Shown here: in pieces, positions 1-64,000 of the stretch
Layout of the letters: each line of letters opens with the position of its first letter
Numbering within the stretch: the stretch's first letter is position 1
Virus record (IMG/VR): IMGVR_UViG_3300035676_000002
Location: 1-64,000 of that record
DNA from: a virus
Strand: one strand, 5' to 3'
DNA length: 64,000 nt
Notes under the pieces: generated by a model
Seen by the model: the letters and a program-made list of their open reading frames with translations, nothing else
Database searches by the model: none
Told to the model about the DNA's origin: nothing
Translations under genes and position numbers: made by a program

Positions 1-142
1 GGTATTACGGCGAGGGGGGAGGGGGAAGCGGGGGGAGCGGTGGGGAGCGAGCGAGCGCCAGCGGGGAACGGCAGATTGAGCGCCACTTAATTTGAACGGC
101 AGAACTAGAGCGGAGCGGAGCGCCGGAAGGTGCACAAACGAA

Positions 143-173
143 AGCGGCAGCGGGAACCTTCCCCGCTGCCGCT
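143..173 (-). terminator. Intrinsic terminator of the leftmost minus-strand operon
   Basis: Hairpin AGCGGCAGCGGG / CCCGCTGCCGCT followed on the minus strand by TTTCGTTT, just after the stop at 201. Confidence 0.55.
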
Positions 174-200
174 CCGCTCCCGCTGGCGCTTCGCTTCCGC

Positions 201-638
201 TCACGCTTTGGGGAAGGGATTATTCCATGCCAGCAAGTGTGAAGCGCAAAGGTGCACGCTCAACCCGTAAGCGTGAGCGAGCGCAATTGAGAGCGAGCGG
301 AGCGCTTCGCTTTTGTTGCTTGTGCAATCGCAAGCCACTTCCCAAGCCCAAAGCCAGAACCTTACCACTTCAGCGGGGAGCGGCACGCTTCCCGTGGCTT
401 CCCCCAAAGCGGCAATCTCAAGCGCTCCCAAGCCAGCAAGCGGCACGCTCCCCGCTTCCGCTTTCGCTTGCACCACTTCCCGATTGAAGCGCTCCCCATT
501 GCACACTTCGCAAAGGTAAATCAGATTGCGAGCGCTCCCCTTTGCGCTCCCGCTGGAGCGCTTCACCATTGCACAGCAAACCGCTTCCGCTTGGTGACAC
601 TTGCCACACTTCCTAGGTTTGAACGTTCCCGCTTTCAT
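201..638 (-). CDS. Zn-ribbon protein (CxxC...CxxC), 145 aa
   Basis: Start moved to ATG 638 behind RBS GAAGGGA; motif CGKCHQAEAVCC...IYLCEVC. Confidence 0.7.
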   Translation of the reverse strand: MKAGTFKPRKCGKCHQAEAVCCAMVKRSSGSAKGSARNLIYLCEVCNGERFNREVVQAKAEAGSVPLAGLGALEIAALGEATGSVPLPAEVVRFWLWAWEVACDCTSNKSEALRSLSIALAHAYGLSVHLCASHLLAWNNPFPKA

Positions 639-642
639 TTGC

Positions 643-1449
643 TTAGTCCCTTCCGTACCACTTTGCGAGCGCTTCAATGTAACGCTCTTGCTCGCTTGTT
701 TCGATTGATTGCGAGCAATGATTTGCTCTCACGTATTCAATTGCTTCCCGTGCTTTCATTCCCTTAGTCACCAGAACACAAGCAAGGAAGGTTCCCGTTC
801 TGCCGTGGCTTCCGATGCAACAAACAATCACCTTCCCAGCGGGGAGCATGGAAAGCAAATCAAGCCAGAAGGCAAACCCCACAGCGGGAGCGGCGTGGTC
901 AGTCCAATTGAGCGAAAGCACGGGAACGGGAGCGAAGCAATATTGATTCAGCGCTTCAAAATTGCTCCCCTCAAGTTTGGGAGCGCTCCCCACAAAGCGA
1001 GTCACCGGCGCTTTATAGGTGCCGCTGCAATCAATCACCAAGGAAGCGCCAGCGCTCACCAAGCGCATTGCTGCCGCTCCCGCAATCGTGCCGCTCCCGT
1101 TCTGATTTTCAAAGGTCACAAGCGGAGCGCTCCCGGTATGATTGCAAGCGGGTTTATTGTGCCACGCTTGGGAATAACCGCTTCCCGTTCCCCACACTGC
1201 CGCTGCCGCTTTCTTGTTGGGCTTGTTTTCTCTGAACAAGCGGCAATTGCAATTCTCACACTCCAAATCGTTTACGTGAAACAAGCGCTTGTGTGCACAC
1301 TCGCAAACGCTTTCTAGTTCAATCCCAAAGCTAAACGCCATTGCTTCCGAAAGCGTGGCTTCAGCTTTGCCGCTTGTGGCTTCCGCTTTTGCGTTCTGAG
1401 GGGAGCGCTTCCGCTCCCCTCCCTTCCCCTTGCGCTCCCTTGTTTTCAT
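643..1449 (-). CDS. Dual-specificity/tyrosine phosphatase (PTP fold, CDKN3-like) with N-terminal Cys-rich segment
   Basis: P-loop Cx5R VCCIGSHGRTGT, WPD-like WTDHAAP, Q-loop SIETSEQ. Confidence 0.85.
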   Translation of the reverse strand: MKTRERKGKGGERKRSPQNAKAEATSGKAEATLSEAMAFSFGIELESVCECAHKRLFHVNDLECENCNCRLFRENKPNKKAAAAVWGTGSGYSQAWHNKPACNHTGSAPLVTFENQNGSGTIAGAAAMRLVSAGASLVIDCSGTYKAPVTRFVGSAPKLEGSNFEALNQYCFAPVPVLSLNWTDHAAPAVGFAFWLDLLSMLPAGKVIVCCIGSHGRTGTFLACVLVTKGMKAREAIEYVRANHCSQSIETSEQERYIEALAKWYGRD

Positions 1450-1480
1450 CGCTCCTGCCCCTTCCCAGCGCTTTTAACGC

Positions 1481-3178
1481 TTAGTTCTGAAAGAGAGCGC
1501 AAACGCTCTCTTTAATTTCTTCCACGCTTACGCTGCCGCTTCCCACTTCCACGCTCCACAAAGCGCAATCAACGGGAAGGTAAAGAGCGGCGCTCCCCGC
1601 TTTGCTGGGGAGCGTGGCAAACCCCATTGCTTCCGCTGCCGTGAGCGATGCAATCAACTCGCTTGTCACGGGAAGAGTGGCTTCCTTGTAACCGCTGTGT
1701 CCCTTTGCTGTGGCTTGAATTCTGATTTGACCGCTCCCCTCCAGCGTTCTGATTTGCAGCGTGAGAATTGCCACGGGTTTAATCTCACGCTTGAACACCT
1801 TAAGCGCTCGCTCACGCTCCCACACTTGCTCCGCTTCAGAATCAAGGATTGCGCGCAAAGTGGGAAGCAAGCCCACGATTGTTTTCGCGTTCTGGCTTGC
1901 CGCTTTGTCAAAATTGTCGGTGCTCCCAAACTTTGTGAGAAGCGCTCCCCCATTATGGGAAGTGTGCACGATAGTATTGAGCGCCTTCTTACATTCCCCC
2001 AGCGCTTTGTCTGAAGGCTGGCGCACGTAAGCGGTAATCGCGTTTGTCAAATCAATCACCGCTTTGGTGCAATTCCACCACGCCACTCCACCAAAGCCGG
2101 AACACCACTTGTGGGTAAGGAAGGTTTGCGATGCTTTGCACAAGCGGAGCGTGCTTTGCGGGAAGGTGCACAACGCTTCCTTGTAAACTTGCGAGCGTGA
2201 CAAACCGGAGCGCTTTGCGTGCCGCTCTTCCCCTAAGCACGCTGCCGTTCCCAAGCGGCAAGCCCAATTGAGCGCCACTCCCAAAATGAAAGCGCCGGAA
2301 GGGGAAGCGGGGAGCGTGATTGAGTTATGCAAGGCAAACAAAATCACCTTCAAAGCGCTGTGGAGCGCTTCAGCGTCTACCGTGAGCGGCAATCCCAAAC
2401 CACGCATAACATCCCCGTGGAAGGTGCGGGGAGCGCTCACCTTCAGCGTTTGCCCCACAGCGGGAGTGTAAGTGGTGACAAAGGGAACACCACTTGATTG
2501 AGCATGGATTGCAGCGTGGCTTGTGAGCGAAGCGGTGGGAGCGTAACAAACGCTTCCCTTGGGAAGAGTGGGAACAAGCGCTTCCCACTCCAGCGGGGAG
2601 TAAATTGAAGGGTCAATAATTTTCGTTACCTTCACCGGGGAAGGGACAAAATCGAGCACCGTTTTAACTTCCACGCCTTCCCGCAATTGCACAGCATAAG
2701 TGTGGTCTGCCGTTCCCACAACTTCAATATACGCTGCCGTTCCCTTGTCACCGCTCAAACCCGCTTGATTGCGGGGAAGGTTCCCAAGCTTGCCAGCAAG
2801 GAAAATCTTACGGGTACGCTTCCCCGCTGTGGCACCGTCTGAACCTTCCCCCAGCGCAATCAAGTTATCGCTCACGATAGCAGACCAAGTGGCGCTCACC
2901 GGATGCATAACGCACACTTCCGCTTGTTCATCCGCTGCCGTGGCTTCATTCCACAGCTTCAGCGCTTCCGCTTCGCTCCCGATGCATCGGGAATCAACAA
3001 ACCCGTGTCGGGGAGTTATGGGGCAGGGACGGCAGAAGGGGGACACTTCCCGATTGAGAAATTCCCGCACGTAAAGAATGAGAGCGCCGAAAGTTTGAGC
3101 GATGTAGAAAGTGGGAACCTTCCACGTTGCATCGGAAAGCGCTTGAATTCCCTTTGCCTTCTGTGTTCTCAACTCCAT
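1481..3178 (-). CDS. PPDK/PEP-synthase-like dikinase: ATP-grasp-like N-terminus, phosphohistidine swivel domain, unknown C-terminal domain (565 aa)
   Basis: SLTSHAAIHAQSSGVP matches the PEP-utiliser mobile-domain motif TSHAAI..R..G.P; N-terminal KAKGIQAL..ATWKVP resembles the GGKA..L......VP start of PEP/pyruvate-binding domains; start at ATG 3178 behind GAAGGGA. Confidence 0.7.
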   Translation of the reverse strand: MELRTQKAKGIQALSDATWKVPTFYIAQTFGALILYVREFLNREVSPFCRPCPITPRHGFVDSRCIGSEAEALKLWNEATAADEQAEVCVMHPVSATWSAIVSDNLIALGEGSDGATAGKRTRKIFLAGKLGNLPRNQAGLSGDKGTAAYIEVVGTADHTYAVQLREGVEVKTVLDFVPSPVKVTKIIDPSIYSPLEWEALVPTLPKGSVCYAPTASLTSHAAIHAQSSGVPFVTTYTPAVGQTLKVSAPRTFHGDVMRGLGLPLTVDAEALHSALKVILFALHNSITLPASPSGAFILGVALNWACRLGTAACLGEERHAKRSGLSRSQVYKEALCTFPQSTLRLCKASQTFLTHKWCSGFGGVAWWNCTKAVIDLTNAITAYVRQPSDKALGECKKALNTIVHTSHNGGALLTKFGSTDNFDKAASQNAKTIVGLLPTLRAILDSEAEQVWERERALKVFKREIKPVAILTLQIRTLEGSGQIRIQATAKGHSGYKEATLPVTSELIASLTAAEAMGFATLPSKAGSAALYLPVDCALWSVEVGSGSVSVEEIKESVCALFQN

Positions 3179-3182
3179 TTGC

Positions 3183-3317
3183 TTAGTCCCTTCTGGCTTT
3201 GTTGCGTTTAGGTTCTGAAGCCACTTTTGCCCCTTGTGAGCGCTGGCGCTTTGGTGGGGAGCGGCAGCGGGGAGCGCCGGAAGCGGCAAGCGGCAAGCAA
3301 TGTTCAAACGTCACCAT
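3183..3317 (-). CDS. Small basic hypothetical protein (44 aa)
   Basis: ATG behind AAGGAAG; ends in the same GAAGGGACTAAGCAAATG junction as the phosphatase gene. Confidence 0.4.
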   Translation of the reverse strand: MVTFEHCLPLAASGAPRCRSPPKRQRSQGAKVASEPKRNKARRD

Positions 3318-3988
3318 CGGCGCTTCCTTACCCGTTCCCCTTCCCCTAGGGAAGCGGAAAATTCCCACGCTCCCCGCTGAAGCGCTCTAAGCGCTTGATT
3401 TTGCTCGCTTTTCCGCTCTCAAACTAAATTTTCGCTCCCTTGATTTTGCCACGCTGAAAATCGGTAAAACGATTGATCGAACGCTAAAACAAGCCCAAAC
3501 AAGCGCCGCGGTGGTGATTTTCCCTTGCAATTCTAGCACGTTAGAGCGTGCCCCGTTTTATAACGAAAATTGAAAGTGGCTTTAATTTTGCCACTTCCAG
3601 CGGGAGCGCTCCCCATATTCAAACCCCATTTAATTTTGCGCTCCCCGCTGGCGCTCCCCGCTGGCGCTTCCGGCGCTCCCCGCTGGCGCTCCGCTCCCCA
3701 CTTCCGCTCCGCTCCCCGCTGGGATTAAACCCCACTCAATTCTCACAATTGACAAAGCGCTTTCTCAATGGTAAGAATGGCTTCCCAGCGGGGAAGCGCT
3801 GGGGAGCGTGATTTTGCCCCTTCTAATGAAGGGGAAAGCGTGATTTTCGCGTTATCAGACCTTGCCCCTTAAACGCTCACAATTGCCCCACAAGCCACGC
3901 TGAAAATCGGGAGGGGCAAGGTAAGGGGCAAGGTGCGTTTGCGCTTCCTAGGTCAATTGTGCGATTTTGCCCATATTTTAGGCAAAAG

Positions 3989-4054
3989 TTATCCACAGGC
4001 TTTTCGGTGGGTTATCCACAGGTTTTCCACAGGGGAACCGGGAAGTTATCCACA
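3989..4054 (+). promoter_or_regulatory. Cluster of four co-oriented DnaA boxes
   Basis: TTATCCACA at 3989, 4012, 4046 and TTTTCCACA at 4023, each within GTTWTCCACAGG. Confidence 0.8.
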
Positions 4055-4183
4055 GGCGGTGACGGAATTTGTTAAAGCCCAAAAGGTGACAGATTTTGTC
4101 GCTGAATTTTAAGTGGGGTTTAATCCGGCGCTTCACCGGGAATCTGACACTTTCGCCTTTTCTTCGCCCCCGGTCGCCCACCG

Positions 4184-4236
4184 GCCCCGCCCCCGACCCC
4201 GCCCCCCGGCCCCGCCCCGCCCCTCCCCCCAGCCCC
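4184..4236 (-). repeat. (CCCCG)n tract; G-quadruplex-forming on the minus strand
   Basis: At least eight runs of four or more C separated by 1-2 nt. Confidence 0.75.
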
Positions 4237-4243
4237 TAAGACG

Positions 4244-4368
4244 GGCGGAATCTAAGCAGGGCGGAATCTAGGCAGAATCTCGGCGGAACCTCGGCGCGGC
4301 GGAACCTTGGCAGAACCTCCTCTGTCCTACTGATAAGGCACGCGCTAATCCTAAGCATGGCGGAATCT
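4244..4368 (+). repeat. Iteron-like array, 7 x GGCRGAAYCT
   Basis: Copies at 4244, 4260, 4271, 4282, 4298, 4309, 4359. Confidence 0.85.
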
Positions 4369-5306
4369 CTTCCCTTCCTTTTAACCAATACTTTAATTTC
4401 TTTTGCCCAATTGAATTCATTTTTGTAACATGGTCGTTGTGCAAAAGTGGGTATCCAGCCCGTGAGCAACCCTCATTTTACCCCTGATTTTATTGATAAA
4501 ACCCCTATGGTGTAGTTTTTCGTAGACACTTTTAATTTGATTGATTTTTGTGCTTTTTTGTTTGTTTTATGGCAGAAACGCGCGATTTTCCCCTGATATT
4601 TCGCATATTTAGCTCGTTTTGCCTATTTTTTAGGCACTTTCTTTCCAGCCCCTTTTCCCTATTAGCTCCCCCTCCCCTCCCGCCACTCCCTCATCCTAGC
4701 ACACGCACGCAACAAATGCAAATTCAATCGCCTTATGCCCCGCTTTGTCGCTGTTCATTTGATTTCATCCCCCCGTTTTCCTTTGAAATTCAAGTGTTTT
4801 CTAGCTTTTATGCTGTAAGTAGTTGATATATAAGGCTTTTTTTCGTTTTGCAAGACAACGAAAAACCCAACCCCTTGACGTGTAACAAAATAACACACCC
4901 CTAACCCCGCGAAAACACAAAGGAAAACAAACAAAAAGCCCCCGTAAAAAACAGGACAAAATCGACGGTCCACCTAGAAATGCGCCCACAAACGCCCAAT
5001 GCTTCCCCACCCCGCCCATGCTGTTTCCGGCAGTAATAATCCCGAAACACCCCCCACCCCTCTGCCGTCAAATCGAACCATGAAAACAAAGGGGGGGATA
5101 ACCGCACGAAGAGAGGGGATAAGGGCTTTAGGCAGGGGATAGACTCTTATGCTTAGGGGATCGTTTGTAAGACCCTTTCCCTTTAGCGGGAGCATGAGAG
5201 CCACCCTTTTGCTGAATGATAGGCTTAGGCGACTTCACTAATAGAGCAAGCGGATTGATCGTGCCTTTTTTGCAGACTATGGAAATCCGTTTGCGTTTCA
5301 TGGCGT

Positions 5307-5510
5307 TTAATCCCTATCCCGTTGCCCAATAATGTAAATCTGTTCTCGAAAATCCTCCACCGCTTGACCCACCGCAATCAACTCACGCAACGCTTTCAAT
5401 TCTAGCTCTGAAACCGTAACCGTACAAACCCCAGCCCGATTCCCCCCTAAGTTACGCTCAACCATGTTCGCAAAATCAGATACCACTTTAATTACGTAAG
5501 CATTTTTCAT
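5307..5510 (-). CDS. Hypothetical early protein
   Basis: ATG with AAGGAG RBS; last gene of a contiguous operon. Confidence 0.7.
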   Translation of the reverse strand: MKNAYVIKVVSDFANMVERNLGGNRAGVCTVTVSELELKALRELIAVGQAVEDFREQIYIIGQRDRD

Positions 5511-5521
5511 TTTTTATCTCC

Positions 5522-5821
5522 TTATCGCTCGGGAAGCCATGCCACCACTTCCGCTGTGTTCCGAAGGCACGCCGTAGCTGCCTCAATATAGGCGTAGCGC
5601 GTCGAATCAAGGTGCGGCCAGAGGGACGCTTGATAGAGCAAGTCGGAAGCGCGCATAACGCCATTGACGGCACACATAGGCACACTCCCGGCTAGCTCAC
5701 GAACGCGATTATCATACTCAATAAAAGTGTCCTCCGGTATTGGATCACACTCGCAATGGCTTTCGATATCCTTCGCCAACGCAAGCAATGCCGTCGCTGT
5801 TCGCTCAAGAAACTTTGCCAT
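5522..5821 (-). CDS. Hypothetical early protein
   Basis: ATG with GAAGGGG RBS; operon context. Confidence 0.7.
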   Translation of the reverse strand: MAKFLERTATALLALAKDIESHCECDPIPEDTFIEYDNRVRELAGSVPMCAVNGVMRASDLLYQASLWPHLDSTRYAYIEAATACLRNTAEVVAWLPER

Positions 5822-5839
5822 GTTAACCCCCTTCTAATC

Positions 5840-6199
5840 TCACAACCAGAACGGTTCGATTCCACCGGCAAGGTAATGAATAAACCCCTCCGGCCCCTTC
5901 ATCCACTTGTGGTTAAAATCCTTCTGAGGGAACTTTGACAGCCGCTCAACCTTCTCGCCGTAAATAGTCGGCTCTGCGGTGCCGTCCTTCTCGTCGTATT
6001 GCGGATACCACCTGTCGCCGCAACAAGAACAATCCACGCCGTCGTCACAGCCGTTAAAGTACAGCCCAATGCTTTCGGCCCGTTCGTTTGCTTGCTGTGC
6101 GTTTGCTGCCTCGATAATAACCCAATGCGAAATCCCCCGCTTCTCGTCAAAGTCGAAACTTCCGCCCGTGTTATTCTGGTTAAACTCAAAAAATGCCAT
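5840..6199 (-). CDS. Conserved phage hypothetical protein (QNNxGG / DCxCCGDRW family)
   Basis: Motifs FNQNNTGGSF and GLYFNG...DCSCCGDRW that I recognise from many phage early regions. Confidence 0.8.
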   Translation of the reverse strand: MAFFEFNQNNTGGSFDFDEKRGISHWVIIEAANAQQANERAESIGLYFNGCDDGVDCSCCGDRWYPQYDEKDGTAEPTIYGEKVERLSKFPQKDFNHKWMKGPEGFIHYLAGGIEPFWL

Positions 6200-6231
6200 A
6201 ACGAAACTCCTTTCCGCAAATTAAGGCTCCC

Positions 6232-6564
6232 TTAATCGGGAGCCACCCGCCCCGCCGTCTTTCGCAGGGCTTCGTTGATAACCTTCCACTGGTCGTCAGT
6301 CAGATTCGCGGCGTCAATGTTCCCGTTGCACAACGTCTGCAACATCGCCATTGCCACGATACGGGACGCACGCCGAACCATCCAGTAATCGGTGTCGGAC
6401 ACGTCGGCATCATTGCACGCCTTCGGAGAAGTGTCGCGCCCGAATTCCTTGAGCACCGTTTCGTAAGTTTCATACGGTTCCCACACTTCGGATTTGGGAT
6501 TGCGAACCGTCGCCGGATCAACAAGCATCCCCTCTTTAACCGTCAACTCTTCGATTCGTGCCAT
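6232..6564 (-). CDS. Hypothetical early protein (110 aa)
   Basis: Start moved to ATG 6564 behind GAAAGGGG, downstream of promoter 6590-6618. Confidence 0.7.
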   Translation of the reverse strand: MARIEELTVKEGMLVDPATVRNPKSEVWEPYETYETVLKEFGRDTSPKACNDADVSDTDYWMVRRASRIVAMAMLQTLCNGNIDAANLTDDQWKVINEALRKTAGRVAPD

Positions 6565-6589
6565 GTGCGTTTCCCCTTTCGTTGAACAG

Positions 6590-6618
6590 AGTCTAACAAA
6601 CCAAAAAGGAAAAGTCAA
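6590..6618 (-). promoter_or_regulatory. sigma70-type promoter
   Basis: TTGACT-N17-TAGACT with extended -10 TG. Confidence 0.75.
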
Positions 6619-6626
6619 GAAAAAAA

Positions 6627-6953
6627 TCAGCTTTCGACACAAATGTAGTAATCAATGTCGAAGCGGTCGCAGTAGCCGTAAGGATCATTCCCCCGCCAGC
6701 CGTAGCCGGTCGTGACAACGCCCCGCCCGTGCGTTACGATAGTCGCGGCAGGGTAATAGGTGAAGTCCACCCCGTCAAGGCGCAGCGAAACCTCTTCGTC
6801 GGAATACTCGCAACGGCTAATCAGCGTTGCCGTGCGTCCCTTCCCCCCGTGGTTTGTGATGATGCCACCAACCGGAGCAAACGTGTGCCGCTCCTGTGCC
6901 GGAATGTCACTCAGATACTCGTTGCGTGCCTTGAAAGCCCCTTGCCATTCCAT
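6627..6953 (-). CDS. Hypothetical early protein
   Basis: ATG behind AAAGGGG; own promoter. Confidence 0.7.
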   Translation of the reverse strand: MEWQGAFKARNEYLSDIPAQERHTFAPVGGIITNHGGKGRTATLISRCEYSDEEVSLRLDGVDFTYYPAATIVTHGRGVVTTGYGWRGNDPYGYCDRFDIDYYICVES

Positions 6954-6992
6954 TTGCGTTCCCCTTTCTGGTTTCTTGCTGCCGTTGAAAAG

Positions 6993-7021
6993 AGTTTAAC
7001 AAATGGAAATGGATAAGTCAA
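6993..7021 (-). promoter_or_regulatory. sigma70-type promoter
   Basis: TTGACT-N17-TAAACT with extended TG. Confidence 0.75.
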
Positions 7022-7383
7022 GGGGAATCTTTCAAAATTTCTTCCAGCGCAAAAAAAAGTTGCTGGCGTGTCTCGTAGGCTTCTGCCGGTTCCCATTGGC
7101 AATAGGCAAGAAACTGTTCTAACGAATCTCTTGCGAGAAGAAGCCACAACTTAGCCCCGTCTTTATTCCCCTGCTGATAATTCCACCGTGCTTGACTGAG
7201 CGAATAAAGCGCACTCGTATCCAGCCTGTTACAAATGGCTTCATCTTCGGCATCGTGATATACACCGGGACGATAGGACAGGGAGCATCCGAAGAAGCCC
7301 CCCGCCACTATCGCCACCGCACATACGTTACGGAAGCTTCGCCGTAACCGTAAGCCCGTCCTTCTTAGCGAACATCGGGACAT
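7018..7383 (-). CDS. Hypothetical protein, possible lipoprotein (true start probably near 7325)
   Basis: Hydrophobic VCAVAIVAGGFFGC segment. Confidence 0.5.
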   Translation of the reverse strand: MSRCSLRRTGLRLRRSFRNVCAVAIVAGGFFGCSLSYRPGVYHDAEDEAICNRLDTSALYSLSQARWNYQQGNKDGAKLWLLLARDSLEQFLAYCQWEPAEAYETRQQLFFALEEILKDSP

Positions 7384-7546
7384 AAACGTTAATAACCTCC
7401 AAGCCTGTTACCTTCTCGAAATCACGCACGGCGTTTGTCAAAGTAATTTCTAAGGTTCGCTTTCGAGAACGAACCTCTTCCACCGTAGGCGACTTCGGCG
7501 CGGGATTGATAGTCACGTAATTTTTCTCTTCGGGAAACATAAGCAT
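7328..7546 (-). CDS. Hypothetical early protein
   Basis: ATG behind AAGGAGG. Confidence 0.6.
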   Translation of the reverse strand: MLMFPEEKNYVTINPAPKSPTVEEVRSRKRTLEITLTNAVRDFEKVTGLEVINVYVPMFAKKDGLTVTAKLP

Positions 7547-7553
7547 CCTCCTT

Positions 7554-7787
7554 TTATCCCTTGCACAATCCGGTCGGACCAATAATGGCACCGATCACCA
7601 TTAGCTTTTGAATAATCGCCAACCGCAAATCGGTGTCAGTCAAGCCCCGTGCGGTCGTTTGCTGCATCTGGTCAAGGCTCATCCTTTGCTGACCGCTGCA
7701 CGCAAAACAAGTGCCGCCCCAATGCCTCAAATGCCTTGCGGCGTGCTCCCTCTGGCACTTCGGACACGTCGCCGTCGCGGTTCCCAT
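7554..7787 (-). CDS. Zn-ribbon protein
   Basis: CPKC...CFAC. Confidence 0.65.
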   Translation of the reverse strand: MGTATATCPKCQREHAARHLRHWGGTCFACSGQQRMSLDQMQQTTARGLTDTDLRLAIIQKLMVIGAIIGPTGLCKG

Positions 7788-7799
7788 ATTATCACCCCT

Positions 7800-8054
7800 T
7801 TAATTCTGCTTGACGGTCGGACAGGATTGCGGAATTACAAAGGCTTCAAACAAAATCCCCAAACCGGCAAGCGGCCTATTCTGTAGGGCATACACGAACG
7901 AACGATTTGCAAACCCAATAGGAATAGCCTTCCCATAAATTTCTGCAAATAGATCACCCTTGTATTCGCCCCAACTGTCGCCGCACTCACACTCAACCGT
8001 TTCCGGCTTTAGTCGGCGTACATCGTGGCACGTCGGACAAAAAATAAGTTTCAT
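7800..8054 (-). CDS. Conserved phage Zn-ribbon protein
   Basis: MKLIFCPTCHDV...CECGDSWG. Confidence 0.75.
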   Translation of the reverse strand: MKLIFCPTCHDVRRLKPETVECECGDSWGEYKGDLFAEIYGKAIPIGFANRSFVYALQNRPLAGLGILFEAFVIPQSCPTVKQN

Positions 8055-8257
8055 GGTTTCCGCTCCTTCCAGTTAGCCCAATGCTCCTTAAAGCGTGTCG
8101 GAGTCGCATTGAAATTCCGTTCGTGATAAAAGGCGGCACAATCCGCACACGTATAAATAAACCCCTTCCGCTTTCCATTCGGCTTGACGTGTGCCGGAAC
8201 ACAGCAAATGGCTTCCGCGTCGTGGCACCGTCCGCAAATGTTCGTTTCGTGTTTCAT
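8051..8257 (-). CDS. Zn-ribbon protein, paralogous to 201-638; probably leaderless
   Basis: CGRCHDAEAICC...IYTCADC; ATG 6 nt after the -10 box. Confidence 0.7.
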   Translation of the reverse strand: MKHETNICGRCHDAEAICCVPAHVKPNGKRKGFIYTCADCAAFYHERNFNATPTRFKEHWANWKERKP

Positions 8258-8263
8258 GGGGGA

Positions 8264-8292
8264 AGTCTAGCACAGCTTCCCGGCATTGTCAA
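8264..8292 (-). promoter_or_regulatory. sigma70-type promoter
   Basis: TTGACA-N17-TAGACT with extended TG. Confidence 0.8.
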
Positions 8293-8299
8293 GAAAAAA

Positions 8300-8524
8300 T
8301 CAATAGGCAGGGGAAAACATCACACTATTGAACTTCCCTTTAATGCCTAGAAATTCAAGCTTCGTATGATAGGAATGAACAGCCACACGGGAAACCTCAA
8401 GGATATCCCCCACGGTAATTTTCCCGGTCGGATCGTCGCAGCTTCCCCACCGGCTTTGTAGGATATCACCACCAAGGAAAACCACTTTATCCCCCACTTT
8501 AGTTTCTGGTCCGCACGTCTGCAT
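8300..8524 (-). CDS. Small SH3-like phage hypothetical protein (74 aa)
   Basis: ATG behind GGAGG; KVGDKV...ITVGDILEV...FNSVMF. Confidence 0.7.
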   Translation of the reverse strand: MQTCGPETKVGDKVVFLGGDILQSRWGSCDDPTGKITVGDILEVSRVAVHSYHTKLEFLGIKGKFNSVMFSPAY

Positions 8525-8701
8525 AAAATGCCTCCATAAAAGAAAGGGGGATGCTTGCCTTATGTTCGATTGATACGGTGCGGCACAATTCGTTCCTCGC
8601 TTGCCAGTATCAACGGGCAATTTATCCCCCGTGTAATATGCCGCCCATAATATCGGGCGCTACTGCTTGCATGGGGCGGCGTCATGCAAGCGGCCCGATG
8701 T

Positions 8702-8998
8702 TCAAGCGTCGGCATCACCCCCCTTAACAGGATGAATGTTGACAATCGAACCTTCGTATTTATGCCCACCACAATCGAGCCATACGAATACCCGCCCCGT
8801 TTCCGTATCCCCTTCGACTAGCGTGCCGTCTAAATTATACTTTCGGCAGAATGTCCGCAACGCTTCACGGTGCATCTGTTCGCTCGAAAGCGCATGGTCA
8901 AAAGGCACCGTAACGCGCCTTCCCCCCTCTTCGTAAGCAATAACGCGAGAACCTAATACCTCTGTCGGTCCACGGTATCGAGTAAAAATAGGAAGCAT
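8702..8998 (-). CDS. Conserved phage hypothetical protein (TRYxGPTxxxGSR family)
   Basis: IFTRYRGPTEVLGSRVIA motif; RBS GAAAGGA. Confidence 0.75.
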   Translation of the reverse strand: MLPIFTRYRGPTEVLGSRVIAYEEGGRRVTVPFDHALSSEQMHREALRTFCRKYNLDGTLVEGDTETGRVFVWLDCGGHKYEGSIVNIHPVKGGDADA

Positions 8999-9164
8999 CT
9001 TAAATCCTTTCGTTATTACGTGAACGGTAGGAAAGGTTGCAAGCCCTTCCTACCGCCCCCGGTTATGTCTGCAAAGGCTGGCGATTTGGCTGCCTATTCC
9101 CATTGCAGGAAGTCGCTGGCTTTCGCCGGAACGGACGCGCTTACGCCTTCATGCAGACAAACAT

Positions 9165-9193
9165 ACCTTAACCTATTTCCTCTCGAAAGTCAA
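9165..9193 (-). promoter_or_regulatory. sigma70-type promoter
   Basis: TTGACT-N17-TAAGGT. Confidence 0.65.
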
Positions 9194-9334
9194 GCAAATA
9201 ATTTTCTTTTCGTGTATCTCTGTATCGTTTGCACTTCGGGCACCACCGAAACGCCCCCGGCTTATCGTCAAGCTTCTCATGCCCATTTTCCCAACAATCA
9301 AAATGCAACGGAAGCGAGTCGATGGTGTCCGTAA

Positions 9335-9616
9335 CTATTTTCCCAAGGCTTCATCAATCTTTCTGTCGATTTCTGACTGCCTTGCCTCTTCATCTTTATA
9401 CGCCCAATAATTTGTCCAATCGTCGTAAGCATTTTCGTCGGTGGGCGGTTCGTCGCCGCACTTCGGGCACGGCTTGGCATCTTCGTCGCCACCAGCAAAC
9501 CCACCAGAGGGCGGTTCGTCACGCCCCCCGAAGCTGTACGGCTCAACGTCAAATCCCCACGTCGTTAATCCGCACTCACACGTATAAGAAATTTCATGCT
9601 CTTTATAGCGTGCCAT
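9335..9616 (-). CDS. Acidic Zn-ribbon protein
   Basis: ATG behind GAGGGA; CECG...CPKCG. Confidence 0.65.
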   Translation of the reverse strand: MARYKEHEISYTCECGLTTWGFDVEPYSFGGRDEPPSGGFAGGDEDAKPCPKCGDEPPTDENAYDDWTNYWAYKDEEARQSEIDRKIDEALGK

Positions 9617-9721
9617 TTTCGTTTCCCTCACGGTTACGGTAAAGGTTGACATTATCCGAATACCCAAGCCAATATCCCTAGTATAATGGTCGTTACCCAC
9701 AAGTCAATAGTCGATTCCCAC

Positions 9722-9922
9722 TCAGCGCATTTTTTCATCGTTTTTCTTCCTCTGTTCGCCGTGCCAGCAAAGCCGTGCAAACTCCGTAAAAAGCGCGTGG
9801 TCGAAACGTTCGTTATCATTCGCGCACACTTCCGCCACCGCTTCAACCGCTTGCTTGTGTGATGCAGCGTCGGTAATTCTTGCCAGCCCTTTCGCAAGCT
9901 GGATGAAATCCTTTCGAGTCAT
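9722..9922 (-). CDS. Conserved small phage protein (MTRKDF...NxRFD family)
   Basis: MTRKDFIQLA...DNERFDHALF; RBS AAGGGGG. Confidence 0.75.
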   Translation of the reverse strand: MTRKDFIQLAKGLARITDAASHKQAVEAVAEVCANDNERFDHALFTEFARLCWHGEQRKKNDEKMR

Positions 9923-10172
9923 TTTATTCCCCCTTTTAGTGCTGCCAAAAATCAATCAGCACCGGCAAGATTCCCCATGCGAAATAAAACACCGCTGTCA
10001 TTAGGATTGACTTGACCATTTTTCGCCCCTCCGTCGCAACGCTTCATCACGCCAAGCCATATAGTCTTGAAACCAGAAGCACGCAATAGCTAGAAGCAAA
10101 AAATACATGGTATGCTCTCCCTTCTGTAAGAGAGCATACCATTCCAGCGCACGGGAAGCAAATGAATAAATC

Positions 10173-10418
10173 TTATGGAAAGATCAAGTGAGCAAGTTCC
10201 CGCGCCTTCGTGAAGCCTTCAACAGAGTTATGCAGTTCGCCGTTAGGATAATCGTCGTTAATGTAATACGTGTCTTGAATCACGTAATACTCCGGTGTCA
10301 AGCCGTCCCGAAATGTATTATCCAGCGGCTTAATTGTCGTGATCTTACGAACACCGGGAAAGTTATCCGGCGTCGTATAAACCCCTATGGTAAAAAATCG
10401 ACCGAAATAGTCCGACAT
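10173..10418 (-). CDS. Hypothetical protein
   Basis: ATG behind AAGGAGG. Confidence 0.65.
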   Translation of the reverse strand: MSDYFGRFFTIGVYTTPDNFPGVRKITTIKPLDNTFRDGLTPEYYVIQDTYYINDDYPNGELHNSVEGFTKARELAHLIFP

Positions 10419-10429
10419 GGTTGCCTCCT

Positions 10430-10735
10430 TTAGACCGCCCATAATCTCGTTGTTATCGGTCCACCACACTCGGGACACAGCCCGTCGTCAGCTTCCCCGC
10501 CGTCGATAAACTGCATCCAACCGCACCGCTTACTTTCCACTTCCTTAATGTGGCGGCACTTCTTCTGCTTCCACTTAAACCCTAGGCAAGTGCAACGCCA
10601 CCCATATTCGTATTCCCCTCCCGGCGTCGGTCCATAGCTCACGGTGTACGTATCCCCGTGACTTCCGGTTACTTTGATTTCCCAATGAGAGGCAGATTCG
10701 CACTCTTGAAACGGGACCGACATTAGGTCAGGCAT
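10430..10735 (-). CDS. SWIM zinc-finger protein
   Basis: YTVSY...WRCTCLGF...KCRHIK. Confidence 0.8.
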   Translation of the reverse strand: MPDLMSVPFQECESASHWEIKVTGSHGDTYTVSYGPTPGGEYEYGWRCTCLGFKWKQKKCRHIKEVESKRCGWMQFIDGGEADDGLCPECGGPITTRLWAV

Positions 10736-10752
10736 AATTTAACTCCTTCTCG

Positions 10753-11064
10753 TTACTTCTTGGTCAAGTCCACGCTGATATCGTAGCCCAATGCCCACGC
10801 AATTGTTGTAAGCGATTTAAGCGAAAGTGTTTCTTTGTCGGAATCTCTCCCGGTTAGTCCTCGAAAAACTTGCTTGATAAACTCACGCTCAAATCCGGTC
10901 TTTTCTGCTAGCACCTTGTCGTTGACCTTCTTCCGGCGCTTCACAGCAATCAGTTTCGTCAACAGCGTGTCAACCAATGACGCATACGCTATCGAGCGTG
11001 CCAGCGTTTCATCTTTACTGAGCGTGTTCCAATACTCGCGTTTTTCCTGTGTCGTAAGGTTCAT
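10753..11064 (-). CDS. XRE-like HTH DNA-binding protein
   Basis: DKVLAEKTGFEREFIKQV...LSLKSLTTIAWALGYDISV. Confidence 0.65.
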   Translation of the reverse strand: MNLTTQEKREYWNTLSKDETLARSIAYASLVDTLLTKLIAVKRRKKVNDKVLAEKTGFEREFIKQVFRGLTGRDSDKETLSLKSLTTIAWALGYDISVDLTKK

Positions 11065-11065
11065 T

Positions 11066-11272
11066 TTAATACTCCTCTAAAGATACGCAATCAATTTCCA
11101 TTTCGTCGTCATCTAACACCGTAGCAATAACCTCAATTGCCTCTTCTTCGCGGTCGGTCCTACAGTTATGAAAACAGTATTCATGCGGTGCGATTTCAAC
11201 GGCAGACGCACGCATATTATCCGCAAATTTCAAGGCTTGCAAAACAACGTGAGCGATTTTTTCGGGAAACAT
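11066..11272 (-). CDS. Hypothetical protein
   Basis: ATG behind GAAAGGG; promoter TTGACT-N17-TAAGGT at 11296-11324. Confidence 0.65.
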   Translation of the reverse strand: MFPEKIAHVVLQALKFADNMRASAVEIAPHEYCFHNCRTDREEEAIEVIATVLDDDEMEIDCVSLEEY

Positions 11273-11495
11273 TTTCTACCCCTTTCGTTAGAACTACCTT
11301 AGCAGGGATTCCCCCAAAAGTCAAGGGGAATCGTAGAAAATTATTGCTGGGTCGTCAATCGGAAGGGCAATCGGAAGGCGAGAGTAAAAAGGGCAAGTGC
11401 AACCGGGAACGAAGCACTTACCCTTGGTTGAGCGGTGGAACTTGCGACGGTGAAGGCACGCACAGATTGAAGCGTGCCTCCCCCGTCGTCCTGAC

Positions 11496-12263
11496 TTACG
11501 CGGCAAGTCGGAAGTCGCTAACTTCCCGAAGGGCATGAGTCACCGCAAGCAAAGACTGCTGGTTAGTTGAGTAAGACTTAATCGCCTTTGCAGATTCAGT
11601 AAAAGCGTTCATCAGCGACCAAGCCGTGCGCGGCTCAAACTCTTCGTGCGGCGGCTTAAAGTAGTTCGTCGCCACCGAAGGGAACAGCCGCATGGGGAAC
11701 TTTTCCGCCGCGAAGATGTTAAAAATAATCTCCTTGGCAAACCCATCGCTAACCGGGAATTCCTTCAAGTGGTCGGACAAGCCAACCAGCAAGGCGAAAT
11801 TCTCTTCCCACCGATCAATCGCGGGACCAATCTCAAGCGTAATATTGAGATTCGGCGTGTGCTTCTTGTTGAGGCAAACAAACTCCCCACTAAAAGCCAA
11901 GTTATCGCACACGAACACCCGCGAACCAGCCACAACGCCAGCCGCCCACGTCTTGTCGTTGCTGTTGCGGAAACCGATCACGCTGCGGAAATCGCCGCTA
12001 GGCGCAACCGTCGTAACATCCCACAGCCCGAAAAGCTGCAAGCCGTTCTGCTTCAAGGCGAGATGTTCGCCCACAATGCCCACCCCGCGCCGCGTCAATT
12101 CCCCCTCGATTGTGTCGATAAACTCCGCATGAGGGAGCGGCTTAAACGAATCGGTCGAACCGGGAACGGGAGCCATAAGAACCTCTTCCCGCGAAACCGA
12201 CTGAGCACCGCAATGCATCACCAATCGCCCACCGTGTTCCGTCGTTACTGCATCCCATGCCAT
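11496..12263 (-). CDS. DUF932-family protein
   Basis: GFRNSNDKT..AG.VAG.RVFVCDNLAF and TAWSLMNAFTE motifs; promoter TTGACA-N17-TAAAGT at 12294-12322. Confidence 0.85.
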   Translation of the reverse strand: MAWDAVTTEHGGRLVMHCGAQSVSREEVLMAPVPGSTDSFKPLPHAEFIDTIEGELTRRGVGIVGEHLALKQNGLQLFGLWDVTTVAPSGDFRSVIGFRNSNDKTWAAGVVAGSRVFVCDNLAFSGEFVCLNKKHTPNLNITLEIGPAIDRWEENFALLVGLSDHLKEFPVSDGFAKEIIFNIFAAEKFPMRLFPSVATNYFKPPHEEFEPRTAWSLMNAFTESAKAIKSYSTNQQSLLAVTHALREVSDFRLAA

Positions 12264-12296
12264 AATGTGTTGCCTCCTTTGTTTGATGAAAATACT

Positions 12297-12707
12297 TTAG
12301 CACGCTTCTTCGTCGTTGTCAAGGTCTTTTTTCCTGAGAGCATCCGAATAAGCGATTTCTTCCCGTGTGATCGTCGCGGCGGCATGAATGAACTTCTCAA
12401 CGTCCACCGTTTTAACCCACCCCATAACATCATCATGCTCATTCGGGACAAGCCCCGCCTTCGCAGCAACCGCATACGTTGCCCATTGGCATTTCTTATC
12501 GTCGTGGGTATCGAGCAACGCCGCAACTTCCGCGTCATCGGATTCTGTAACAAGAACAGTATTCTTGGACAAATTAACCGGCTTGTCCCTATCTGTGATG
12601 TAATTATAAGGCCCGAATTGGATTGACGCGGTTACGCCATTCGGAAACGTCATTTGAAAACCAGTGCCATACGTAATAGCCAGCGTCTTATGGTTTTTTT
12701 TGCCCAT
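12297..12707 (-). CDS. Conserved phage hypothetical protein
   Basis: GFQMTFPNGVTASIQFGPYNY...AEVA...DVMGW motif. Confidence 0.75.
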   Translation of the reverse strand: MGKKNHKTLAITYGTGFQMTFPNGVTASIQFGPYNYITDRDKPVNLSKNTVLVTESDDAEVAALLDTHDDKKCQWATYAVAAKAGLVPNEHDDVMGWVKTVDVEKFIHAAATITREEIAYSDALRKKDLDNDEEAC

Positions 12708-13095
12708 TCTTTTTCCCTTTCGCCTTCGTTTCTTGCACTGTTTTAATCAGTGCGGTAATATACTCGCTTTCGGATGCAAAGGCACACGGATTACACGGTG
12801 CCGAATCTACAAACTTTCGTGCGCTAGTTATCGTGCCACCAAAAAGCGACTTGATTGCTTGCGCGCCGCTTTCCTGCCACTCTAGATATTCCTCTGGCGT
12901 GTCATCCGGCGCTTCTGATTCTTCCGTTGCCGGTTTTGTTTTCTTAGATTGCCGATATTGCTCATAAAGGTATACGGAAAATTTAACAATGCCCATAAAG
13001 GTGCCGGTCAGAAATACGAGCGTAAAATATACCATTGCTCCTATTAGACCGGCACCATTTCCACCACCATGCCCCCCGCCCCGCCCCATGCTCAC
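12688..13095 (-). CDS. Membrane protein
   Basis: Gly-rich N-terminus followed by a hydrophobic helix. Confidence 0.6.
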   Translation of the reverse strand: MSMGRGGGHGGGNGAGLIGAMVYFTLVFLTGTFMGIVKFSVYLYEQYRQSKKTKPATEESEAPDDTPEEYLEWQESGAQAIKSLFGGTITSARKFVDSAPCNPCAFASESEYITALIKTVQETKAKGKKNGQKKP

Positions 13096-13100
13096 AGCGG

Positions 13101-13454
13101 CTAAAGCGACATATAAATTCCCTCACCCGCTGCACCACGCTTTAGCAAGTCAAGAAATTTATCGCGCTTCTCCTTGAAGTATTCAACCCATTCCGTATAC
13201 TCCTTGTCGTCACCTTCGCAACCTAGCTCTTTTGCGGAAGGAATTTCCGGCTCAACATCTTTATACTGGTCGTAATATTCTTGACAAGTCTCTGGCGGCA
13301 AAACGCTTTCGTCATTCAAGGCAGGGATTACGTCCTTCCACCATGAAAACCCTAGCGTCCACGCGAGGTTAGTCGGATTATACGAATCACGAAAATAATC
13401 GTTATCCGAATCGCTCAGTTTACCGTCTACCATCAAATAGCAATCTGCGCCCAT
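13101..13454 (-). CDS. Acidic hypothetical protein
   Basis: ATG behind AAGGAG; YFRDSYN motif. Confidence 0.7.
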   Translation of the reverse strand: MGADCYLMVDGKLSDSDNDYFRDSYNPTNLAWTLGFSWWKDVIPALNDESVLPPETCQEYYDQYKDVEPEIPSAKELGCEGDDKEYTEWVEYFKEKRDKFLDLLKRGAAGEGIYMSL

Positions 13455-13467
13455 GATTCTACTCCTT

Positions 13468-13674
13468 TTACCGCACGTCGAAATATTCGCAAGCCGTGGC
13501 AAGCAAATGGTTATAGTCGCCGCTCATCATTTCTTTTAGCATCGTATCAATCTTCTCCTGTTCAAACTTTGCCTTGCGAGCGGCTTGCCGACACGCGCCC
13601 ATGATTGCAAACGCATTGCCGTCCGTACCCACCAGCTTAAGAATAGGCTTCTTCGGTTCCTTAACTGTTGTCAT
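13468..13674 (-). CDS. Conserved small phage protein (GxDGNAF family)
   Basis: LVGTDGNAFAIMG...MSGDYNHLL. Confidence 0.8.
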   Translation of the reverse strand: MTTVKEPKKPILKLVGTDGNAFAIMGACRQAARKAKFEQEKIDTMLKEMMSGDYNHLLATACEYFDVR

Positions 13675-14035
13675 CGACTTTCTCCTTATCGGTTGCGGGA
13701 TTAGTAATAATAATCCACCGTTCTGCTTGGTCTTTCAACTCTTCTACAACAACGCCCATAACATCGCCGGTCCCGTAGTCGTCATCCCCCATATGAGAAT
13801 TAAGCACCACGTCGGACCAATCAATCCACTTGCTGAAATAAAAGTTATAGATGCCCGTAACCCGCTTGGCTACGCTCGTTAAATGCGGTTGCACTAACCT
13901 TGTTTCGTATTCGTATATCGTAATCAAGGCGTGCGGCTCTAGCTGGTTTGCGCCCACAACGCGCCACCCCAGCTTTATGCGTTCCGTAGACTTGAAATAT
14001 TCAAGGGCTTGTTCCTTGTATTCATAATCCGACAT
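13661..14035 (-). CDS. Hypothetical protein
   Basis: ATG behind GAAAGGGG; promoter TTGACA-N17-TAGTAT at 14058-14086. Confidence 0.65.
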   Translation of the reverse strand: MSDYEYKEQALEYFKSTERIKLGWRVVGANQLEPHALITIYEYETRLVQPHLTSVAKRVTGIYNFYFSKWIDWSDVVLNSHMGDDDYGTGDVMGVVVEELKDQAERWIIITNPATDKEKVDDNS

Positions 14036-14082
14036 AACGCTTCCCCTTTCTGAAGCCATACTAGCACGCCGTCGCTATCGTG

Positions 14083-14295
14083 TCAAGTTTTTTCCTGCTT
14101 CAAGCGATCCCCCTTCAGCATGGCTAGAATATTTTCAATCTGGTCGTGAACGTCGATTGCCTCCATGATACTTAACCGAACATCCCACTTATAAAGAGGG
14201 CTTTTAATATGCATGATAATCGGCTTAGATTGCATCACGTCGGTCGGTCCTAAGTAGGACAGGCTTATTTTTCTGTCACTCATAATTATCCCCAC
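14083..14295 (-). CDS. Hypothetical protein
   Basis: Contiguous operon. Confidence 0.55.
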   Translation of the reverse strand: MGIIMSDRKISLSYLGPTDVMQSKPIIMHIKSPLYKWDVRLSIMEAIDVHDQIENILAMLKGDRLKQEKT

Positions 14296-14492
14296 CGTAA
14301 ATTCTTTAGTGCTTGCTCTGCCATTCCCCTTGTATCAAGAAGAATGGCGCGGCACGGTTCGCAAAGAATACTAACGTGTAGCCACAATTTGTCACTTAAT
14401 TGCTCCGAAAGCGGCTGGCTCAAACCATACGTCTTGTCGCATCCGATGCAGTCGCTTATGATTGTCTGCCTATCAAGTTGTTTAGTGTGCAT
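14286..14492 (-). CDS. Zn-ribbon hypothetical protein
   Basis: CIGC...CEPC. Confidence 0.6.
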   Translation of the reverse strand: MHTKQLDRQTIISDCIGCDKTYGLSQPLSEQLSDKLWLHVSILCEPCRAILLDTRGMAEQALKNLRWG

Positions 14493-14715
14493 AATCGCCC
14501 CCGTGGTTTAGCCACCCCTTAAGTTGCAAGCCGTTTTTTCCTTCCGGCTTTACATACATTGACCACACGGTTCCTCCGGTATTGTCAAGCGCATTAACCT
14601 CAAGAATCTTATTTGCATATTTCTTGACTTCGATTACCGGCTTAACTTCCGGCTTGACGCTCTTACTTAATGAGGCTGTCATTGCGCTACCGTTTCCTTT
14701 CTCTTGAGGCACCAT
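14482..14715 (-). CDS. Hypothetical protein
   Basis: Contiguous operon. Confidence 0.55.
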   Translation of the reverse strand: MVPQEKGNGSAMTASLSKSVKPEVKPVIEVKKYANKILEVNALDNTGGTVWSMYVKPEGKNGLQLKGWLNHGGDYAH

Positions 14716-14839
14716 GCGACAAGGGCTTGCTCCCGCGCCTTTTCCTTGTCCGCTTCTATTTGCTCATAGGCGCATATCCAACAGCCGTCGCTATCCATGC
14801 GCCTTTTATGCCGCCAACAAACCGAAATTATTGTAGCCA

Positions 14840-15289
14840 TTACTTAATCCCCCTTCGCTGGCAATCGTGGTAATCTTCGACAATATACTGTAGCGTTTCA
14901 ATGTCGATTTCTTCGGATTCAACTTGCATCCAGCCCAACGATTGAACGTGGGCAAAGAAGATTACTCCGCTTGTATAAATCTTTGCCGTCTGGTAATCTA
15001 CTTTGACCTTCGGCGCTTTCGCAATCGCCTTGAGGCTTTCCGTATCATAGCAATCAATTTCTGTTACGTCAACGCACAATTCATCTAGCTCGTCGCAATC
15101 CTTGCACCACTCCCCACCATTCCAATACATTTCGAGGGAGAAAATCTCAGGGTCAACTTGCCGGATGCTTTCGAGGGACCAAATGCGGTGTAGCATCGCC
15201 TCTGCTTCCGGCCCCGTAATATCAACCATATAATGACCAACGGTTATGACTTCTTCGTGCTGCTGGTCCGCTTTCAATAGGAAGATCAT
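14840..15289 (-). CDS. Acidic hypothetical protein
   Basis: RBS AAGGAG; promoter TTGATT-N17-TATACT at 15316-15344. Confidence 0.7.
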   Translation of the reverse strand: MIFLLKADQQHEEVITVGHYMVDITGPEAEAMLHRIWSLESIRQVDPEIFSLEMYWNGGEWCKDCDELDELCVDVTEIDCYDTESLKAIAKAPKVKVDYQTAKIYTSGVIFFAHVQSLGWMQVESEEIDIETLQYIVEDYHDCQRRGIK

Positions 15290-15326
15290 GGTTAAACTCC
15301 TTTCCGCTAGGCCAGAGTATAGCCTA

Positions 15327-15500
15327 TCAGATTGAAAAAATCAAGGGGAAAGTTTCAGGTTCCCAACGATGCCACCAGCCCACCCGATGCTCACACGATT
15401 CGCAGACGTATTCCCCCATCGTTTTATCGAGGTAATAATTCCCGCCGCACTGGCACTTCTTCGGCTTCTTCTCTTGCGGTTTCATCGTGCTTTCCTCCAT
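15327..15500 (-). CDS. Small Zn-ribbon protein
   Basis: CQCGG...YVCESC; lies just downstream of promoter TTGATT-N17-TATGGT at 15507-15535. Confidence 0.6.
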   Translation of the reverse strand: MEESTMKPQEKKPKKCQCGGNYYLDKTMGEYVCESCEHRVGWWHRWEPETFPLIFSI

Positions 15501-15564
15501 GCCGACACCATAGCACACGCCGGAAGGGAAATCAAGAGAAAAAATTAGAGGGTGGTTAATCTGC

Positions 15565-15659
15565 GGAGGGGGATCGTCGGGGAGTTTCGGATTAGGGGGG
15601 AGGTAAGTTACGGGGGAGGGGATCGTCGGGGCGGGGCGGGGCGGGGTAGCGGGGCGGGG
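15565..15659 (+). repeat. G-rich tract (GGGGC repeats, G4 potential) with a GGAGGGG(G)ATCGTCGGGG direct repeat
   Basis: GGGGCGGGGCGGGGCGGGGTAGCGGGGCGGGG at 15628-15659. Confidence 0.8.
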
Positions 15660-15671
15660 CAGTATAAGCAC

Positions 15672-15767
15672 GGCAGAATCTTGCCTTGCCCATAAAGCCC
15701 CGCAGAATCTCGGCCCCGACATTAATCGCGGCAGAATCTCGGCTGGCCTATAAGTGCGGCAGAATCT
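15672..15767 (+). repeat. 4 x (G/C)GCAGAATCT at 28-29 bp period
   Basis: Copies at 15672, 15701, 15730, 15758. Confidence 0.85.
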
Positions 15768-15850
15768 AGGGGAGGCAACAGAACGAATCGAGCATCATTT
15801 GGAATAATGCCCCCGCAACAAATCCAATGACAAAAACAAGGAACATTTCG

Positions 15851-16054
15851 TTATGCTTGTGCATTAGCATACTCGTCGCACTTCTTGATCTCTTCTTCCA
15901 TGATTTCAATTTGCTGATAATAATAATCAATAAGCTCCCTGATCTTTTTCTTTTTCTTTCTCATGCACTGAACTCGTTTATAATTCGTGCCAGTTGAAAG
16001 CTTGTGTTTCTTGGCGCAGTAGGGACAATATTTCTTCATCTGATAATACCCCAT
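15851..16054 (-). CDS. Basic Zn-ribbon/coiled-coil hypothetical protein
   Basis: RBS GGAGG; CPYC. Confidence 0.6.
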   Translation of the reverse strand: MGYYQMKKYCPYCAKKHKLSTGTNYKRVQCMRKKKKKIRELIDYYYQQIEIMEEEIKKCDEYANAQA

Positions 16055-16198
16055 AGCGCCTCCCGTGCCTTTTCCCCGCCCATAAGTTCTACCTTATTTT
16101 CTTCTGGAATAATATATCTTACGCCACAATCCCAGCACGCGCAATACCACGGGAAATGAGTGGGCGTTACTTTAAGACTATTCCCGCAGAATTCACAT

Positions 16199-16402
16199 CT
16201 ATACATCGCAATCCTCCCTTTTGCACGGAATCATTTCGCTGATACGCCCTTCGATAACCCAGCACCGGCCACAGGCAAGTGTGCTACGACCATCTTCTAA
16301 TATAAATGGAAGAGGTAACTCACAATGACGAGGGCAATGTGCGTGCGTTACTTCGTGCAGTCTGCACCACTTTCGATAGATTGCTTCTTTTCTTGGTCGC
16401 AT
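16199..16402 (-). CDS. Cys-rich hypothetical protein
   Basis: Operon context. Confidence 0.55.
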   Translation of the reverse strand: MRPRKEAIYRKWCRLHEVTHAHCPRHCELPLPFILEDGRSTLACGRCWVIEGRISEMIPCKREDCDV

Positions 16403-16566
16403 TGCTCTATCTTGAACCCACCCTGCTTACGCATCCAATATATAAGATTCGCAAGCGACTGTCCATAGAAGGTTCTGACGATAGACGGGCAACGGACAAT
16501 TATATCATAGCAATCCGTTCCAACACAAACAGTCATTTTTTGAGAAGAAAGATACCACCAATTCAT
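16348..16566 (-). CDS. Conserved phage hypothetical protein
   Basis: IIVRCPSIVRTFYGQSLANLIYW. Confidence 0.65.
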   Translation of the reverse strand: MNWWYLSSQKMTVCVGTDCYDIIVRCPSIVRTFYGQSLANLIYWMRKQGGFKIEQCDQEKKQSIESGADCTK

Positions 16567-17012
16567 TACTTTGCCTGTACCCTGTAAATAATATAGCCTC
16601 TTGTCTTGTGTAGCACTTCATAAGGAAGGTAGACGGTACGCTGATATGTCCCACTATTCGTCAGACCATCCTTTTGAATATCGCGCCGCACGCTAATATA
16701 GGCATTTCCACCATTATCATCGAGGAGACTACGTATATCCCGCAGAATCTTTAGCTCATAAAGCGGGGGAATAGTATTAAGAACATACGTGCAAACAATA
16801 GTCTTAAAAAGACCATCTGGCCTTACTGGAAAATAACAGGGATCAAACTTTTCCCAGAGATAAGTTTCAGCATCCTTTCCACGACCGCATCCATAGTCGA
16901 GCGTGCGCCCCCATATTTTCCCATGCTCTACAAGCCAGCGTGCAGGAGCGGAAGCCGTAGTTCTTGCCATAGCGGTACGCGCCGAAATTGCTTCGTAATC
17001 TTTCTGTCGCAT
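16566..17012 (-). CDS. Class I SAM-dependent methyltransferase (small, stand-alone)
   Basis: LDYGCGRGKD motif I; CTYVLNTI; YISVRRD. Confidence 0.85.
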   Translation of the reverse strand: MRQKDYEAISARTAMARTTASAPARWLVEHGKIWGRTLDYGCGRGKDAETYLWEKFDPCYFPVRPDGLFKTIVCTYVLNTIPPLYELKILRDIRSLLDDNGGNAYISVRRDIQKDGLTNSGTYQRTVYLPYEVLHKTRGYIIYRVQAK

Positions 17013-17107
17013 GATTTCCTCTTTATTAAGCTAGGCGTCCAATGATAATGCCAAGAAGGCATCCACCAAGGAAACAAAAAAACAAAACAACCGGATCAAT
17101 CATAATA

Positions 17108-17181
17108 TAGCGAGGGAGAGAATCGAACTCTCGTCTGTAGGTTATGAGCCTACCATCGGAGCCACCCCGAATTTCCTCGCG
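17108..17181 (-). tRNA. tRNA-Met(CAT), initiator-like, atypical D-arm
   Basis: Anticodon arm GTAGG-CTCATAA-CCTAC, T arm GAGAG-TTCGATT-CTCTC, C1:T72 mismatch, no encoded CCA; promoter TTGACA-N17-TATGCT at 17194-17222. Confidence 0.8.
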
Positions 17182-17229
17182 TCATGTGGGGGAAGCATAA
17201 CACTTCCCCCACCGATTGTCAAGAGCGCA

Positions 17230-17289
17230 TTAGCACTTACCGCCGCCACTCTTACCGCCCTTACCACCCTTACCCTTACCTTTTGCCAT
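17230..17289 (-). CDS. 19-aa Gly/Lys micropeptide MAKGKGKGGKGGKSGGGKC
   Basis: ATG behind AGAAGGGTG; third codon positions vary in repeated Gly codons; below ORF-track cutoff. Confidence 0.55.
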   Translation of the reverse strand: MAKGKGKGGKGGKSGGGKC

Positions 17290-17306
17290 TACGAATCACC
17301 ACCCTT

Positions 17307-17771
17307 CTATCTGTTATCACCAGAACCCTTGATAGCATTACGATCCTTGCGACTCAAGAGTTTCTTGAGATTTTCATGTCCCACCACATTTAATCCTGTT
17401 TTTAATTCCTTTGCGAGTTGCGAGAGATACCAGAGTACATCACCCATCTCAGCAATCATTTGCTTTTGAAATTCCACAAACCTTACATCATCATACTTAG
17501 AGGTATCACAAAGTCTCAATCGCTGCTCATCATCACGAATGACTCGCTTTAAATCCCCTGCTACCTTACCGGCTAATTCCGTATCACGAAGGATTTTCAT
17601 AAAGCAATAATGCGCTTCATCTTTATCTGGATCAGCAAAATCTAATACTTTTCCAGCAATCTCCCCCACTTCACTAATAAGGCCCATGAGGACATAACCG
17701 ATATCACCAGAACCAGCATCGGGATAAATAGCTGTTGTCTTAGCTTTTTCCATGTATTCATTCAAATCCAT
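17307..17771 (-). CDS. mazG: MazG-like NTP pyrophosphohydrolase
   Basis: GLISEVGEIAGK...EMGDVLWYLSQLA...NLKKLLSR...GSGDNR. Confidence 0.85.
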   Translation of the reverse strand: MDLNEYMEKAKTTAIYPDAGSGDIGYVLMGLISEVGEIAGKVLDFADPDKDEAHYCFMKILRDTELAGKVAGDLKRVIRDDEQRLRLCDTSKYDDVRFVEFQKQMIAEMGDVLWYLSQLAKELKTGLNVVGHENLKKLLSRKDRNAIKGSGDNR

Positions 17772-17779
17772 TTTAGCTC

Positions 17780-18106
17780 CTATACGTAAAATCGAGAAGG
17801 GTCAATTGTAGGATCGCATCGAATTACTCGTACCATATTGAGATATTCTTGATAACACCGACAAGCCGTACAAAGCTTTTCTGTACTTTTAACGCCACAA
17901 TGCAAGCACTTGTATGGGTAGCGACATTGCTCAGAACAATATAGGCTCTTAGTGCCTGTCAGTACCCTCCCGCACACATGGCAACGCTTTCCGGTTGTTT
18001 TCCTATAGCCTTCGGATTGACATTTCGTTGAACAATATTTATGATTTTTGTATTTAAGCGGAGTATTACACTGCGCGCATACGCGCCATTTAAACCCCTT
18101 AAGCAT
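17780..18106 (-). CDS. Multi-Zn-finger protein (YCS repeats)
   Basis: CxxC...YCSxxC twice plus further CxxC. Confidence 0.65.
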   Translation of the reverse strand: MLKGFKWRVCAQCNTPLKYKNHKYCSTKCQSEGYRKTTGKRCHVCGRVLTGTKSLYCSEQCRYPYKCLHCGVKSTEKLCTACRCYQEYLNMVRVIRCDPTIDPSRFYV

Positions 18107-18111
18107 GACAC

Positions 18112-18243
18112 TTACTTCTTGTTTGACTTACCAGCCTTAGAAAGCGCGATAGCGACTGCTTGCTTCTGCGGCTTACCATGCTTCATTTCGGTCTTAATAT
18201 TTGCCGAAATAGTCTTAGGACTAGAGCCAGTTTTAAGAGGCAT
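18112..18243 (-). CDS. Small basic protein, DUF6496-like (43 aa)
   Basis: [43 protein letters not shown]; below ORF-track cutoff. Confidence 0.75.
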
Positions 18244-18371
18244 TACTTTTTTCCGCCTTTCTCATTCTTTTCGTGACCCTTCGTTTCCTTTTCTTTCATT
18301 TCCTTCATCGGCATATCCTTCATCGGCATATCCTTCATCGGCATCTTTTTCATCGGCATACCCTTTGCCAT
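18243..18371 (-). CDS. Met/Lys-rich repeat micropeptide (42 aa)
   Basis: [28 protein letters not shown]...; GGAGG RBS; promoter TTGACA-N16-TATAAT at 18394-18421; TAATG coupling to the next gene. Confidence 0.7.
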
Positions 18372-18417
18372 ATCTATTCCTCCAGTGTGCAGTATTATAC
18401 ATGAAAAACTTGATTTG

Positions 18418-18594
18418 TCAACCGTATTTAACGGTGAATTTCTCTAGAATCATCTTCGTGTATCTTCCACACCAATTACAAATAAGTACCACGCCAGAGT
18501 TGATTTTCTCGTTATCCCAATAATGATACTGGCTGTACTTGCTACAATGAGCGCACTTAATGCGGACGGTAATATGCGGCTCTACGTCAGGCAT
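18418..18594 (-). CDS. Small Zn-ribbon protein (58 aa)
   Basis: CAHC...CNWC; fills the gap; below ORF-track cutoff. Confidence 0.6.
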   Translation of the reverse strand: MPDVEPHITVRIKCAHCSKYSQYHYWDNEKINSGVVLICNWCGRYTKMILEKFTVKYG

Positions 18595-19303
18595 TGAAAA
18601 TCTCCCGTGTAATTAACTGCGGAATAGTATCGTCGGTGCGATAAGTAGGCAATGGCTCAACTTCGGGCCTTTCTACTCCCGGCACGACTTCTGTTTTAAT
18701 CAAGCTTGCTGTGGGCTTATTCCCCTTTTTAGCAAGATGCTCCTCTCGCAAGTTACGTATCCATTTTCTCGTTGAGGCATTAGACCGCTGGAGAGCCTGT
18801 TCGTGATGGAATTTGCAATACCCATTTTTGTAGATTGGCACACTTTTTTTCCATCCACACGTTTGACATAATCCAGCTTCACGCAATTTCTTTCGATACT
18901 CCCGACCACGCTGATTAACTCTTTGCCTATAACGTTCATATCGAGTAATATCAGCGGCAGCAGTAACCGCAACCTCTTTCTCCTCTGGGACCACTTCCGC
19001 TACGGCTTCCTCCTCTTCATCCTCATCGTCCTTCATCATCAAGAAGTTATCTGGAATTACTGCTGCCGCATCTGGAATTGCCTTAGCGGCAATATCATCA
19101 AGCAACTTTGTTTCTTTCCCTATGACGCCACATTCATGCAAGCATCCATTCCCGCATCGAAGCGGGAATGTGCCAAGATTGCGGCATCGCACGCACCAAA
19201 CGAGATCGGCACCACACTTGCAATAGATACCAGAGAATACTTTCCCATCCTCAATTGGATCTATCTCAATAGTAATGGCTCTATTTGTTTCGTGCCGTCC
19301 CAT
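18587..19303 (-). CDS. Cys-rich protein with acidic linker and C-terminal Zn finger
   Basis: AGLCQTCG...YCKFHHE. Confidence 0.65.
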   Translation of the reverse strand: MGRHETNRAITIEIDPIEDGKVFSGIYCKCGADLVWCVRCRNLGTFPLRCGNGCLHECGVIGKETKLLDDIAAKAIPDAAAVIPDNFLMMKDDEDEEEEAVAEVVPEEKEVAVTAAADITRYERYRQRVNQRGREYRKKLREAGLCQTCGWKKSVPIYKNGYCKFHHEQALQRSNASTRKWIRNLREEHLAKKGNKPTASLIKTEVVPGVERPEVEPLPTYRTDDTIPQLITREIFNA

Positions 19304-19305
19304 AC

Positions 19306-19464
19306 TTATGCCTTCTTAATGCTTCCGCAAACTGTACAACGATATGCCTTAGAACCTTCGTTAGAATTCTTAGGAGTATAATTTCCTAGACGCTTACCAT
19401 TCCCATACATCTTATCCTGCACCTTATGGACACAGGAACACGTTACGACCGCTGTTTCAGCCAT
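19306..19464 (-). CDS. Conserved small phage Zn-ribbon protein (52 aa)
   Basis: CSCVHKVQDKMYGNGKR...RCTVCG; RBS AGGAG; below ORF-track cutoff. Confidence 0.7.
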   Translation of the reverse strand: MAETAVVTCSCVHKVQDKMYGNGKRLGNYTPKNSNEGSKAYRCTVCGSIKKA

Positions 19465-19700
19465 GCGTTTTCTCCTCTCAATCTTTCAAGTTCTCTTAAG
19501 ACGGAATAAATAACTCGTACATCATCGTGAACGTGGGCAACATAAAAAATATGCTCTTTAGTATTCTGCTTTCCTGCTGTTTCAATCATCAGCGCAATAT
19601 CTTTTAAGTGTCGTTCATCAACACCAATGTCACCTAATTGAACTGGAGGAATTGCGTCATTTCGTATTACCACAGGAAACTCCTTCTTGACAGTAATCAT
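19443..19700 (-). CDS. Hypothetical protein
   Basis: ATGA coupling to the upstream gene. Confidence 0.6.
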   Translation of the reverse strand: MITVKKEFPVVIRNDAIPPVQLGDIGVDERHLKDIALMIETAGKQNTKEHIFYVAHVHDDVRVIYSVLRELERLRGENAWLKQRS

Positions 19701-20359
19701 AGGGGCTTCATCGACGTAATCCAGTAGGCGTCTGCCGGATGAATCGTCAACTCAGGAGCGTTATCCTGACCCAGCACCGCACGAATATGCTTGCAAGGCA
19801 GTCCAGCCGGACCCTTACGGGCAATAAAATCCATGCAGGAGCACGCTGCCTGACCAATAGCGGTCCATACATCAACAGTGTACTTCACGCCTTTCTTTTC
19901 CTCTGATTCAACGATGAACCGCTCAATCTGAGGAATAGAATTTCCTGCTACCCTTGCAATAGTCTCTTCCATATTTTCCTCTCCTTTGAAACCATCATAG
20001 CACTGAGGGGAATCGTTGTCAAGCAAATAGGTTAACCGCTCCGCAAACTTCCCAACAGAAAGATAAATCTCGTCCATTGGATGATTGCTCTCTGGAAAAT
20101 GACGAATCAAGAAAAATGGAAATGTCCGAATAAAATTATTCTTTGCGTATCGAATTGCATCACTACTTGCGTCCCGTATATCTGCGGTCCAGATATTTGT
20201 AACATATTGCATGAGGTTTCGTTTTTCTAAATACGCGACTGCCTCATTGCATTTTACGCAAATCTTCCCATTATGCCCAACAAACTTGACCATAATAATA
20301 ACAGTACGGAATTTAGCTTCCATATTCGGGCACCACATGGATGAAAAAATAGAGGACAC
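19697..20359 (-). CDS. Thioredoxin-like (CxxC) domain in frame with a SWIM finger; internal start at 19972
   Basis: CVKC and TFPFF N-terminally; CSCMDF...PCKHI C-terminally; internal promoter 19994-20022 and RBS AAAGGAG. Confidence 0.7.
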   Translation of the reverse strand: MSSIFSSMWCPNMEAKFRTVIIMVKFVGHNGKICVKCNEAVAYLEKRNLMQYVTNIWTADIRDASSDAIRYAKNNFIRTFPFFLIRHFPESNHPMDEIYLSVGKFAERLTYLLDNDSPQCYDGFKGEENMEETIARVAGNSIPQIERFIVESEEKKGVKYTVDVWTAIGQAACSCMDFIARKGPAGLPCKHIRAVLGQDNAPELTIHPADAYWITSMKPL

Positions 20360-20424
20360 AGATTATCGACCAGACAATCGTAAACACCACCCCCAGCCCT
20401 ACGATAATAATGCCCCGCAGAATC

Positions 20425-20919
20425 TTAAGGGCAATCACTACCGGCACGGCTAATAGAAGCAACAGAATCTCCATCAGTCATTCCTTTCGGCAGAATCGTC
20501 ATTGGCGAAATGATGGTCTTAGGGCGCTTCCACACGAACTTTGCATGGGAAACTCCCTGCGTAGAAAGATAGAGAGCCATCATATCCTCTGCTATCTTTC
20601 GTGTAATCCAATCGTGCTTTGTGTATACGCAAGCCGTTTTGGGAGTATACACTATGAAGTCCTTTTTTAAAGAATCATAGACTCCCTCCTGCGCTTCCAA
20701 TTCCTTTCTGAATACGCTTGAGAGTTTCGGGTGATGCTTAATGCACTCCCGGTTGGTTTCCATATCGCTCAGAAGCTCGATGCGCCCAATGAGCGTGAGC
20801 ATCCCACGGCACGCTCGCTTCGGATTCCACTTCCAGCGTAGCCATACGTCGCTCCACCCCTGTTCATAGGTCGGATCAACGGCAATCGGCTCATAGCATC
20901 TGACTTGAATTTCTTTCAT
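20425..20919 (-). CDS. Hypothetical protein
   Basis: Long ORF with promoter at 20946-20974. Confidence 0.7.
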   Translation of the reverse strand: MKEIQVRCYEPIAVDPTYEQGWSDVWLRWKWNPKRACRGMLTLIGRIELLSDMETNRECIKHHPKLSSVFRKELEAQEGVYDSLKKDFIVYTPKTACVYTKHDWITRKIAEDMMALYLSTQGVSHAKFVWKRPKTIISPMTILPKGMTDGDSVASISRAGSDCP

Positions 20920-21118
20920 TAATCAATCCTGTCCCTTTCCCTCTATAGGTAGCACAGAATCTATCGCGTGTCAAGAAAATTCTTATTCCCTAGGATCGAA
21001 ATGATTCCAGCAGTCCCAGCAGAGATATACCTTTCCGCCAGTATCTTCTGGTAATTCAAATGCTTCGCACGTTTCTATTCTATTCTGGCAACGTCGGCAC
21101 GTTACTGATGCGCCACCT

Positions 21119-21685
21119 TTAGGCATGACCGTTCCCCTTGCTTTCTTCTGAGGTAGGCTCATTATGATCCTCGCCCCTATCCCATTCTGGCTTTAACCCT
21201 AGGGCTGTTCGTTCAACAACCGCTTCGGCGTTGATTTCATTAAGGATTTTCTCTAGTGTTGGCTTACGTTCATCAAGCCCACTACCCAATCCAAGCACCT
21301 TGAAGTTCTTCAACAGAATATCATTCATTTTAGCAAGCCCATTAATTGCAACTTGAAAAGCTTGCCTCTGTGCCTTCCCATGCTCTGTCGGGGTTGCGGA
21401 AGGGCGGCGAGCCGTAAGTAGGTGGGTCATTAAGGATCGCTTAAGCAGCAATGCCTCAACGATACTTTCAGCACACGCCGCCCTCACGCTAGAGGGAATA
21501 TGCTTATCTGCTGCATTTTCAAACTCAGATAATAGATCAGCAAGCAATTGCCCCTCTGGTGTATTGGTGTCAACATTAGAAATTCCCTGACGCCGTAACG
21601 TCATCACTAAGCGATTATGAATACGCTCAGAATTCGCAAGCTGAACCTGCGTATTGTTATAATTAATCCCCCGTGGGTTTGCCAT
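21119..21685 (-). CDS. Helical hypothetical protein (possible small terminase subunit)
   Basis: RBS GAGG; size, helical pattern and position after an HNH gene only. Confidence 0.55.
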   Translation of the reverse strand: MANPRGINYNNTQVQLANSERIHNRLVMTLRRQGISNVDTNTPEGQLLADLLSEFENAADKHIPSSVRAACAESIVEALLLKRSLMTHLLTARRPSATPTEHGKAQRQAFQVAINGLAKMNDILLKNFKVLGLGSGLDERKPTLEKILNEINAEAVVERTALGLKPEWDRGEDHNEPTSEESKGNGHA

Positions 21686-21696
21686 TGTTCTTACCT

Positions 21697-22704
21697 CTAA
21701 TACAATGGTTCCACATTTTCCTCTAGAGTGCAAGTAGTTAGTACATCAGGTTCGCTACAAATAATTCCTTTTTTGTTTGCATCGCCAGAATAGATATGTG
21801 CCGGGAAATCACGTCCCGCTTGCAATGCGCTTTTTACCTGTTCGTAACTTGGCCCAAGAATCTTTTGTGCAAAGGCTTCCCACTCCGGTTGCACGACCTG
21901 ATTATGGCATGGATTCCAGCAGAGAAGCGCCAATGGCCCCGAATCTCCCCCTGATATAGAACGAGGGATAAGGTGGTGCAATGTCGGCTCAAGTGGAATA
22001 TTCCCACATACAGTACAATAGAAAATATCGTTCTCAATCATCTTTTCATATTGATGAAATGTCTTAAAGGTATCTAAATGAAAGAGATTTACAAATTCAA
22101 TAAAATTACTCAATACTAATCCGTTAAGCGATTCATTGATTGTTTTATGCTTGTTGATGATTGCGTGCAGGACGAGCGAATGTCGGAAGTTATCATAATC
22201 CCCATTAGCAACGTAGACAGGAAGTTGACGAATATCTTCCGATTCATCCTCTGCTTTAATTTCTTCATATCCATCTGGGAGCGGCGTGCCATTGAGGATA
22301 TAATCAAAGGCCGCATCAATGGATAGCCCCTTCTTCCTGACAAGGTTCGCAAGACGATCAAGCTTTCCAATCGTGCATCGTCCACCATTTACCAGAGCGG
22401 TAATTTCATCCTTGTATTTATAAAACGCTGTTCCAATTCTTCGCATCTGGTAGGCTAGCGATTTGCTAATCAGACATAGTTCATCATCCTCTGGATTGCA
22501 AATGTCCTGATTAAGCCATTGGTTAAACGTCGAGTAGCCCCATCCCTGATATTCCTTGCCAGTTTCGATGCGTGCAAAAATCCACGCAACCTCAACAGAA
22601 CTCTTCGATAATCGAGAAATCTTTTCTGCAATCTCCGAACGGATGCTATACGCTGCCCCAATGGTAACTTCTGGTTCTTCGTTTAATGCATCAAGAATAT
22701 TCAT
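21697..22704 (-). CDS. HNH endonuclease-domain protein with N-terminal helical domain
   Basis: CTVCG...HHLIPRS.SGG...LLCWNPCHN; N-terminal GYSTFNQWL. Confidence 0.75.
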   Translation of the reverse strand: MNILDALNEEPEVTIGAAYSIRSEIAEKISRLSKSSVEVAWIFARIETGKEYQGWGYSTFNQWLNQDICNPEDDELCLISKSLAYQMRRIGTAFYKYKDEITALVNGGRCTIGKLDRLANLVRKKGLSIDAAFDYILNGTPLPDGYEEIKAEDESEDIRQLPVYVANGDYDNFRHSLVLHAIINKHKTINESLNGLVLSNFIEFVNLFHLDTFKTFHQYEKMIENDIFYCTVCGNIPLEPTLHHLIPRSISGGDSGPLALLCWNPCHNQVVQPEWEAFAQKILGPSYEQVKSALQAGRDFPAHIYSGDANKKGIICSEPDVLTTCTLEENVEPLY

Positions 22705-23291
22705 TAAAATTCTCCCTTATATCCACTATAGTCATTGATTGCTGGCCCATCTTCAGACGGTAGGAACAATCGCCACTTATGAGAAATCTCCCCCGCAATC
22801 CTGTGCGCCAACACACGAATCTCCGGTACAGCATTGCTATGAAGTTCAATATCATAATCCCACTTGATATTCTTACCCGTGAGATTGCTTTCGGATGCGT
22901 GATGCTGGTTTCGTGTATCATCAATATATTCTGTACCGTCATCATTAAAACGCTTCATGCGAATTAGAACACCATGACTATGCCGAACAAAAGCCAATTC
23001 ATTATGGAATCTGCAATCGGTAATAATTGCAACATTGGGCTTTTCTTCTTCAATTTGATACCGCAGCATCCGAATCCAAAATTCATCTTCCTTGCGGCGG
23101 TAGATATCGGTTCCTACTAGCTGAAGCAACGGACCATCTTTAACCGTCATCAATCCCGCTACGCGACAATAGCACTTAAGCGCATTAGCAAAAGAATATT
23201 GCTTTGCGCCATAACCAAAATGATGCACTAAAGCAGTACCCATCGTGTCTTTTCCACTACGGGCGCGTCCCGCTATGCCTACGAGAATCAT
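22704..23291 (-). CDS. Deoxynucleoside monophosphate kinase
   Basis: GIAGRARSGKDT P-loop, SFANALK, LQLVGTD, ITDCRFHNE, HASE. Confidence 0.9.
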   Translation of the reverse strand: MILVGIAGRARSGKDTMGTALVHHFGYGAKQYSFANALKCYCRVAGLMTVKDGPLLQLVGTDIYRRKEDEFWIRMLRYQIEEEKPNVAIITDCRFHNELAFVRHSHGVLIRMKRFNDDGTEYIDDTRNQHHASESNLTGKNIKWDYDIELHSNAVPEIRVLAHRIAGEISHKWRLFLPSEDGPAINDYSGYKGEF

Positions 23292-23417
23292 CCGAAGCAC
23301 CACACATTCTTGCAGAGAGCAATAATACCCCCGCCAATAATAGCCCACAAAACAAGGGAGAAGAGAGTTGCCCACAGGCACCCCTCAAAAAACTTAATAG
23401 GAACCGTATCGTCCTCT

Positions 23418-23909
23418 TCACGATCCTTCGGCATCACCGTGCTCCTTGTGTATTTTGACTTTAGATTTCAAAAGAACTTTCATCAAGAGAAAGGCTACTG
23501 TAGCACCAATCAGATCAAAAGTCAAGTCAGTTATGGTATCAGTATACAAATCTTGCCCAAATGGATTACCTTGTGGGATCATAAATTCATACATTTCCCA
23601 TGCTATTGAGAAGAGTGCCACCATTCCAATGTTCCACGTATAGAGTTTCCCCAATAGTCCTAGCTCATAAAAAAGCCCTGCAAGCCAGAACCCGCCCATG
23701 AAGTGCATTACGTCATCGAGCCAAAAGGTCTGAGTTATGCGGGGAATAGACACGATAATCTCCGCACCCCACAGCAAGCCACCCAATGTTCCAATAATGA
23801 TATGGATGATTTCGCGCTTAGATAACGTAGGTCGAAAGCGAGGTAGCGAACATTTCTTTCCATCGTTTTTTGGGATCGTAGGCATGGATAGTGTACGCTT
23901 TAATTTCAC
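23418..23909 (-). CDS. Multi-pass membrane protein (VanZ/DUF2238-like)
   Basis: DDVMHFMGG, WEMYEF, DTITDL and 4 hydrophobic helices. Confidence 0.7.
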   Translation of the reverse strand: MKLKRTLSMPTIPKNDGKKCSLPRFRPTLSKREIIHIIIGTLGGLLWGAEIIVSIPRITQTFWLDDVMHFMGGFWLAGLFYELGLLGKLYTWNIGMVALFSIAWEMYEFMIPQGNPFGQDLYTDTITDLTFDLIGATVAFLLMKVLLKSKVKIHKEHGDAEGS

Positions 23910-24321
23910 TTCTCTTTTTCCCTTCTGACGTTATAGAACGATATTTTGCTTTCGTAAGAATAAACTTTAAGTGGGGAAATCTCCAGACAAACAACTTTGC
24001 CTTTAATTTGAATACATCGGTAATCTTGCCTTTAACGTCCTCTACAACCGGCGCTCCTTTGATACCAGTAACAAGCCCGTTTGTATCGGTATACACAAAG
24101 TCTGCGACATAGGAAATAACTGGACACGTATCATCATCGGGAGATACGCGGAATGTAACTTGTTCCCGTAATCCATGAATGATGCCACGATGCTCAAGGC
24201 TTTTTAATATCTCAGCCCTACGCCCCTCCGACTTGGATGCATACCCATTAAATCGTTGCTGCTTGTACTTCTGCCGACTGCCATTTCTGCACCTGCGCGG
24301 TCGCTTTGCCAGTTTCGTCAC
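23818..24321 (-). CDS. DUF1064-like PD-(D/E)XK nuclease
   Basis: SKSEGRRA...LREQV...YVADFVY...VEDVKG. Confidence 0.8.
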   Translation of the reverse strand: MTKLAKRPRRCRNGSRQKYKQQRFNGYASKSEGRRAEILKSLEHRGIIHGLREQVTFRVSPDDDTCPVISYVADFVYTDTNGLVTGIKGAPVVEDVKGKITDVFKLKAKLFVWRFPHLKFILTKAKYRSITSEGKKRSEIKAYTIHAYDPKKRWKEMFATSLSTYVI

Positions 24322-26089
24322 GACGGAGTTCCCTCACTTTCTTGGCGAAATTAATCAAGTAATCAATAAGATCACTTGCCGCACCCTTTGAGAACTTCGC
24401 TGGAATAATCATTACACGAAAACGATTACGCAGAAGTTGAATTTGCGTTGCCGTGGCTGGCGCAGTACGCCATTTGGCATCAATACGTTTCATGCGCCAG
24501 CTTTCGGGATAAATCTCCTTAATGTTCTTATCTGCCCACTTAAACGGCGGTTCATCTTTTGTGTAGTTTTCTAGCACGTTACGATTATTCTGATGATGGA
24601 TAGACCATTCTCCCAGCGCATTACACTGCAACTCTGTTACTGTCCGATCAGGCATGGACAGAATATACAGATTATTGTGAATCTTAATCCACGGAAACTT
24701 AGAACTATTCTCAATTTCTTGTGCAACTGCTGCCGCATCAAGAATATCAATAAATTGTGCCCGTGTCTCTATCCTGACAGTTCCCTTGACTACTTTCTCC
24801 ACAACGTCAGCACGGCGTTCAACATCGTTAATATCATCGTCATCGAAAACGTTGACCCCCATATCCATTGCTTGTCGGACAATTTTTGCTTTCTCATATA
24901 CATCCTCTTTGAGAAAATCAACGCCACGTACACCAAAGGCGTCACCAATACTTCGCACATTCGCCCGACCGGCGCAATCAACTACGTCCATAATATGACA
25001 GTATTCCTTGCCGGGAAATGGACGCAGGCCACGACCAATCATCTGCATATAGAGAACAGGGCTGAGAACCGGACGCGCCAATACAATACCATCAATACGA
25101 GGGATATCCGTTCCCTCTGTAAAGACGGCACAATTGAGCATGATACGCGCCTTCCCATCATGGAATTCTTTTACTCTATCAGCACGCGCACCATCTTCTG
25201 TATTGCCCAACACGTAGACCGCATCATGCCCACGATCATTGAATTGCTGGCATAATGTTTCGGTATGCTTCCGGTCAGCACAAAAGATCATAATGCTCTT
25301 TCGATCAGTAAAATGCTGTTCTACTGCCGAAATGATCTTTGAATTACGCGCATCGACATTTACGGCTAAGGCTAATTCACCCTCGGCAAACTCTCCAGCA
25401 CGAATATTAATGTGGCGCAAGTCTACGTCAGTAGTAATACGACTGCCACGAATACGGGAAAGGTATGGCCCAAGTCGCGCATCCCTTTCCCCCTCTTCAA
25501 TTAGTTCTGGAATAGTCTTTTGATATACAATTTCATCAAAAATATTCGCCAGATCAATACCATCACCACGCATAGGGGTAGCAGTTACGCCCAATAGAAG
25601 CTCTGGCTCAAAGTACCGAAGAATATTAAGATAGGTCTTAGCACCGGCATGGTGGCACTCGTCCACCACGATCATAGAAAAGTAATCCTTGGGGAATCGC
25701 TCTAATCGCTTCCTTGAGTTAGTACGCCCTAGCGTCGGAACGGAAGCCACGACGACTTGACAATCATCAGAAGCAGAATAGTCAGCCTTTTCGATTCCCA
25801 CTTTTAGGTCTGGACTAATTTGCCTGACCTTTGCTGCGGACTGATTAATCAATTCTTCTCGATGGGCAAGGATCAGCATAGTCGGCATATTCAACTGCCG
25901 CTGTGCTGTGACGAACATGACCGTTTTTCCACTTGCTGTAGGCAGCACGGCAAGCTGGCGCGATACGCCACTATTGAGAGCATGACGCATCGCCATAACA
26001 CATTCCGATTGATAAGGCCGCATGGTAAACGGCGCATCAACAACCGGCTCAATATCTGTCAGGAAATTTTCAAATTCATTCTGATACAT
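24248..26089 (-). CDS. SF2 DEAD/DEAH-box helicase (Irc3/RadD-like)
   Basis: PTASGKT, DECHH, TAT, TEGTDIP, QMIGRGLR. Confidence 0.95.
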   Translation of the reverse strand: MYQNEFENFLTDIEPVVDAPFTMRPYQSECVMAMRHALNSGVSRQLAVLPTASGKTVMFVTAQRQLNMPTMLILAHREELINQSAAKVRQISPDLKVGIEKADYSASDDCQVVVASVPTLGRTNSRKRLERFPKDYFSMIVVDECHHAGAKTYLNILRYFEPELLLGVTATPMRGDGIDLANIFDEIVYQKTIPELIEEGERDARLGPYLSRIRGSRITTDVDLRHINIRAGEFAEGELALAVNVDARNSKIISAVEQHFTDRKSIMIFCADRKHTETLCQQFNDRGHDAVYVLGNTEDGARADRVKEFHDGKARIMLNCAVFTEGTDIPRIDGIVLARPVLSPVLYMQMIGRGLRPFPGKEYCHIMDVVDCAGRANVRSIGDAFGVRGVDFLKEDVYEKAKIVRQAMDMGVNVFDDDDINDVERRADVVEKVVKGTVRIETRAQFIDILDAAAVAQEIENSSKFPWIKIHNNLYILSMPDRTVTELQCNALGEWSIHHQNNRNVLENYTKDEPPFKWADKNIKEIYPESWRMKRIDAKWRTAPATATQIQLLRNRFRVMIIPAKFSKGAASDLIDYLINFAKKVRELRRDETGKATAQVQKWQSAEVQAATI

Positions 26090-26096
26090 TTTTCAC

Positions 26097-26666
26097 CTAA
26101 TTTTTCACCAATTCTGCCCACCCTGATTTCAACTGGATAGGAGAAGCCAATGGAACAAACCTCGTTTCAACTACCCTGTGTGACCTATCAACCATCTTAG
26201 CAAATGGACCGCACATTGTAAAGCCCGTATTGAAGCAATAGACAATTTCTATCGGCACAGAATAGATCATTGGCTCAGTCCAGATTTCTGCGTGACCGTG
26301 ATACAACCCCAATCGGAAGAATCCCGTATCGGTACGGCACATTCTCAAAAATAAACCTATTTCCTTATGTGTCTGCGGATCAAAGACAGAATGTTTGAGG
26401 GGGATTCCGCCAATATACTTCGGCCAAGTACGACGCTTGGGCGGGGTGTATTCATCTGGAATTGCAAAGGTTTTTACAATCTGGTCAACATTGGCATCAA
26501 TGCATCGTTCGTGAACCTCTATGCATATTTCATTGCCCCCCTGCCGGTTCTTGATTGTGTAGACGGTTTCCGCTGGCAAATAAAACCCACTGCATCGAAT
26601 ACACGACGAATCAGCAACGATAGGAAAATCATAACTATCGTTTGCGGCGTGCGTAGCTGAGTGCAT
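26097..26666 (-). CDS. Hypothetical protein
   Basis: Operon context. Confidence 0.6.
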   Translation of the reverse strand: MHSATHAANDSYDFPIVADSSCIRCSGFYLPAETVYTIKNRQGGNEICIEVHERCIDANVDQIVKTFAIPDEYTPPKRRTWPKYIGGIPLKHSVFDPQTHKEIGLFLRMCRTDTGFFRLGLYHGHAEIWTEPMIYSVPIEIVYCFNTGFTMCGPFAKMVDRSHRVVETRFVPLASPIQLKSGWAELVKN

Positions 26667-27204
26667 TAGATTTCTTTCTCCATACTTCAGTCCTTGTGAG
26701 CTTACCTAATAGTTCCGCATCTTTAAGCATCATTATGTATCCATCAGCTTTACCGGGACTCACACGTTCATAATACCCTGCTACAAGTGGATCGGAAATC
26801 TCCATATATAGAAAATACTCCAACGGATTATCTATGGTAGTTTTTTCCATATCCTCCGTAAGCTTTTCCAAATCTGATTCATTACAATAACTTGCGTAAT
26901 GTAAGAACTTCTTATAATCCAAATCCCATATATTTTTCATCTGTCTCCTTATCGCTTGCGTTTCCCCCCATGCCATATGCACGGTTCCGTCTTTGATGAT
27001 TTGCTCTATTCTTTTTTGGGCAATAATCAACTTCTCGGGATCGCTGTCCCATGATATACCGTCAACAGAATAGAGCCGAACTTGCTTATTAGTACCAACT
27101 ATGATATTCTGCTTGGTTCTAAAAACATATTTCCGCCGCCCTATCTTTATCTCAACGGTATTTTTATGGTACGCTCTGCGGAGTTGTTTCTTTACCACTC
27201 CCAC
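26635..27204 (-). CDS. Hypothetical protein
   Basis: Operon context. Confidence 0.65.
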   Translation of the reverse strand: MGVVKKQLRRAYHKNTVEIKIGRRKYVFRTKQNIIVGTNKQVRLYSVDGISWDSDPEKLIIAQKRIEQIIKDGTVHMAWGETQAIRRQMKNIWDLDYKKFLHYASYCNESDLEKLTEDMEKTTIDNPLEYFLYMEISDPLVAGYYERVSPGKADGYIMMLKDAELLGKLTRTEVWRKKSNALSYARRKR

Positions 27205-27422
27205 AAGGCGCGTTCCTTCTCCTCTGCCTCATGGTCAATGCGGCTTAGATAGATACGAAGATTTGGATGCATAGTAATTGCATGATCGAACAAGTCTCCA
27301 AGTTGAACCGTTTCGTGGCAATGTCGGCAGATAACCTCTTGCTCTAGTTCCTGCTGTTCCTCTTCCCACTCTTCAACTTGATTGCTCAACTGTTCCATCT
27401 CTTGTCCTTTCTTTATACTCAT
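27192..27422 (-). CDS. Small C2H2-like Zn-finger protein
   Basis: CRHC...HAITMH. Confidence 0.6.
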   Translation of the reverse strand: MSIKKGQEMEQLSNQVEEWEEEQQELEQEVICRHCHETVQLGDLFDHAITMHPNLRIYLSRIDHEAEEKERALWEW

Positions 27423-27750
27423 TCTCGAATAGGTCTATGATACCACCGGGAATGATGATTGTCAATCCCGTATCAATAATTCCAACAATCAGGTTGTTTA
27501 TATTCCCCGTATCGGAATAAATAAGAAATTGCAAAAATGCGGAAATCCCAAAGCATACGGTCGCTCCCACCAGCCATAGCACCCGAAACTTCCACTTCCC
27601 CGTCCCGTTGGAAAATTTGCTTAGTATTGAGTTTCCTTTAGTCTCCACAACGACGCCTTTCCTGATAGGATTTTTGATTGCAATTCTGAACGTAATTTCA
27701 TTAAAATTTCCCCTAAATGGTTCTTTCCTTTCCCAAGAAATGTTCCCCAA
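27373..27750 (-). CDS. Two-TM membrane protein (start uncertain)
   Basis: Two hydrophobic helices. Confidence 0.5.
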   Translation of the reverse strand: MGNISWERKEPFRGNFNEITFRIAIKNPIRKGVVVETKGNSILSKFSNGTGKWKFRVLWLVGATVCFGISAFLQFLIYSDTGNINNLIVGIIDTGLTIIIPGGIIDLFENEYKERTRDGTVEQSS

Positions 27751-28112
27751 AATAAATCACGATCTGGGAGCACTTCTTCTAGTCGCTTATCCCCCGTTGC
27801 TAGCAGGGATGCCGCTAATCCATCAATGGCAAACTTCTGCCTCAAGAGAGTTTCCATGAGGCGCAATTGTGTTTCTGAATCACTATATTCATTCTTAGGC
27901 TTTCCCATGTGTGATAATCGCCTAATTTCTGATCGAGATACAGCATTTTCAAACGCCGTTTCTAAATTCGGCGGGTAAACGCTCGCCAGAAATGCCGCTT
28001 CAATAGACCGAAAGGGCTTCCCACGTACTAGAATAGTATGCGGATAAGCGTTAGACAGGAAGTTATATTCTCCCGTAAACCCGCGAATGGTTTCCTTGCG
28101 TTGCATTGGCAT
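27621..28112 (-). CDS. NADAR (YbiA-like) family protein
   Basis: FLSNAY, SIEAAF, LRQKF, LLATG, FWG....GKNHLGEILMKLR. Confidence 0.9.
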   Translation of the reverse strand: MPMQRKETIRGFTGEYNFLSNAYPHTILVRGKPFRSIEAAFLASVYPPNLETAFENAVSRSEIRRLSHMGKPKNEYSDSETQLRLMETLLRQKFAIDGLAASLLATGDKRLEEVLPDRDLFWGTFLGKGKNHLGEILMKLRSELQSKILSGKASLWRLKETQY

Positions 28113-28129
28113 ATCCTCCAGTGTTCAAC

Positions 28130-28200
28130 TTTGTAACACATCTATTAGTCTGAGTCAAGTGCTTTCTCTGCTTGACTCACACCTTTCCATGTGCTACCTA
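28130..28200. promoter_or_regulatory. Divergent sigma70 promoter pair
   Basis: TTGACT -35 boxes at 28153-28158 (-) and 28172-28177 (+) forming the inverted repeat TGAGTCAAG/CTTGACTCA. Confidence 0.6.
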
Positions 28201-28219
28201 TGTAAGTGGAGGATTCACT

Positions 28220-28519
28220 ATGAAACACGCCAGTTTTATTCTTGCAGGACTATTCCTACTTATTTTTTCCATTGTAGGAGTAATATTTGTTCGACAAGTA
28301 ATGGAAGTCAGCAAGCGTAACTTCGTATTGAGCGAACTTGTTTTTGCCCAAGCTGGTAAGGCACCTATGGATATATGCGGCGCAAACATGGAAGGTGCCG
28401 CACGGGTAGATAGCATTGTCCATGTGACGTACAGCGGTAGCAAGAAGTCGCTTGATTGCGCGGAGCAAATATACTATCAGGCAGCAGCGGACGTAACACA
28501 GGGGAATATTAATGAATAA
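28220..28519 (+). CDS. Membrane-anchored hypothetical protein
   Basis: GGAGG RBS; N-terminal TM helix. Confidence 0.65.
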   Translation: MKHASFILAGLFLLIFSIVGVIFVRQVMEVSKRNFVLSELVFAQAGKAPMDICGANMEGAARVDSIVHVTYSGSKKSLDCAEQIYYQAAADVTQGNINE

Positions 28520-28880
28520 TCTATGTGGCGCTCTCTTAAGAGAAATTAAATCCACAACTGAAACTATTCATATTTGTGGCTATACGTTAGAGGGCGCTGC
28601 AATGCTATCCGTTTTCTTAATGGAAAATCCCGCCTTCCCTGATATTGAACGCGAAGCTCGATATGAATTTGATCTTAAAAATGCTATTATTGCTGCAAAT
28701 AAAATGGAATCTCATGTTCTCGGTGTGTTTGTTTTTAAGAACGATACAAGCGGAGAGATGGTACATTTTGATAGATATTATTGGGGGGTTATGCACAAAG
28801 AGGGGGTAGACCTACTGCTACATGAACCGTATGGATTTATCAAGGCGAACGGGGGAGAACAAAAGGAAATAGCGCACTAA
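28512..28880 (+). CDS. MPN/JAB-like or hypothetical protein
   Basis: Coupled ORF; ICGY...VLGVF pattern only weakly suggestive. Confidence 0.55.
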   Translation: MNNLCGALLREIKSTTETIHICGYTLEGAAMLSVFLMENPAFPDIEREARYEFDLKNAIIAANKMESHVLGVFVFKNDTSGEMVHFDRYYWGVMHKEGVDLLLHEPYGFIKANGGEQKEIAH

Positions 28881-29191
28881 TGGAAAATAAAGTTGGATTC
28901 TCACGTAAGAAATCAAAGATTCTCAAACGTGAAGTTATTATTGCCAATACCAAAACGACCATTCAAGCACGAACGGTCGGCGGATTCTATCATGGAGAAA
29001 TGATTTTTACAAAGAATGAAACTGGACTTCTGGCAGGGATGGATTCCCACCAAATCGTCCTTCTAGGCAAGATAAAGGAAACATTTCCTAATTGCGATAT
29101 CCTTCTTAATCGTCCTATTCAAGATGGACCATTTAAGAAGTTTGCTCATGCGAAAATTACTTACCCCGCAGAACAGGGAAATCTCTTATAG
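28880..29191 (+). CDS. Hypothetical protein
   Basis: TAATG coupling. Confidence 0.65.
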   Translation: MENKVGFSRKKSKILKREVIIANTKTTIQARTVGGFYHGEMIFTKNETGLLAGMDSHQIVLLGKIKETFPNCDILLNRPIQDGPFKKFAHAKITYPAEQGNLL

Positions 29192-29195
29192 AGAA

Positions 29196-29375
29196 TTACT
29201 TATTCCCGTCTTTGGCCGCAATGAGTCCCGCACCAGCAAGGACACCAAGAAGGATTTCAAAGTCATGCCCCTCTAGTGTTCCCATAATTGCCTTAGAAAT
29301 AAACATTCCCAATGCAGAAATGACTAAAATCGCGCCGGGAATAGTTGTCTTATAATTTTCAAATGCCGTATTCAT
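29196..29375 (-). CDS. Small two-TM holin-like protein
   Basis: GGAGGT RBS; NYKTT..G...GLIAAKD pattern. Confidence 0.55.
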   Translation of the reverse strand: MNTAFENYKTTIPGAILVISALGMFISKAIMGTLEGHDFEILLGVLAGAGLIAAKDGNK

Positions 29376-29498
29376 ACGTACCTCCAGATGGGATATATTA
29401 GTTTTTTTCACCATGCTTTGCAATAGGTTATACGCTTCATCTCTTGACTTTATTCTAACTACGGTCTATGATGGTCAATCACTTTTATGGAGACATAC

Positions 29499-31454
29499 AT
29501 GAGCGCAATCACCTTGACAGATAACTTTATCGAACAGTACAAGCGGCGGAAGCCTAAGTGGGGATATGGGGAACTTGGAAAGCTTGTCTATAAGCGATCC
29601 TATGCCCGAAAGAAAGAGAATGGAAAGCGCGAAGAATGGTGGGAAACAGTACGCCGCGTCGTGGAAGGTTGCTATTCTGAGCAAATCTTTCACTGTCAGC
29701 GTTATGGCTTGCCCTATGATCGGCATAAGGCCCAGCTTTCGGGACAAAAGATGTATGATCTTATATTCAACTTCAAATTCCTCCCCCCCGGTCGTGGCTT
29801 GGAACATATGGGAGCACCCTCGCTTGAAAAGAAGGGGGCGGCAGTATTAAATAATTGCGCTTTCATTAGTACGGATGACTTGCGGCAGGATGCTATTCGA
29901 CCGTTTACGTTCCTAATGGATATGTCCATGCTTGGTGTTGGCGTAGCGTCCGATTGTCGGGGGGCTGGGAAGCTCACCGTGAAGGGCGCAGAACTAACGA
30001 ATAGTTCTATCTTTCAAATCGAAGATAGTCGAGAGGGATGGGTAGCTTCGCTTGCCGCTATCCTAGAGGCGTGGTTCTATGGTCGTCCGCGCCCTATGTT
30101 TGATTACTCGCTACTCCGTAAGGAAGGTGAGCCGCTTAAGACTTTTGGCGGCACGGCGTCCGGTCCCGGTCCTCTCAATGATATGCATTGCGCTATCGAC
30201 GCAATCCTTGAACCGCTACGCGGCAAGCTGATTACCTCAACCGCTATTGTTGATATTTTTAATTGGGTTGGTCGCTGCGTTGTTAGCGGCGGTGCGCGGC
30301 GTACTGCGGAACTAATCTTGGGGCTGGCAAGTGATGCCGATTTCTTTAGGCTCAAAGACCCGAATCTTTTTAAGGAAGAATTACTGAGCCACCGTTGGGC
30401 AAGCAATAATTCCTGCATGGCATCAATGGGGATGGATTATTCTCCCTTTATTGACCAAATTGCAGAAAATGGAGAGCCGGGATTCTTCTGGCTCGAAAAC
30501 GCGCAGCATTACGGTCGGATGAAAGATGGGTATGGGGATTGGGATGTTGGTGTATTTGGAACAAACCCCTGCGGTGAACAATCGCTCGAAAGTGGCGAGG
30601 TATGTAATCTTGTTGAAGTATTCCCCGCCCACCATGATTCACTAGAAGAACTACAACAAACCCTCAAGTTTGCCTATCTTTATGCTAAGACGGTAACGCT
30701 TGTCCCGACACACGATCTAAGGGTCAATTCGGTTATTGGACGCAATCGCCGCATTGGTACATCCGTTACTGGCATTGCTCAATCAATCGAAAAGTTTGGA
30801 TTTCGTAATTTCGTCAATGCGCTTGATAGGTCTTATTCCTACATTCGTGAATTAGACCGTATGTATTCTCGGTGGCTATGCGTTCCTACTTCTATTAAGG
30901 TAACAACCGTTAAGCCGTCAGGCACGGTGAGCCTCGTTGCTGGCGCGACACCGGGGATGCACTTTCCTCATTCAGAATACTATATCCGAAATGTAAGGCT
31001 CAATACAGTTTCCTCGCTTATTGAGCCGCTAGAAAAAGCGGGATATAAAATTGAACCGTCTGCCTATGGGGATAATACTGTAGTTGTATCATTCCCGGTA
31101 CACGAAAAGAATTTCCTACGATCTAAGTCAGACGTATCTGCGCTAGAGCAACTAGAACTTGCTGCCGCTCTACAGCATTACTGGTCGGATAATCAAGTGA
31201 GCGCAACGATATCATTTCGTCCAGAGGAGATCGAAAAGCTCAAACTTACACTTCCGATGTATGAGCATAGGTTGAAGTCTGTATCGTTTCTTCCTCTTGA
31301 CAATCACCAGTATGTTCAAGCACCATACATAACGATTCAACAGCAAGAATACGAAAAACTAATGGAAGGAATTACCCCTATTGATTTTCGTGATTTCAGC
31401 GATCAAGAAGAAAGTGATAAATTTTGCTCAAACGATTCTTGCGTACTAAAGTAG
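29499..31454 (+). CDS. nrdJ: Class II (B12-dependent) ribonucleoside-triphosphate reductase
   Basis: FLPPGRGL, NNCAF, TNPCGEQ, TVKPSGT, C-terminal FCSNDSC; no beta subunit nearby; promoter 29444-29472. Confidence 0.95.
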   Translation: MSAITLTDNFIEQYKRRKPKWGYGELGKLVYKRSYARKKENGKREEWWETVRRVVEGCYSEQIFHCQRYGLPYDRHKAQLSGQKMYDLIFNFKFLPPGRGLEHMGAPSLEKKGAAVLNNCAFISTDDLRQDAIRPFTFLMDMSMLGVGVASDCRGAGKLTVKGAELTNSSIFQIEDSREGWVASLAAILEAWFYGRPRPMFDYSLLRKEGEPLKTFGGTASGPGPLNDMHCAIDAILEPLRGKLITSTAIVDIFNWVGRCVVSGGARRTAELILGLASDADFFRLKDPNLFKEELLSHRWASNNSCMASMGMDYSPFIDQIAENGEPGFFWLENAQHYGRMKDGYGDWDVGVFGTNPCGEQSLESGEVCNLVEVFPAHHDSLEELQQTLKFAYLYAKTVTLVPTHDLRVNSVIGRNRRIGTSVTGIAQSIEKFGFRNFVNALDRSYSYIRELDRMYSRWLCVPTSIKVTTVKPSGTVSLVAGATPGMHFPHSEYYIRNVRLNTVSSLIEPLEKAGYKIEPSAYGDNTVVVSFPVHEKNFLRSKSDVSALEQLELAAALQHYWSDNQVSATISFRPEEIEKLKLTLPMYEHRLKSVSFLPLDNHQYVQAPYITIQQQEYEKLMEGITPIDFRDFSDQEESDKFCSNDSCVLK

Positions 31455-31834
31455 AACAGAGACATAGGAAAATCCGAAAGCCCTTCCTATATCTCGCCCC
31501 CCTCATGCTGGTGGTTATCTCCCTTGGGTGTGCCGTAGGGCGCATCCGAGGGAACCAAGTAGAGGGGTGGGTTATTGGAGTTGCAAAGGTAGAACGATGC
31601 ATTCCTACGTGCAAGGAATGTCGGGACGTGATGCATTACATTGTTTCCACGCCAGCCCCTATGTGTATCAATCCAACCGATCCCGAGCCGACTCCTGACC
31701 CGAAGGCAACACCAACGCCAATCATACAACAATGCGACCGTATACAGGGCGGAAGCATTTCCGGCGCTGCTGCTGGAGTTCTTGGTGCCATGATTGACGG
31801 AGTTATTGCGTACTTTTCGGCTGGCGCAATCTAA
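31424..31834 (+). CDS. Putative lipoprotein with short Pro/Thr segment
   Basis: LMLVVISLGC lipobox-like; PTPDPKATPTP; C-terminal hydrophobic helix. Confidence 0.6.
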   Translation: MLKRFLRTKVEQRHRKIRKPFLYLAPLMLVVISLGCAVGRIRGNQVEGWVIGVAKVERCIPTCKECRDVMHYIVSTPAPMCINPTDPEPTPDPKATPTPIIQQCDRIQGGSISGAAAGVLGAMIDGVIAYFSAGAI

Positions 31835-31843
31835 TACCTTCCG

Positions 31844-32380
31844 ATGCGCGCTTTCTCTCAGAAGCTCCTTGTGGGGCTTTTATGGATTTCTATTCTCTTG
31901 TGCGGAAAAGTGTATGCGGAAGAAATTACCACAGCATCATGGTACGGGCCGCGCTTTCATGGACGACGCACGGCAATGGGGGAGAGGTTTAATCAAAACG
32001 CACTTACAGCCGCACATAGGCGACGTAAGCTTGGATCATATGTTTTGGTTACTTCATTAACTACCCGCCGAAGCGTTGTTGTAAAAATTAATGATCGAGG
32101 ACCATATATTCGTGGACGTGGGCTTGATTTATCAAAGGAAGCGGCGCGTAAATTAGGGATGCTGCCTAGAGGGTTAGAGCGCGTTTCGATAACCGAATAT
32201 AATCCTCCCAAATCATCGTCGCTTGAAGTGCGTGCTGATCTAGAGCCGAACGAGACAAGTAGCGGAACAGATAACCAAATCGCCACGCCACATTCAACCT
32301 TGATACCATACTCAGGCTATCTGTTGCACTTGCCTTTGCTATTGAGGGCATCCATTCAATTTCTGGAGATACGACAATAG
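31844..32380 (+). CDS. rlpA: RlpA-like lytic transglycosylase (DPBB) with signal peptide
   Basis: ASWYG..FHGRRTA.GE.F...LTAAHR, INDRGPY, LDLS. Confidence 0.9.
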   Translation: MRAFSQKLLVGLLWISILLCGKVYAEEITTASWYGPRFHGRRTAMGERFNQNALTAAHRRRKLGSYVLVTSLTTRRSVVVKINDRGPYIRGRGLDLSKEAARKLGMLPRGLERVSITEYNPPKSSSLEVRADLEPNETSSGTDNQIATPHSTLIPYSGYLLHLPLLLRASIQFLEIRQ

Positions 32381-33326
32381 GAATACCCACATTCACAAAA
32401 TCGGCTGTAACAATATTAAATGTTTCTGTAAAACTTACCTGCATCCCAATATCCATATCTGATACTACTTTTAGGAATTGATTATGGCTTACCCATGAGT
32501 GTTCAACTAGGACGTGAGTAGTGTGCTGAAATAACGCACGAAGGTTCCTAAGAACGCTATCCCCGTTTTGCTCTGCGCGTGTACCATTGATATGAAAGAA
32601 GAGAGCCATGCCACGACTGTTGGCAAACTGAATCGCTGCGATTGCTTGTTTTAATTGATTTTTTAGTGGTCGCGTTGCCCCGAAGCAACCAATATGGATT
32701 TCTCTATTATATCGGCGGAATTTTACTACGTCCTCTATGCGAGCGTTGGCTAGCGGCACAGGGATATCACGACGATCATAAATATTAGGAAGCAAAAATG
32801 CTTTTTGATAATCTTGATTACTATAGACATAATTTACGTCATAGACAAATTCATCTGTATTTCCCGACAGGGCAAAGTTATCGTAGATATAGCTCAACTC
32901 AAGATAACGGGCAGTCCAATCCATTGCAACTCCCTCGTTTGCGATGAATGGAATCTTTGAATGTGATCGAACAACCCACTGAACATTGGGATACTTTTGG
33001 CATAGGACGTGGAACTTTTCTGGCACAACCCAAAATGCCTCAATGATAACATGAGTTGGCTGGTAGGCGTGAACCTCTCGATCAATACAATTATTATCAA
33101 TAACCGTAACGACTTTTGATTCAATCTTATTCCGCTGGAGTGCGAGCGAAACAAAGAGAGCCGAGTTTTTTAATCCATATGTACCTTCTCCATAACTAAT
33201 ATGTGGTCGATATTTGCATATAAATAATACTCTCTTGGGACGCTGCGTGTCGTGATGATGACTCATATCACTACTCCAACTGCTTTTTATCAACCTCAAG
33301 TAGTGCAACAGGCGGTTGTAATTCAT
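32166..33326 (-). CDS. GT-B glycosyltransferase (GT4-like); start may be 33266
   Basis: IGCFGATRPLKNQ, SFTETFNIVTAD...GIPIVVS. Confidence 0.8.
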   Translation of the reverse strand: MNYNRLLHYLRLIKSSWSSDMSHHHDTQRPKRVLFICKYRPHISYGEGTYGLKNSALFVSLALQRNKIESKVVTVIDNNCIDREVHAYQPTHVIIEAFWVVPEKFHVLCQKYPNVQWVVRSHSKIPFIANEGVAMDWTARYLELSYIYDNFALSGNTDEFVYDVNYVYSNQDYQKAFLLPNIYDRRDIPVPLANARIEDVVKFRRYNREIHIGCFGATRPLKNQLKQAIAAIQFANSRGMALFFHINGTRAEQNGDSVLRNLRALFQHTTHVLVEHSWVSHNQFLKVVSDMDIGMQVSFTETFNIVTADFVNVGIPIVVSPEIEWMPSIAKASATDSLSMVSRLNVAWRFGYLFRYLSRSALDQHALQATMIWEDYIRLSKRALTL

Positions 33327-33358
33327 AATAACAACATCCCCTCATACGCGCAATATCA

Positions 33359-34678
33359 TTATGGTTCCCACGGAAGAATTATTTTATCTAAACTTACATT
33401 CTTATCGTCTTGAGAGCCTACGGTAATTAATCGGCTGTCTCCTACTGGATGACCAGAGACAGACTCAAACATCCATTGCCCACAGTGCGACTCTAGAATG
33501 CCATTTGATACCGCAAAATCATCTGCTGGGATAAGTGCCCCATTTGTAAGCAATACCGCTCCGCTACTTAGGTGGGTTTGCGAAGCGATATGAACGTGCC
33601 CGACGATAAAGACCTTATACTCCCTCCTATCTGGCAGGGAGGCATTGATACGCGAGATTTGGTGCTCTAAGTGCGCCATATTGATGTTCTTACCGGGATT
33701 TCCCGGCTTAAGAATCGTATCGCCATGTGTTGCAAAAACTTCCTGACCGCATACATTATAAGAGAGCACTTGAAATTCTGGAATGTGAAAATCGACATTT
33801 GCTAGATTCCCGCACGCCTTCTTGACCGAATAATAGATAACGGTTTCGAGACTATCCCACTTATCATGGATTGCCCGTGTGGGATGACGAGACAGGAAGC
33901 GACCATGATTTCCCGTAACGCATCGAACGTCTACCACAGGATATGCTTCGGCAAATCGCGTAATTGCCTGAGAAAGCAAATGAATCGCACGACACGATTG
34001 CGCGGCGAGCCTATCCCCATCCCGTGCATCATGCAATTGATTCTGGATTACATCACCAAGAATAAGCACATTGAGGTGCGTATCTTTGCGATGGTCAAGC
34101 TTATAGCTGCATACTGAACTTACGACCTTTGACAACCGACGCGCTTCCTCAACTGCCCCATAATCCTGCGTCCCGGTGCGCTTGACTACGATATCGCTTC
34201 CGAAATGCAAGTCAGATAATACAACGGTAACAACACGCAATGGACGCTCACCTGACTTTCTGCTGCGAGCATAGCCGAGAGGAGAAAGCTTCGGAACGTC
34301 CATACCTCTAGTAATTTCGAGGAATGATGATTCAAGTTGCTGATTTTGTTTGGGTTTTACATTTACCGAGTATCGGACATTTGCCTCTCCATCCCCCCGT
34401 GGAGATACGCTAAAGTGCTGTCCGACAATATTCCACTTGGCCTTATCTACGCCAAGTTCAGATAGCATCTTATCTACGTCTTTTAGATTCGCAGAAAATC
34501 GTTCGACTTTTTCGTAACGTCGATCACGTCGATTATTACGACGTTCCTTATCGCATGAGATACAGATGGTGCGCCACTTCCCGCCACCCTTAGAAAAGTC
34601 CTGATAGAATTGTGTTGCTGGACCCCCCTTATGGTATTGGCATTTCTTATTCCTGCAATGTGATACGTATTTAGGCAT
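33359..34678 (-). CDS. Calcineurin-like metallophosphoesterase with N-terminal Zn finger
   Basis: SDLHFG, LGD, GNHG, THGD, GHVH. Confidence 0.85.
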   Translation of the reverse strand: MPKYVSHCRNKKCQYHKGGPATQFYQDFSKGGGKWRTICISCDKERRNNRRDRRYEKVERFSANLKDVDKMLSELGVDKAKWNIVGQHFSVSPRGDGEANVRYSVNVKPKQNQQLESSFLEITRGMDVPKLSPLGYARSRKSGERPLRVVTVVLSDLHFGSDIVVKRTGTQDYGAVEEARRLSKVVSSVCSYKLDHRKDTHLNVLILGDVIQNQLHDARDGDRLAAQSCRAIHLLSQAITRFAEAYPVVDVRCVTGNHGRFLSRHPTRAIHDKWDSLETVIYYSVKKACGNLANVDFHIPEFQVLSYNVCGQEVFATHGDTILKPGNPGKNINMAHLEHQISRINASLPDRREYKVFIVGHVHIASQTHLSSGAVLLTNGALIPADDFAVSNGILESHCGQWMFESVSGHPVGDSRLITVGSQDDKNVSLDKIILPWEP

Positions 34679-34686
34679 AAAGCCTC

Positions 34687-35052
34687 CTAGAATTCTATTG
34701 TCCCGAAGCTAGAGTTATCTATCGAATAATGGCATCGGGTAACGCGGCGTGTTCGTAGTGCCGCTTCACAACGAGGACACGGGCGCGCAAGTGCATAGGA
34801 ACCATCCCCACGGACCCTACAGACATAGACGACCGATCCGGTTCCTGCTTTACGAAGAACACGGTACTCTGCGTGTGCGGTAGGGGAGATTTTTCGTGCT
34901 GCCTGATTCCGAGAAGATACAATAACCCCATCGGGGCGTATAGCCACCGCACCAATAGCGTATTGTCGCAAATCATCGTCACGCTTTTGACCGACTTCCC
35001 CTGCTAGATGTAAATATTTCCATACGGGAGACATATTACTCCAAATGCACAA
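34687..35052 (-). CDS. Cytidine/dCMP deaminase-family protein
   Basis: HAE...ARPCPRC zinc motif. Confidence 0.85.
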   Translation of the reverse strand: MCIWSNMSPVWKYLHLAGEVGQKRDDDLRQYAIGAVAIRPDGVIVSSRNQAARKISPTAHAEYRVLRKAGTGSVVYVCRVRGDGSYALARPCPRCEAALRTRRVTRCHYSIDNSSFGTIEF

Positions 35053-35362
35053 TAAGCGGCTTTCCGGCTTCTGCTGAAATTGAAAACTTCCGACCAGATC
35101 GAATAGCTTCTGAAATCATATCATCTTGAGCCTCAGTTAAATTTAATTCCCCACGCTCCTTCCGTTGCAGCTTGAGGATAGTAGCGATAAGATATCCCAC
35201 TTCATCAGAACGTAACGTCGAAAGCGGAGCCTCACGAACCATTTCATATAGTCCAGCGAGCCATGCGTCAGTCGGAATCATGTTTGTTTGAAACTTTTCA
35301 AGACATTCCGAAAGAAGCTGCTTAGTCGTAAGCGGCTTTTTCATTTCTGGCTTAGAATTCAT
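35036..35362 (-). CDS. Hypothetical protein
   Basis: Coupled operon. Confidence 0.6.
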   Translation of the reverse strand: MNSKPEMKKPLTTKQLLSECLEKFQTNMIPTDAWLAGLYEMVREAPLSTLRSDEVGYLIATILKLQRKERGELNLTEAQDDMISEAIRSGRKFSISAEAGKPLIVHLE

Positions 35363-35589
35363 ACTCGTTCCTCCTTTGGAATAACCCTAGCACGAACCCA
35401 CTTAACCGATAAGTATTCAAAAATCTCTACCCTACCATAATGCTCCAAGAGTTTAATCGCATCGCAATAATCGTTATTCGACCATGAATTCACAATAAGA
35501 TGCCCACGCTCTTTAGGAGATTCCTCCGCGCACGCAGCTACAACTACATCCTGTAAGCGATCAATTAATTCTTCTCTATCGCTGGACAT
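35359..35589 (-). CDS. Hypothetical protein
   Basis: Coupled operon. Confidence 0.6.
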   Translation of the reverse strand: MSSDREELIDRLQDVVVAACAEESPKERGHLIVNSWSNNDYCDAIKLLEHYGRVEIFEYLSVKWVRARVIPKEERV

Positions 35590-35867
35590 TATAAATTGAC
35601 TCCTCGCTTTTTAACTTCCGTAGTTTCTCCTGCGTAAACCGTTGCCTTCCCTACGGATATCCTCATTTTCCCTGTTTTAGTAATCAGAACTTGAGCAACG
35701 GACTTACGTGCTCCGCTATCTAAATCTTTTCCAACTACCTCTACGACAATCCATCCCTGCTTATCGCTACTAGCAAGTCGAGTAACTTCTGATGCCCCCC
35801 ACTTAAATCCATATGAGGTATCGAGAAAATACTGTGCAACTCCCTTTGGATCAAGATTCCGGCTCAC
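35589..35867 (-). CDS. Hypothetical protein
   Basis: GTG start behind AGGAG removes most of the overlap with thyX. Confidence 0.55.
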   Translation of the reverse strand: MSRNLDPKGVAQYFLDTSYGFKWGASEVTRLASSDKQGWIVVEVVGKDLDSGARKSVAQVLITKTGKMRISVGKATVYAGETTEVKKRGVNL

Positions 35868-36651
35868 AAAAACTCCTAAACTGTTTCCAGCCTTCAAAAT
35901 TTGCGTATCGACTTCTATTCCCCATGCATACGGCTTGGTGCTCCAGCGGAGAAAAGTGTCCACTTTCGACTAGCCGCGCCGTAAATTCGACTTCCTCTTT
36001 AGAATCACGCTGTTCATTTTGACGCACATAACTTACTCTCGCACAACGGGCTGCGGACATTGCCGCAAGGATACTACAATGTACGTTTCCGAATTCTTCC
36101 TTCCGAATAAAGGGAAGATGCCATTCTCCCTGCTTTCGCCTTACCGGCACGCTTTCCCACCGTGCTTTCCGCATCGCATCGGCTAGCGCATGAATCTCTG
36201 GCTGTGCATCCGACTTACACCGAAGATTAAAAAAGTTATCGAACTCTGTAGCGGAAAGAATTGTTTGCACATGAGAAAAATTCTCGATTAACCGATTTGC
36301 GATTTGCTTATGCACTCCAAGTTCAGATAACTTTCTAGCCGCAGCAAGGCTAAAGTCAATTGCAGAGTACCATACTTTTCGCGCTTCGTCAACTGTTTTC
36401 TCATCCAATATCTCGTTCGCAGACATTCCTTTTCTATTTTTGCCCCACTCAATAGGCTCTGCTGGTGAGTTACGGATTGATTCAATGACTCGCTCGATAG
36501 GAATAGCACGGCTCGATGCGCTATTGCGACTAAACATTCGGTGCGTGTTTAGTTCAGCAAGAATCCATCGTGGATAGATAAGCTCAAAAGTCGTGAGGCG
36601 CGGACCATCGGAACCGGACTGAGAGTCCGCAACAATCTTAGCAGAAATCAT
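35851..36651 (-). CDS. thyX: Flavin-dependent thymidylate synthase
   Basis: ELNTHRMFSRNSASSRAIP, HKQIANR, AQPEI, ARCARVSY, HFSPLEH. Confidence 0.92.
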   Translation of the reverse strand: MISAKIVADSQSGSDGPRLTTFELIYPRWILAELNTHRMFSRNSASSRAIPIERVIESIRNSPAEPIEWGKNRKGMSANEILDEKTVDEARKVWYSAIDFSLAAARKLSELGVHKQIANRLIENFSHVQTILSATEFDNFFNLRCKSDAQPEIHALADAMRKARWESVPVRRKQGEWHLPFIRKEEFGNVHCSILAAMSAARCARVSYVRQNEQRDSKEEVEFTARLVESGHFSPLEHQAVCMGNRSRYANFEGWKQFRSFCEPES

Positions 36652-36668
36652 ACGTTCTCCTTTAGAAC

Positions 36669-36947
36669 TTATTTCTTATGTTTATCTCGATATGACTTGA
36701 ACAATCTATTTGCGGTATCGTTCCACGGCTCCTTAATGCAGCATACTCCATCAACATCATGTATAACCCCTACCGATGGGGTGAGTGTTTTTGTTTTAAG
36801 GAGTTTGCGAGCAACGCGATTAAAGCGGCGAACTTCAGCCCTGTTGCCGTTGATTAACCACGCATGAATAAACTCTAGACTTGGTTCTTCGCTATGCTGT
36901 GGCGTATTCGGCTGAGTAGATTCGCCCGTTTCCTTTTGATTTTCCAT
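36669..36947 (-). CDS. Hypothetical protein
   Basis: Operon context. Confidence 0.55.
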   Translation of the reverse strand: MENQKETGESTQPNTPQHSEEPSLEFIHAWLINGNRAEVRRFNRVARKLLKTKTLTPSVGVIHDVDGVCCIKEPWNDTANRLFKSYRDKHKK

Positions 36948-37158
36948 GATATGTTATACTTTTCTCCTTTGAATCTTCTGGAAACAACAATTTAGCCAAG
37001 TCCTCTTTGTATACCCATAATTGCAACTCTTGCTGCGGAAAAACGACACGAATTTCACCATTTTTTTCTTCTGTTGTAATAATAGCCGGTGGATAATAAC
37101 CAGACGGACCCCTGCCAAAGTACCAATTATTAACGTGTGCTCTTAGATACATTATCAT
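36892..37158 (-). CDS. Hypothetical protein
   Basis: Operon context. Confidence 0.55.
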   Translation of the reverse strand: MIMYLRAHVNNWYFGRGPSGYYPPAIITTEEKNGEIRVVFPQQELQLWVYKEDLAKLLFPEDSKEKSITYHGKSKGNGRIYSAEYATA

Positions 37159-37424
37159 TAGCAGTACAAGTATTCTAAGACCGTTTGATAGTCTGATTGA
37201 TTATCCCCATAGGGAATGTAAGCGGCGCAATGGGGGAGGGATTCACTAATATTAAACTCCACCAACATAAAACGCTCCAGCTTTTTCCTTTCGCGGCTGG
37301 GATAAAGGGAACAACAATTTTCTAAACCAAGTGATACCACTATGGATATCGTGCGTCTGGATATGTCCGAATATCCGCACCCGAAATATTCCCCTAAGTC
37401 ATTTCTATATAGAATAGGTATCAT
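37158..37424 (-). CDS. Hypothetical protein
   Basis: Operon context. Confidence 0.5.
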   Translation of the reverse strand: MIPILYRNDLGEYFGCGYSDISRRTISIVVSLGLENCCSLYPSRERKKLERFMLVEFNISESLPHCAAYIPYGDNQSDYQTVLEYLYC

Positions 37425-37441
37425 CTGTCAACTACTGTAGT

Positions 37442-38059
37442 CTATTTTTTGTTTCTTGGCAAGCTCTCTACCATAATCTCTAACAGTATTCTCCTATACT
37501 CCGACGAGCCATATATAAATGGCTCAACGTCAGGGGAAAGGAGAAGGCTGGCTATATCCATGCCGCGAACATTGGGAATAGTTCCCTTAAATGACTCTAG
37601 TTTAGCTACTTCCTTCAAAAGTATGGTAATTTCTGTTTTAATTTGCTGAACATACTTTTCGGCTGGAGATTGGCGGTACTGCGTTAAGATATTGCCAACT
37701 CTCCGGTATCGCTGAGAAATAATGATTGCGCTTTGCATCCATTCTTTTTGTTTCGGAGTTAGAATTTGTGGTCGCGCCGGGAGAACATTGGCATTATTTG
37801 TAAGAATTTGTAATGCGCTAGGAAATGGGCAATTGTTGATGGACTGAATAAGATTAATTACATCGCCCCCCTGCTGGCATCCGTAACAGAACCACGTATT
37901 TGTTCCCGTATAGACATAGAACGACGGCGTGCGCTCCTCATGCAATGGACACTTCCCGCGAAGATTTGATCCAATTTTCTTAAGTTGAGTATATTTTTCT
38001 GCAATATCTTCGACGCGGTAGCGAGTTTTTACATCATCAATCGTGAGTTCCATTGGCAC
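37442..38059 (-). CDS. DnaG-type CHC2 zinc-finger protein lacking the TOPRIM domain
   Basis: CPLHEERTPSF...WFCYGCQQGGDVI. Confidence 0.85.
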   Translation of the reverse strand: MPMELTIDDVKTRYRVEDIAEKYTQLKKIGSNLRGKCPLHEERTPSFYVYTGTNTWFCYGCQQGGDVINLIQSINNCPFPSALQILTNNANVLPARPQILTPKQKEWMQSAIIISQRYRRVGNILTQYRQSPAEKYVQQIKTEITILLKEVAKLESFKGTIPNVRGMDIASLLLSPDVEPFIYGSSEYRRILLEIMVESLPRNKK

Positions 38060-38228
38060 TCATCTTAGCAAGGCTAGGGGGCATTGTCAACACCGCTTTT
38101 CTCCGTACTGCATGGCAAGGACAGATACACCATTTCTTTGCAACGAAATGTGGAGGACATTTTTCATGTAAGTCCATACAGCAATATCCACTCATAGGCC
38201 ACGGACGATTTTTCTCCCCGACTGCCAT
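38037..38228 (-). CDS. Small Cys/His-rich protein
   Basis: CCMDLHEKC...CICPCH; RBS GAGGAG. Confidence 0.6.
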   Translation of the reverse strand: MAVGEKNRPWPMSGYCCMDLHEKCPPHFVAKKWCICPCHAVRRKAVLTMPPSLAKMSANGTHD

Positions 38229-38258
38229 TACATCTCCTCTTTCTTCTCCTCTTTAAAA

Positions 38259-38334
38259 TGGGGTGACGGGGAAGATTTGAACTCCCATATACCGGAGCCA
38301 CAATCCGGCGCTTTGCCAGTTAAGCTACCGCCAC
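38259..38334 (-). tRNA. tRNA-His(GTG), CCA encoded
   Basis: GTGGCGG/CCGTCAC acceptor, CCGGA-TTGTGGC-TCCGG anticodon arm, C73. Confidence 0.92.
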
Positions 38335-38340
38335 AAATAA

Positions 38341-38412
38341 CTCCCAAGGTACGAATCGAACGTACATTTTCACGGTTAACAGCCGTGCGCTTTGCCCTTA
38401 AGCTACTTGGGA
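38341..38412 (-). tRNA. tRNA-Asn(GTT)
   Basis: TCCCAAG/CTTGGGA acceptor, CACGG-CTGTTAA-CCGTG, G73. Confidence 0.92.
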
Positions 38413-38415
38413 AAG

Positions 38416-38497
38416 TGGGGAAGGATGGATTTGAACCACCGAAGCCGAAGCGGCAGATTTACAGTCTGCTGGTATTACCGGACTAACCGACTTCCCC
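38416..38497 (-). tRNA. tRNA-Tyr(GTA)
   Basis: GGGGAAG/CTTCCCC acceptor, GCAGA-CTGTAAA-TCTGC, long variable arm. Confidence 0.92.
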
Positions 38498-38534
38498 AAG
38501 CCTACGAAACTGCGAGCGAAACTTTATCCCAAAA

Positions 38535-38603
38535 GTGGGAAATGCTGAGTCGAACAGCCTCGATGTGGGTCGAAAACCCCTATCTCTTGCACCGGCTTTC
38601 CCA
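38535..38603 (-). pseudogene. Degenerate tRNA-like element (possible Glu TTC)
   Basis: TGGGAAA/TTTCCCA stem, GCTG-TTCGACT-CAGC T arm, GGG-TTTTCGA-CCC arm; no D arm. Confidence 0.45.
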
Positions 38604-38607
38604 TCTC

Positions 38608-39147
38608 TTACCGCCAAACCCACCATAACCACCCCGGCTTATTTGGCTTTGGCTTTTTAGTCCTAGTTGGAACTGCTGTTGCGGTAGGCGTTTGCGTTGG
38701 CGTTTTAGTTGCCGTAGCCGTCGCTGTCGCAGTATCCGTAGCCGTGGCTGTTGCCGTAGCCGTAGCTGTAGGAGTCCGAGTAACACAGACCATCTTATTT
38801 GATGGATCAGAACAGGCATCTTGGTTACACGCAAGCAACCAAAATTGCCCAAGCGGTAAAGCTGCCATTGGATGCTCAAATGCTACAAAACCTACGTGCG
38901 GAGTTGGATTTGGGATAGGGGTACACTCCGCAACCGCCCACTCTGGTTGAGGATTCCCGTCAATAAAAAGTTGCCAATAATCCACAATACCCATATCCGA
39001 CGCAGATTGCTCCCATGCTACCGTTGTCAAGTCCGTACAATCTTTAAGAGTAGGCGAACCTGTTGGGATTGGAACTTGAGCAAAAGTGCTAGGCGCAACA
39101 CTCAATAATCCTGCTGTTACTAATCCATAGGCAGATTTCTTTTTCAT
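38608..39147 (-). CDS. Secreted protein with Pro/Thr linker and Trp-rich C-terminus
   Basis: MKKKSAYGLVTAGLLSVAPSTFA signal peptide; TATATAT/TPT run; RBS AGGAG. Confidence 0.75.
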   Translation of the reverse strand: MKKKSAYGLVTAGLLSVAPSTFAQVPIPTGSPTLKDCTDLTTVAWEQSASDMGIVDYWQLFIDGNPQPEWAVAECTPIPNPTPHVGFVAFEHPMAALPLGQFWLLACNQDACSDPSNKMVCVTRTPTATATATATATDTATATATATKTPTQTPTATAVPTRTKKPKPNKPGWLWWVWR

Positions 39148-39164
39148 TTCTCTTCTCCTGTTAA

Positions 39165-39300
39165 AGCGCCGGGGCTGGACGGGCTTCATTGGTTAAGAGC
39201 CTCCGAGATTCCCGGCCACTCCTAACCTCCACCCGTCCATAAACCCCTCTCTGGCGTTCCCATGCATGGTAGGCATCGGCTCAATCGTCCTAGCCCGAAC
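39165..39300 (-). ncRNA. Candidate structured RNA/leader
   Basis: Directly below promoter TTGACA-N17-TATGGT (39314-39342); long-range pairings visible. Confidence 0.4.
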
Positions 39301-39350
39301 GTCAGATGGTCTTACCATAGCACGCCATTACCACCGTGTCAAGCTATAAG

Positions 39351-39383
39351 TTATCCACAACATAGTGAGGAGGGTTATCCACA
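39351..39383 (+). promoter_or_regulatory. Two DnaA boxes
   Basis: TTATCCACA at 39351 and 39375. Confidence 0.65.
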
Positions 39384-39406
39384 GGACGACTTCGTGCATG
39401 GTTTTA

Positions 39407-40342
39407 CTAAAGATCAGATAAAGAATCTAATAGGAAATACGAGTTAGCAATCTTGTACCGCTTTGCCACGATATGCGGGATGTACCCAGCAACTTCTACA
39501 AGCATTCCGTGTTCCTTTGCCTTACGGATATACTTACTCACGCACATTTGGGATACCCCTAGGTCTTTAGCAAACGACTTCTGCGAAATAAAAAGCTCCC
39601 CATTGCTCGCCGCTGTGTTATTACAATACATAAGAAATTTTTGATAAGTTGAGAGTATTCCAGTATCGAGCGGAAGGCTGGTGGAAATCTCGCTCGTAAT
39701 AGCCCCGTATTGCTCCACAATTGCCCTAGGAGCGACGATCTTGGTCCTATTGGCACGATGGTCTACCCTTGGATGCAATCGCCCATCGTGCAGGAAGGTC
39801 AGGGGCGGTCTTTCAATATACTCATAGGCTAATTCAAGGAATTTTTTTATATGATTAAGTGTAATAGTAGGCAAATGATTCGGTGTGCAGTCGATAATGG
39901 AATCGTAAGGATATTCATACGGCACTCCGGTAACGGGATTGGTGCCAAACGAAGCAATTTGCCTATCGTTCCATCCGACAAGAATATTTCCCCAATTAAG
40001 CGAAGTAAGGCGACACGCGGAATAGAACCATGTAGAATGTGGAAACCGGGAATTCCGAACCACGCGAGTCTCTGGAAAAACCTCTTTAGCAATTTCGTAT
40101 AAAACAATTGCTCGCCCTGTATCAGATTCGTTGAAATCAATTGCTGCAACGCCGGACGCCGCCCCTGTAACGATGCCTACATTTGATCCAGAGTAATCAT
40201 GTGACCATTGCTGCACTTCTGTCAGATAAGGAAACCGTCGCTTGAACGACTTCCACTTGACATGGGGATACTTTCCTGCTAAGGGAATGGGTATCCAGCC
40301 ACGATTCAGCAGAGGAATGGACAAGGTTTCAAATGTCTGCAT
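39407..40342 (-). CDS. Bifunctional primase/polymerase (Prim-Pol) N-terminal domain plus C-terminal wHTH
   Basis: GWIPIPL.GK.P.VKW, NVGIVTG.ASG; ISQKSFAKDLGVSQMCVSKYI HTH. Confidence 0.75.
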   Translation of the reverse strand: MQTFETLSIPLLNRGWIPIPLAGKYPHVKWKSFKRRFPYLTEVQQWSHDYSGSNVGIVTGAASGVAAIDFNESDTGRAIVLYEIAKEVFPETRVVRNSRFPHSTWFYSACRLTSLNWGNILVGWNDRQIASFGTNPVTGVPYEYPYDSIIDCTPNHLPTITLNHIKKFLELAYEYIERPPLTFLHDGRLHPRVDHRANRTKIVAPRAIVEQYGAITSEISTSLPLDTGILSTYQKFLMYCNNTAASNGELFISQKSFAKDLGVSQMCVSKYIRKAKEHGMLVEVAGYIPHIVAKRYKIANSYFLLDSLSDL

Positions 40343-40348
40343 ACCGAA

Positions 40349-40456
40349 AGCATATCAGACGACTTGCTCCTAGTCAACAGGAAAGGGGAAAATTGCCCCA
40401 CGTCGCAAAGAAAAAGCAAGTTGCCCATTGACAATGGCAAATGGACGTGCTAGAGT
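40349..40456. promoter_or_regulatory. Divergent sigma70 promoters
   Basis: Minus TTGACT-N17-TATGCT (40349-40377); plus TTGACA-N17-TAGAGT (40428-40456). Confidence 0.75.
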
Positions 40457-40480
40457 ATTTAAAGAACAAAGGAGGAACGT

Positions 40481-41245
40481 ATGAAGATTTTCATTGTTGA
40501 AAAACAGCCCGATCCGATTGTCCACACCAAAAAGAACACGTCGGGTAAGGGGCCGGAGAATTGGGTCAATACGACCTTTCTCTTCCAGCAGGACAAGGAC
40601 GGTCCCGTTCTTTCCGCATGGTGTAGGGACGATAAGAAGGAATTCATTAAGGAAAACTTCGGGAAGGAAATCGAAGTTGAAAGCGTGAAGGAAAACGCGC
40701 AGTTCAATAACTGGATTGTGAATTTTCCGAAGGCGAGTGGCGGGAAGCCCTTTACTCCGTATGCCAAGACGGGCGGGTACGATAACTACCGTGGCGATAC
40801 CCATACCATGCTGGAATATGTTAAGCTGGTTACGGAGACATACGATACGTTCTTCGATCATGTCGTTTCTAAGGTCGCCAGTTCGCCCATCTCCATTGAC
40901 GATGTTACGTATAACATCATGGAAACCGCACAGCAGTTGACCGTTCAAGCGATCATTGCCGTGCAGAAGAATATGGTGCATTTCGCCATTGGCGATAAGC
41001 AACCGGATGAAGGCGCACGGCTTATCGTTGCCGCTATTCTCCAGCGTGTCGCCAAGCATAACGACGGGACACGCAAGCTTACCACGCAAGAAATTGACAC
41101 CTTTCTTGGTAAGGTGCGCGAGTCGGACAAGTTGACCGTTGCACAGAAAACCTCACTACAGGCAGAACTTGTTGCGCTCAAAGGACAATCGAGCCAGCTT
41201 GAAGAAATTATCGAAGAACACGAACTACCGGAAGGAGAAGAATAA
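40481..41245 (+). CDS. Hypothetical replication/recombination protein
   Basis: Strong RBS AAGGAGG; first gene of the ssb-sbcDC operon; acidic tail. Confidence 0.75.
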   Translation: MKIFIVEKQPDPIVHTKKNTSGKGPENWVNTTFLFQQDKDGPVLSAWCRDDKKEFIKENFGKEIEVESVKENAQFNNWIVNFPKASGGKPFTPYAKTGGYDNYRGDTHTMLEYVKLVTETYDTFFDHVVSKVASSPISIDDVTYNIMETAQQLTVQAIIAVQKNMVHFAIGDKQPDEGARLIVAAILQRVAKHNDGTRKLTTQEIDTFLGKVRESDKLTVAQKTSLQAELVALKGQSSQLEEIIEEHELPEGEE

Positions 41246-41613
41246 TGAACGTACATTTGCTTTGCGGAAAAGTCGAAACGGGATCAGTAAAGCGAATCGC
41301 CGGTTTCGATGCGATTAAGTTTACCCTCATCACGAAGGGACGAAAATTCCCTATTAAGTGGAAGGTATGCCTATGGGATACTACCCTTGAGCCAGCGGAC
41401 CTAGATAGTCAGTTGGTATTTGTAAAGGGCGCAGTCGTTATTCGTGGATACGTGAAGGGTGACGGAACGAAGGCGTACTCTACCGAAACGCACGTATCAG
41501 GCAAGCAGTCCGACTCTATCGAGATCATTGGTGACGGTGGTAAGGCCGAAATCGCCCCGCCAGATGATGAGCCTCCTGCTTCACTCGAAACTGACGATGA
41601 TATTCCGTTCTAA
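41245..41613 (+). CDS. ssb: Single-stranded DNA-binding protein
   Basis: OB-fold pattern and C-terminal DDDIPF. Confidence 0.8.
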   Translation: MNVHLLCGKVETGSVKRIAGFDAIKFTLITKGRKFPIKWKVCLWDTTLEPADLDSQLVFVKGAVVIRGYVKGDGTKAYSTETHVSGKQSDSIEIIGDGGKAEIAPPDDEPPASLETDDDIPF

Positions 41614-41615
41614 AT

Positions 41616-42842
41616 ATGAACCTTGAAGTAAAAACATCTGTCGGTAAATATGTCAGAATTGCACATATTTCTGACATACATCTCATGGAGCATACTCGGC
41701 TTGCTCTTTCAGTAAATGCCTTAAGTGAAATAGCCGTAGACGTGCGAAAGCGCATGGTGGATTTTATAGTCCTTACCGGAGACTTTTCCGGTAGGGACGC
41801 TCCACATAGGCTTACCAACAGCGAACGGGTTTCTTTTGCTGGATTCGTTAGAGCATTATCAGACGTAGCCCCGGTTATTATTATTCGTGGAAACCACGAT
41901 TCATTAGGGGAGTTACGTCTATTTGAGAAATGCAGGGGAGAAAATCCCGTAAGCGTCTTTGACCACCATAAGGGAATTCTTCATCTTTTAACCTCGCATA
42001 ATATTGGTATAAATTTCATAGCTGTCCCGTGGATGCCTATGCGAACATTGGGCGACGATCTAACTCGCCTAACAGTACAGGACGCAATTCCAATCGCAAC
42101 AGAACGTATTGCTGAATTTATTAACGAAGAAATAGATAAGGAAGAATATAATGTCGTCCTCATGCACGGGACCGTCGAAGGGTCAGCATACTCCACTAAT
42201 GACGGGCGGTTTGAAATTAGTTCTCCAAGGGATATTATTTTTCCTCGTAATTGGTTTCTTCAGTTTCCAGATGTTGACTACTTTGCGCTTGGGCATCTCC
42301 ACGTTCGCCAGCAAGTGCTTCCGAATGTCTGGTATGCAGGTTCGCCGTATCCGGTTGACTATTCGGAAAAGATTCCAAAGGGATACCTGATTGTCGATAT
42401 CGAGAAAGGAAGCGAGCCAAGGGTCAGGGAAGTCGATATTGATTCTTGGCAGATGCTTACTGTCGAAGGGGAATGGCACGCAGAATCTACTGGTGATGAA
42501 GGTGTGTGGAAGATACATCCCCTTAAAGGTCTAGGGCGTAAGGAGCTAGATAATACCTATGTTAAGTTGCGCGTGCTTATTCCAGAACATTGCGACCATA
42601 CGACTATTGATTTCGCTTCTATTCAATCAAAAATCCTGATGAATGGCGGATTCTTTTCTTTAGATGACGTGCAGATTAAGCGATACCGCGATAGAAAAGA
42701 AGTATCCTATGACATTCTCTTGAAGGAGACTATTCAAGAGAAGATTGCACACTATTGTAAAGAAAAAGAATATTCGCCAGAGACAGTAAATCAACTGTTA
42801 CAAAGACTTGAGGAAATCAATGAGCACAGAACAGCCGCATGA
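41616..42842 (+). CDS. sbcD: SbcD/Mre11 nuclease subunit
   Basis: HISDIH, TGD, GNHD, MHG, LGHLH, YAGS. Confidence 0.9.
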   Translation: MNLEVKTSVGKYVRIAHISDIHLMEHTRLALSVNALSEIAVDVRKRMVDFIVLTGDFSGRDAPHRLTNSERVSFAGFVRALSDVAPVIIIRGNHDSLGELRLFEKCRGENPVSVFDHHKGILHLLTSHNIGINFIAVPWMPMRTLGDDLTRLTVQDAIPIATERIAEFINEEIDKEEYNVVLMHGTVEGSAYSTNDGRFEISSPRDIIFPRNWFLQFPDVDYFALGHLHVRQQVLPNVWYAGSPYPVDYSEKIPKGYLIVDIEKGSEPRVREVDIDSWQMLTVEGEWHAESTGDEGVWKIHPLKGLGRKELDNTYVKLRVLIPEHCDHTTIDFASIQSKILMNGGFFSLDDVQIKRYRDRKEVSYDILLKETIQEKIAHYCKEKEYSPETVNQLLQRLEEINEHRTAA

Positions 42843-43245
42843 GCACGAAGTTTCCAGCCTTATACCATATTTTCAAGACGGAATATACCATAGTTCGCTT
42901 CTTCCCGTAGAGCGCCTGTGGGCTGAAGTTCTTATTGATGCTCTAGAAGAAGTAGCAATGATTAGTAGGGAGCCTCAACGAAAGATTAGCTGGAAAATGT
43001 GGAATGAGGCGCGTCGATGGATCATGTCTAAAGATACGGAATGGGTTGGAAGCTTTAATAGGATCGTACAAGCAATTCATCACGATCCAGATGTAATACG
43101 AAAAAAAATACTAGAATTTCGATGCGAGTGTTGTGGCGTCCTAGTGATGGAAGAACCATGTCAGCGTATCGTTAAACCAAGGAGAACTCGCCGTGCGAAT
43201 AGTCTCTCTCGCTGTGAACGGTCTTGGGAACTTAAAAAAGGTTAA
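42820..43245 (+). CDS. Helical hypothetical protein (RLxxAVLxDA...EAxxW...SF family)
   Basis: ERLWAEVLIDALEE...EARRWIMSKD..WVGSFNRI...DPDVIRKK. Confidence 0.7.
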   Translation: MSTEQPHEHEVSSLIPYFQDGIYHSSLLPVERLWAEVLIDALEEVAMISREPQRKISWKMWNEARRWIMSKDTEWVGSFNRIVQAIHHDPDVIRKKILEFRCECCGVLVMEEPCQRIVKPRRTRRANSLSRCERSWELKKG

Positions 43246-45349
43246 TATTGACTTTGATGCGCTTGGACCAGCAACGATTGCCCTAGCTGGCCCGAACGGT
43301 TCTGGCAAGACTACCCTCCTCTCTGCTATGCTCCCGGCAGCATTGTATAGGACTATCCCGTTCTATAACGTACTGGTACAGGAGCACTTTTCTGATGAAG
43401 GGGGAACCATTAATCCCACCTACGAATGGAATGGGAAGCGATACGAGATTGTCATTCGTGGCAAATATAAGGATACGCCACAGTGCTATCTTTACGAGAA
43501 CGATACGTGCCTTGCGGGACCAGCCGTGCGCGATTTTGACAATGCCATTGCTGAAGTATTCCCTCCCAAGGCAAGCATCCTCGCTTCTCTTTTCGCATCA
43601 CAGGATGATGTTTTTGGATTTTTCACGATGGATCAGAAGGTGAGGAATCAGGTCTTTTCTCACTTGCTTGGCCTTGATGAGTACGATGGATATATCGCCG
43701 CTATGGCAGATATTAAGAAGGCGATGAAATTGCAGCTTGCGGAAAAGGTGAAGTCGCTTGAAGTGTTCTCGCAGATGAAAGTTCCCTCAATCGAGGAACT
43801 TAAGTTGTCCATTAGCCAATATGAAGTCAGTATCAAAGAAAAAGAAGAAAAGTTAAATACCAAGCATGGGGAACTTTCCGAGGTAAACAATAAGATTCTA
43901 GAGGCGTCTATCAAGTATAATACCGATGGAATTAAGGCGCAGCAAGATAGGAAGAGAGAAACGCAAGAAGCCTTTAATAAGGTCGCCACGAAAATACTAG
44001 ACCTTGAATCTAAAAAGCGTGAGATTGAGGCAACGGAATACGCGGTTCAATTCACGAATATCGAGAACTACATTGAGCAAATTGAATCAACCCTATCGGG
44101 ACATAGGAATAGTCTCCTGACAACAAATGGACTGATTGAAACCGCACAGGGATTTCTCAACCAAGCCTATGCCAAGCTAGAAAGGGAATGGAGAACCGTA
44201 GATAGGGCATATCAGCAATTTGCACTTGAGTCGCTGCGGCAAAAAGATACGCTCGCCAAGGTCAATTCTATGCAGGTCCATGAAGTCTGCATACCATGCC
44301 CCCTCTTTCGTGATGCCAGTGATATGCGAAAGCGGGTAATGGAACTTGAAAATGAATATTACGGATTAGTTCGTATGTACGATCTTCTCTGTGAGGAGCT
44401 TATTGGCACGCTTCCCACGGGAGGGGAAATCTTTATCCTGCAAAAAGAAGTAGAAACGGTAACGAAGTACATTGCCCAATTAGAACAGTCGCTTATAAGG
44501 CATCTCTCAATTAAGAAAACAAACGATGTATTAAGACAACTGACGCAAGACATACACGCTCTTGAAAGTGAATTATTTGCTTATGAAAAGCGGCTTAAGG
44601 AAATTGGGGCAATAGAAGAAGATTTCCAAAAAACACAAAGCGAATACGCGAAGGCATCTGTCAATCTTACTTTATGTCGGGATAAGATTATTAGAGAAGT
44701 AGCAGATATAGAAGCCGATATCCAGCGTGAGCGACATGAGCATGGTAAATTAGTAGGACAACTCGATGGAGCACAGAACCATAATCAGGTCGTTGATGCC
44801 TTAAATAAAGACATAGCTAAGATTAGTGGAATGATCGGGCTTGATAATCTTCTTGATGGGGCTTTTAAGCATTGCCGGAGACAGAGTATCCAGCAAATGT
44901 GCCCTAGCATCCAAGACCAATGCAACGAATTCTTAAAGAACTATCAACGTGGAAGATTCAGCGTAACCCTACGGACAGAATCGAAACGTGCGGCATCCGA
45001 TACCATGAAAGAGGACTTCTCTCCTATTATCCATGATATCTTTGCCCAGAAGGACAGGAAGAACGTATCTGGCGGCGAACAGGCGGTACTGGCAGAGGCG
45101 CTTCGTATGGCGTTTTCCATTGTGCAATCTAGCCGCTTTGGGCTTGCGAAGGGTACGCTGATAAGGGATGAAGTCGTATCACATATTGATAATGATAACC
45201 TAGAAATTTACATGAATATCCTTCGATCTAGTATCCAGAACGAATATTTTCACCAGATCGTATTCGTATCTCACTTGCTTCACCTTGTCGATCAGGCAGA
45301 CGTTGCCATTATTATGAGCAACGGGAAGGTTGAGGAAATCAGGGCATGA
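43193..45349 (+). CDS. sbcC: SbcC/Rad50 SMC-like ATPase
   Basis: GPNGSGKT, coiled coils with CIPC hook, SGGE signature, IRDE Walker B, VSH. Confidence 0.92.
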   Translation: MRIVSLAVNGLGNLKKVNIDFDALGPATIALAGPNGSGKTTLLSAMLPAALYRTIPFYNVLVQEHFSDEGGTINPTYEWNGKRYEIVIRGKYKDTPQCYLYENDTCLAGPAVRDFDNAIAEVFPPKASILASLFASQDDVFGFFTMDQKVRNQVFSHLLGLDEYDGYIAAMADIKKAMKLQLAEKVKSLEVFSQMKVPSIEELKLSISQYEVSIKEKEEKLNTKHGELSEVNNKILEASIKYNTDGIKAQQDRKRETQEAFNKVATKILDLESKKREIEATEYAVQFTNIENYIEQIESTLSGHRNSLLTTNGLIETAQGFLNQAYAKLEREWRTVDRAYQQFALESLRQKDTLAKVNSMQVHEVCIPCPLFRDASDMRKRVMELENEYYGLVRMYDLLCEELIGTLPTGGEIFILQKEVETVTKYIAQLEQSLIRHLSIKKTNDVLRQLTQDIHALESELFAYEKRLKEIGAIEEDFQKTQSEYAKASVNLTLCRDKIIREVADIEADIQRERHEHGKLVGQLDGAQNHNQVVDALNKDIAKISGMIGLDNLLDGAFKHCRRQSIQQMCPSIQDQCNEFLKNYQRGRFSVTLRTESKRAASDTMKEDFSPIIHDIFAQKDRKNVSGGEQAVLAEALRMAFSIVQSSRFGLAKGTLIRDEVVSHIDNDNLEIYMNILRSSIQNEYFHQIVFVSHLLHLVDQADVAIIMSNGKVEEIRA

Positions 45350-45849
45350 TTACAAACAATGAAATTAATTCTATCTACAAGAAGGTCGTTAGTAAGTTTC
45401 ATCCAGAATTGGTTAAGTCTCACCATGTTCTTATTGCCCGTCCTAAAAAGGCAAGCGAGAAAACAGGATCAGTCGTCTACCAATGGAATCTTCATGTTCA
45501 TGGAAAGCCACGCAAGAAGCAGATGCCTTATCTCTTGCTTGGCATCATGGAATTAGAAAATAAACACTGGACTATACGGTACGTTTTTGACGTGCCATAC
45601 GAAGCGGTCTATAAAGCAAAGAATATCTATCTCTGCGAGAGCGTGCGGCGAAGAGGATCGTGGATTGATAAGTACGAACGATTTGTTAAGGGTTTGAATT
45701 TGGTTCCGTCAGACCAATTGGAATACGAAAGGCTCTTGCGGTCCAACCGAAAGCGAAAGCAGAAAGTTGACTTCTCGCAGACACCAGACGGTAGTATTTA
45801 TCCCATTGCCGTGCTGCGTAAGCCAAAAGGAAATGAAGGGTATGTTTAG
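45346..45849 (+). CDS. Basic hypothetical protein
   Basis: ATGA coupling to sbcC. Confidence 0.6.
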   Translation: MITNNEINSIYKKVVSKFHPELVKSHHVLIARPKKASEKTGSVVYQWNLHVHGKPRKKQMPYLLLGIMELENKHWTIRYVFDVPYEAVYKAKNIYLCESVRRRGSWIDKYERFVKGLNLVPSDQLEYERLLRSNRKRKQKVDFSQTPDGSIYPIAVLRKPKGNEGYV

Positions 45850-46249
45850 GCCGAGCGGAAAGTAATTCATTTAGTGCCTCAATAGTCTTACGCCCAACTA
45901 GCCCATCCTCCCTCACTTTATTGGGAATGAAAAAATTAATGGCCTGTTGTAACACGATACCAGCATCGTCTGGACCGGCATTTACATAAAAATCAAAATA
46001 CTTACACGCAATGGGAATATTGTTTATAAGGCCAGCCCGAGAGGGAATCCAGTAATCGGAATAGTAAATTTCTTTTGCTTGCTCTAGGGTAAGACTTTTG
46101 ATATCGAGATTTGGATATTGTTTTTGAGATATTCCAAACTTAGTTGTCCCACCGGGATCATTATGATTTTCGGATAGGGCGGTGCCCTCATTTCGTATTA
46201 CAAAATCAAACGCTGCTTCCCATGCCGCATCATCCTTTATTGCGCCCAC
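45686..46249 (-). CDS. Endolysin, glycoside hydrolase family 108
   Basis: EG....HNDPGGTTKFGI; DGLVGRKT peptidoglycan-binding-type motif. Confidence 0.9.
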   Translation of the reverse strand: MGAIKDDAAWEAAFDFVIRNEGTALSENHNDPGGTTKFGISQKQYPNLDIKSLTLEQAKEIYYSDYWIPSRAGLINNIPIACKYFDFYVNAGPDDAGIVLQQAINFFIPNKVREDGLVGRKTIEALNELLSARPKHTLHFLLAYAARQWDKYYRLVSARSQLSAFAFGWTARAFRIPIGLTEPNSNP

Positions 46250-46767
46250 GGTGGCTTATTCTCCCTTGTGCTTGAAGGCGTATTCTGTACTGCTGGAGTT
46301 GGAGAATATAATGGTCCTAATTCTGGATGCAGTTGGTGCATTCCGGCGTGCGTTTCTTTGTCGAGTCTAATAATTTCGTCAAGGGACGTTTTATTATGGC
46401 TTATTGCTTGGTAATTATCCCACATTTTTTCTATCATATAACCCATAAGCGCAAGTCCAATTGGTAGGATAACGAAGAAAACTTGCCAAATACGAGTACG
46501 GAATGTTTTATTTACTGATATCTCTGAACGAAGTTCTGCCTCTACCAAGTTGACGCGCTCTGTAACAGAATCGCCCCTTCCGCTCCCAAAAACTCGTTCC
46601 TTAACTTCGGACATTTCCTTAGAAATACCTTCCATCGCACGATAAATCTTTTCATGGTGTTCCATATCTGTCTCTGAATGTTCCGAAAACATCCGAGACA
46701 GTACATCTTCAATTCTTTGAACTTCTTGTATAATCTTTCCTGCACCTTGTTCTCTCTTTATTGCCAT
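46237..46767 (-). CDS. Coiled-coil single-TM protein (holin-like)
   Basis: One TM helix; directly upstream of the endolysin. Confidence 0.55.
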   Translation of the reverse strand: MAIKREQGAGKIIQEVQRIEDVLSRMFSEHSETDMEHHEKIYRAMEGISKEMSEVKERVFGSGRGDSVTERVNLVEAELRSEISVNKTFRTRIWQVFFVILPIGLALMGYMIEKMWDNYQAISHNKTSLDEIIRLDKETHAGMHQLHPELGPLYSPTPAVQNTPSSTRENKPPWAQ

Positions 46768-47273
46768 TATTGTGTAGGCGTAGCCGTTGGCGTCCGAGTT
46801 GCCGTTGGTGAGGGAACTTGAGAAACCGCACAGGGGGTGCCGGGAGTCGCTTGCGCTACAACAATATCAGGAACATTATCACAGACATATCGAGCATAAT
46901 CGGTTCCCGTATATTGATTTGCCCCACCATAAGTATACTTGAATGTACCTAGACGATTTTCGGTATTACGTGCATTATTAATGATACGACAATTACACGT
47001 ATTTAACTCAAAAGTCTGTGTTGAGGCAGAAGGCGTTGGGCCAGTAGCGGGGATAGTTACTGCACCAGTCGCCTCATCGGTAATGAAGTATGAAATAGAA
47101 TCCGGCTTTACCGCTACGCCATTCTGATCCTTGAAACTCGCAGAAATAAAGGCACTCGATCCTTCCTTGATATGTGTTGGAAGGTCTTGCGGCTCACCGA
47201 AAGCCAGTGACGGTAATACCAATACCGCTACGTATACAAGGTATCTTTTCATATCATAAGTAATTTGCTTCAT
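46767..47273 (-). CDS. Signal-peptide Ig-like protein with Pro/Thr tail
   Basis: MKRYLVYVAVLVLPSLAFG; beta-rich domain; TPTATPT. Confidence 0.7.
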   Translation of the reverse strand: MKQITYDMKRYLVYVAVLVLPSLAFGEPQDLPTHIKEGSSAFISASFKDQNGVAVKPDSISYFITDEATGAVTIPATGPTPSASTQTFELNTCNCRIINNARNTENRLGTFKYTYGGANQYTGTDYARYVCDNVPDIVVAQATPGTPCAVSQVPSPTATRTPTATPTQ

Positions 47274-47294
47274 TTGAACCTCCAAGTCAAGACA

Positions 47295-50200
47295 TTAAAA
47301 TAGTTTTTTGGGAGAAATATCTGAGAACTTAATTACTCCCTGCTTGATACCGAGGAAGTATGCCTTGACTCTCTGCGGTAATGCCGTTGGCGTAATTGTG
47401 GGCGTCGGGGTACGGGTTGGCGTCAGAGTTTTTGTTGCTGTTGGCTTAGGCGTTGGCGTCTTGGTTGCCGTTGGGTATGGAGTTGGCGTGTAGTTAACCG
47501 AACTCGATGGGCATGAATCAGTAGCAAATAATGTGCTATTACAGATAACCCAATAGTAGTAATTCTGTCCTAGTTTATTCGCATCGAGGTTAACCGTAAA
47601 TGAACGTTCTGTCCCTCCGAATGGACCATTATTGCCCATATACATAATCTGTCCATTTGACGAATACCACGGACCAATGAAGTGCGTCTTGCCCTGTCTG
47701 AATGGTTCATTGGCTCTCCAACGTCCACCCAGACCGTCTTGTGAATCAATATATACAAACTGAGGGGTGGAAAGGCATCGTGTTTCGATATTCTGCCCAC
47801 GCTTACCATCCCCAATGTATCGACCATAGTAGGTATTTTGCTGATATTCTTCCCCGATATTACCCCGTGGAGAACCAACGCCCATATAGAGGTACTGAAC
47901 GCCACTTTCATTGACGTTTTTGTTTGCTCCGGTATTAAAATACTTGTGTCCGCTAGAATGAATAGAATCTAAATCTTCCGCTCCGCTTGATTGCTTAATT
48001 GCACGTAGACCACCCTTGTATCCGCTACATCCTGATGCAAGGTTGCCCTGTAGTATTGTCAAGGTTTCAGCATCGTTACTAAGATGACAGGCTGGCACCC
48101 TAGGCCACAATGGCTCAAGAGTTCCATCTTCCGTGTATGGTCCGGTAATTCCTACTGCTTCGGCGCACCAGTAATATTCATCATTCGATACGTATAGATC
48201 GCCATTTACGTCGCCCATACATAGTCCCGGCGTCCATGTCGGAGTCGGAATAGGGGTATTTGTCGGGGTATCTGTTGGCGTAAATGTAGTTAATACTGGA
48301 ACGTGGGTTCCCGTATATGTTGGCTCTGGCGTTCTTGTGTAGGGAGGTGTCTTAGTCGGAGTTGTTGTATTGACCGGAGTAGTGGTTGGTAGATAGGTTG
48401 GGTTAAAAGCTAGTCTATTGTAATTATAATTATATCCGCTTGAAATTGGAATAGAATTACTTCTCAAGGCGCGAATAGATTCCCAATTTAAACTCTGTCG
48501 AACGTACTCTGTTGAACCGAATTCTGGGAAAACAAGCACGCCTTGCCCAGCTAACCCGTTTCCAGTATATACACCATGACGCAAGAAATACCCAGCATCA
48601 CCATCCCATTTTGAGAATCCTACCCAATGATAGATTTTATCTTTCTGATTAACTCTCCATGCTTCTTTATTGCTTGTATTAACCGGAGCTAGACGTAGGA
48701 GGTTTCCATAAGCTCCAGTTATCATTCCTGTTCCCCAATATCCTTCCGTTAGCGATTTACCACCAGCAAATTGACTTTCATTTGCCCATACAACGGACGG
48801 ATAGTTTTCCTCTGATTTAACAATAATATAAGATGGTTCAAACCCAAGATTGACTTCTTGTAGTTCTCCAGTTCCACGATAACACCCATATCCCATAACC
48901 CCCGGCACAACGGTAATCGGAGGATTTGTGCCCTCAACTGTCGCTGTTGGGGTAGAAGTCGGCGTCCCGCTTGTTGGTGTCGGGGTAGGAGTTTCGGTTG
49001 GCGGCGTTCCCGTTACAGTCGGTGTATAGGTAACGCAGACATACGGAACATCAATATACTCACCCATTGAGGAAATTTCAAACCATGTGGATTTAGGGGG
49101 TGCAGTCCAAATCTCTCCAATAGTTGCATCTCCATAGTCGGCTTGGTCAATTGCATTCTTTTGTGTGGACCCCACATATGAAGTTGCGGAAGCATTTTTA
49201 GAAATAAACCCATATTCAATATTGAGGGTGTCTCCGTCCTGTATCGCAAGTGGAGTAATAGGGATTGGCGCAGATGGTCCGAGGTATTTTAGTCCTTCAC
49301 CGCTTGTTCTCCATTCGTTTGTTGGATCGGTTTCATACCAATTATCAACAAGAGTCCCACGGACGGCTGTTGTTTCCCCTACTGTTACGTAGGCGTGTAC
49401 TTTAAAGAAGAAATCCGCATTGGTATTACTCTCTTGTCCACCCATAGCAAAGTTCAATGTCCCGCTAATTGTCTGCGCTGGGAGCCTAAATGAATGTGCC
49501 TTCCTTAATAGGCTAGAATAGTTCATGGCTGGGTTAGCTTCTGCCATAGACATAGACGACTCAGTGGCAGAGATAGCCCCAAATTGTAAATCTCCATATA
49601 GGGCTGTTGCGTTAATCGCATTCCACGAACCTTGCTGCGATGGGTAACTTGTAACATCCCATAAATTTTCGGTAGTATTATACAGCTTCGTTTGACCATT
49701 AGTAAAAATCTTATTTCCGCAATTCATATACAGATTTTTCATTTCTGTAAATGATAATTCTTTATTAAAAATCATAATGTCGTCATAGTATCCGTCCCAC
49801 GCATTTCCAGCGAAACTGGCGGGTCCAAAATTAAGTGGTTGGTTAACGGGGGTGCCCCTGCATTGCGTTGAGGTTCCCACTTGTGCTGATTCCTCAAATC
49901 CATCCACATAAAGTCGATGCTGGCTCACCCCTGATGGATTTGCCCAAGATGGGGCAGTAGAAACAGCAAAGAAGTGCCAGTTATTATCATCTACGTGCCG
50001 TCCACCAATAAGCGTGCTCGATACACTCGCGCAATCGTTTACGTTATTTCCTGCGTAGAGCGTAAGCGTGCCGTGACTATTCATTACAAGAGTAAGATAG
50101 TTAGCCGCGCCGGTATAGTTACTGAAGATTGTTTCTGGAACCGTAGCTGTATCATGCTTAAACCATCCAGTAATTGTTACCGGATAACGAGTGACAACCT

Positions 50201-53200
50201 CTGCTGGAATAGCAAATCCGGCATTGCCCTCTACGTGAATACCCATACCGCGAACGGCTGGCATGACATTATAAGTTGGGGCAAAACCTCCTTCTGAATA
50301 AACCCCATTTGTGCCGGGATTAATTTGGTTAACCGTTGGATCACCTAAGTTATCATCAAGCCTATAGATGCCAACCGCACTCGTATCGGAGGCGTATGTC
50401 TCGCACTGGTCATAAAAGACAGGCTCCCATGTAGGTGTTTCTGTTGCCGTGCCAGTTGGCGTCGGCGTTGGCGTGTTAGAGGGAGTTACGTAGGGGGTGT
50501 AGGTAGCACAATTCCCATCTCCCATACACGCCTGATTGACGAATTGCCCACCACCCTCACAAGAGCCATATCCACAATACCCAATAAATTGACAACACCA
50601 TCCGGTCGGTATGGGGCTTGGCGTTGGGGTAGGGGTAGCCGTAATGGGGGCAGGAGCCGTATCGGCAAATTCAATACCATATGAAATATTTGTTCCCCCT
50701 GCATCATCTGCATCCGTAATAGCTACAGTAAAATAATCGCCCTGTTGTAACGTAATTTGATTAACTAAATCAGTGCAAGATGTACTTCCCGCCGTAATAG
50801 TGCAAGACGGTCTAGTTCCACTACAGCTTGTCGGTGATGAATTCGCGCTACAAAATGTTACTGTTACTGGATTTGAAATGGAGCTAGCAAGCTTAACATA
50901 AAGATTACGAACTAGAGCAGCTTGATCGACACGATACTCAGTAATAAGTTTATTTGCGGTAGGCGCAATATGTTCATTCACATATCGGATTTGCCCCCAT
51001 TGCCCTAATGGGAATCTGCTAGCAAGGACGTGACCAGTTCCACTGAGGGTGATATTAAATATATTAAACTGTGTAAAAGGAGCATTAGCACTGCTTAAGT
51101 TTTGACCCCTCATTATTAATTCATCTCCAGCATCAAATGAACAATTGCTAGACGTACATGAATTTGCCTTATACTGAGCAAGTCCACCAGTAGCAAAATC
51201 ATTTGCTCCAAATTCAGTAGAATGTCCACCAGTGTTTGCGATACGCATATCTGTTGGGCTAAAAGTTCCATCTTCCATATGCCCAACGCGATATTCCATA
51301 GGATAGGTATGTTGCATAACCCGAAGCTGGTGAGCACGGGTAATACGCGCACTATGCGGTAAGATAAGTCCCGGTCCACCACTATAAGCAGCTAGGTCTA
51401 GATCGTATGGACTTTTAACGGAATACTTAACCGAATAAGCTAATTCTTTTAGACTCGCAGTTCCCCACCATAGGATATCATCCATTGCACTATCATCTTG
51501 TTTCGTAACCGTAAACATTGCATTGCAGCGCCATGTTGCTGTTGAATCCCAATTCCCACTACCGGATTTTGCTACCTTGATAATAGCAGTCTCTTCCCCA
51601 TTATAATCAGCGGTATGTACGGTATCTGAGCACGTCGTTGCACTTGTTCCGCTCATCGTACACGTAAGAGATGTATCAACCCAACCATCTGCAACTGTGT
51701 GTTTTTGTAAAGTAAACACAGCATCATTCGCAAGGACAATAGGGGCGCTACAGGTAATAAACATATTTTTAAGCCTAATTGGTTCTGGAGCTTGAAACAT
51801 GGTTTGGTCAAAAAGGCTCGTAACGGTTGTTTTCCCATTACCCATATACCATGTCGTAGTATTCGCAGCGACATTTGATCCAGAAAAGCTCAAACTCGCC
51901 CTTTCGGGCCATTCTGGGGTTGCTACAACTTTAGGCCAAGGACCGCTTCCTGCCGGTATAACCTCCCACCCGCCTCCTTTTATTGTTCCACCGATATCTC
52001 GATTATCTCCAAAAATATCAAAAGACTCCCCACTCTCAAGGCAACCACCTTGATCTACCGCCGAACAGTAGTTTTCCCCCTGCGTACCATTAATTGCACA
52101 CGTACTAACTCTATCATTATAATATTCTGGAACTGCTTCAGTATTTGTGTTTGCCCGATTAAATCCAACAACAGAATTTCCAACATTCGATCCAGTAATA
52201 AAAAAGAATCCATTATGTATACATAGGGCATGAGGCGCTATGTACCCGACATAGTTCGTAAAATCAAATATTGAATTAAAGCCTAGATTATCACGGTCGC
52301 TCGTAGCGCCGCCAGCAACTCCGGCTAGTTGCTCCCATTGCAAACCCCATCCACCACCAACATCTGTCGGCCCATATTCAAGAAAAAGCCGAACGTACCA
52401 ATTCCCGTTATATGATCCACGATAAGATCGAACAGTAACCTTATCACCTCTATCAAAAGTACAATTTTGCGTACACGTATTATCATATCCAGTTGGACTA
52501 GCATTATTGATCGTAATAGTAAGATCGGATGCTTTGTCTTGAGTAATATTATAAATTTGCATCGTGAGGGAATCGTTCGCGTTACCGGCCATTGGTGTAG
52601 GCGTAGTTGATCCACCATAAGAAGCAGCAGAAATACCAGTCCATCTACCTGAGAGTGGCATTATCCAATAGTATTTATTTTTATCTGTTCCACCAAATTG
52701 ATAATCTCGCGCAAGCGTTCCATAGCTATAATTACCTGCACTCGTCCCATCTACGGAATCAAAACTTCCGCCACCAGCATTGAACAAATGGTAGTGTGCC
52801 CCGCTGCCACCATTTTGAACTTGCTCAAATGTTGCCGTATATTGAAAAGAATTTGACGCTGCTGTAATTTTAATAGAAAATAAATCCCCAGCAGCAAAAT
52901 CAACCGAATTGGACGAGTCCGAACATTTAGTTAGGCCAGCCGATATGCTGCACGTTACCGCTGTATCGGCTTGATTTTTTCTTAAGGTAAATGTTGCTCC
53001 ATTAGCAATAGCAGAGGGGGATAGAATCCTCATATTCTGCAATCGTTTTGCATTAGGCATTACGCCACTATGCATTAATTCATTATTATTACATGGATTA
53101 TTGCCGTCATTATTAATACAATAATTGGGATTTCCAGCCGTTGTATTAAAATAGCCAGTAATCATCAAAAGTGGAATATCTGCTGGCGTAAATACTGGTT

Positions 53201-55556
53201 TTAGCGTTGGGGTAATTGTAGGCGTAGAGGTTTGTGCCGGTGTTGACGTAACGGTACTTGTTGGAGCAACCCCAGAAAAGCAAGCTGGGGTGCTATTTCT
53301 ATACGGATGTGCGGTTGGGAGTACGGTAGCGATACCCCACTTGTGGGCAAGATATCCCTGCACTGTCTCTCTGTTTGCTTGGGAGAGGCTTGATCCGTAA
53401 ACGATAATTTCTGCAACTTTAGCTTTCGCATCGGGAGTTCCAGCAGATGCACCAAGCTGGATATCTGTATATCCGGTTCGTGTTGTGCCGGGATTGACTG
53501 TGCTGACATTTGCTCCATTGAATGATAGCTTGCTTGATGACCCATTCCATTCGATAAAATTCTGGAACCACCCAGAAACAGCAGTTGTTCCAATAACAGA
53601 GCCATTATAAACAAAACATGATCCAGAGGATGCATTATCGCACTTAATTAGGGCATATCCATCACTACGACCTAGAAGGCTATTGTAGTTCTGCACCGTA
53701 TCGAGTTTTGCAACAATAAAAACGTCTGCCGGGAAAGCAATATTTGAAAAAACATCACTTTGCAATATGTCACTTCCGTCGAAAGTAATTGCCCCAAGTC
53801 CGTTTTGGACATTGCCATTCCATATTGGCTTGCTAGTATTACTTCCGGCGCTATTGAGGGCGTCATAATGAAGCGTTCCATAATCATGCCAATTGCTAAT
53901 ATATTGTCCCTCGCTAAATGGAACCGCATCAGCTTGATACCATAATTTCGGTGCAGCAACGTTGTACGCACATCCTGTTGGAGTTGACGTTGCTGTGCCG
54001 GTTGATGTTGCCGTACTTGTTGGAGTTGCCGTTCTTGTCGGTGTTCGCGTTAGGGTCGCAGTTGGAGTATTGGTAGACGCTGGAGTTGGTGTTTGAGTCG
54101 ATGAATTAAAACAAGACCAAACCTCAAATTGCATAAAATCTACATAATTTGTTCCAGCATTCCAATATGGAGTAGTTTGTATTCCTGTTCCGAATAGTCC
54201 GTCATTGACAATCCAGTGATCGGGCGTTGTTCCCCATAGATCAGTAGCCCCACCGAAGCACGTTTCTGTTCGTGAAGCTGGCATGGCGACAGTTTGATAG
54301 GCCGGTCCCTTATCATTCCCATATACTGTATTGCCGGTTCCAATGCCATTGTTTTGAAATAGATTAACAGAATCCTGCCATCCAGTTCCACCAGTTCCGG
54401 TTCCGTACCATGTTACGCATAGCTTAAATCCCTTAATCGTTGCCCCAAATGATACTAATGGGCCATATCGGCAAACTAAGTAGTCGCTTACGGAGTTACT
54501 TCCACCCGTCACACTAGCGTAGGTAGAATTATCGCTATGACCTTCGGCGGGATTTGTCCAGTTCAAGTCTGGTCCAGTATGATTTTCACATATCCACGGA
54601 GTTGCCGTAACATGAATTAGTTCCTCACCGGGATTATCGCATCCCGGCACAATTGTTGGCGTTGGCGTCGGCGTAGAGGTTGGCGTGCTGGTAAAAGTAG
54701 ACGTTGAAGTAGGAGTAAACGTATTTGTTTCTGTAGGCGTCGGCGTATTAGTAGGAGCTTCCGGTGCTGCATAACATACAACAAGTCTATTCCCGCATCC
54801 GACTCCTCCATTTGGTTCACTAGGAATTGTGCATTGTGCTAGCTTTGTTCGATGTTGGATAAAGTAAAGATTCGCTGGGTTATGAGCGGATAGTCCAAGG
54901 CGTAATTCAGTGCGACCGCTTGTGTTAATGCCAGCGAGATTATTAAATGGAATAATAACGTGAGTTCCCTCTGATGTATCGCCATAGGCATTATAGTTTT
55001 CGTATGATTGAAGAAGATACGAATTTAGATTATAACTAAAAGCAGTTCCGGCAACCTGATTGTTTGCTGGAGCATCTGCGCTTGTGCAGGTCGATCCCCA
55101 AGTGTAATAGTCTGCTGTGTAAGCCGCATCGGCATCGAAATTAGGTGGTCCACATGGAGTTGACGTGCTCCACCGATATCCGCACTCATTCCCACTCCAC
55201 ATAGAATCATACCACCGATAAACACCAGAATCTTGCAACCATAATGAGGCTGAAATAATTGATTGCCCCGGTGGAATATTACCAGATAATGCAGATGTAT
55301 CGAATGACAATAAGTACCCACGATACATTCCGCTATCTGTTAAATCTTCATTCCATTCAATTTCCATAAAACCGGGATTATGGAATCCACACGTTACCGA
55401 TGATGGATTTCCAATTGTTCCATAGTTCATCTGTGCTTGGTCAGCATCCGTTTCTCCCAAATAGAAAGTATCGCACGCTCCGTAAGCGGGACGAACAGCA
55501 GTAACCGCACTAATAATAAAGAATAAACCAGTAATAATATTTCGTAATTTAGGCAT
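47295..55556 (-). CDS. Giant (2753 aa) modular fibre/adhesin-like protein
   Basis: Signal peptide; Pro/Thr linkers; LamG-like domains (DDNNWHFFAV...LYVDG...DDIMIFNKELS); repeated beta-sandwich units; YxGxG...GFEP phage fibre-type C-terminal domain; CMGDVNGD dockerin-like motif. Confidence 0.85.
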   Translation of the reverse strand: MPKLRNIITGLFFIISAVTAVRPAYGACDTFYLGETDADQAQMNYGTIGNPSSVTCGFHNPGFMEIEWNEDLTDSGMYRGYLLSFDTSALSGNIPPGQSIISASLWLQDSGVYRWYDSMWSGNECGYRWSTSTPCGPPNFDADAAYTADYYTWGSTCTSADAPANNQVAGTAFSYNLNSYLLQSYENYNAYGDTSEGTHVIIPFNNLAGINTSGRTELRLGLSAHNPANLYFIQHRTKLAQCTIPSEPNGGVGCGNRLVVCYAAPEAPTNTPTPTETNTFTPTSTSTFTSTPTSTPTPTPTIVPGCDNPGEELIHVTATPWICENHTGPDLNWTNPAEGHSDNSTYASVTGGSNSVSDYLVCRYGPLVSFGATIKGFKLCVTWYGTGTGGTGWQDSVNLFQNNGIGTGNTVYGNDKGPAYQTVAMPASRTETCFGGATDLWGTTPDHWIVNDGLFGTGIQTTPYWNAGTNYVDFMQFEVWSCFNSSTQTPTPASTNTPTATLTRTPTRTATPTSTATSTGTATSTPTGCAYNVAAPKLWYQADAVPFSEGQYISNWHDYGTLHYDALNSAGSNTSKPIWNGNVQNGLGAITFDGSDILQSDVFSNIAFPADVFIVAKLDTVQNYNSLLGRSDGYALIKCDNASSGSCFVYNGSVIGTTAVSGWFQNFIEWNGSSSKLSFNGANVSTVNPGTTRTGYTDIQLGASAGTPDAKAKVAEIIVYGSSLSQANRETVQGYLAHKWGIATVLPTAHPYRNSTPACFSGVAPTSTVTSTPAQTSTPTITPTLKPVFTPADIPLLMITGYFNTTAGNPNYCINNDGNNPCNNNELMHSGVMPNAKRLQNMRILSPSAIANGATFTLRKNQADTAVTCSISAGLTKCSDSSNSVDFAAGDLFSIKITAASNSFQYTATFEQVQNGGSGAHYHLFNAGGGSFDSVDGTSAGNYSYGTLARDYQFGGTDKNKYYWIMPLSGRWTGISAASYGGSTTPTPMAGNANDSLTMQIYNITQDKASDLTITINNASPTGYDNTCTQNCTFDRGDKVTVRSYRGSYNGNWYVRLFLEYGPTDVGGGWGLQWEQLAGVAGGATSDRDNLGFNSIFDFTNYVGYIAPHALCIHNGFFFITGSNVGNSVVGFNRANTNTEAVPEYYNDRVSTCAINGTQGENYCSAVDQGGCLESGESFDIFGDNRDIGGTIKGGGWEVIPAGSGPWPKVVATPEWPERASLSFSGSNVAANTTTWYMGNGKTTVTSLFDQTMFQAPEPIRLKNMFITCSAPIVLANDAVFTLQKHTVADGWVDTSLTCTMSGTSATTCSDTVHTADYNGEETAIIKVAKSGSGNWDSTATWRCNAMFTVTKQDDSAMDDILWWGTASLKELAYSVKYSVKSPYDLDLAAYSGGPGLILPHSARITRAHQLRVMQHTYPMEYRVGHMEDGTFSPTDMRIANTGGHSTEFGANDFATGGLAQYKANSCTSSNCSFDAGDELIMRGQNLSSANAPFTQFNIFNITLSGTGHVLASRFPLGQWGQIRYVNEHIAPTANKLITEYRVDQAALVRNLYVKLASSISNPVTVTFCSANSSPTSCSGTRPSCTITAGSTSCTDLVNQITLQQGDYFTVAITDADDAGGTNISYGIEFADTAPAPITATPTPTPSPIPTGWCCQFIGYCGYGSCEGGGQFVNQACMGDGNCATYTPYVTPSNTPTPTPTGTATETPTWEPVFYDQCETYASDTSAVGIYRLDDNLGDPTVNQINPGTNGVYSEGGFAPTYNVMPAVRGMGIHVEGNAGFAIPAEVVTRYPVTITGWFKHDTATVPETIFSNYTGAANYLTLVMNSHGTLTLYAGNNVNDCASVSSTLIGGRHVDDNNWHFFAVSTAPSWANPSGVSQHRLYVDGFEESAQVGTSTQCRGTPVNQPLNFGPASFAGNAWDGYYDDIMIFNKELSFTEMKNLYMNCGNKIFTNGQTKLYNTTENLWDVTSYPSQQGSWNAINATALYGDLQFGAISATESSMSMAEANPAMNYSSLLRKAHSFRLPAQTISGTLNFAMGGQESNTNADFFFKVHAYVTVGETTAVRGTLVDNWYETDPTNEWRTSGEGLKYLGPSAPIPITPLAIQDGDTLNIEYGFISKNASATSYVGSTQKNAIDQADYGDATIGEIWTAPPKSTWFEISSMGEYIDVPYVCVTYTPTVTGTPPTETPTPTPTSGTPTSTPTATVEGTNPPITVVPGVMGYGCYRGTGELQEVNLGFEPSYIIVKSEENYPSVVWANESQFAGGKSLTEGYWGTGMITGAYGNLLRLAPVNTSNKEAWRVNQKDKIYHWVGFSKWDGDAGYFLRHGVYTGNGLAGQGVLVFPEFGSTEYVRQSLNWESIRALRSNSIPISSGYNYNYNRLAFNPTYLPTTTPVNTTTPTKTPPYTRTPEPTYTGTHVPVLTTFTPTDTPTNTPIPTPTWTPGLCMGDVNGDLYVSNDEYYWCAEAVGITGPYTEDGTLEPLWPRVPACHLSNDAETLTILQGNLASGCSGYKGGLRAIKQSSGAEDLDSIHSSGHKYFNTGANKNVNESGVQYLYMGVGSPRGNIGEEYQQNTYYGRYIGDGKRGQNIETRCLSTPQFVYIDSQDGLGGRWRANEPFRQGKTHFIGPWYSSNGQIMYMGNNGPFGGTERSFTVNLDANKLGQNYYYWVICNSTLFATDSCPSSSVNYTPTPYPTATKTPTPKPTATKTLTPTRTPTPTITPTALPQRVKAYFLGIKQGVIKFSDISPKKLF

Positions 55557-56113
55557 TAGTTCAGCCTCGGCACACAAGCAGCATTAGGCATAAAAGCGCA
55601 TGGAGTAGGGCACGAATCAGGACCATTCGGAGGAACGCAACTTGCCCCATCTGGGCACGTACAACAGCCGGGGATTGGCGAAGGAGTAGGCGTAGGAGAA
55701 AGGTATGGGGTAAAAGTCCGTGTTGGCGTATACGTGAACTGTGGCGTTAACGTTGGTGTCGGCGTGCTCGTATAGAGCGGAGTAAAGGTTGCGGTAAAAG
55801 TAACGGTTGGCGTATGGGTATTTGTCGGCGTTAACGTTGGTGTCGCTGTTGGCGTGCTTGTAGAAGTGTAGGTCAATACCGGAGTTAACGTAACTGTTGG
55901 CGTATTTGTAAACGTCGGAGTTGGAGTAAATGACGGTGTTGGCGTTAGGGTGATCGTTGGCGTATTGCTTGGGGTAACTCCAGCCGCATCCCACAATTCT
56001 CCCGGTTGATCCCATACTTGCCCACCCACGTCCCATTGAACATAAAGAGCATAGGCTACGCTAGAAAGAACAATAAGGATTCCTAAAACATAGATCCATC
56101 TTCTAGCGAACAT
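55556..56113 (-). CDS. Secreted mucin-like Pro/Thr protein with Cys-rich C-terminus
   Basis: Signal peptide ending VAYA; long TPT run; CCxC..SC..SC..C..C. Confidence 0.75.
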
Positions 56114-56122
56114 TAATTATCC

Positions 56123-58006
56123 TTATGATGTAGGTCCGGTAGCGTATAGTCTATGCAGGGCTACTCTAAAAGTGCCACTGCTACAATTCCCCCCGTTAGC
56201 GGTAATTTTTACGCTTGTTGCAGCAGCATAGAATGTTTCCGACATAGCGGTGATATTCCAATTTGCCGATGAAGTCGTTGTTCCCGTAGCTACGGCGCTT
56301 CCCCATAGCGTTGCATTAGCTACAGTACCTACGCTGTATGATGTAGGACCAGAAATGCTGGTAGGCTTTACGGTTACTCCCAAAACCCATGATCCGGCAG
56401 GAATCATATTAGAAATAGTATACGTCGCAGAACCATCGCACGTAACAACCTGAGATTCTACAGCATTAACCGTAGCTGCCCCGGTTTGGTTTGCATCAGA
56501 AGTAGCGCTTTGACCAAAACCTAGATACGCAAAACTATTTAAATCACTAGCCTTATCAGTATCTACAGCGGAAAGAAGCGCATACTCATGTCCGGTCCAT
56601 GATCCGGTCGTAACAAATTCCCCAGCAATCTTAATTGTCTCCGCATCAGTTCCGCTCGCGCTATTCGTAGCAAGCAGTGAGGGAGCAGCGCCGGAAAATG
56701 GGTTATTCCCCCAAGAGCGAACATCGCAAATACCTACTTGTGCATTTGCATTTCCGGCGCATCCACTATGTAAGCTTGAAGAACCAGCAACAGAAAAAGC
56801 GGGTGAATCACCGAACATAATCCTAGGTTCGTGATAAGATACCCCTACGGAACCCTTTACCCAAATTGGCTTTACTTGAGCATCTTGCGTGATCCCATCT
56901 TGACCAGCAAAGGCATAGCCTACTACCTTATCGCCACTAAGAGTTTTAATTGGATTCAAAATAGCATTATCATCACCACCAAAGTAATTTCCCCAAAAGA
57001 GGGCACTACCGCTTGATCGAGAAGCCGGATTGTTCGCTACCCCTGTCATGGTAGCGTAGTTCAAAAAGACCCCCGGCTGGCTATTTGTACCGCTTGAAAA
57101 AGCTCGGCTAGTTCCAGAAAAAGAAATTTCTGACTTATTTGCAGCAATTAATGTCGTTGACCCATCAAGACCTTGAATGTGTGTTCCAAGTTCTACGTGA
57201 TTATCAATCCCACGAACGCTTGATTTAGAGGCAGTCTTATTTGCACCAGTTCCCATAACACGAAAATAATTACGAATTCCGGTAACATTTGCATATACTC
57301 CACTACCCCCGGTATTAGTCATATCAAAATAAAAATCCTGCAATCCCAATACTGACCATGTTGTTGCATAGCTATTAGGGCTAATTGTCCCTCCCAAGGT
57401 CATTGTGTCCGTGCCGGGATAACATCCGTTTGTTGGAGAAGGATTCGTGCCAAGGCAGAATGTTTCTCCCGGTTCCTGCCTTCGCATATTGCCATTCCAG
57501 AATTCAAAGTTCTTAGAACCGCCAATCTTTAGATCACGATTTGCGCCACCAGCCGCACTAGAAATAGAGACAGCGGGGCTATTATAAGCATAAAAAGTCG
57601 CCTGACCATCCTTATTTAGACCCATCCCATATCCGAAATTATTCTGAAAATCGGCAATATCGACTGTTCCAGTATGATAAATACGCATACCGGGGGATGA
57701 CCCACTCGTAGCGCAATTGTATGATCCGTAGGTTGGATCAATGGTGCATTTCCCGTCACGTAATGTTCCGTTTCCATCGCTAAAAGTCGGAACACTGTTG
57801 ATAGTTGAGGTTAGGGGGATTAGTCCACGGAGTAAGCTTAACTCAGATTTCGCCATAGAAAAATTAGATCGAACCGGAGCACTAGATAACGATTGACTTG
57901 TTCCCGGTACGTTGGCATCCACCTGACTCGTTGCTCCAGTAAAGGCATAAGCAGCAAGTGGACTAAGTAGAAATGCTAGCAAAATCAAGAACTTTTTCTT
58001 GGTCAT
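56123..58006 (-). CDS. Fibre/spike-like protein with signal peptide
   Basis: MTKKKFLILLAFLLSPLAAYA; RSNF..AKSEL coiled-coil start; C-terminal IPAGSWVLGVT...TANGG...GTFRVALH like GTA/phage spike domains. Confidence 0.75.
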   Translation of the reverse strand: MTKKKFLILLAFLLSPLAAYAFTGATSQVDANVPGTSQSLSSAPVRSNFSMAKSELSLLRGLIPLTSTINSVPTFSDGNGTLRDGKCTIDPTYGSYNCATSGSSPGMRIYHTGTVDIADFQNNFGYGMGLNKDGQATFYAYNSPAVSISSAAGGANRDLKIGGSKNFEFWNGNMRRQEPGETFCLGTNPSPTNGCYPGTDTMTLGGTISPNSYATTWSVLGLQDFYFDMTNTGGSGVYANVTGIRNYFRVMGTGANKTASKSSVRGIDNHVELGTHIQGLDGSTTLIAANKSEISFSGTSRAFSSGTNSQPGVFLNYATMTGVANNPASRSSGSALFWGNYFGGDDNAILNPIKTLSGDKVVGYAFAGQDGITQDAQVKPIWVKGSVGVSYHEPRIMFGDSPAFSVAGSSSLHSGCAGNANAQVGICDVRSWGNNPFSGAAPSLLATNSASGTDAETIKIAGEFVTTGSWTGHEYALLSAVDTDKASDLNSFAYLGFGQSATSDANQTGAATVNAVESQVVTCDGSATYTISNMIPAGSWVLGVTVKPTSISGPTSYSVGTVANATLWGSAVATGTTTSSANWNITAMSETFYAAATSVKITANGGNCSSGTFRVALHRLYATGPTS

Positions 58007-58067
58007 ATGGCTACTCCATTCGCGCAATCTTACAAAGATTTTAATATGCGGTCAATAACTTTTGGGA

Positions 58068-59528
58068 TTATTCATGTAATATACGCATCTTCATTGAACT
58101 CTGCCGAATATCAGTAATAATAAGCCTTCCGCGCTTTATCTTATCAAACTCAACTGAGGCAGTTTTCCCATCAAGATAAATTACAAAACTGCTTATAGAT
58201 TGCACTATATCTGGACCTTTAACTTGGTATGATCCGATAAGCGGGATAGCAATAGTTGGAGTAATGGTTGGCGTAGCAGTGATTATAGGCGTTACCGTAG
58301 GAGTAGGGGTTTCCGTAAAAGTAGGCGTAATGGTCGGGGTATACGATGGGGTAAAGGTTGGCGTAATTGTAGGCGTATACGTTAAGGTACTTGTCGGGGT
58401 AATAGTTGGTGTATTTGTTTCTGTCGGTGTACTGGTCGGGGTATCGGTTGCGGTACTTGTCGGCGTATTTGTCGGAGTGCTTGTTTCTGTTGGAGTATTA
58501 GTTGGCGTATAGGTCGGGGGTAAAGGTGTCTCTGTCGGTGTAAGGGTTGGCGTAAACGTATGTGTGAAAGTGGGGGTTTCGGTCGGAGTCTCCGTAGGGG
58601 TTTCTGTTGCTGTAAACGTCAGGGTTGGCGTTGGGGTATTAGTCGGCGTAGCAGTAGGCGTAAAAGTTAAGCAAGTACCGGGAGCCTGACAAATGGCATT
58701 ATGGATAATATTCTCTGGTAAATCGCAAGTAAAAGCATTACATGAACCAATTTGTTGACAACAATCTCCAGCAGTTAATGGTATTCTTGTTGGTGTATGG
58801 GTAGCCGTGGGAGTCTCGGTCGGCGTATCCGTAGGAGTCTCCGTAGGGGTATCTGTGGGAGTCTCGGTCGGCGTATCCGTAGGGGTTTCAGTCGGGGTAT
58901 CCGTGGGAGTCTCAGTCGGCGTATCCGTAGGAGTCTCCGTAGGGGTTTCGGTGGGGGTTTCGGTCGGAGTCTCGGTAACTGTTGGAGTCTCAGTAAAGGT
59001 AGGCGTCATGGTTGGGAAAACCCCTCCGCACCCTTCTTCGCACGTTCCTCCCGGTAGCCAATTACGAATCGTGCAAGGTAGTCCCTGTGCATTGCAATAA
59101 TCAAGACATGATGCCGTATTATATGTATCGTCAGAGCACACTGGATTTGCCGTACATCCCTGACCCGAGCATACACAACATCCGAGTGCCGATGTAGCCG
59201 TAGGCGTTGCTGTAGGTGTGGAGGTATATGTATTAGTCGGTGGAGGAGTTGGAGTTTCAGTTGGCGTATCCGTAGCTGTATGAGTTGCAGTCGGCGTATC
59301 CGTCGCCGTAGGAGTATGCGTTTCCGTTGGGGTATGAGTAGCGGTTGGGGTTGGTGTAACCGTTAAGGTTCCAATGAACAAGCATACTCCATTCATAGTT
59401 GGCGGGGGAACAAGAGATTGATATGTCGTGCATCCATTGCAGGTAACACCATTCCACTGCGTAGCCATTGTCCGCACTCCAATGAGGAGTATTATTGCTA
59501 TACAGAAGGCTACGAGGAAACGCTTCAC
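58068..59528 (-). CDS. Secreted mucin-like Pro/Thr protein with Cys-rich modules
   Basis: Signal peptide; about half the length is TPT repeats. Confidence 0.8.
   Translation of the reverse strand: MKRFLVAFCIAIILLIGVRTMATQWNGVTCNGCTTYQSLVPPPTMNGVCLFIGTLTVTPTPTATHTPTETHTPTATDTPTATHTATDTPTETPTPPPTNTYTSTPTATPTATSALGCCVCSGQGCTANPVCSDDTYNTASCLDYCNAQGLPCTIRNWLPGGTCEEGCGGVFPTMTPTFTETPTVTETPTETPTETPTETPTDTPTETPTDTPTETPTDTPTETPTDTPTETPTDTPTETPTATHTPTRIPLTAGDCCQQIGSCNAFTCDLPENIIHNAICQAPGTCLTFTPTATPTNTPTPTLTFTATETPTETPTETPTFTHTFTPTLTPTETPLPPTYTPTNTPTETSTPTNTPTSTATDTPTSTPTETNTPTITPTSTLTYTPTITPTFTPSYTPTITPTFTETPTPTVTPIITATPTITPTIAIPLIGSYQVKGPDIVQSISSFVIYLDGKTASVEFDKIKRGRLIITDIRQSSMKMRILHE
58806..58975 (-). 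repeat. In-frame 12/24-bp tandem repeat encoding (TETP/TDTP)n
   Basis: Repeats with varied third codon positions. Confidence 0.85.
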
Positions 59529-59540
59529 CTACAGCCCCTA

Positions 59541-60764
59541 TTATCGAATCTCTGCCCAATTTAACGTAGTTCTACAATTCCCATTAGGACCACTTGCTGT
59601 TGCTAGTACGCTTAGAGTCCCTAACGGTCGTACTGCACCAGCAGCATCGAGCGTGATTGGATAACGAGCGACCAAGTGACGAGTATCCGATCCAGAACCG
59701 CTCGATTGTCCAATATAACCAGAAGCAAGAACAATTGCCGGTGAACCAGAAATTGCACCAGCAGAATTATATTCAAATGCGCTATATGTGGGGTTACAAT
59801 CGCTAAAGGTAGTTGTTCCTGTGATTGCTTGACCCAGAACTAATTCCCACAGAATAAGCGCACTGCTTGTATTTCCAATCTGTAAACTTTGCAACTCAAA
59901 TTTTACACGATTCGTAATACCATTGAAGGTTGTTTTAGGGCGAATAGAAAGGAGATGGACCCGTGTTTGATTTCCTGCTTGTCCAATAGACTCCACGCCA
60001 AAAGTTCTTCCATTTGTATTTTCCATTCCACCTTCTGAAATAACAGAAGAACAGATAAACTTCATAGTTGTAGAAACAGTTCCGGTACACGTCATGCCGC
60101 ATCGAACGGGAAGATTTGCGGTTTGTATGTATGGTGAGTCATCCAAATTAGCATGATTGAATTCATGGACATAATGAACATTTCCACCAATATCAAATCC
60201 GACTCGCACCCGTCCAACATAGAGCGCTTGTAGATCAATAACAAGAATTTGCATTTTTGTTAAATTTAGGGTTAGTCCACTCGGACCTAACCCATTCATT
60301 TTATCTATATTCCAATCCGCCTGTGCGACTGTTTCATTTCCTTTGCTAGTGGCAGATAGAATCTTCATCTGCACCGTAGATCCATCTTGTTGAAATTCTA
60401 TGCCATTAACTCCATCGCTATATCCAGCAAACTTTAATACATTAGCTTGCGCTTCGATGAAATTGAATGTAACGAAAATCAATTGACTTTTCCCCGGTTG
60501 ATATCGAAAATATTCATAACTCTGCATATAGGCTTTTCCGCCCGTAGGGGTACTGGAGAACTCCATTGCGGCTTGTCTGTTTGTTGAGTCATGCGTAATC
60601 GTCGCCCCCGACCCATTAGTGATTTGCTCAAACAGGAGATTATTCAAATTGTATGTAAATTGAGCATCAAATATCCCCACGGGACTTGATACGCGCAAGC
60701 GAGAGAACGCATCAATTGATGGTGAATCTGCTGCCTTAATTGCGACTTCTGGAAAGTATGACAT
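59541..60764 (-). CDS. Conserved phage structural protein (DAFxRLRVS family)
   Basis: DAFSRLRVSSP, YFRYQPGKS, DWNIDKMNG.GPSG, GRVRVGF, W.E C-terminus; no signal peptide. Confidence 0.75.
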   Translation of the reverse strand: MSYFPEVAIKAADSPSIDAFSRLRVSSPVGIFDAQFTYNLNNLLFEQITNGSGATITHDSTNRQAAMEFSSTPTGGKAYMQSYEYFRYQPGKSQLIFVTFNFIEAQANVLKFAGYSDGVNGIEFQQDGSTVQMKILSATSKGNETVAQADWNIDKMNGLGPSGLTLNLTKMQILVIDLQALYVGRVRVGFDIGGNVHYVHEFNHANLDDSPYIQTANLPVRCGMTCTGTVSTTMKFICSSVISEGGMENTNGRTFGVESIGQAGNQTRVHLLSIRPKTTFNGITNRVKFELQSLQIGNTSSALILWELVLGQAITGTTTFSDCNPTYSAFEYNSAGAISGSPAIVLASGYIGQSSGSGSDTRHLVARYPITLDAAGAVRPLGTLSVLATASGPNGNCRTTLNWAEIR

Positions 60765-60773
60765 AGTAGCCTC

Positions 60774-61376
60774 CTAGTAGATAAACCAATTACTGCCGTC
60801 AGTAAAAAGCGAAATGCTGGTATATTGAACGTCGATTACTTGCGTTGCCTTACCATCAATTTTTTCTGTTCCATTTGGGGTAACAGTACACGTATGAGCC
60901 GTCGAGTCCTTTTTCTTAATAACGTATCGTCGGCCCGATCCTGCGGTTCCTGCGGCGGGAAGATTTAAAATATTGTTTTGGCTCGTTGCATCGCAGAGTA
61001 CAAATTCATCGGCAGTCGCCCCCAGCGTATATGGAGTTGTTGTCTTGGTTGTTATTGTCACCCGTGGAAGTTCTGACGCTTGCGGGGGGATATGCATGAT
61101 GGTTGTTCCATTTGTTATAACACAGTCATCAGTTGCCCCTGCGTTCATATCGAACATTTTGCATGAATTCGCTTGTGGGGTTGGCATAACATCAATAGTT
61201 GCATTATTCCCCGTTACCGCCTGTACGTTAGGCTGTGGAGTTGGCAATGCATTATTGTCTGTAACAATAATTGCTCCTCCGCACGTCCAGTATCCGGTAG
61301 GCGACTGTATGCACGCTGATTGTGCGTAAGTAACAGACGCAAACAATAATAAAATGGGGATTAATTTCTTGTTCAT
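60774..61376 (-). CDS. Signal-peptide protein with phage fibre-type C-terminal domain
   Basis: MNKKLIPILLLFASVTYA; D.T...LNLPAA...G..YVIKK.D...IDG...TDGSNW. Confidence 0.75.
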   Translation of the reverse strand: MNKKLIPILLLFASVTYAQSACIQSPTGYWTCGGAIIVTDNNALPTPQPNVQAVTGNNATIDVMPTPQANSCKMFDMNAGATDDCVITNGTTIMHIPPQASELPRVTITTKTTTPYTLGATADEFVLCDATSQNNILNLPAAGTAGSGRRYVIKKKDSTAHTCTVTPNGTEKIDGKATQVIDVQYTSISLFTDGSNWFIY

Positions 61377-61390
61377 ATTTCACCTTCCTG

Positions 61391-64000
61391 CTATGGCGTC
61401 GGAGTTACGCAAATATAATCTGATGGGCAATCTGAATCTGAATGACACGTCGGCAATGGTGTTAGTGTCGGCGTTGGCGTTGGCGTTGGCGTTGGTGTAT
61501 CCGTAGGAGTATTCGTAGGAGTATTCGTAGGCGTATCTGTGGGCGTATGCGTAGAGGTTGCCGTTGGGGTTGGCGTTGCGGTTGGGGCTTCTGAGCCGCA
61601 GAGGTAAAGCTCGGCAACGGAGAGATAGCCGTTGCCGTTGTCTGCCGTCACGTACAACCGATAGTATCGGTAGGCAACATCTCCAGTGATTGTGTAGTTG
61701 CGCCGCTCGTATTCCGCCCATCCGGTTTGGTTGGTCTGCGTATCAAGAGTCGTCCAATCCGTCCCGTTTCCGCTGCCACGGAATGTCCAGTTTTTCGGAG
61801 AGGCATCCGTGCTAACCGAACCGACGACCCCATACTCAGTGATGAACCTGTCCGTGCCGAGGTCAATACTGAGATAATTCGCCCCGTTCGTCGCAACCAT
61901 CCACCGCGCAAAAGCCCCGGATTCGTCACCGTCGAATGCCTTCCATTTTGCGTAACCAGAACTGTACTGCCCATCTGCTGTCACGACGTATGGGGCAGGG
62001 GAATCGTCAGCCGACATATTGTGCGGCGCTTGCTCTGCACAGGCGGGCGTTGGCGTTGGGGTGAATGTGCTGGTTACTGTCGGTGTAGGCGTTGGAGTTT
62101 CAGTCGGAGTGGCGGTAAAGGTAGGCGTTGGCGTAGCCGGTGGTTCGCACCATGTTAACGTAGATGACATTGAATCAATATACACATAACTTCCATTTCC
62201 AAACCCATTTTTTGTTTCAATGCCGGGACCGAATTCGGCATCATTTTTTACTCGACTTGGCGTTAATTCCCCAGCCACGCATCCCCAATTATCATATCCA
62301 GCACCAAAGACACGTTCTGTTTCTGTATCAGGAATATTCTCGTAATTGAGATTAAAGTCAGTGCAATTTAAATATGCCCAATTTCCATCATTCTTCACAA
62401 GAACTGCCCACATATATACGCCCGTAAGATACTTGTAGGCGCGGACCTTCATAGTCAAACCAGTAATTATAGCATCGTCTGGAGGGGTAAACGGGAAGTG
62501 ACAAACAAGTGCGTAGGATGGATCACCTAATCCGCCACCGGCAGAAGCATATGAATTATCATCCGAAACTGCGTTACTCGCATTTGACCAAGAGGTGCTA
62601 TAGTCACCAGCAGTTTTCTTAATATTTGTACTCCAACAATTGTCCGCAACGGTCTTTTCTTGATCTACCCGAATCCAATCAGCGTGACCCGCAACGGCAC
62701 AAACATCGGTCGTTGGAGTTGCGGTTGGCGTATGCGTATTTGTTGGGGTCGGCGTAAAAGTAGCCGTGTTTGTTGCAGTAGCCGTGAACGTAGACGTTGG
62801 AGCAGTCGTTGGTGTAGCTGGCGGTGTAGCTTGAACATAGTATGGATTGACCGTAGCATTAAACCAATAAAACATATCCCCAACATACCCAAGCCCATCC
62901 CCCGCCCATGCAAGCGCACGATGCCATATGCCCTGATCGCTATTCGGCGCTCCCAAGCGTGACAATGGCGGCGGCGTTAGGGTCGGCGTGAGCGTAGGAC
63001 CAACAGCACCGCATATTTCCATTTCTATTACTTTGACATAAACTACAGATCCCTCGTCGGCTGTTACATCAAGACGATAGTATCTATATGCCCCCGCGCC
63101 ATTTACAGTATAGGTTCTCCATTCTGGAACAGTCGCCCATCCTGTTTGATTCGTTTGGGTATCAAGTGTTGTCCAGTTTGTATTGTCATTACTTCCCTTG
63201 AATGTCCAATTTTTAGGAGCATGACCACCAGCATTACTGAGAATTTTATAATTCTCCACAACATAACCCCTTGGTGTATCTCCTAGATCAATCTGCATCC
63301 AATCTGCTGAATTTAAAGAATACCAGTAAGTAACCCCGGTTTGTAAACCATCAAAAGCTTTATATGGATAATATGAACTATTATAATCACCTGACGAAGA
63401 AGCGACATACGGGATTGGTGCGGTATTGCTAGACATATTGTGCGGAACAAGACTATTAGAGCAATACGTCGGAGTAATAGTAGGTGTCCTTGTTGGGGTT
63501 TTTGTTGCGGTCCCAGCAGGGGTATTTGTTGGAGTATTAGGGGTGGTTGTCGCAGTCGGCGTATTTTCCGTAGCTGGCTCATAAACAGCTTGCATAGTAA
63601 CGTTCCCAGAACCAAAATCTTCAACCATTTCCCTACTTATCGTCAATGTCTGTCCTGCGCTTGCAGCTTGAAACCAAAAATTAAAATCATTATAAACGCT
63701 CTGGCTATTCCCTGCGACAACATCAAAGGTAATAGGAGGGGCTGACGCATCACTCAATGTTGCAGTAATTCTCATCAAACAATTATATGCTCCACCTATG
63801 ATATGAACATTCCGCAATGTCGTATCTGCCGCTACGGTTATTTTTATACTGTTCGATGTATCAGATAAGATGCATCCTGTTCCAGAATTAGAAACAGAAC
63901 CATTCGGAGTTCCATCTGTCCATGTATATTGTTCCCAAAAACTTGCATATCTTGTTAGGGTTATTGCAGCACCAGTATTAGTAAATTTGTCAGAAATAGC
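61391..64000 (-). CDS. Modular fibre/adhesin-like protein with two discoidin (F5/8C)-like domains; 5' end outside the window
   Basis: Frame stays open to 64000; two copies of KAFDG...IDLG...PKNWTFxGS...WTTLDTQTNQT...YRYYRL. Confidence 0.85.
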   Translation of the reverse strand, partial: AISDKFTNTGAAITLTRYASFWEQYTWTDGTPNGSVSNSGTGCILSDTSNSIKITVAADTTLRNVHIIGGAYNCLMRITATLSDASAPPITFDVVAGNSQSVYNDFNFWFQAASAGQTLTISREMVEDFGSGNVTMQAVYEPATENTPTATTTPNTPTNTPAGTATKTPTRTPTITPTYCSNSLVPHNMSSNTAPIPYVASSSGDYNSSYYPYKAFDGLQTGVTYWYSLNSADWMQIDLGDTPRGYVVENYKILSNAGGHAPKNWTFKGSNDNTNWTTLDTQTNQTGWATVPEWRTYTVNGAGAYRYYRLDVTADEGSVVYVKVIEMEICGAVGPTLTPTLTPPPLSRLGAPNSDQGIWHRALAWAGDGLGYVGDMFYWFNATVNPYYVQATPPATPTTAPTSTFTATATNTATFTPTPTNTHTPTATPTTDVCAVAGHADWIRVDQEKTVADNCWSTNIKKTAGDYSTSWSNASNAVSDDNSYASAGGGLGDPSYALVCHFPFTPPDDAIITGLTMKVRAYKYLTGVYMWAVLVKNDGNWAYLNCTDFNLNYENIPDTETERVFGAGYDNWGCVAGELTPSRVKNDAEFGPGIETKNGFGNGSYVYIDSMSSTLTWCEPPATPTPTFTATPTETPTPTPTVTSTFTPTPTPACAEQAPHNMSADDSPAPYVVTADGQYSSGYAKWKAFDGDESGAFARWMVATNGANYLSIDLGTDRFITEYGVVGSVSTDASPKNWTFRGSGNGTDWTTLDTQTNQTGWAEYERRNYTITGDVAYRYYRLYVTADNGNGYLSVAELYLCGSEAPTATPTPTATSTHTPTDTPTNTPTNTPTDTPTPTPTPTPTLTPLPTCHSDSDCPSDYICVTPTP

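Follow-up and report, generated by a model that had tools for sequence, protein, structure and literature searches.

The 112,442-bp genome of an uncultured phage (IMG/VR record IMGVR_UViG_3300035676_000002, of which positions 1 to 64,000 form the window analysed here) carries two related elements, E2 (4165-4368) and E3 (15565-15781), each consisting of an array of short direct repeats beside a G- or C-rich tract and neither having a like elsewhere in the genome. The best explanation, which we hold tentatively and with a confidence a little short of half, is that they are iteron-like protein-binding arrays that, with their G4-prone tracts, control replication or early transcription at either edge of a block of early genes.

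Repeat arrays and tracts

A motif scan of the whole genome found 14 occurrences of GCRGAAYCT, all on the + strand, and 11 of them fall in two places: seven in 4245-4368 and four in 15673-15767, which are the copy numbers given for these arrays (at 4184-4368 and 15565-15767) in the initial annotation. No other arrays of this type exist across the genome. When E2 and E3 are aligned with each other the match far exceeds shuffled controls (z 6.9), and the repeat common to them measures 10-17 nt, with a core GGCRGAAYCT and a long form TAAG-N3-GGCRGAATCT; GCAGAATCT is present in each of the four E3 units and CGGCAGAATCT in three of the four. The iteron pattern, one word repeated directly at least three times in helical register, is found in both arrays (seven repeats at 11/16 nt, four at 28-29 nt).

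Only five 60-nt windows genome-wide are at least 60% G or at least 60% C, and three of these are at 1-76, 4147-4253 and 15586-15674. The E2 tract is the reverse complement of the homologous E3 tract (z 2.9), and for that reason the three sites cannot be regarded as one same element, as had been proposed: the kinship of E2 and E3 holds, but their tracts are inverted relative to one another, and the site at the left end, E1, aligns significantly with neither. E1, put forward as a third copy at 14-107, does combine a G tract with two CGGCAGA words at a distance of 28 nt (there are only 14 + strand occurrences of CGGCAGA in the whole genome), but it is a weak look-alike of E2 and E3, the degenerate start of module A (Table 1). 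Homology with E2/E3 was rejected both for E1 and for the start of module B, the alignments not being significant.

One relative, L005, was found for comparison, and its sequence stops short of E3. All seven E2 cores are unchanged in it (0/70 mismatches, as against 9/61 in the spacers; P = 7e-4), a pattern that suggests that the repeat cores are under purifying selection while the spacers drift. The E2 tract has kept its composition but is only 62% identical in sequence and differs by a 10-nt indel. Searches for further relatives returned nothing from a phage collection at the DNA level, nothing from prokaryote genomes scanned with a three-repeat pattern, and unrelated matches only from IMG/VR, which was queried by protein and with four DNA patterns; a protein profile search recovered only distant dikinase-phosphatase pairs, with neither boxes nor tracts.

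Table 1. Features at the left end of the window and around the early block (strand "." where a module is meant as a whole)
Feature	Position	Strand	Description
Boundary word GGTATTACGGCGA	1-13	+	First bases of contig and of module A
Module A (zone 1)	1-4091	.	Word-restricted DNA with an AGCGCT/GCTTCC/GGAGCG dialect; paralogue of module B
E1	14-107	+	G4-type G-rich tract (14-60) followed by CGGCAGA twice (69, 97)
Phosphatase gene, dual-specificity/PTP-like	643-1449	-	Pfam PTP-SAK 6.7e-6, just under cutoff
565-aa "dikinase-like" protein	1481-3178	-	Phosphohistidine-swivel-like TSHAAIH motif
Rightward sigma-70-like promoter	3749-3778	+	10/12 match; points toward DnaA boxes and E2
Block R	3965-4091	+	Hairpin and four DnaA boxes; 127 nt
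Spacer between block R and tract	4092-4164	+	Conserved, 90% identical in L005
E2 tract	4165-4237	-	C-rich on + strand, so that the G4-type runs lie on - strand
E2 array	4244-4368	+	Seven GGCRGAAYCT repeats; spacings 16, 11, 11, 16, 11, 50
AT-rich non-coding stretch	4369-4640	+	64% AT, T-tract rich; terminator-like hairpin 4620-4636 at its end
Terminator-like hairpin	4940-4956	-	Near left end of leftward early block
Zone 2	4957-15485	-	About 30 small leftward genes, nearly all orphans; CpG-rich codon use
Candidate promoter of first zone-2 gene	15506-15534	-	TTGATT, 17-nt spacer, TG-TATGGT; under scan threshold, read from the sequence
E3 tract	15565-15660	+	G4-type G runs on + strand
E3 array	15665-15781	+	Four 29-nt units; spacings 29, 29, 28

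The hub beside E2 and the early block

E2 belongs to a 1.7-kb non-coding hub in which a rightward promoter, DnaA boxes, the tract, the iteron-like repeats and an AT-rich stretch follow one another, the parts from which iteron-type replication origins or control regions are made. The DnaA boxes already noted at this junction are four in number (3989-4054, spacings 23/11/23), share one orientation and helical register, and stand 190 nt from the E2 array with the promoter aimed at them; a TTGACA promoter-like site also occurs in the matching stretch of module B and of L005. All four boxes, which lie in an untranslated region, are direct, and no large inverted repeat was found. Beyond the array, 100 nt of the AT-rich flank (4520-4620) are 98% identical in L005; DnaA boxes and an AT-rich stretch, as in iteron-type origins, both adjoin E2. 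Of the bent-DNA tracts claimed for this junction, T-tract phasing by E2 appears only moderate, judged by the raw phasing. An Rfam scan returned tRNAs only. As a post-hoc lead, the word ACTTTCG is common to the sequence upstream of the module B boundary and that upstream of E2.

E3 lies in the gap that separates the end of the nucleotide-metabolism genes from the first early gene, at a distance of 130-275 nt upstream from the candidate first early promoter. This position, the uniqueness and polarity of the arrays, the homology of E2 with E3, the conservation of cores over spacers and of tract composition over tract sequence, and the arrangement of boxes, promoter and flank all argue for an iteron-like function. 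Several observations weigh on the other side: neither array has a recognisable initiator or DNA-binding gene beside it; E3 has neither DnaA boxes nor an AT-rich flank; a second pair of DnaA boxes, at 39351/39375, has no array; GC skew tracks gene direction and carries no origin signal; and the comparison extends to one relative, which does not reach E3. Among the 30 larger zone-2 ORFs scanned there was no Rep or recognised DNA-binding family (weak SWIM, PR-domain and ArfA matches only), although one of the orphan proteins of zone 2 could still be the initiator despite having no recognisable family.

On the preferred interpretation, E2 and E3 are two copies of one bipartite cis-acting element, in which a direct-repeat array, most likely bound by one sequence-specific protein, is accompanied by a 70-100-nt G4-prone G/C tract. 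The two copies occupy the non-coding gaps on either side of the 11-kb early block with its small genes, and both would control events inside the cell rather than the entry of DNA. E3 would then be an auxiliary array, and the protein bound there could set the level of early transcription or else interact with E2 as a pair. The tract, being strand-asymmetric, would serve as a polar barrier to transcription entering the arrays; its RNA is C-rich in the transcripts that approach it. The sequences show that the elements exist, are related and unique, are conserved and lie where described, whereas protein binding and a part in an origin or in control are inferred.

That last property also lends itself to an explanation in terms of transcription alone, in which Rho would load on the C-rich RNA of each tract and the arrays would serve as operators, with no role in replication or entry. 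The RNA of the strand read by approaching transcription is at least 60% C, and has the C-rich, G-poor character of a rut site of about 70 nt or more; it extends over 70-100 nt, in the leftward-read genes at E3 and in transcripts that start at the rightward promoter at E2, and each of the elements is positioned upstream of a leftward unit. We nevertheless consider such pure transcription-unit boundaries unlikely, since they would leave the DnaA boxes and the conserved AT-rich block unexplained, intrinsic terminator-like hairpins are already nearby, and some phyla, to which the host may belong, have no Rho.

The claim that composition shifts at the elements is borne out by change-point analysis, whose best breaks coincide with E2 and E3. 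Within 5-28 kb the best single change point for CpG and GC is at 15750-15800 (LLR 34, against 2-12.5 for bulk 23-kb windows); at the left junction the break falls at 4350 for GC and at 3850-4250 for TA. Word usage before about 4000 is indeed extremely restricted, with 247-328 distinct 5-mers per 500 nt before 4 kb compared with 368 +/- 17 in bulk, and the middle zone is as CGTCG-rich and promoter-driven as had been described (3.6 CGTCG/kb in 4.4-15.5 kb versus 0.5-0.7 elsewhere; 15 sigma-70-like sites on its coding strand). CGTCG was rejected as a DNA signal: the sites fall in two codon frames (xxC GAC Gxx and xCG ACG) with no flanking consensus, and therefore reflect CpG-rich codon use. The dialect words showed no helical periodicity. 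Avoidance of restriction sites was rejected as the cause of the restricted zones, and with it goes the supposed parallel to the restriction-site-poor first segment of T5: module A carries 29 AGCGCT and 62 GCGC sites, module B carries 83 CCGG, and the two have no fewer distinct 6-mer palindromes than a normal 3.4-kb stretch.

Modules A and B and the contig ends

Module B occupies 108372-112442 of the genome, and modules A and B are diverged paralogues of about 4.1 kb, each with its own word dialect, that lie in direct orientation at the two contig ends. They are not identical repeats, their proteins being 51-55% identical (51% for the phosphatase and 55% for the 565-aa protein, whose family includes about 100 metagenomic sequences). 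Elsewhere, in phages and bacteria alike, the phosphatase gene always comes after the dikinase-like gene. The 13-mer GGTATTACGGCGA with which the contig starts occurs once more in the genome, at 108372, where it opens module B, and the 50-nt block that spans it there is 100% conserved in L005. The final 127 nt of the contig exactly repeat 3965-4091 (block R), which is an assembler k-mer signature, and because of this the right end is an assembly-graph break and not a demonstrated terminus. The two modules may stand in tandem, lie at the termini, or derive from two strains.

It is a real possibility, though one we incline against, that A and B represent alternative forms of a single locus, present in two co-occurring strains or as one terminal repeat and linked through block R by an assembly join, in which case the "three zones" would be two zones and a foreign allele. 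The record is a JGI/IMG metagenome contig, and 127 nt is the usual maximum assembler k-mer. In L005 the order is B-R-E2-zone 2, a B-type module running straight into E2 and zone 2 with module A absent; block R, identical between A and B, is only 83.5% identical to L005; and zone 2 and the 3 kb preceding B share a mild form of the CpG-rich usage of module B, to both of which module A is alien. A simple two-allele bubble, however, would give module A a left flank of the type (Y) found left of B, and this is missing; a true tandem B-A, or A and B at opposite virion ends, would yield the same graph; and the A-type protein is found on seven public contigs, six of them other than this one, so that module A is not a one-off.

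The boundaries of the module also bear on whether it could be a long direct terminal repeat with E1 and E2 as packaging signals, that is, arrays by its edges that serve concatemer processing. The contig begins at a unit boundary, the 50-nt block across the other boundary is conserved, E2 lies 75-280 nt past position 4091, and L005 presents the collapsed order Y-module-zone 2 that such a repeat would produce. Still, every module edge is at least 11.5 kb away from E3, the contig ends at the k-mer limit before any visible right edge of the unit, and TerL gives no inference of packaging type; we judge this account very unlikely. Whichever arrangement is correct, the contig ends need settling from reads before models of entry are made to rest on them.

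Comparison with T5, T7 and iteron replicons

In T5 the stop region is untranslated, contains DnaA boxes and direct repeats, and lies at the inner edge of the terminal repeat (bioRxiv 10.1101/866236; NC_005859 annotation). By analogy, the 4.1-kb terminal module would enter first, halt at the DnaA boxes/E2 until its genes are expressed, and perhaps halt again at E3 after the early block, a staged entry that we judge quite unlikely. The layout does parallel the T5 left terminal repeat, with leftward genes, a phosphatase at the extreme end and a protein of about 560 aa beside it, then at the inner edge a long untranslated stretch in which clustered DnaA boxes and a direct-repeat series reach beyond the repeat edge, and then small early genes. 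The start of the contig exactly at the first base of module A, a module in direct orientation at both ends, the coincidence of composition change points with the elements, and the promoter-side ends of the leftward gene units, which fall just inside each element, are consistent with such a scheme as well.

There is, however, no sequence or gene homology with T5: pairwise comparisons with A1, A2 and dmp were negative, a whole-genome tblastn search with the T5 LTR proteins had no match below E = 0.03, and TerL is unrelated to that of T5. The end repeats of T5 are identical, whereas the modules here are diverged and the right end is a k = 127 assembly break, and the sole relative has no module A at this junction. 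T5 boxes are paired inside 131-bp inverted repeats, whereas the four here share one orientation. T5 has neither a G4 tract with an array nor another site 11 kb farther inward; a second stop at 15.7 kb would be without known precedent, and module A is not poor in restriction sites. The role of DnaA is itself unproven in T5 (bioRxiv 10.1101/866236), where DnaA boxes and repeats occur in a non-origin context, a point that also tells against the iteron-like interpretation. A version in which the modules are the two virion DNA ends and the tract-and-array elements are polar pause sites, halting entry in two or three steps until genes already inside act, in a lineage unrelated to T5, is a long shot. 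If entry stops were proven, staged genome delivery would no longer be a peculiarity of T5, and the T5 DnaA-box idea would gain an independent case.

The terminal repeat of T7 has short-repeat arrays next to it, and here too short direct-repeat arrays lie immediately beside a putative terminal-repeat edge, but unlike in T7 one of them, E3, is far from any edge.

Iteron replicons such as RK2 oriV, P1 incC/incA and P4 ori/crr combine DnaA boxes and iterons with AT-rich and GC-rich parts, and often carry a second, distant array. The control-region interpretation that we prefer draws on this likeness: a DnaA cluster, direct repeats in helical register, an AT-rich and a GC-rich stretch, and a second array kilobases off are all present here. 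The differences are that the present repeats measure 10 nt and are spaced at 11/16 nt, as opposed to 17-22 nt at about 22 in those origins, and that no Rep-type gene was found beside the arrays. To our knowledge, a G4-prone tract is not a described part of iteron-type origins, and if the arrays do mark an origin or control hub, they would represent a new bipartite design, a G4-prone tract with iterons, and would offer a way into the study of replication and early-gene control in an uncultured phage lineage that is deeply divergent.

The E2 and E3 elements

E2 and E3 (tract plus array at 4165-4368 and 15565-15781) represent a genuine bipartite cis-element, conserved and unexplained, at the borders of the early block. 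The window covers the opening 64 kb of a single 112,442-bp contig, a virus record of JGI/IMG metagenome data, which codes for TerL, portal, major head protein, helicase, ribonucleotide reductase, an SbcCD-like nuclease, primase, MazG and dNMP kinase; no close relative of this contig is present in the phage collection. A scan of all 112,442 bp found 14 copies of GCRGAAYCT, every one on the plus strand. The two elements align with each other far better than block-shuffled controls do (z 6.9) and have in common a longer site, TAAG-N3-GGCRGAATCT; each array is preceded by a tract of G or C runs, 70–100 nt long. The initial annotation had counted the same element three times, and this kinship holds for E2 and E3, whereas E1, a G tract with two CGGCAGA words 28 nt apart (the repeat spacing of E3), aligned significantly with neither; CGGCAGA itself occurs 14 times on the plus strand of the genome. 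The G4-type tract was likewise assigned to all three sites: 60-nt windows of at least 60% G or at least 60% C number five genome-wide, including 1-76, 4147-4253 and 15586-15674, but at E2 it is C, not G, that dominates the plus strand of the tract. This tract aligns with the E3 tract once one of them is reverse-complemented (z 2.9), so that at one of the two sites the tract runs the other way round with respect to the array.

Coordinates of the principal features (window numbering unless stated)
Feature	Position	Strand	Detail
Module A	1-4091		zone 1
E1	14-107		
Promoter	3749-3778	+	rightward; 10/12 match; hub part 1
DnaA boxes	3989-4054		four
E2 array	4245-4368	+	seven GCRGAAYCT copies; motif scan
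Terminator-like hairpin	4620-4636		last hub part
Zone 2	4957-15485		early block
E3 array	15673-15767	+	four GCRGAAYCT copies; motif scan
Three tRNAs	38259-38497		tandem
DnaA-box pair	39351-39383		GTTATCCACA; 24 nt apart
Module B	genome 108372-112442		L001 8372-12442

Conservation was assessed against one relative, L005, a 12.7-kb metagenome contig that stops short of E3, and so covers E2 only: the seven cores have 0 of 70 positions mismatched, compared with 9 of 61 in the spacers (P = 7e-4), while the tract retains its C-richness at 62% identity with a 10-nt indel. This indicates that the arrays are constrained in sequence and the tract in composition. Nearby, 4092-4164 is 90% and 4520-4620 is 98% identical. 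Similar words (GGCAGAATCT, GGCAGACTTC, GGAGACCTC) lie in a long non-coding run at about 3700-4250 of an unrelated viral contig, IMGVR_UViG_3300049638_000526, and such arrays may recur in other phages.

Compositional zones and paired modules

Three compositional zones had been proposed, with changes at these elements, and 5-mer counts, change points and CGTCG density all bear this out. Distinct 5-mers per 500 nt number 247–328 in the first 4 kb versus 368 ± 17 in the bulk; between 5 and 28 kb, the best single change point for both CpG and GC falls at 15750-15800, at E3 (LLR 34, whereas the best points in 23-kb windows of the bulk reach 2–12.5), and the GC change point by the first junction falls at 4350, at E2. 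Zone 2 is, as described, rich in CGTCG (3.6/kb versus 0.5–0.7 elsewhere) and in tiny genes, with about 30 small leftward genes, almost all orphans, and 15 sigma-70-like sites on their coding strand as candidate promoters. Because its CGTCG sites occupy two codon frames and lack a flanking consensus, a DNA signal was rejected in favour of CpG-rich codon use.

Modules A and B are paralogues in direct orientation that start with the same 13-mer, end with the same DnaA-box block and have conserved non-coding blocks in common. Each carries on the minus strand a phosphatase-like gene and a 565–573-aa swivel-domain gene, whose products are 51% and 55% identical between modules, respectively. The remaining DNA, coding and non-coding, uses a different restricted vocabulary in each (AGCGCT/GCTTCC/GGAGCG in A, GGCGTC/GTCCCG in B), and codon choice differs with it: ACG makes up 79% of Thr codons in B versus 32% in A, and AGC 52% of Ser codons in A versus 18% in B. 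T5 injects a restriction-site-poor first segment, a trait that neither module shares.

The genes for the swivel-domain protein and the dual-specificity phosphatase are a conserved pair (window 643-3178; L066 5887-8359; L090-L093), which in a 41-kb podovirus stands at the start of the early genes, beside terL, and is also present in Chloroflexi, Acidobacteria and Salinarimonas genomes. The tandem tRNAs are His-GTG, Asn-GTT and Tyr-GTA; for these amino acids bulk genes prefer NAT codons and the end modules NAC. The bulk genome (77 kb; window 28000-64000, on to genome 105000) contains just 29 of the 64 possible six-base palindromes, which points to strong, genome-wide palindrome avoidance.

Contig ends and the arrangement of the modules

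The contig closes with 127 nt (genome 112316-112442) that copy 3965-4091 exactly, the match stopping one base further in. The usual largest k in assemblers for such metagenome data is 127, and a contig that reaches an already used graph node ends with an exact k-length copy. The right end, which carries this k-mer signature, is therefore an assembly break, and the contig cannot be taken as a proven, complete linear genome. Beyond it the sequence most likely continues as 4092 onward, as supported by L005 (about 83% identical), where the order is the 104.1–108.3 kb region, a B-type module, the DnaA-box block, E2 and zone 2; module A is absent from L005 at this junction. The first base of the contig is the first base of the shared 13-mer, and a 50-nt block across the start of module B is 100% conserved in L005; the left end is consistent with a genuine edge of the unit, for instance a cut site or the boundary of a terminal repeat. 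Three arrangements fit: a tandem B-A pair that is cut where the two modules meet, A at one end of the virion DNA and B at the other, or a join of two strains differing in their terminal module. The DNA-entry model is built on provisional contig ends.

Proposed roles: a control element, or staged entry as in T5

E2 sits within a 1.7-kb non-coding hub, in which the promoter is followed by a hairpin, the four DnaA boxes (confirmed at the first junction, in a single orientation, spaced 23/11/23), the tract, the seven repeats, an AT stretch (64% AT, many T tracts) and the terminator-like hairpin. Promoter and terminator would together yield a non-coding transcript of ~850 nt (3785-4636) that runs from the DnaA boxes through the tract and the array and across the AT-rich block. 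Another DnaA-box pair is intergenic and far from the modules.

Iteron-type origins hold parts like those of the hub, often with a second distant array, and E3 is flanked on one side by the last nucleotide-metabolism gene and on the other by a candidate promoter for the first gene of the early block. On these grounds we favour a reading in which one DNA-binding protein would occupy both arrays and control replication start and/or early transcription, with the tract acting as a would-be polar barrier against incoming transcription. Against this reading, E3 lacks DnaA boxes and the pair at 39.35 kb lacks an array; no initiator-like gene was found near the arrays among the 30 larger zone-2 ORFs scanned.

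That the genome instead enters the cell in stages, as proposed by analogy with phage T5, seems unlikely. No homology was found between T5 left-repeat proteins and the whole genome, the DnaA boxes are differently arranged, modules A and B are not identical, and the role of DnaA in T5 is itself a hypothesis (bioRxiv 10.1101/866236). In favour of staged entry, module A and the hub resemble the T5 left repeat in layout: there the pre-early genes run leftward, with a phosphatase outermost and the 556-aa A1 next to it, and the inner edge has an untranslated stretch of 1.6 kb that contains DnaA boxes and numerous repeats (bioRxiv 10.1101/866236; NC_005859).

Follow-up and report, generated by a model that had tools for sequence, protein, structure and literature searches.

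The first 3,964 nt of the 64,000-nt stretch of viral DNA analysed here (the window), which belongs to an uncultured phage of 108 kb, constitute an early-gene cassette whose genes and spacers share a very small set of short words, and our best explanation, a tentative one (probability of about 0.35), is a selection at the DNA level that keeps distinct words as few as possible in DNA entering the cell unprotected. The word AGCG/CGCT is present in 226 copies at positions 1-3980, corresponding to 56.8/kb as compared with 7.9/kb in the rest of the window, and the same holds for GGGAGC/GCTCCC (10.8 vs 0.32/kb) and GGGAAG/CTTCCC (8.3 vs 0.71/kb). The density of AGCG/CGCT lies between 48 and 96/kb in all five parts of the segment, namely two non-coding stretches and three genes, and drops to 6.9/kb just past position 3964 while GC content is still 0.56; since the words vanish past this border with GC unchanged, an effect of GC content was rejected. 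When word entropy was compared with that of dinucleotide shuffles, segment 1-3964 yielded z scores of -64 (4-mers) and -61 (6-mers), as against -4 to -22 for 26 ordinary 4-kb windows of the genome, which bears out the extreme word restriction that an initial annotation had described for coding and non-coding DNA of the first 4 kb.

The restriction remained significant in a codon-aware control, of the general kind that the same annotation had proposed: with shuffles preserving both amino acid sequence and codon usage, the genes of the cassette (hereafter cassette A) gave z values of -9 to -23 and five control genes -0.4 to -4, so that codon bias is excluded as its cause. An origin in mRNA structure was also rejected (z of -4.2 in A, +2.2 in a second cassette allele, Z, and -2.05 in the control). 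The word repertoire of the segment comprises ~40% fewer distinct 6-7-mers than ordinary windows; in the cassettes, 45-48% of all 6-mers are present (76% in controls), together with 19-20% of 7-mers (35% in controls) and 26-29% of Type-I-like bipartite words (36% in controls). Furthermore, 8-mers reach 15-27 occurrences within 4 kb, words are enriched 20-fold within genes in all three frames, and under a codon-aware null the enrichment (z up to 13) is larger than any depletion. A 3-fold loss of TpA is common to the cassettes.

Cassette A opens with a 13-nt boundary word, GGTATTACGGCGA (positions 1-13, plus strand), which starts at the first base of the contig, opens both alleles A and Z, and has only two copies in the genome, at 1 and 108372. 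It is followed by a non-coding word array (14-200; GC 0.70, AGCG/CGCT 96/kb), with G-rich units of 7-9 nt at 10-49 and an inverted repeat (108-131/156-179) that is likely the terminator of a leftward operon. Three genes on the minus strand come next. The small gene o1 (201-638) encodes 145 amino acids with a CxxC...CxxC arrangement, gave synonymous-shuffle z scores of -8.8/-10.2, and is found in A only, its counterpart being missing from both Z and Y, a third allele carried by a related phage; a Pfam search with o1 produced no match, and an Atlas match (HNH, score 0.91) provides a lead towards an HNH-like product. The second gene (643-1449) encodes a CX5R cysteine phosphatase of 268 aa (CCIGSHGRTG), 52% identical to that of Z, which matched phrog_17568 (8e-14) and, as the best Pfam match, PF22784 (E 6.7e-6; 26.6 bits, slightly below the 27-bit cut-off). 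The third gene (1481-3178) encodes a protein of 565 aa, 55% identical to the Z version and with 98 homologues found, composed of an ATP-grasp-like N-terminal part, a swivel phospho-His motif (TSHAAIHA) and a helical domain without match; its structural model (pLDDT 85.7) had rifampin phosphotransferase, PPDK and ATP-grasp ligases as top Foldseek matches, and the product is predicted to be a dikinase-like ATP-grasp/swivel-His phosphotransferase. The two proteins common to A and Z look like enzymes. A ribosome-site/start motif common to o1 and the large gene, GAAGGGACTAAGCAAATG, is covered by the repeat 625-653/3165-3193.

The remaining non-coding control region (3179-3964) consists of short blocks that have been conserved across all three alleles, such as GTAAAACGATTGATCG and CCGTTTTATAACGAAA, separated by allele-specific filler composed of vocabulary words, and contains a 13-nt tandem array (3638-3692) as well as a predicted sigma70-like promoter (3749-3778, plus strand). 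At the inner boundary (3965-4091, plus strand), the sequence behind A is the same as that behind Z, and the word restriction ends a few bases from where both alleles become identical. This boundary contains an inverted repeat (TTTTGCC...GGCAAAA) and, all within 66 nt, three perfect DnaA boxes (TTATCCACA at 3989, 4012 and 4046) plus one with a single mismatch (TTTTCCACA at 4023); elsewhere in the 64 kb there are only two more perfect boxes. An Rfam search of positions 1-6000 gave no match. Positions 1-13 are the probable physical left end of the genome, given that A lacks upstream sequence and that 13 nt fall well short of the exact overlap of 127 nt at the right contig end, which has a graph-made look. 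From this contig structure we infer that the cassette is terminal and enters first, and by analogy the segment looks like leading, pre-early DNA extending from the probable physical end to the DnaA-box cluster.

Allele Z lies at the other end of the contig (from 108372) and displays 52-55% amino acid identity to A, the two "repeats" being only 58% identical. Its vocabulary is a different one (GGCGTC, CCGG): A lacks GACG/CGAC, which Z uses at 19-35/kb, and Z lacks GAGC/GCGC, which A uses at 15-25/kb, with 6-mer sets that overlap slightly above independence (ratio 1.26) and hence are not complementary. Allele Y, 84% identical to Z, occupies the same slot between homologous flanks on an independent 12.7-kb contig, and in it ACGCGT has risen from 0 to 21 copies. 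The cassette proteins are under purifying selection (dN/dS of 0.14 for the large gene, Z vs Y). At a dS of 0.59 both Z and Y are still word-restricted, and the vocabulary is maintained through their divergence: with the 675 Z/Y substitutions placed at random, ~42 copies of the top word were expected to be lost and the largest observed loss was 18, while 24 copies of one new word were added, where the null allowed 15 at most. Roughly half of the positions occupied by words differ between Z and Y, AAGCGT/ACGCGT replacements are found in parallel on both strands, and 7 of the 12 ACGCGT sites in the Y large gene include an amino acid change, compared with 28% of differing codons overall; these changes could not be polarised from A and the protein family, the sites being variable. 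A Y/Z mosaic protein shows that recombination has occurred within the cassette. Recoding against A/Z recombination was rejected, as identical codons at conserved residues (176 vs 161.5 expected) indicate that nucleotide identity between A and Z is not avoided.

Word polarity is strong in Z (CGGCGTC, 47 top/4 bottom) and in Y (36/3), whereas A carries its words on both strands (AGCG 104/122, AGCGG 34/44) and its first 130 nt display a G/C polarity opposite to that of Z. The tandem arrays are homologous in position in A and Z, with units of 12-13 nt and a common TCCC core, and these units are uniform within an allele and different between alleles (GCGCTCCCCGCTG x4.5 in A, CGGCGTCCCGGT x5.7 in Z), i.e., they show concerted evolution. 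Regarding the encoded proteins, the hand counts of 1, 5 and 17 Asp in 145, 268 and 565 residues were confirmed from the translations, and comparison of Asp/Glu usage with homologues indicates that the proposed bias on proteins is real, if modest: D/(D+E) is 0.35 in A, 0.57 in Z and 0.59 in Y, with a mean of 0.47 +/- 0.07 (range 0.31-0.64) in a family of 95 homologues.

The initial annotation attributed the word restriction to a purge of defence recognition sites in a segment exposed before protection is established. Its counts within the segment hold, as GGCC is absent, GATC occurs once (at 3475) and GAC/GTC are scarce (7.8 vs 20/kb in the rest); the statement that GGCC and GATC are common later does not, both being below expectation (0.27 and 0.70, respectively) in the remaining 104 kb. 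From that same 104 kb, 33 of the 64 palindromic hexamers and CCWGG are missing, and the cassettes comply with nearly all of these genome-wide bans. Restriction pressure on the phage is heavy, and the loss of classical sites extends over the whole genome instead of being specific to this segment. A methyltransferase shield made by the phage was rejected, none of the three main families searched being found in the genome. Early exposure as such remains supported by the leading, pre-early appearance of the segment and its reduced 6-7-mer set, but the cassettes pile up palindromes, namely GCGC (x62), AGCGCT (x29) and GTGCAC (x5) in A, CCGG (x82) in Z and ACGCGT (x21) in Y, some of which are banned or avoided in the main genome, and vocabularies differ between alleles of one backbone, which a common set of forbidden sites cannot fully explain. 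In its literal form, with this segment alone purged of specific sites and the frequent words as leftovers, the proposal is very unlikely and largely refuted. The absence of GGCC, the single GATC, the 2-3 copies each of GTAC, CATG and TCGA in A, and the 4-10-fold depletion of GCCC, AGGC, GCTA, CGCG and GATC under the codon-aware null agree with it; however, recognition-type palindromes are no more depleted in A than in ordinary windows (49 of 64 hexamers missing in A and 49-53 in the cassettes, vs 45-52 in control windows of ~4 kb), 8-mers are multiplied, the enrichment scores exceed any depletion, and A and Z avoid different words (GACG/CGAC vs GAGC/GCGC). Ordinary restriction-site avoidance does not explain the cassette vocabularies. 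An artefact, such as chimeric assembly or the attachment of synthetic or contaminant DNA to the phage contig, might be suspected from the graph-made contig ends and the overlap at the right, but is scarcely credible, since the A protein occurs on seven contigs (JGI, Logan, ENA) and Z on two more, Y was recovered independently with homologous flanks, and the proteins belong to a family of ~100 members and are under purifying selection.

We consider it possible, if doubtful, that the vocabulary is produced or read by some active process, one option being very-short-patch word copying tied to the genome end and another a private code between a cassette allele and a protein protecting or handling the incoming DNA. 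The words could be dense lineage-specific recognition sites for a protein acting on the entering or packaged DNA end (an entry ratchet/stop factor, a terminase/end-binding factor, or a Chi-like signal taming RecBCD/AddAB), in which case the array units would have additional copies in coding DNA, and vocabulary and reader protein would co-evolve. We regard this as unlikely, even though it would fit the homologous placement and TCCC core of the arrays, the 20-fold enrichment in all frames, the polarity of Z and Y, in which the G-rich form lies on the strand with its 3' end at the left end (the Chi orientation), and the frequency in A of both AGCGG and GAAGCGG, which serve as Chi in B. subtilis and S. 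aureus, respectively. Conversely, the words of A lie on both strands, with opposite G/C polarity in its first 130 nt, neither helical phasing nor fixed spacing was seen, half of the positions turn over between Z and Y, and no DNA-binding protein clearly co-varies, o1 being A-only and the two common proteins enzyme-like. A vocabulary without function of its own is improbable to a similar degree; it would arise by neutral molecular drive in a recombination-prone terminal repeat, where slippage and very short patch conversion would spread array units with protein function as the only limit. The concerted evolution of the arrays, the appearance of new word copies at lineage-specific positions far above chance, the parallel replacements on both strands and the Y/Z mosaic protein argue for such a drive. 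However, the genes contain no exact repeats of at least 16 nt and 12-mers are only 2-3-fold in excess (an order-5 Markov null, which over-fits in this repeat test, was ignored), so that long-tract gene conversion was rejected and tracts would need to be shorter than ~10 nt. Neutral drive also leaves unexplained the end of the restriction exactly at the cassette borders, the shared TpA loss and the obedience to genome-wide bans, and nothing similar is seen in the terminal repeat of T5, which recombines every cycle. A diversity-generating retroelement was rejected because no reverse transcriptase (PF00078) match was found in the genome.

According to the word-minimising explanation, segment 1-3964 would represent an allelic form of a tailed-phage pre-early cassette of ~4 kb, located between the terminal 13-bp word and a DnaA-box cluster acting like the T5 injection stop. 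Its DNA would enter first and would have to be read by enzymes of the host, at a time when no phage protein has yet been made, and would thus meet sequence-specific host nucleases naked. Each distinct short word would represent a separate risk of being the target of some defence system, while repeat copies would add little risk if a single hit is already lethal; selection would therefore push genes and spacers to re-use few words, a large share of which the tandem arrays of the cassette already contain. As the choice of words would be arbitrary, lineages would drift to private vocabularies; selection depending on both host and allele frequency would then maintain the divergent alleles A and Z on one backbone, and recombination within the conserved borders would exchange them. 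This explanation is favoured by a restriction that exceeds composition and codon usage and covers coding DNA, non-coding DNA and an allele-specific gene; by the sharp border and the reduced numbers of 6-mers, 7-mers and bipartite words; by the heavy restriction pressure, with none of the three methyltransferase families and with the hexamers and CCWGG absent; by the maintenance of vocabulary between Z and Y and the ACGCGT gains accompanied by amino acid changes; and by the T5-like layout, together with reports that only first-injected motifs matter for restriction (PMC12455610; 10.1101/866236). Against it, the gain is modest (~40% fewer 6-7-mers, 20-27% fewer bipartite words), several palindromes banned or avoided in the main genome have many copies in the cassettes (AGCGCT, GTGCAC, ACGCGT), the main genome itself avoids Type II sites, so that what a later "protection" would cover is hard to see, T5 first-step-transfer DNA displays no such restriction, the strong polarity of Z and Y but not A is unpredicted, and the 6-mer sets of A and Z are not complementary.

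The first DNA that a phage injects is the part seen by host defences. If a shrunken word set or a private code is indeed present, it would represent sequence-level counter-defence of a kind not previously described, would account for the high variability of leading regions, would provide a simple compositional marker of first-injected modules and genome ends in metagenomic contigs, and would imply a selection on DNA that prevails over codon choice and over some amino acids. Should an active process be responsible, the early modules of phages would be interchangeable, each with a DNA "dialect" of its own. The analysis also highlights a conserved early gene pair, predicted to encode a dikinase-like phosphotransferase and a CX5R phosphatase.

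Near and distant DNA searches with positions 1-4300 and 40-64 kb against 50,697 phage records gave no match, and a search for related loci with the A protein alone found none. In viral contigs, the border word GGCACCGAGGTATTACGG had 0 matches and GTAAAACGATTGATCG had 15 chance matches with no further cassette feature. No multi-kb word-restricted block was found in 63 viral loci carrying 21-34% homologues of the large protein, nor in 40 loci with the neighbouring SLOG-like protein. A weak word-restricted block was observed in locus L025, among the screened loci.

Among known systems, the concerted evolution of tandem arrays resembles the cassettes in the homogenisation of units inside one allele and their divergence from the units at the corresponding place in another, but the cassette words also pervade 2.5-2.9 kb of unique coding sequence without long repeats. 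Chi, USS/DUS, cyanobacterial HIP1 and FtsK KOPS correspond to one word per genome, at ~0.2-1 per kb genome-wide. Like the cassette words, they are over-represented inside and outside genes, to a degree that affects codon choice and peptides, and Chi and KOPS are polar, as are the words of Z and Y but not those of A; unlike them, the cassettes use many related words, at 10-57 per kb, within 4 kb and in an allele-specific manner. Restriction-site avoidance has been documented in the genomes of phages and plasmids, above all for the DNA injected first (PMC12455610; PMC10359461), and is paralleled here by the 33 palindromic hexamers and CCWGG missing phage-wide, with nearly all of which the cassettes comply. 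Such avoidance removes named sites, whereas the cassettes cut words of every kind and multiply a few, palindromes included, and their alleles differ in the words kept. The first-step-transfer region of T5 displays ordinary word diversity (deficit 0.17-0.29, 69-73% of 6-mers present) and is ~10 kb long, as compared with 4 kb for the cassette, and to our knowledge allelic "dialects" are not known in T5. The large cassette protein has an ATP-grasp/swivel-His fold, and homologues of the T5 pre-early genes A1, A2 and dmp were not recognised, BLASTP giving E 0.65 for the 565-aa protein vs A1 and E 2.2 for the phosphatase vs dmp. T5 has a two-step entry that depends on pre-early proteins and a long direct terminal repeat, whereas the cassette is known from contig sequence. 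In layout, the cassette is comparable to the T5 region (Davison, 10.1101/866236; AY587007): both occupy a few kb at the left end, a probable physical end in the case of the cassette, with an operon read leftwards to the genome end that encodes a ~530-565-aa protein, a phosphatase-type enzyme and a small protein, and both combine untranslated repeat regions with a DnaA-box cluster at the inner border (8 boxes in T5-like phages). In T5, restriction and CRISPR can reach only this first-step-transfer DNA (10.1101/866236), and experimental support exists for a dependence of restriction only on sites in first-injected DNA (PMC12455610).

The contig studied is a linear IMG/VR virus sequence of 112,442 bp, whose first 64 kb form the window, and it corresponds to a tailed phage encoding a major head protein, portal, large terminase, helicase, SbcCD and ribonucleotide reductase; no close relatives were found among 50,697 phage records searched. 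Its initial segment (positions 1-3964, hereafter cassette A) had been described in the initial annotation as built from a few words, AGCG/CGCT among them, and this was borne out, with 226 copies in 1-3980 (56.8/kb vs 7.9/kb elsewhere), together with enrichments of 34-fold for GGGAGC/GCTCCC and 12-fold for GGGAAG/CTTCCC. Against dinucleotide-preserving shuffles, 4-mer and 6-mer entropies of the segment were 64 and 61 standard deviations low, compared with z values of -4 to -22 in the ordinary 4-kb windows of the genome, and 1478 distinct 6-mers were present vs 2193 expected. AGCG/CGCT density is 48-96/kb in each of the three genes and both non-coding stretches, and 6.9/kb just past 3964, where GC is still 0.56. 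When synonymous codons were shuffled within genes, preserving amino-acid sequence and codon usage, z values ranged from -12 to -22 in the phosphatase and large genes and were near -9 to -10 in the small one, vs -0.4 to -4 in five control genes; AGCG/CGCT occurred 122 times vs 48.5 expected and in all three frames, indicating an effect at the DNA level that spans codon borders.

As for rare words, GGCC is absent from the segment, GATC occurs once (at 3475) and GAC/GTC reaches 7.8/kb vs 20/kb, as annotated; the accompanying statement that GGCC and GATC are common later was wrong, these being also under-represented in the later genome (0.27 and 0.70 of expectation). The reported Asp counts (1/145, 5/268 and 17/565 residues) were reproduced, while the proposed bias of the proteins was partly sustained, D/(D+E) of the large protein being low but within the range of its homologues (0.35 vs 0.47 +/- 0.07, 95 homologues).

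The three genes are all encoded on the minus strand: a small gene (201-638) for a 145-aa protein with a CxxC...CxxC pattern, whose resemblance to HNH is no more than a lead; a CX5R phosphatase gene (643-1449) identified by profile matches; and a large gene (1481-3178) for a 565-aa protein. The closest matches of the structural model of this large protein (pLDDT 85.7) are rifampin phosphotransferase, pyruvate phosphate dikinase and ATP-grasp ligases. The large protein carries a swivel-His motif, TSHAAIHA, and a helical domain without match, and by sequence alone it matched no Pfam family or solved structure. The small and large genes have a start region in common. Non-coding stretches occupy 14-200 and 3179-3964, the latter containing a sigma70-like promoter and a tandem array of 13-nt units as well as short blocks that are conserved. 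A 21-nt inverted repeat (1249-1269/1751-1771, 90% complementary) between the phosphatase and large genes is not composed of the commonest words. The phosphotransferase and phosphatase pair (643-3178) also occurs in a distant phage (L025, 8001-11500), in which the DNA beyond the large gene shows a mild word restriction in favour of GGCC-rich words.

The final 4 kb of the contig are homologous to its initial 4 kb and constitute a second allele, Z. Both cassettes begin with the 13-mer GGTATTACGGCGA (at 1 and 108372) and are followed by an exact 127-nt identity (3965-4091 = 112316-112442); between these, A and Z are 58% identical in DNA, and 52% and 55% in the phosphatase and large proteins. The 127-nt overlap has the appearance of an assembler k-mer vertex, unlike the 13-nt start, and the contig start suggests that A-bearing molecules may truly end at the 13-nt word. 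A third allele, Y, is present once in an independent 12.7-kb metagenome contig (L072), flanked by homologues of both the right-end and left-end flanks (72-79% identity); thus, A and Z share one slot on a map that is either circular or terminally redundant. Contigs encoding the A protein number 7 across three sources, two further contigs carry Z, and one ENA protein (P0002, contig of 2885 nt) is a mosaic, Y-like in its first ~125 residues and identical to Z in the remainder, which together indicate that this DNA is real and that the cassettes recombine.

A low-complexity stretch directly precedes Z (108000-108371); it is pyrimidine-rich, has T-tracts and TTGACA-like hexamers, and is kept ahead of Y in L072. 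To the right of A, four DnaA boxes (3989-4054), of which three are perfect and one is nearly so, are followed by a C-rich tract (4175-4236) built of CGCCCC-type units, whose opposite strand is G4-prone, and by iteron-like repeats, GGCGGAATCT / GGCAGAACCT (4243-4318); both the tract and the repeats (within 4164-4318) are kept in L072. A second perfect DnaA-box pair, 24 nt apart (39351-39383), lies close to where the cumulative GC skew is lowest (~40 kb) and is the likelier replication origin of the two sites.

Z is equally word-restricted (entropy z -66/-76) with a different vocabulary (GGCGTC/GACGCC, CGGCGT, GGGACG and 82 copies of CCGG), and conserved residues switch codons from A to Z (Ser AGC to TCG/TCC, Pro CCC to CCG, Thr ACC to ACG, Glu GAG to GAA). 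Identical codons at these residues number 176 vs 161.5 expected under independent choice, which argues that the alleles are old and that identity is not actively avoided. The tandem arrays of A and Z are homologous in position, with different units and a common TCCC core. Z and Y, 84% identical in DNA, are both still word-restricted despite their divergence, and their large genes (dS 0.59, dN 0.085) indicate purifying selection on the proteins. Random placement of the 675 observed Z/Y substitutions (300 trials) would cost the commonest word about 42 copies, the biggest real loss being 18, and the largest 6-mer gains were 24, 18 and 17 vs a null maximum of 15. ACGCGT, absent from Z, A and the 104-kb main genome, has 21 copies in Y, 17 of them in gapless coding alignment and mostly opposite AAGCGT or its complement in Z. 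In the large gene, 11 of 12 ACGCGT sites share one frame (xAC GCG Txx), and 7 of these 12 sites involve an amino-acid replacement, vs 28% of all differing codons. About half of the positions of common words are lineage-specific, and no exact repeats of at least 16 nt exist inside genes, so the units are short words rather than copied tracts.

The segment had also been proposed to be purged of restriction or other defence sites; the cassettes do obey nearly all bans, but the purge is genome-wide. In the main genome (window 4400-64000 and onwards to 108300), 33 of 64 palindromic hexamers are absent (14-30 expected each) and four others have at most 2 copies; CCWGG is absent (about 100 expected), as are GAAGAC, CACGAG and GGGGAC. 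Together these absences amount to an unusually complete restriction-site purge. No DNA methyltransferases of three main families (PF00145, PF01555, PF02086) were found in the genome. Per ~4-kb window, 49-53 palindromic hexamers are absent from cassettes vs 45-52 from ordinary stretches, so that their depletion is not stronger in the cassettes, and some palindromes are heaped: GCGC (62), AGCGCT (29) and GTGCAC (5) in A, CCGG (82) in Z, and ACGCGT (21) and CGCG (47) in Y. Cassettes contain 45-48% of all 6-mers (controls 76%), 19-20% of 7-mers (35%) and 26-29% of bipartite Type-I-like words (36%), and thus present a smaller target space.

We tentatively propose, with a probability of roughly 0.35, that selection on DNA entering first and unprotected would keep its set of distinct words as small as possible. 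In favour of this reading are the uniformity across coding and non-coding DNA, the abrupt borders, the recurrence of array words, vocabularies that are private and arbitrary, and the coexistence of alleles, as well as the heavy restriction pressure on the phage and the published evidence that only motifs in early-injected DNA matter for restriction (PMC12455610). Counting against it are the modest size of the gain, the presence among the heaped palindromes of ones banned elsewhere, and a word polarity that Z and Y show and A lacks. Of the two main alternatives to this reduction of target space, a lineage-specific array for protein recognition is rather unlikely, and a neutral word drive originating in the tandem arrays appears improbable to a similar degree. 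Codon bias, mRNA structure and a DGR were rejected as causes, as were a GC effect and a methylation shield. Our literature search found no description of such word-restricted 'dialect' cassettes.

In comparison with T5 as a known system, the cassette proteins show no relationship to the T5 proteins, and the first-step DNA of T5 has normal word diversity, which counts against selection for reduced target space. The layout is nevertheless like that of the T5 left terminal repeat, in which dmp, A1 and A2 are oriented leftwards, towards the end, followed by repeat regions and then by DnaA boxes in the injection stop region.

Follow-up and report, generated by a model that had tools for sequence, protein, structure and literature searches.

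The described enzymes closest to the locus reported here are the His-swivel dikinases, namely rifampin phosphotransferase (RPH, represented by the Listeria structures 5HV1 and 5FBS), PEP synthase and PPDK, a modular family in which the third domain, the one serving the acceptor, can be swapped. To our knowledge, glucan water dikinase is the sole well-studied case in which such an enzyme and a cysteine phosphatase of the dual-specificity type (SEX4, LSF2 or laforin) act on one substrate, in a cycle of phosphorylation followed by dephosphorylation. Phages, for their part, use phospho-enzymes on the host early in infection, as exemplified by T7 gp0.7 and by T4 polynucleotide kinase-phosphatase (Pnkp), the latter also removing phosphate. 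Two adjacent genes on an uncultured 108-kb phage (the window analysed is the 64,000-nucleotide stretch at positions 1 to 64,000 of IMG/VR record IMGVR_UViG_3300035676_000002) encode a very divergent dikinase-like enzyme, P0001, and a cysteine phosphatase, P0002. The former resembles RPH, PEP synthase and PPDK in its ATP-grasp domain, in the T/S-H-A-A-I histidine motif that follows it and in its modular layout with a swappable acceptor domain. However, its putative domain order is grasp-swivel-acceptor instead of the grasp-acceptor-swivel order of RPH, its acceptor domain is a predicted helical bundle with no convincing solved match and, unlike these three enzymes, it has an obligate phosphatase partner. 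Glucan water dikinase, in turn, lacks the helical third domain, and Pfam scans of P0001, P0002, 120 kinase relatives and 10 long phosphatase partners found no carbohydrate-binding module of the CBM45, CBM48 or CBM20 type. T4 Pnkp consists of a P-loop kinase and a HAD phosphatase, and T7 gp0.7 is a Hanks-type-like kinase, neither possessing a swivel histidine or a PTP, whereas the window pair joins an ATP-grasp fold to a Cys-PTP; with these folds, and with no conserved ligase nearby, it does not have the make-up of Pnkp-type end healing.

Both open reading frames named in the first-pass annotation are present on the minus strand. They and their parts are distributed as follows:

3739–3768, minus strand: sigma-70-like promoter candidate upstream of the pair (TTGAGA, 18-nt spacer, TG-GAGAAT; 9/12 matches)
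1481–3178 including stop (coding 1484–3178), minus strand: P0001 gene, 565-aa dikinase-like protein (ORF and translation)
2654–3178, minus strand: compact ATP-grasp nucleotide-binding domain, residues 1–175 (VIA-align and Foldseek on the model)
2420–2653, minus strand: putative phosphohistidine swivel domain, residues 176–253, with the His221 codon at 2516–2518 (motif and context)
1799–2419, minus strand: helical third domain, residues 254–460, presumed to be acceptor-binding or catalytic (model; homology to stand-alone phage proteins)
1484–1798, minus strand: variable C-terminal alpha/beta tail, residues 461–565 (secondary structure of the model)
643–1449 including stop (coding 646–1449), minus strand: P0002 gene, 268-aa Cys-PTP partner (ORF)

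P0001 starts at ATG 3178, preceded by a Shine-Dalgarno-like GAAGGGA, and P0002 at ATG 1449, 31 nt past the P0001 stop; the promoter candidate is a consensus match only, with 3 such sites found against 1.6 expected. Since the best P0001 homologues reach E 1e-178 and the pair is present on ~50 independent phage contigs, a chance origin of the two ORFs is discounted and both are genuine genes. Nevertheless, single-sequence and profile searches of P0001 against solved structures gave no match even at E 10, the PHROGs, NCBIfam and PADLOC family libraries gave none either, and 0 of the 98 homologues recovered down to E 3e-20 carry a precomputed Pfam domain. The homologues span 485–1,176 aa, and most match only ~75% of the query. 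In a conservation set of 52 homologues with 24–54% identity, the invariant residues of the N-terminal half are Q6, K7, R50-P51-C52-P53, P56, G59-F60, S63, E87, T117, E152, Q164, R166 and H221, and those of the third domain include G316-E317, G363-G364, W367 and H408-N409; most of the invariant residues also hold in 68 further representatives. The motifs that had been singled out in P0001 on first reading are thus real, and they correspond to the most conserved positions of the family.

The N-terminal domain had been read as ATP-grasp-like, which agrees with the fold predicted by the AF2 model of P0001 (pLDDT 91.8). In VIA-align, its best matches are RPH (5hv1_A; Z 12.0, 163 residues aligned, rmsd 3.2, 15% identity) and, in a tie at Z 12.0, carbamoyl phosphate synthetase, with PPDK (1vbg) at Z 7.4, while Foldseek matches many ATP-grasp enzymes with probability 1.00 and RPH 5fbs at E 3.1e-4. 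At 175 residues, the domain is about half the usual size and is detected by neither Pfam nor NCBIfam; neither a Pfam scan nor profile-profile comparison with the PPDK-like proteins of cultured phages links this half to PPDK_N at the sequence level.

The swivel domain proposed for the following residues is upheld as to its motif, and its fold is putative, being assigned from motif and context. Within TSHAAIH, H221 is invariant in all 52 + 68 sequences and H225 is conserved in at least 90%, the remaining positions being variable around a family consensus LASHAAIH. At this motif, PF00391 (PEP-utilizers) matches both genome copies below threshold (15.4–17.6 bits against a cut-off of 23.1), and hhalign places residues 197–249 on residues 400–454 of E. 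coli PpsA with a weak E of 0.013, H221 falling on the histidine of GGRTCHAAI. A similarly weak hhalign match to the cultured-phage PPDK-like proteins (E 0.036) is confined to the histidine motif, and the profile-profile match to E. coli PtsI is at chance level. The model predicts a strand-loop-His-helix-GxP-strand pattern around His221, whilst fold searches of residues 176–565 (Foldseek against the PDB, and VIA) are dominated by helical bundles at Z ≤7.4 and do not reach the swivel.

The third domain, predicted to be an all-helical bundle, carries the motifs E-x-R-H, GYGG-x-x-W and HNNG-x-x-x-NK, in which E317, R319, R328, G363-G364, W367, H408, N409 and K416 are invariant and H320 is conserved in at least 90%. 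It is followed by a small tail with a predicted layout of three strands, a helix, three strands and a helix. Pfam finds no PEP-utilizers_C match, that is, no PEP/pyruvate barrel, in P0001 or in 120 relatives; the first-pass annotation had described an unrecognised C-terminal domain in place of the barrel, and this description applies, as the only counterparts among solved folds (Foldseek against the PDB, VIA wide and second look) are generic helical bundles at Z ≤7.4, none of them convincing. RPH is not among the fragment model's 50 best matches (all at Z ≤7.4), the RPH family model NF041857 does not match P0001 at E ≤0.1, and the RPH model recovered only a short grasp-plus-swivel protein in three bacterial genomes. 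ESM feature look-alikes point the third domain toward 'Rph_4th' (PF27448) with scores of 0.83–0.85, which is a lead only. At E ≤1e-3, a profile of the domain retrieves 2,631 clusters built at 50% identity; it thus represents a family of at least 2,600 such clusters, almost entirely unannotated. Among the long kinase and phosphatase forms, the 68 additional representatives and the 'longer' length class, the only fusions seen are zinc ribbons and two hexapeptide-repeat N-termini, and neither these fusions nor the fold matches give a clue to the substrate.

P0002 comprises a Cys-rich, zinc-ribbon-like cluster at residues ~48–70 and a PTP core at ~100–262, and by its conserved residues it is a member of the Cys-PTP superfamily, as had been suggested for the gene directly following the dikinase. 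Its P-loop, C211-I-G-S-H-G-R217-T (CX5R; the codon of the catalytic Cys211 lies at 817–819), its general acid W182-x-D184, which aligns with the WPD of RPTP epsilon and alpha, and E250 and Q254, which align with the PTP Q-loop, are all conserved. Among 24 partners, C102, D184, P188, W195, C211, G216, R217, G219, E250, Q254 and Y257 are invariant, with W182 present in at least 90%. With RPTP epsilon, the profile of the partners gives a match at E 1.9e-14 that aligns the WPD, P-loop and Q-loop regions, and it further matches SsoPTP, DUSP23 and PRL. P0002 itself scores 26.6 bits with Pfam PTP-SAK, just below the cut-off of 27, and several of its homologues exceed the cut-offs of PF22784 and PF00102 (for instance, 43.6 bits against 27).

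The two genes had been expected to co-occur, and their pairing, widespread among phages, proves to be near-universal: kinase and PTP lie side by side in 49 of 50 phage loci and in all four bacterial loci. Where ORFs of both genes were called (47 loci), the kinase precedes the PTP on the same strand in 43, with a 4-nt overlap in 10. No third conserved neighbour gene was found around the ~50 phage loci, so only the kinase and the PTP are conserved across these very different phages, which include complete genomes of 40–50 kb. In the present phage, the pair is not located with the replication genes.

The most informative relatives are those in which the parts are separate. In cultured siphophages, the helical domain occurs as a stand-alone protein of 338–478 aa, matched by hhalign in Stenotrophomonas phage Summit gp145 (probability 97.4, E 9.1e-12) and in Rhizobium phage RHph_Y1_11 EVC30_142 (probability 96.9, E 1.8e-10). 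Its gene lies between two phosphatase genes, downstream of a gene labelled “PPDK”, in the Stenotrophomonas and Rhizobium phages, and the gene order is the same in Rhodobacter and Vibrio phages; the carriers are Stenotrophomonas phages Summit, DLP3 and DLP5, Rhodobacter phage RcZahn, Rhizobium phage RHph_Y1_11 and Vibrio phages vB_VhaS-a, Virtus and J26. The dikinase core of these clusters is genuine, with PPDK_N (1.5e-42) and PEP-utilizers (7.4e-25) but no barrel, and one cluster PTP is homologous to P0002 (tblastn 1e-7). The cultured-phage clusters therefore contain, like the window pair, a dikinase core, the helical domain and a homologous PTP; they differ in that their core is recognisable, their helical domain is separate and each holds two different PTPs, whereas in the window a divergent core is fused to the helical domain and accompanied by one PTP. 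Because the helical domain is a separate gene there, the window pair can be viewed as the fused, compact form of a three-part module and, because that domain and the PTP cluster with a PPDK_N/PEP-utilizers protein, the divergent N-terminal half of P0001 takes the place of the proven dikinase core. This strengthens the earlier idea of a swivel architecture reused with a new acceptor domain. In profile-profile comparison, the helical domain does not match the C-terminal 200 residues of the cultured-phage PPDK-like proteins. The literature searched on the module holds genome descriptions only and no functional study. Since the split form is present in cultured Stenotrophomonas, Vibrio, Rhodobacter and Rhizobium phages, its function is directly testable.

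We therefore lean towards the reading that the two genes are a three-part phage phosphoryl-transfer module in compact, fused form, whose kinase and phosphatase act on a shared pathway. ATP would be bound by the ATP-grasp domain, and His221, on the small mobile domain, would accept phosphate; the analogy of PPDK, PEP synthase and RPH suggests a pyrophosphoryl-His intermediate and the release of AMP and Pi. His221 would then carry the phosphate to the helical third domain, where the invariant Glu/Arg/His/Asn/Lys cluster would bind the acceptor and catalyse the transfer. The PTP, presumably co-transcribed and often translationally coupled, would act in the same pathway, its simplest role being hydrolysis of the phosphoester made by the first enzyme; the acceptor should be common to many bacterial phyla. 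The first-pass annotation had gone further, seeing a writer/eraser pair. Its interpretation is partly supported and survived each of the three refuting checks set out with it, in that the ATP-grasp fold is there and the swivel motif conserved, the C-terminus is no PEP-synthase barrel and homologues co-occur with hardly an exception. Erasure by the phosphatase of what the kinase writes, the chemistry, the direction of phosphate flow, a single substrate for both enzymes and an anti-host or anti-defence role are proposals, and the targets suggested there (a nucleotide signal, a DNA end or a defence protein) are guesses. It is nevertheless important to stress that adding phosphate to one substrate and removing it again would amount to a futile cycle, unless the kinase and the phosphatase are separated in time, place or specificity. 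Finding the acceptor would provide the His-swivel dikinases with a new class of substrate and, probably, a new catalytic domain, and could reveal a new phage route to take over or disarm hosts.

A more specific and decidedly tentative version is that the pair is a new phage counter-host system. Its helical domain would be a new catalytic fold for a phospho-acceptor, with which the His-swivel dikinase, spending two ATP phosphoanhydride bonds, would place phosphate on a conserved molecule of the bacterium, and the PTP would limit or finish the reaction; conceivable targets are immune signals, nucleotide cofactors, envelope precursors and protein side chains such as Arg, His or Tyr. The same record holds a second version of the pair, also adjacent (kinase ~55%, PTP 49% identical), within a 4.09-kb stretch collinear with window positions 1–4091, so that two ~55%-identical versions exist in one phage population between 95%-identical flanks; if the counter-host reading were true, this would be a sign that phage and host are engaged in an arms race. 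Action at the start of infection had been read from position only and, as the record is a circle-wrapping assembly, its 'leading' end is not established.

Among the alternatives, the one that survives best, though unlikely, is a two-step pathway, in which the PTP performs an obligatory different step instead of erasing the kinase product, either trimming a pyrophosphorylated product to the monophosphate or unblocking a molecule that the kinase phosphorylates elsewhere, as T4 Pnkp does in end healing with its 5' kinase and 3' phosphatase. His-swivel dikinases such as PPDK and PEP synthase do pass through pyrophosphoryl-His, genes that co-occur so strictly and are translationally coupled look more like parts of a pathway than like antagonists, and the two different PTPs of the cultured-phage clusters suggest more than one dephosphorylation step. 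Against this reading, neither a ligase nor a nuclease is conserved nearby, Pfam scans of the pair and its relatives detect no nucleic-acid-binding domain, and PTPs that have both a WPD and a Q-loop typically hydrolyse phosphomonoesters, either on proteins or on small molecules.

In the cultured phages, the DNA polymerase gene comes just downstream of the cluster, which would suit an enzyme phosphorylating a base or nucleotide as an activating step toward modified phage DNA, and so would the resistance of DLP3 DNA to all 15 restriction enzymes tried (PMC7326821) and the cutting of DLP5 DNA by only 4 of 36 enzymes (PMC5834331). Still, we regard this as distinctly unlikely, given that just two genes are conserved across ~50 phages so different, complete genomes of 40–50 kb among them, that the pair is remote from the replication genes here, and that thymidylate-synthase-type hydroxymethylases occur in only 2 of 44 cassette-bearing records and in no cultured one; hydroxymethyl-pyrimidine DNA hypermodification was rejected on the latter count.

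The PTP might instead act on the dikinase, at a Thr or Ser beside His221 or by resetting a stalled phospho-enzyme, and not on its product, in the way that PDRP and PSRP control PPDK and PEP synthase. His221 follows T219-S220, which recalls the regulated Thr-Ser-His of PPDK; coupling between the genes is tight, and the two genome versions have diverged in parallel in their kinase and their PTP. Yet co-divergence is expected of any linked genes, the residues ahead of the histidine vary (family consensus LASH), and the module has no protein kinase to phosphorylate the Thr, which makes this explanation very unlikely. A phosphorelay, in which the PTP cysteine would receive the phosphate of His~P and, as a phospho-carrier, hand it to a final acceptor, would echo the sugar phosphotransferase system, where Enzyme I shares the swivel-His domain and EIIB proteins form phospho-cysteine on a phosphatase-like fold. 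It would account for the obligate pairing, but the invariant Asp184 and Gln254 promote hydrolysis of the Cys-phosphate and a carrier would be expected to have lost both, so that we consider it highly improbable.

Finally, an ordinary metabolic PPDK, serving as an auxiliary metabolic gene for pyruvate–PEP interconversion, is hardly credible despite the label given to the cultured-phage relatives in GenBank and several genome papers (PMC12038007, PMC9229204), because neither the window protein nor those proteins have the PEP/pyruvate-binding barrel, the third domain is of a different, helical fold and PPDK chemistry has no use for the obligate PTP partner. Actually, for the cultured-phage “PPDK” proteins the only match is to a short PPDK model, NF004531, across its N-terminal domains, and their domain content contradicts the metabolic label, which is therefore a mislabelling. 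At a minimum, finding the acceptor would put right this recurrent mis-annotation, along with that of the phosphatase as “thymidylate synthase” and the PHROG 17568 label.

The two genes that the first-pass annotation had called near the start of the window were both found there as minus-strand ORFs, in a 112,442-bp IMG/VR-type virus record that also codes for a helicase, a ribonucleotide reductase, an SbcCD-like nuclease and virion proteins:

1481-3307, minus strand: ORF of the dikinase-like protein P0001, 608 aa from an upstream TTG; product of 565 aa from the ATG at 3178
643-1449, minus strand: ORF of its phosphatase partner P0002, 268 aa

A ribosome-binding-like site, GAAGGGA, precedes the ATG at 3178, and the GC content of the first 4 kb of the window is 0.55-0.56 versus 0.42-0.50 elsewhere.

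The two genes travel together. Scanning IMG/VR yielded 49 loci that encode a relative of P0001, and GenBank phages contributed four Manatee Spring podovirus records. A P0002 relative, detected by tblastn, adjoins the kinase gene at 49 of 50 phage loci, the sole exception (L029) being a sequence that stops 4 nt beyond the kinase match; a pattern scan of 185,579 species genomes returned four further loci (a Chloroflexi MAG, a Salinarimonas MAG, Acidobacteriaceae bacterium TAA 166 and an Acidobacteriales MAG), each with an adjacent phosphatase, so the co-occurrence of homologues expected by the first-pass annotation holds in both settings. When all ORFs of 51 loci were clustered, kinase and phosphatase were present in 48 loci each, the next commonest cluster occurred in just six, and no conserved neighbour other than the pair emerged. 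Both ORFs were called at 47 loci, in 43 of which the phosphatase follows the kinase on one strand; the genes overlap by 4 nt in ten loci and are more than 100 nt apart in only five. At the one isolate locus viewed, the pair is surrounded by unknown genes and one PHROG match, and is thus consistent with location on a mobile element. In 6 of 12 direct-terminal-repeat records the pair is no more than about 7 kb from an end (judged by eye, and the ends may be arbitrary), which is suggestive at most of start-of-infection timing. One record, IMGVR_UViG_3300005077_000007 (108,596 bp; loci L005 and L027), has a pair of kinase homologues separated by about 9 kb; the second is accompanied by two opposite-strand phosphatase genes rather than one downstream.

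Clear homologues of P0001 number 98 (E 1e-178 to 3e-20); every one comes from metagenomes and lacks a precomputed Pfam domain. Pfam returns a single sub-threshold PEP-utilizers match on P0001 itself (E 0.014, residues 217-238), and sequence searches against PHROGs, NCBIfam, PADLOC and PDB gave no match. Across 52 aligned homologues, Q6, K7, R50-P-C-P53, P56, G59-F60, S63, E87, T117, E152, Q164, R166, H221, G316-E317, G363-G364, W367 and H408-N409 are invariant, and most of these positions are seen again in 68 further representatives (≤50% identity). An AlphaFold2 model built from the 52-homologue alignment (pLDDT 91.8) divides the protein into four parts:

Residues 1-175: ATP-grasp domain (AlphaFold2 model and structure search)
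Residues 176-253: small alpha/beta unit (AlphaFold2 model)
Residues 254-460: all-helical domain (AlphaFold2 model)
Residues 461-565: small alpha/beta tail (AlphaFold2 model)

The first part bears out the ATP-grasp-like start attributed to the protein: VIA-align ties at Z 12.0 between carbamoyl phosphate synthetase and rifampin phosphotransferase (RPH) 5hv1_A, the latter over 163 residues with rmsd 3.2 and 15% identity, and gives Z 7.4 for pyruvate phosphate dikinase (PPDK) 1vbg, while Foldseek assigns probability 1.00 to many ATP-grasp enzymes and E 3e-4 to RPH 5fbs. The only recognisable fusion seen among family members is in the long relatives P0140 (1,066 aa) and P0245 (992 aa), in which a hexapeptide-repeat region (left-handed beta-helix, acyl- or nucleotidyl-transferase-like) precedes the dikinase core.

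P0002 reaches 26.6 bits with Pfam PTP-SAK against a cut-off of 27, and several partners at other loci lie well above the PTP-SAK or Y_phosphatase cut-offs. C102, D184, P188, W195, C211, G216, R217, G219, E250, Q254 and Y257 are invariant in 24 partners and W182 is conserved in at least 90% of them; the partner profile matches RPTP epsilon (1.9e-14), RPTP alpha, SsoPTP, DUSP23 and PRL with WPD loop, P-loop and Q-loop aligned. With the CX5R, WPD and Q-loop residues kept, the proposal of a PTP-fold phosphatase directly after the kinase stands, and P0002 is, judged by sequence, a PTP-superfamily cysteine phosphatase with a complete catalytic set. The N-terminus is variable, and in P0002 includes a Cys-rich, zinc-ribbon-like stretch.

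Residues 176-253 are likely a swivel domain, as indicated by motif and context, not by fold. In the model, a strand and loop lead into a helix headed by His221, and G-V-P and a further strand come next. PF00391 matches both genome copies right at the His motif, below cut-off (E 2.9e-4 and 9.3e-4 per genome), and hhalign places residues 197-249 of the family profile on residues 400-454 of E. coli PEP synthase (PpsA; E 0.013), with EWE over DWE; H221 pairs with the PpsA motif histidine, since TSHAAI...GVP aligns to TCHAAI...GIP. When residues 176-565 were modelled separately (pLDDT 89.3), Foldseek gave no PDB match at E≤1e-3, and VIA returned generic helical bundles only (Z≤7.4) whose matches never covered the small domain. 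The swivel reading is favoured most strongly by module equivalence with cultured phages.

In those phages the module is split. Besides the metagenomic loci, tblastn with P0002 matches Stenotrophomonas phages Summit, DLP5 and DLP3, Rhizobium phages RHph_Y1_11 and TM16, Rhodobacter phage RcZahn and Vibrio phages. In each of the four records inspected, those of Summit, RcZahn, RHph_Y1_11 and vB_VhaS-a, the match falls in a conserved cluster ordered as 'pyruvate phosphate dikinase', small ORFs, PTP, a 338-478-aa hypothetical protein, another PTP (in three of these records, the P0002 relative), further hypotheticals and DNA polymerase. Genuine PPDK_N (1.5e-42) and PEP-utilizers (7.4e-25) domains are present in the 'PPDK' proteins, which match the short PPDK model NF004531 only and have no barrel; the family profile of P0001 aligns with four of them at the His motif alone (E 0.036). 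The helical-domain profile has no match in their C-terminal parts and instead finds the proteins between the two PTPs, Summit gp145 (hhalign probability 97.4, E 9.1e-12) and RHph_Y1_11 EVC30_142 (96.9, E 1.8e-10), with E-x-R-H, GYGG-x-x-W and AHNNG-x-x-x-NK aligned in both. As the helical domain is a stand-alone protein within this dikinase/PTP cluster, P0001 is a natural fusion of dikinase core and helical domain, which together with the phosphatase make three parts that are separate genes in cultured phages. On this Rosetta-stone evidence, the helical domain would work with a His-swivel dikinase core, and residues 1-253 would be the divergent equivalent of the cultured-phage core. Several public labels in Summit (locus L062, 85515-90922), DLP5 (MG189906/NC_042082) and DLP3 (MT110073) look wrong: 'pyruvate phosphate dikinase' on a barrel-less protein, 'thymidylate synthase' on the second PTP of DLP3 and DLP5, passed into PHROG 17568, and 'putative membrane protein' on the helical-domain protein.

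An unrecognised C-terminal domain had been claimed in place of the pyruvate-binding barrel, and residues 254-460 are indeed all-helical with no convincingly similar solved structure. With a profile confined to this domain (A4, 43 sequences), 2,631 clusters at 50% identity reach E≤1e-3, 1,089 reach E≤1e-10 and 662 reach E≤1e-30. The family is large and unannotated, and in the best 150 of the 2,631 clusters the domain lies about 250-770 residues from the N-terminus. Its language-model look-alikes are clusters with 'Rph_4th' (PF27448), often together with PEP-utilizers (scores 0.83-0.85), a resemblance that is a lead only.

P0001 is best supported as a dikinase-type phosphotransferase. ATP would be bound by the ATP-grasp domain and phosphate shuttled by His221 to the helical domain, whose invariant Glu/Arg/His/Asn/Lys cluster would bind the acceptor; the phosphatase would act in the same pathway, with hydrolysis rather than phospho-carrier duty suggested by the presence of Asp184 and Gln254, and may reverse the kinase, complete a second step or reset the kinase enzyme. 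A role in DNA modification is a rival that deserves a test: the cultured-phage cluster abuts a DNA polymerase gene, and the DNA of the module-bearing phages DLP3 and DLP5 is heavily restriction-resistant, to 15 of 15 enzymes (PMC7326821) and 32 of 36 (PMC5834331), respectively. Against it, thymidylate-synthase-type hydroxymethylases occur in just 2 of 44 cassette-bearing records, and the pair alone is conserved, with no further gene. Summit, of the same genus as DLP3 and DLP5, lacks a thymidylate-synthase-type gene. The metabolic PPDK label used in genome papers (PMC12038007, PMC9229204) is contradicted by the missing barrel. The parts of the phosphotransferase/phosphatase module are of known kinds (ATP-grasp with swivel His, Cys-PTP), and no characterised counterpart of the helical acceptor domain, obligate pairing and phage setting was found in the literature searched; the module is genuine, occurs widely and lends itself to experiment.

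Near the far end of the record lies another version of the pair, version B:

109,871-111,502 of the full record, minus strand: version B kinase, phosphatase downstream

Its kinase is about 55% and its phosphatase 49% identical to those of the window; relative to proteins of other samples, version B shows identities of 96% and 90%, and also values of 96-99.6%. Collinearity with window 1-4091 extends over the last 4.09 kb of the record (108352-112442), whose final 157 nt show 95.5% identity to window 3935-4091. Probably the genome is circular or terminally redundant and about 108.35 kb long, and the assembly, after one full turn, entered a variant of the same locus, so that the versions would be two population alleles, not tandem copies; alternatively, they may form a real diverged terminal repeat. 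GC peaks of 0.75 (108,443-108,942 of the record) and 0.63 (window 1-500) each mark the downstream boundary of one version.

A candidate third small gene (window 201-638, minus strand, 145 aa) starts 4 nt past the phosphatase stop. Its upstream context codes EGTKQ then M, the same residues as that of the kinase gene, and the ORF has two CxxC pairs (zinc-ribbon-like) and a C-terminal half made of local repeated DNA words; as it is conserved neither in version B nor in any of about 50 related loci, it is perhaps no real gene. Within the first 8 kb, nucleotide similarity to GenBank phages (about 70%) is confined to window 6037-6198, in a 119-aa ORF at 5840-6199 on the minus strand; the matching genes, all hypothetical, are from Streptomyces phages Endor2, Sitrop and phiScoe.
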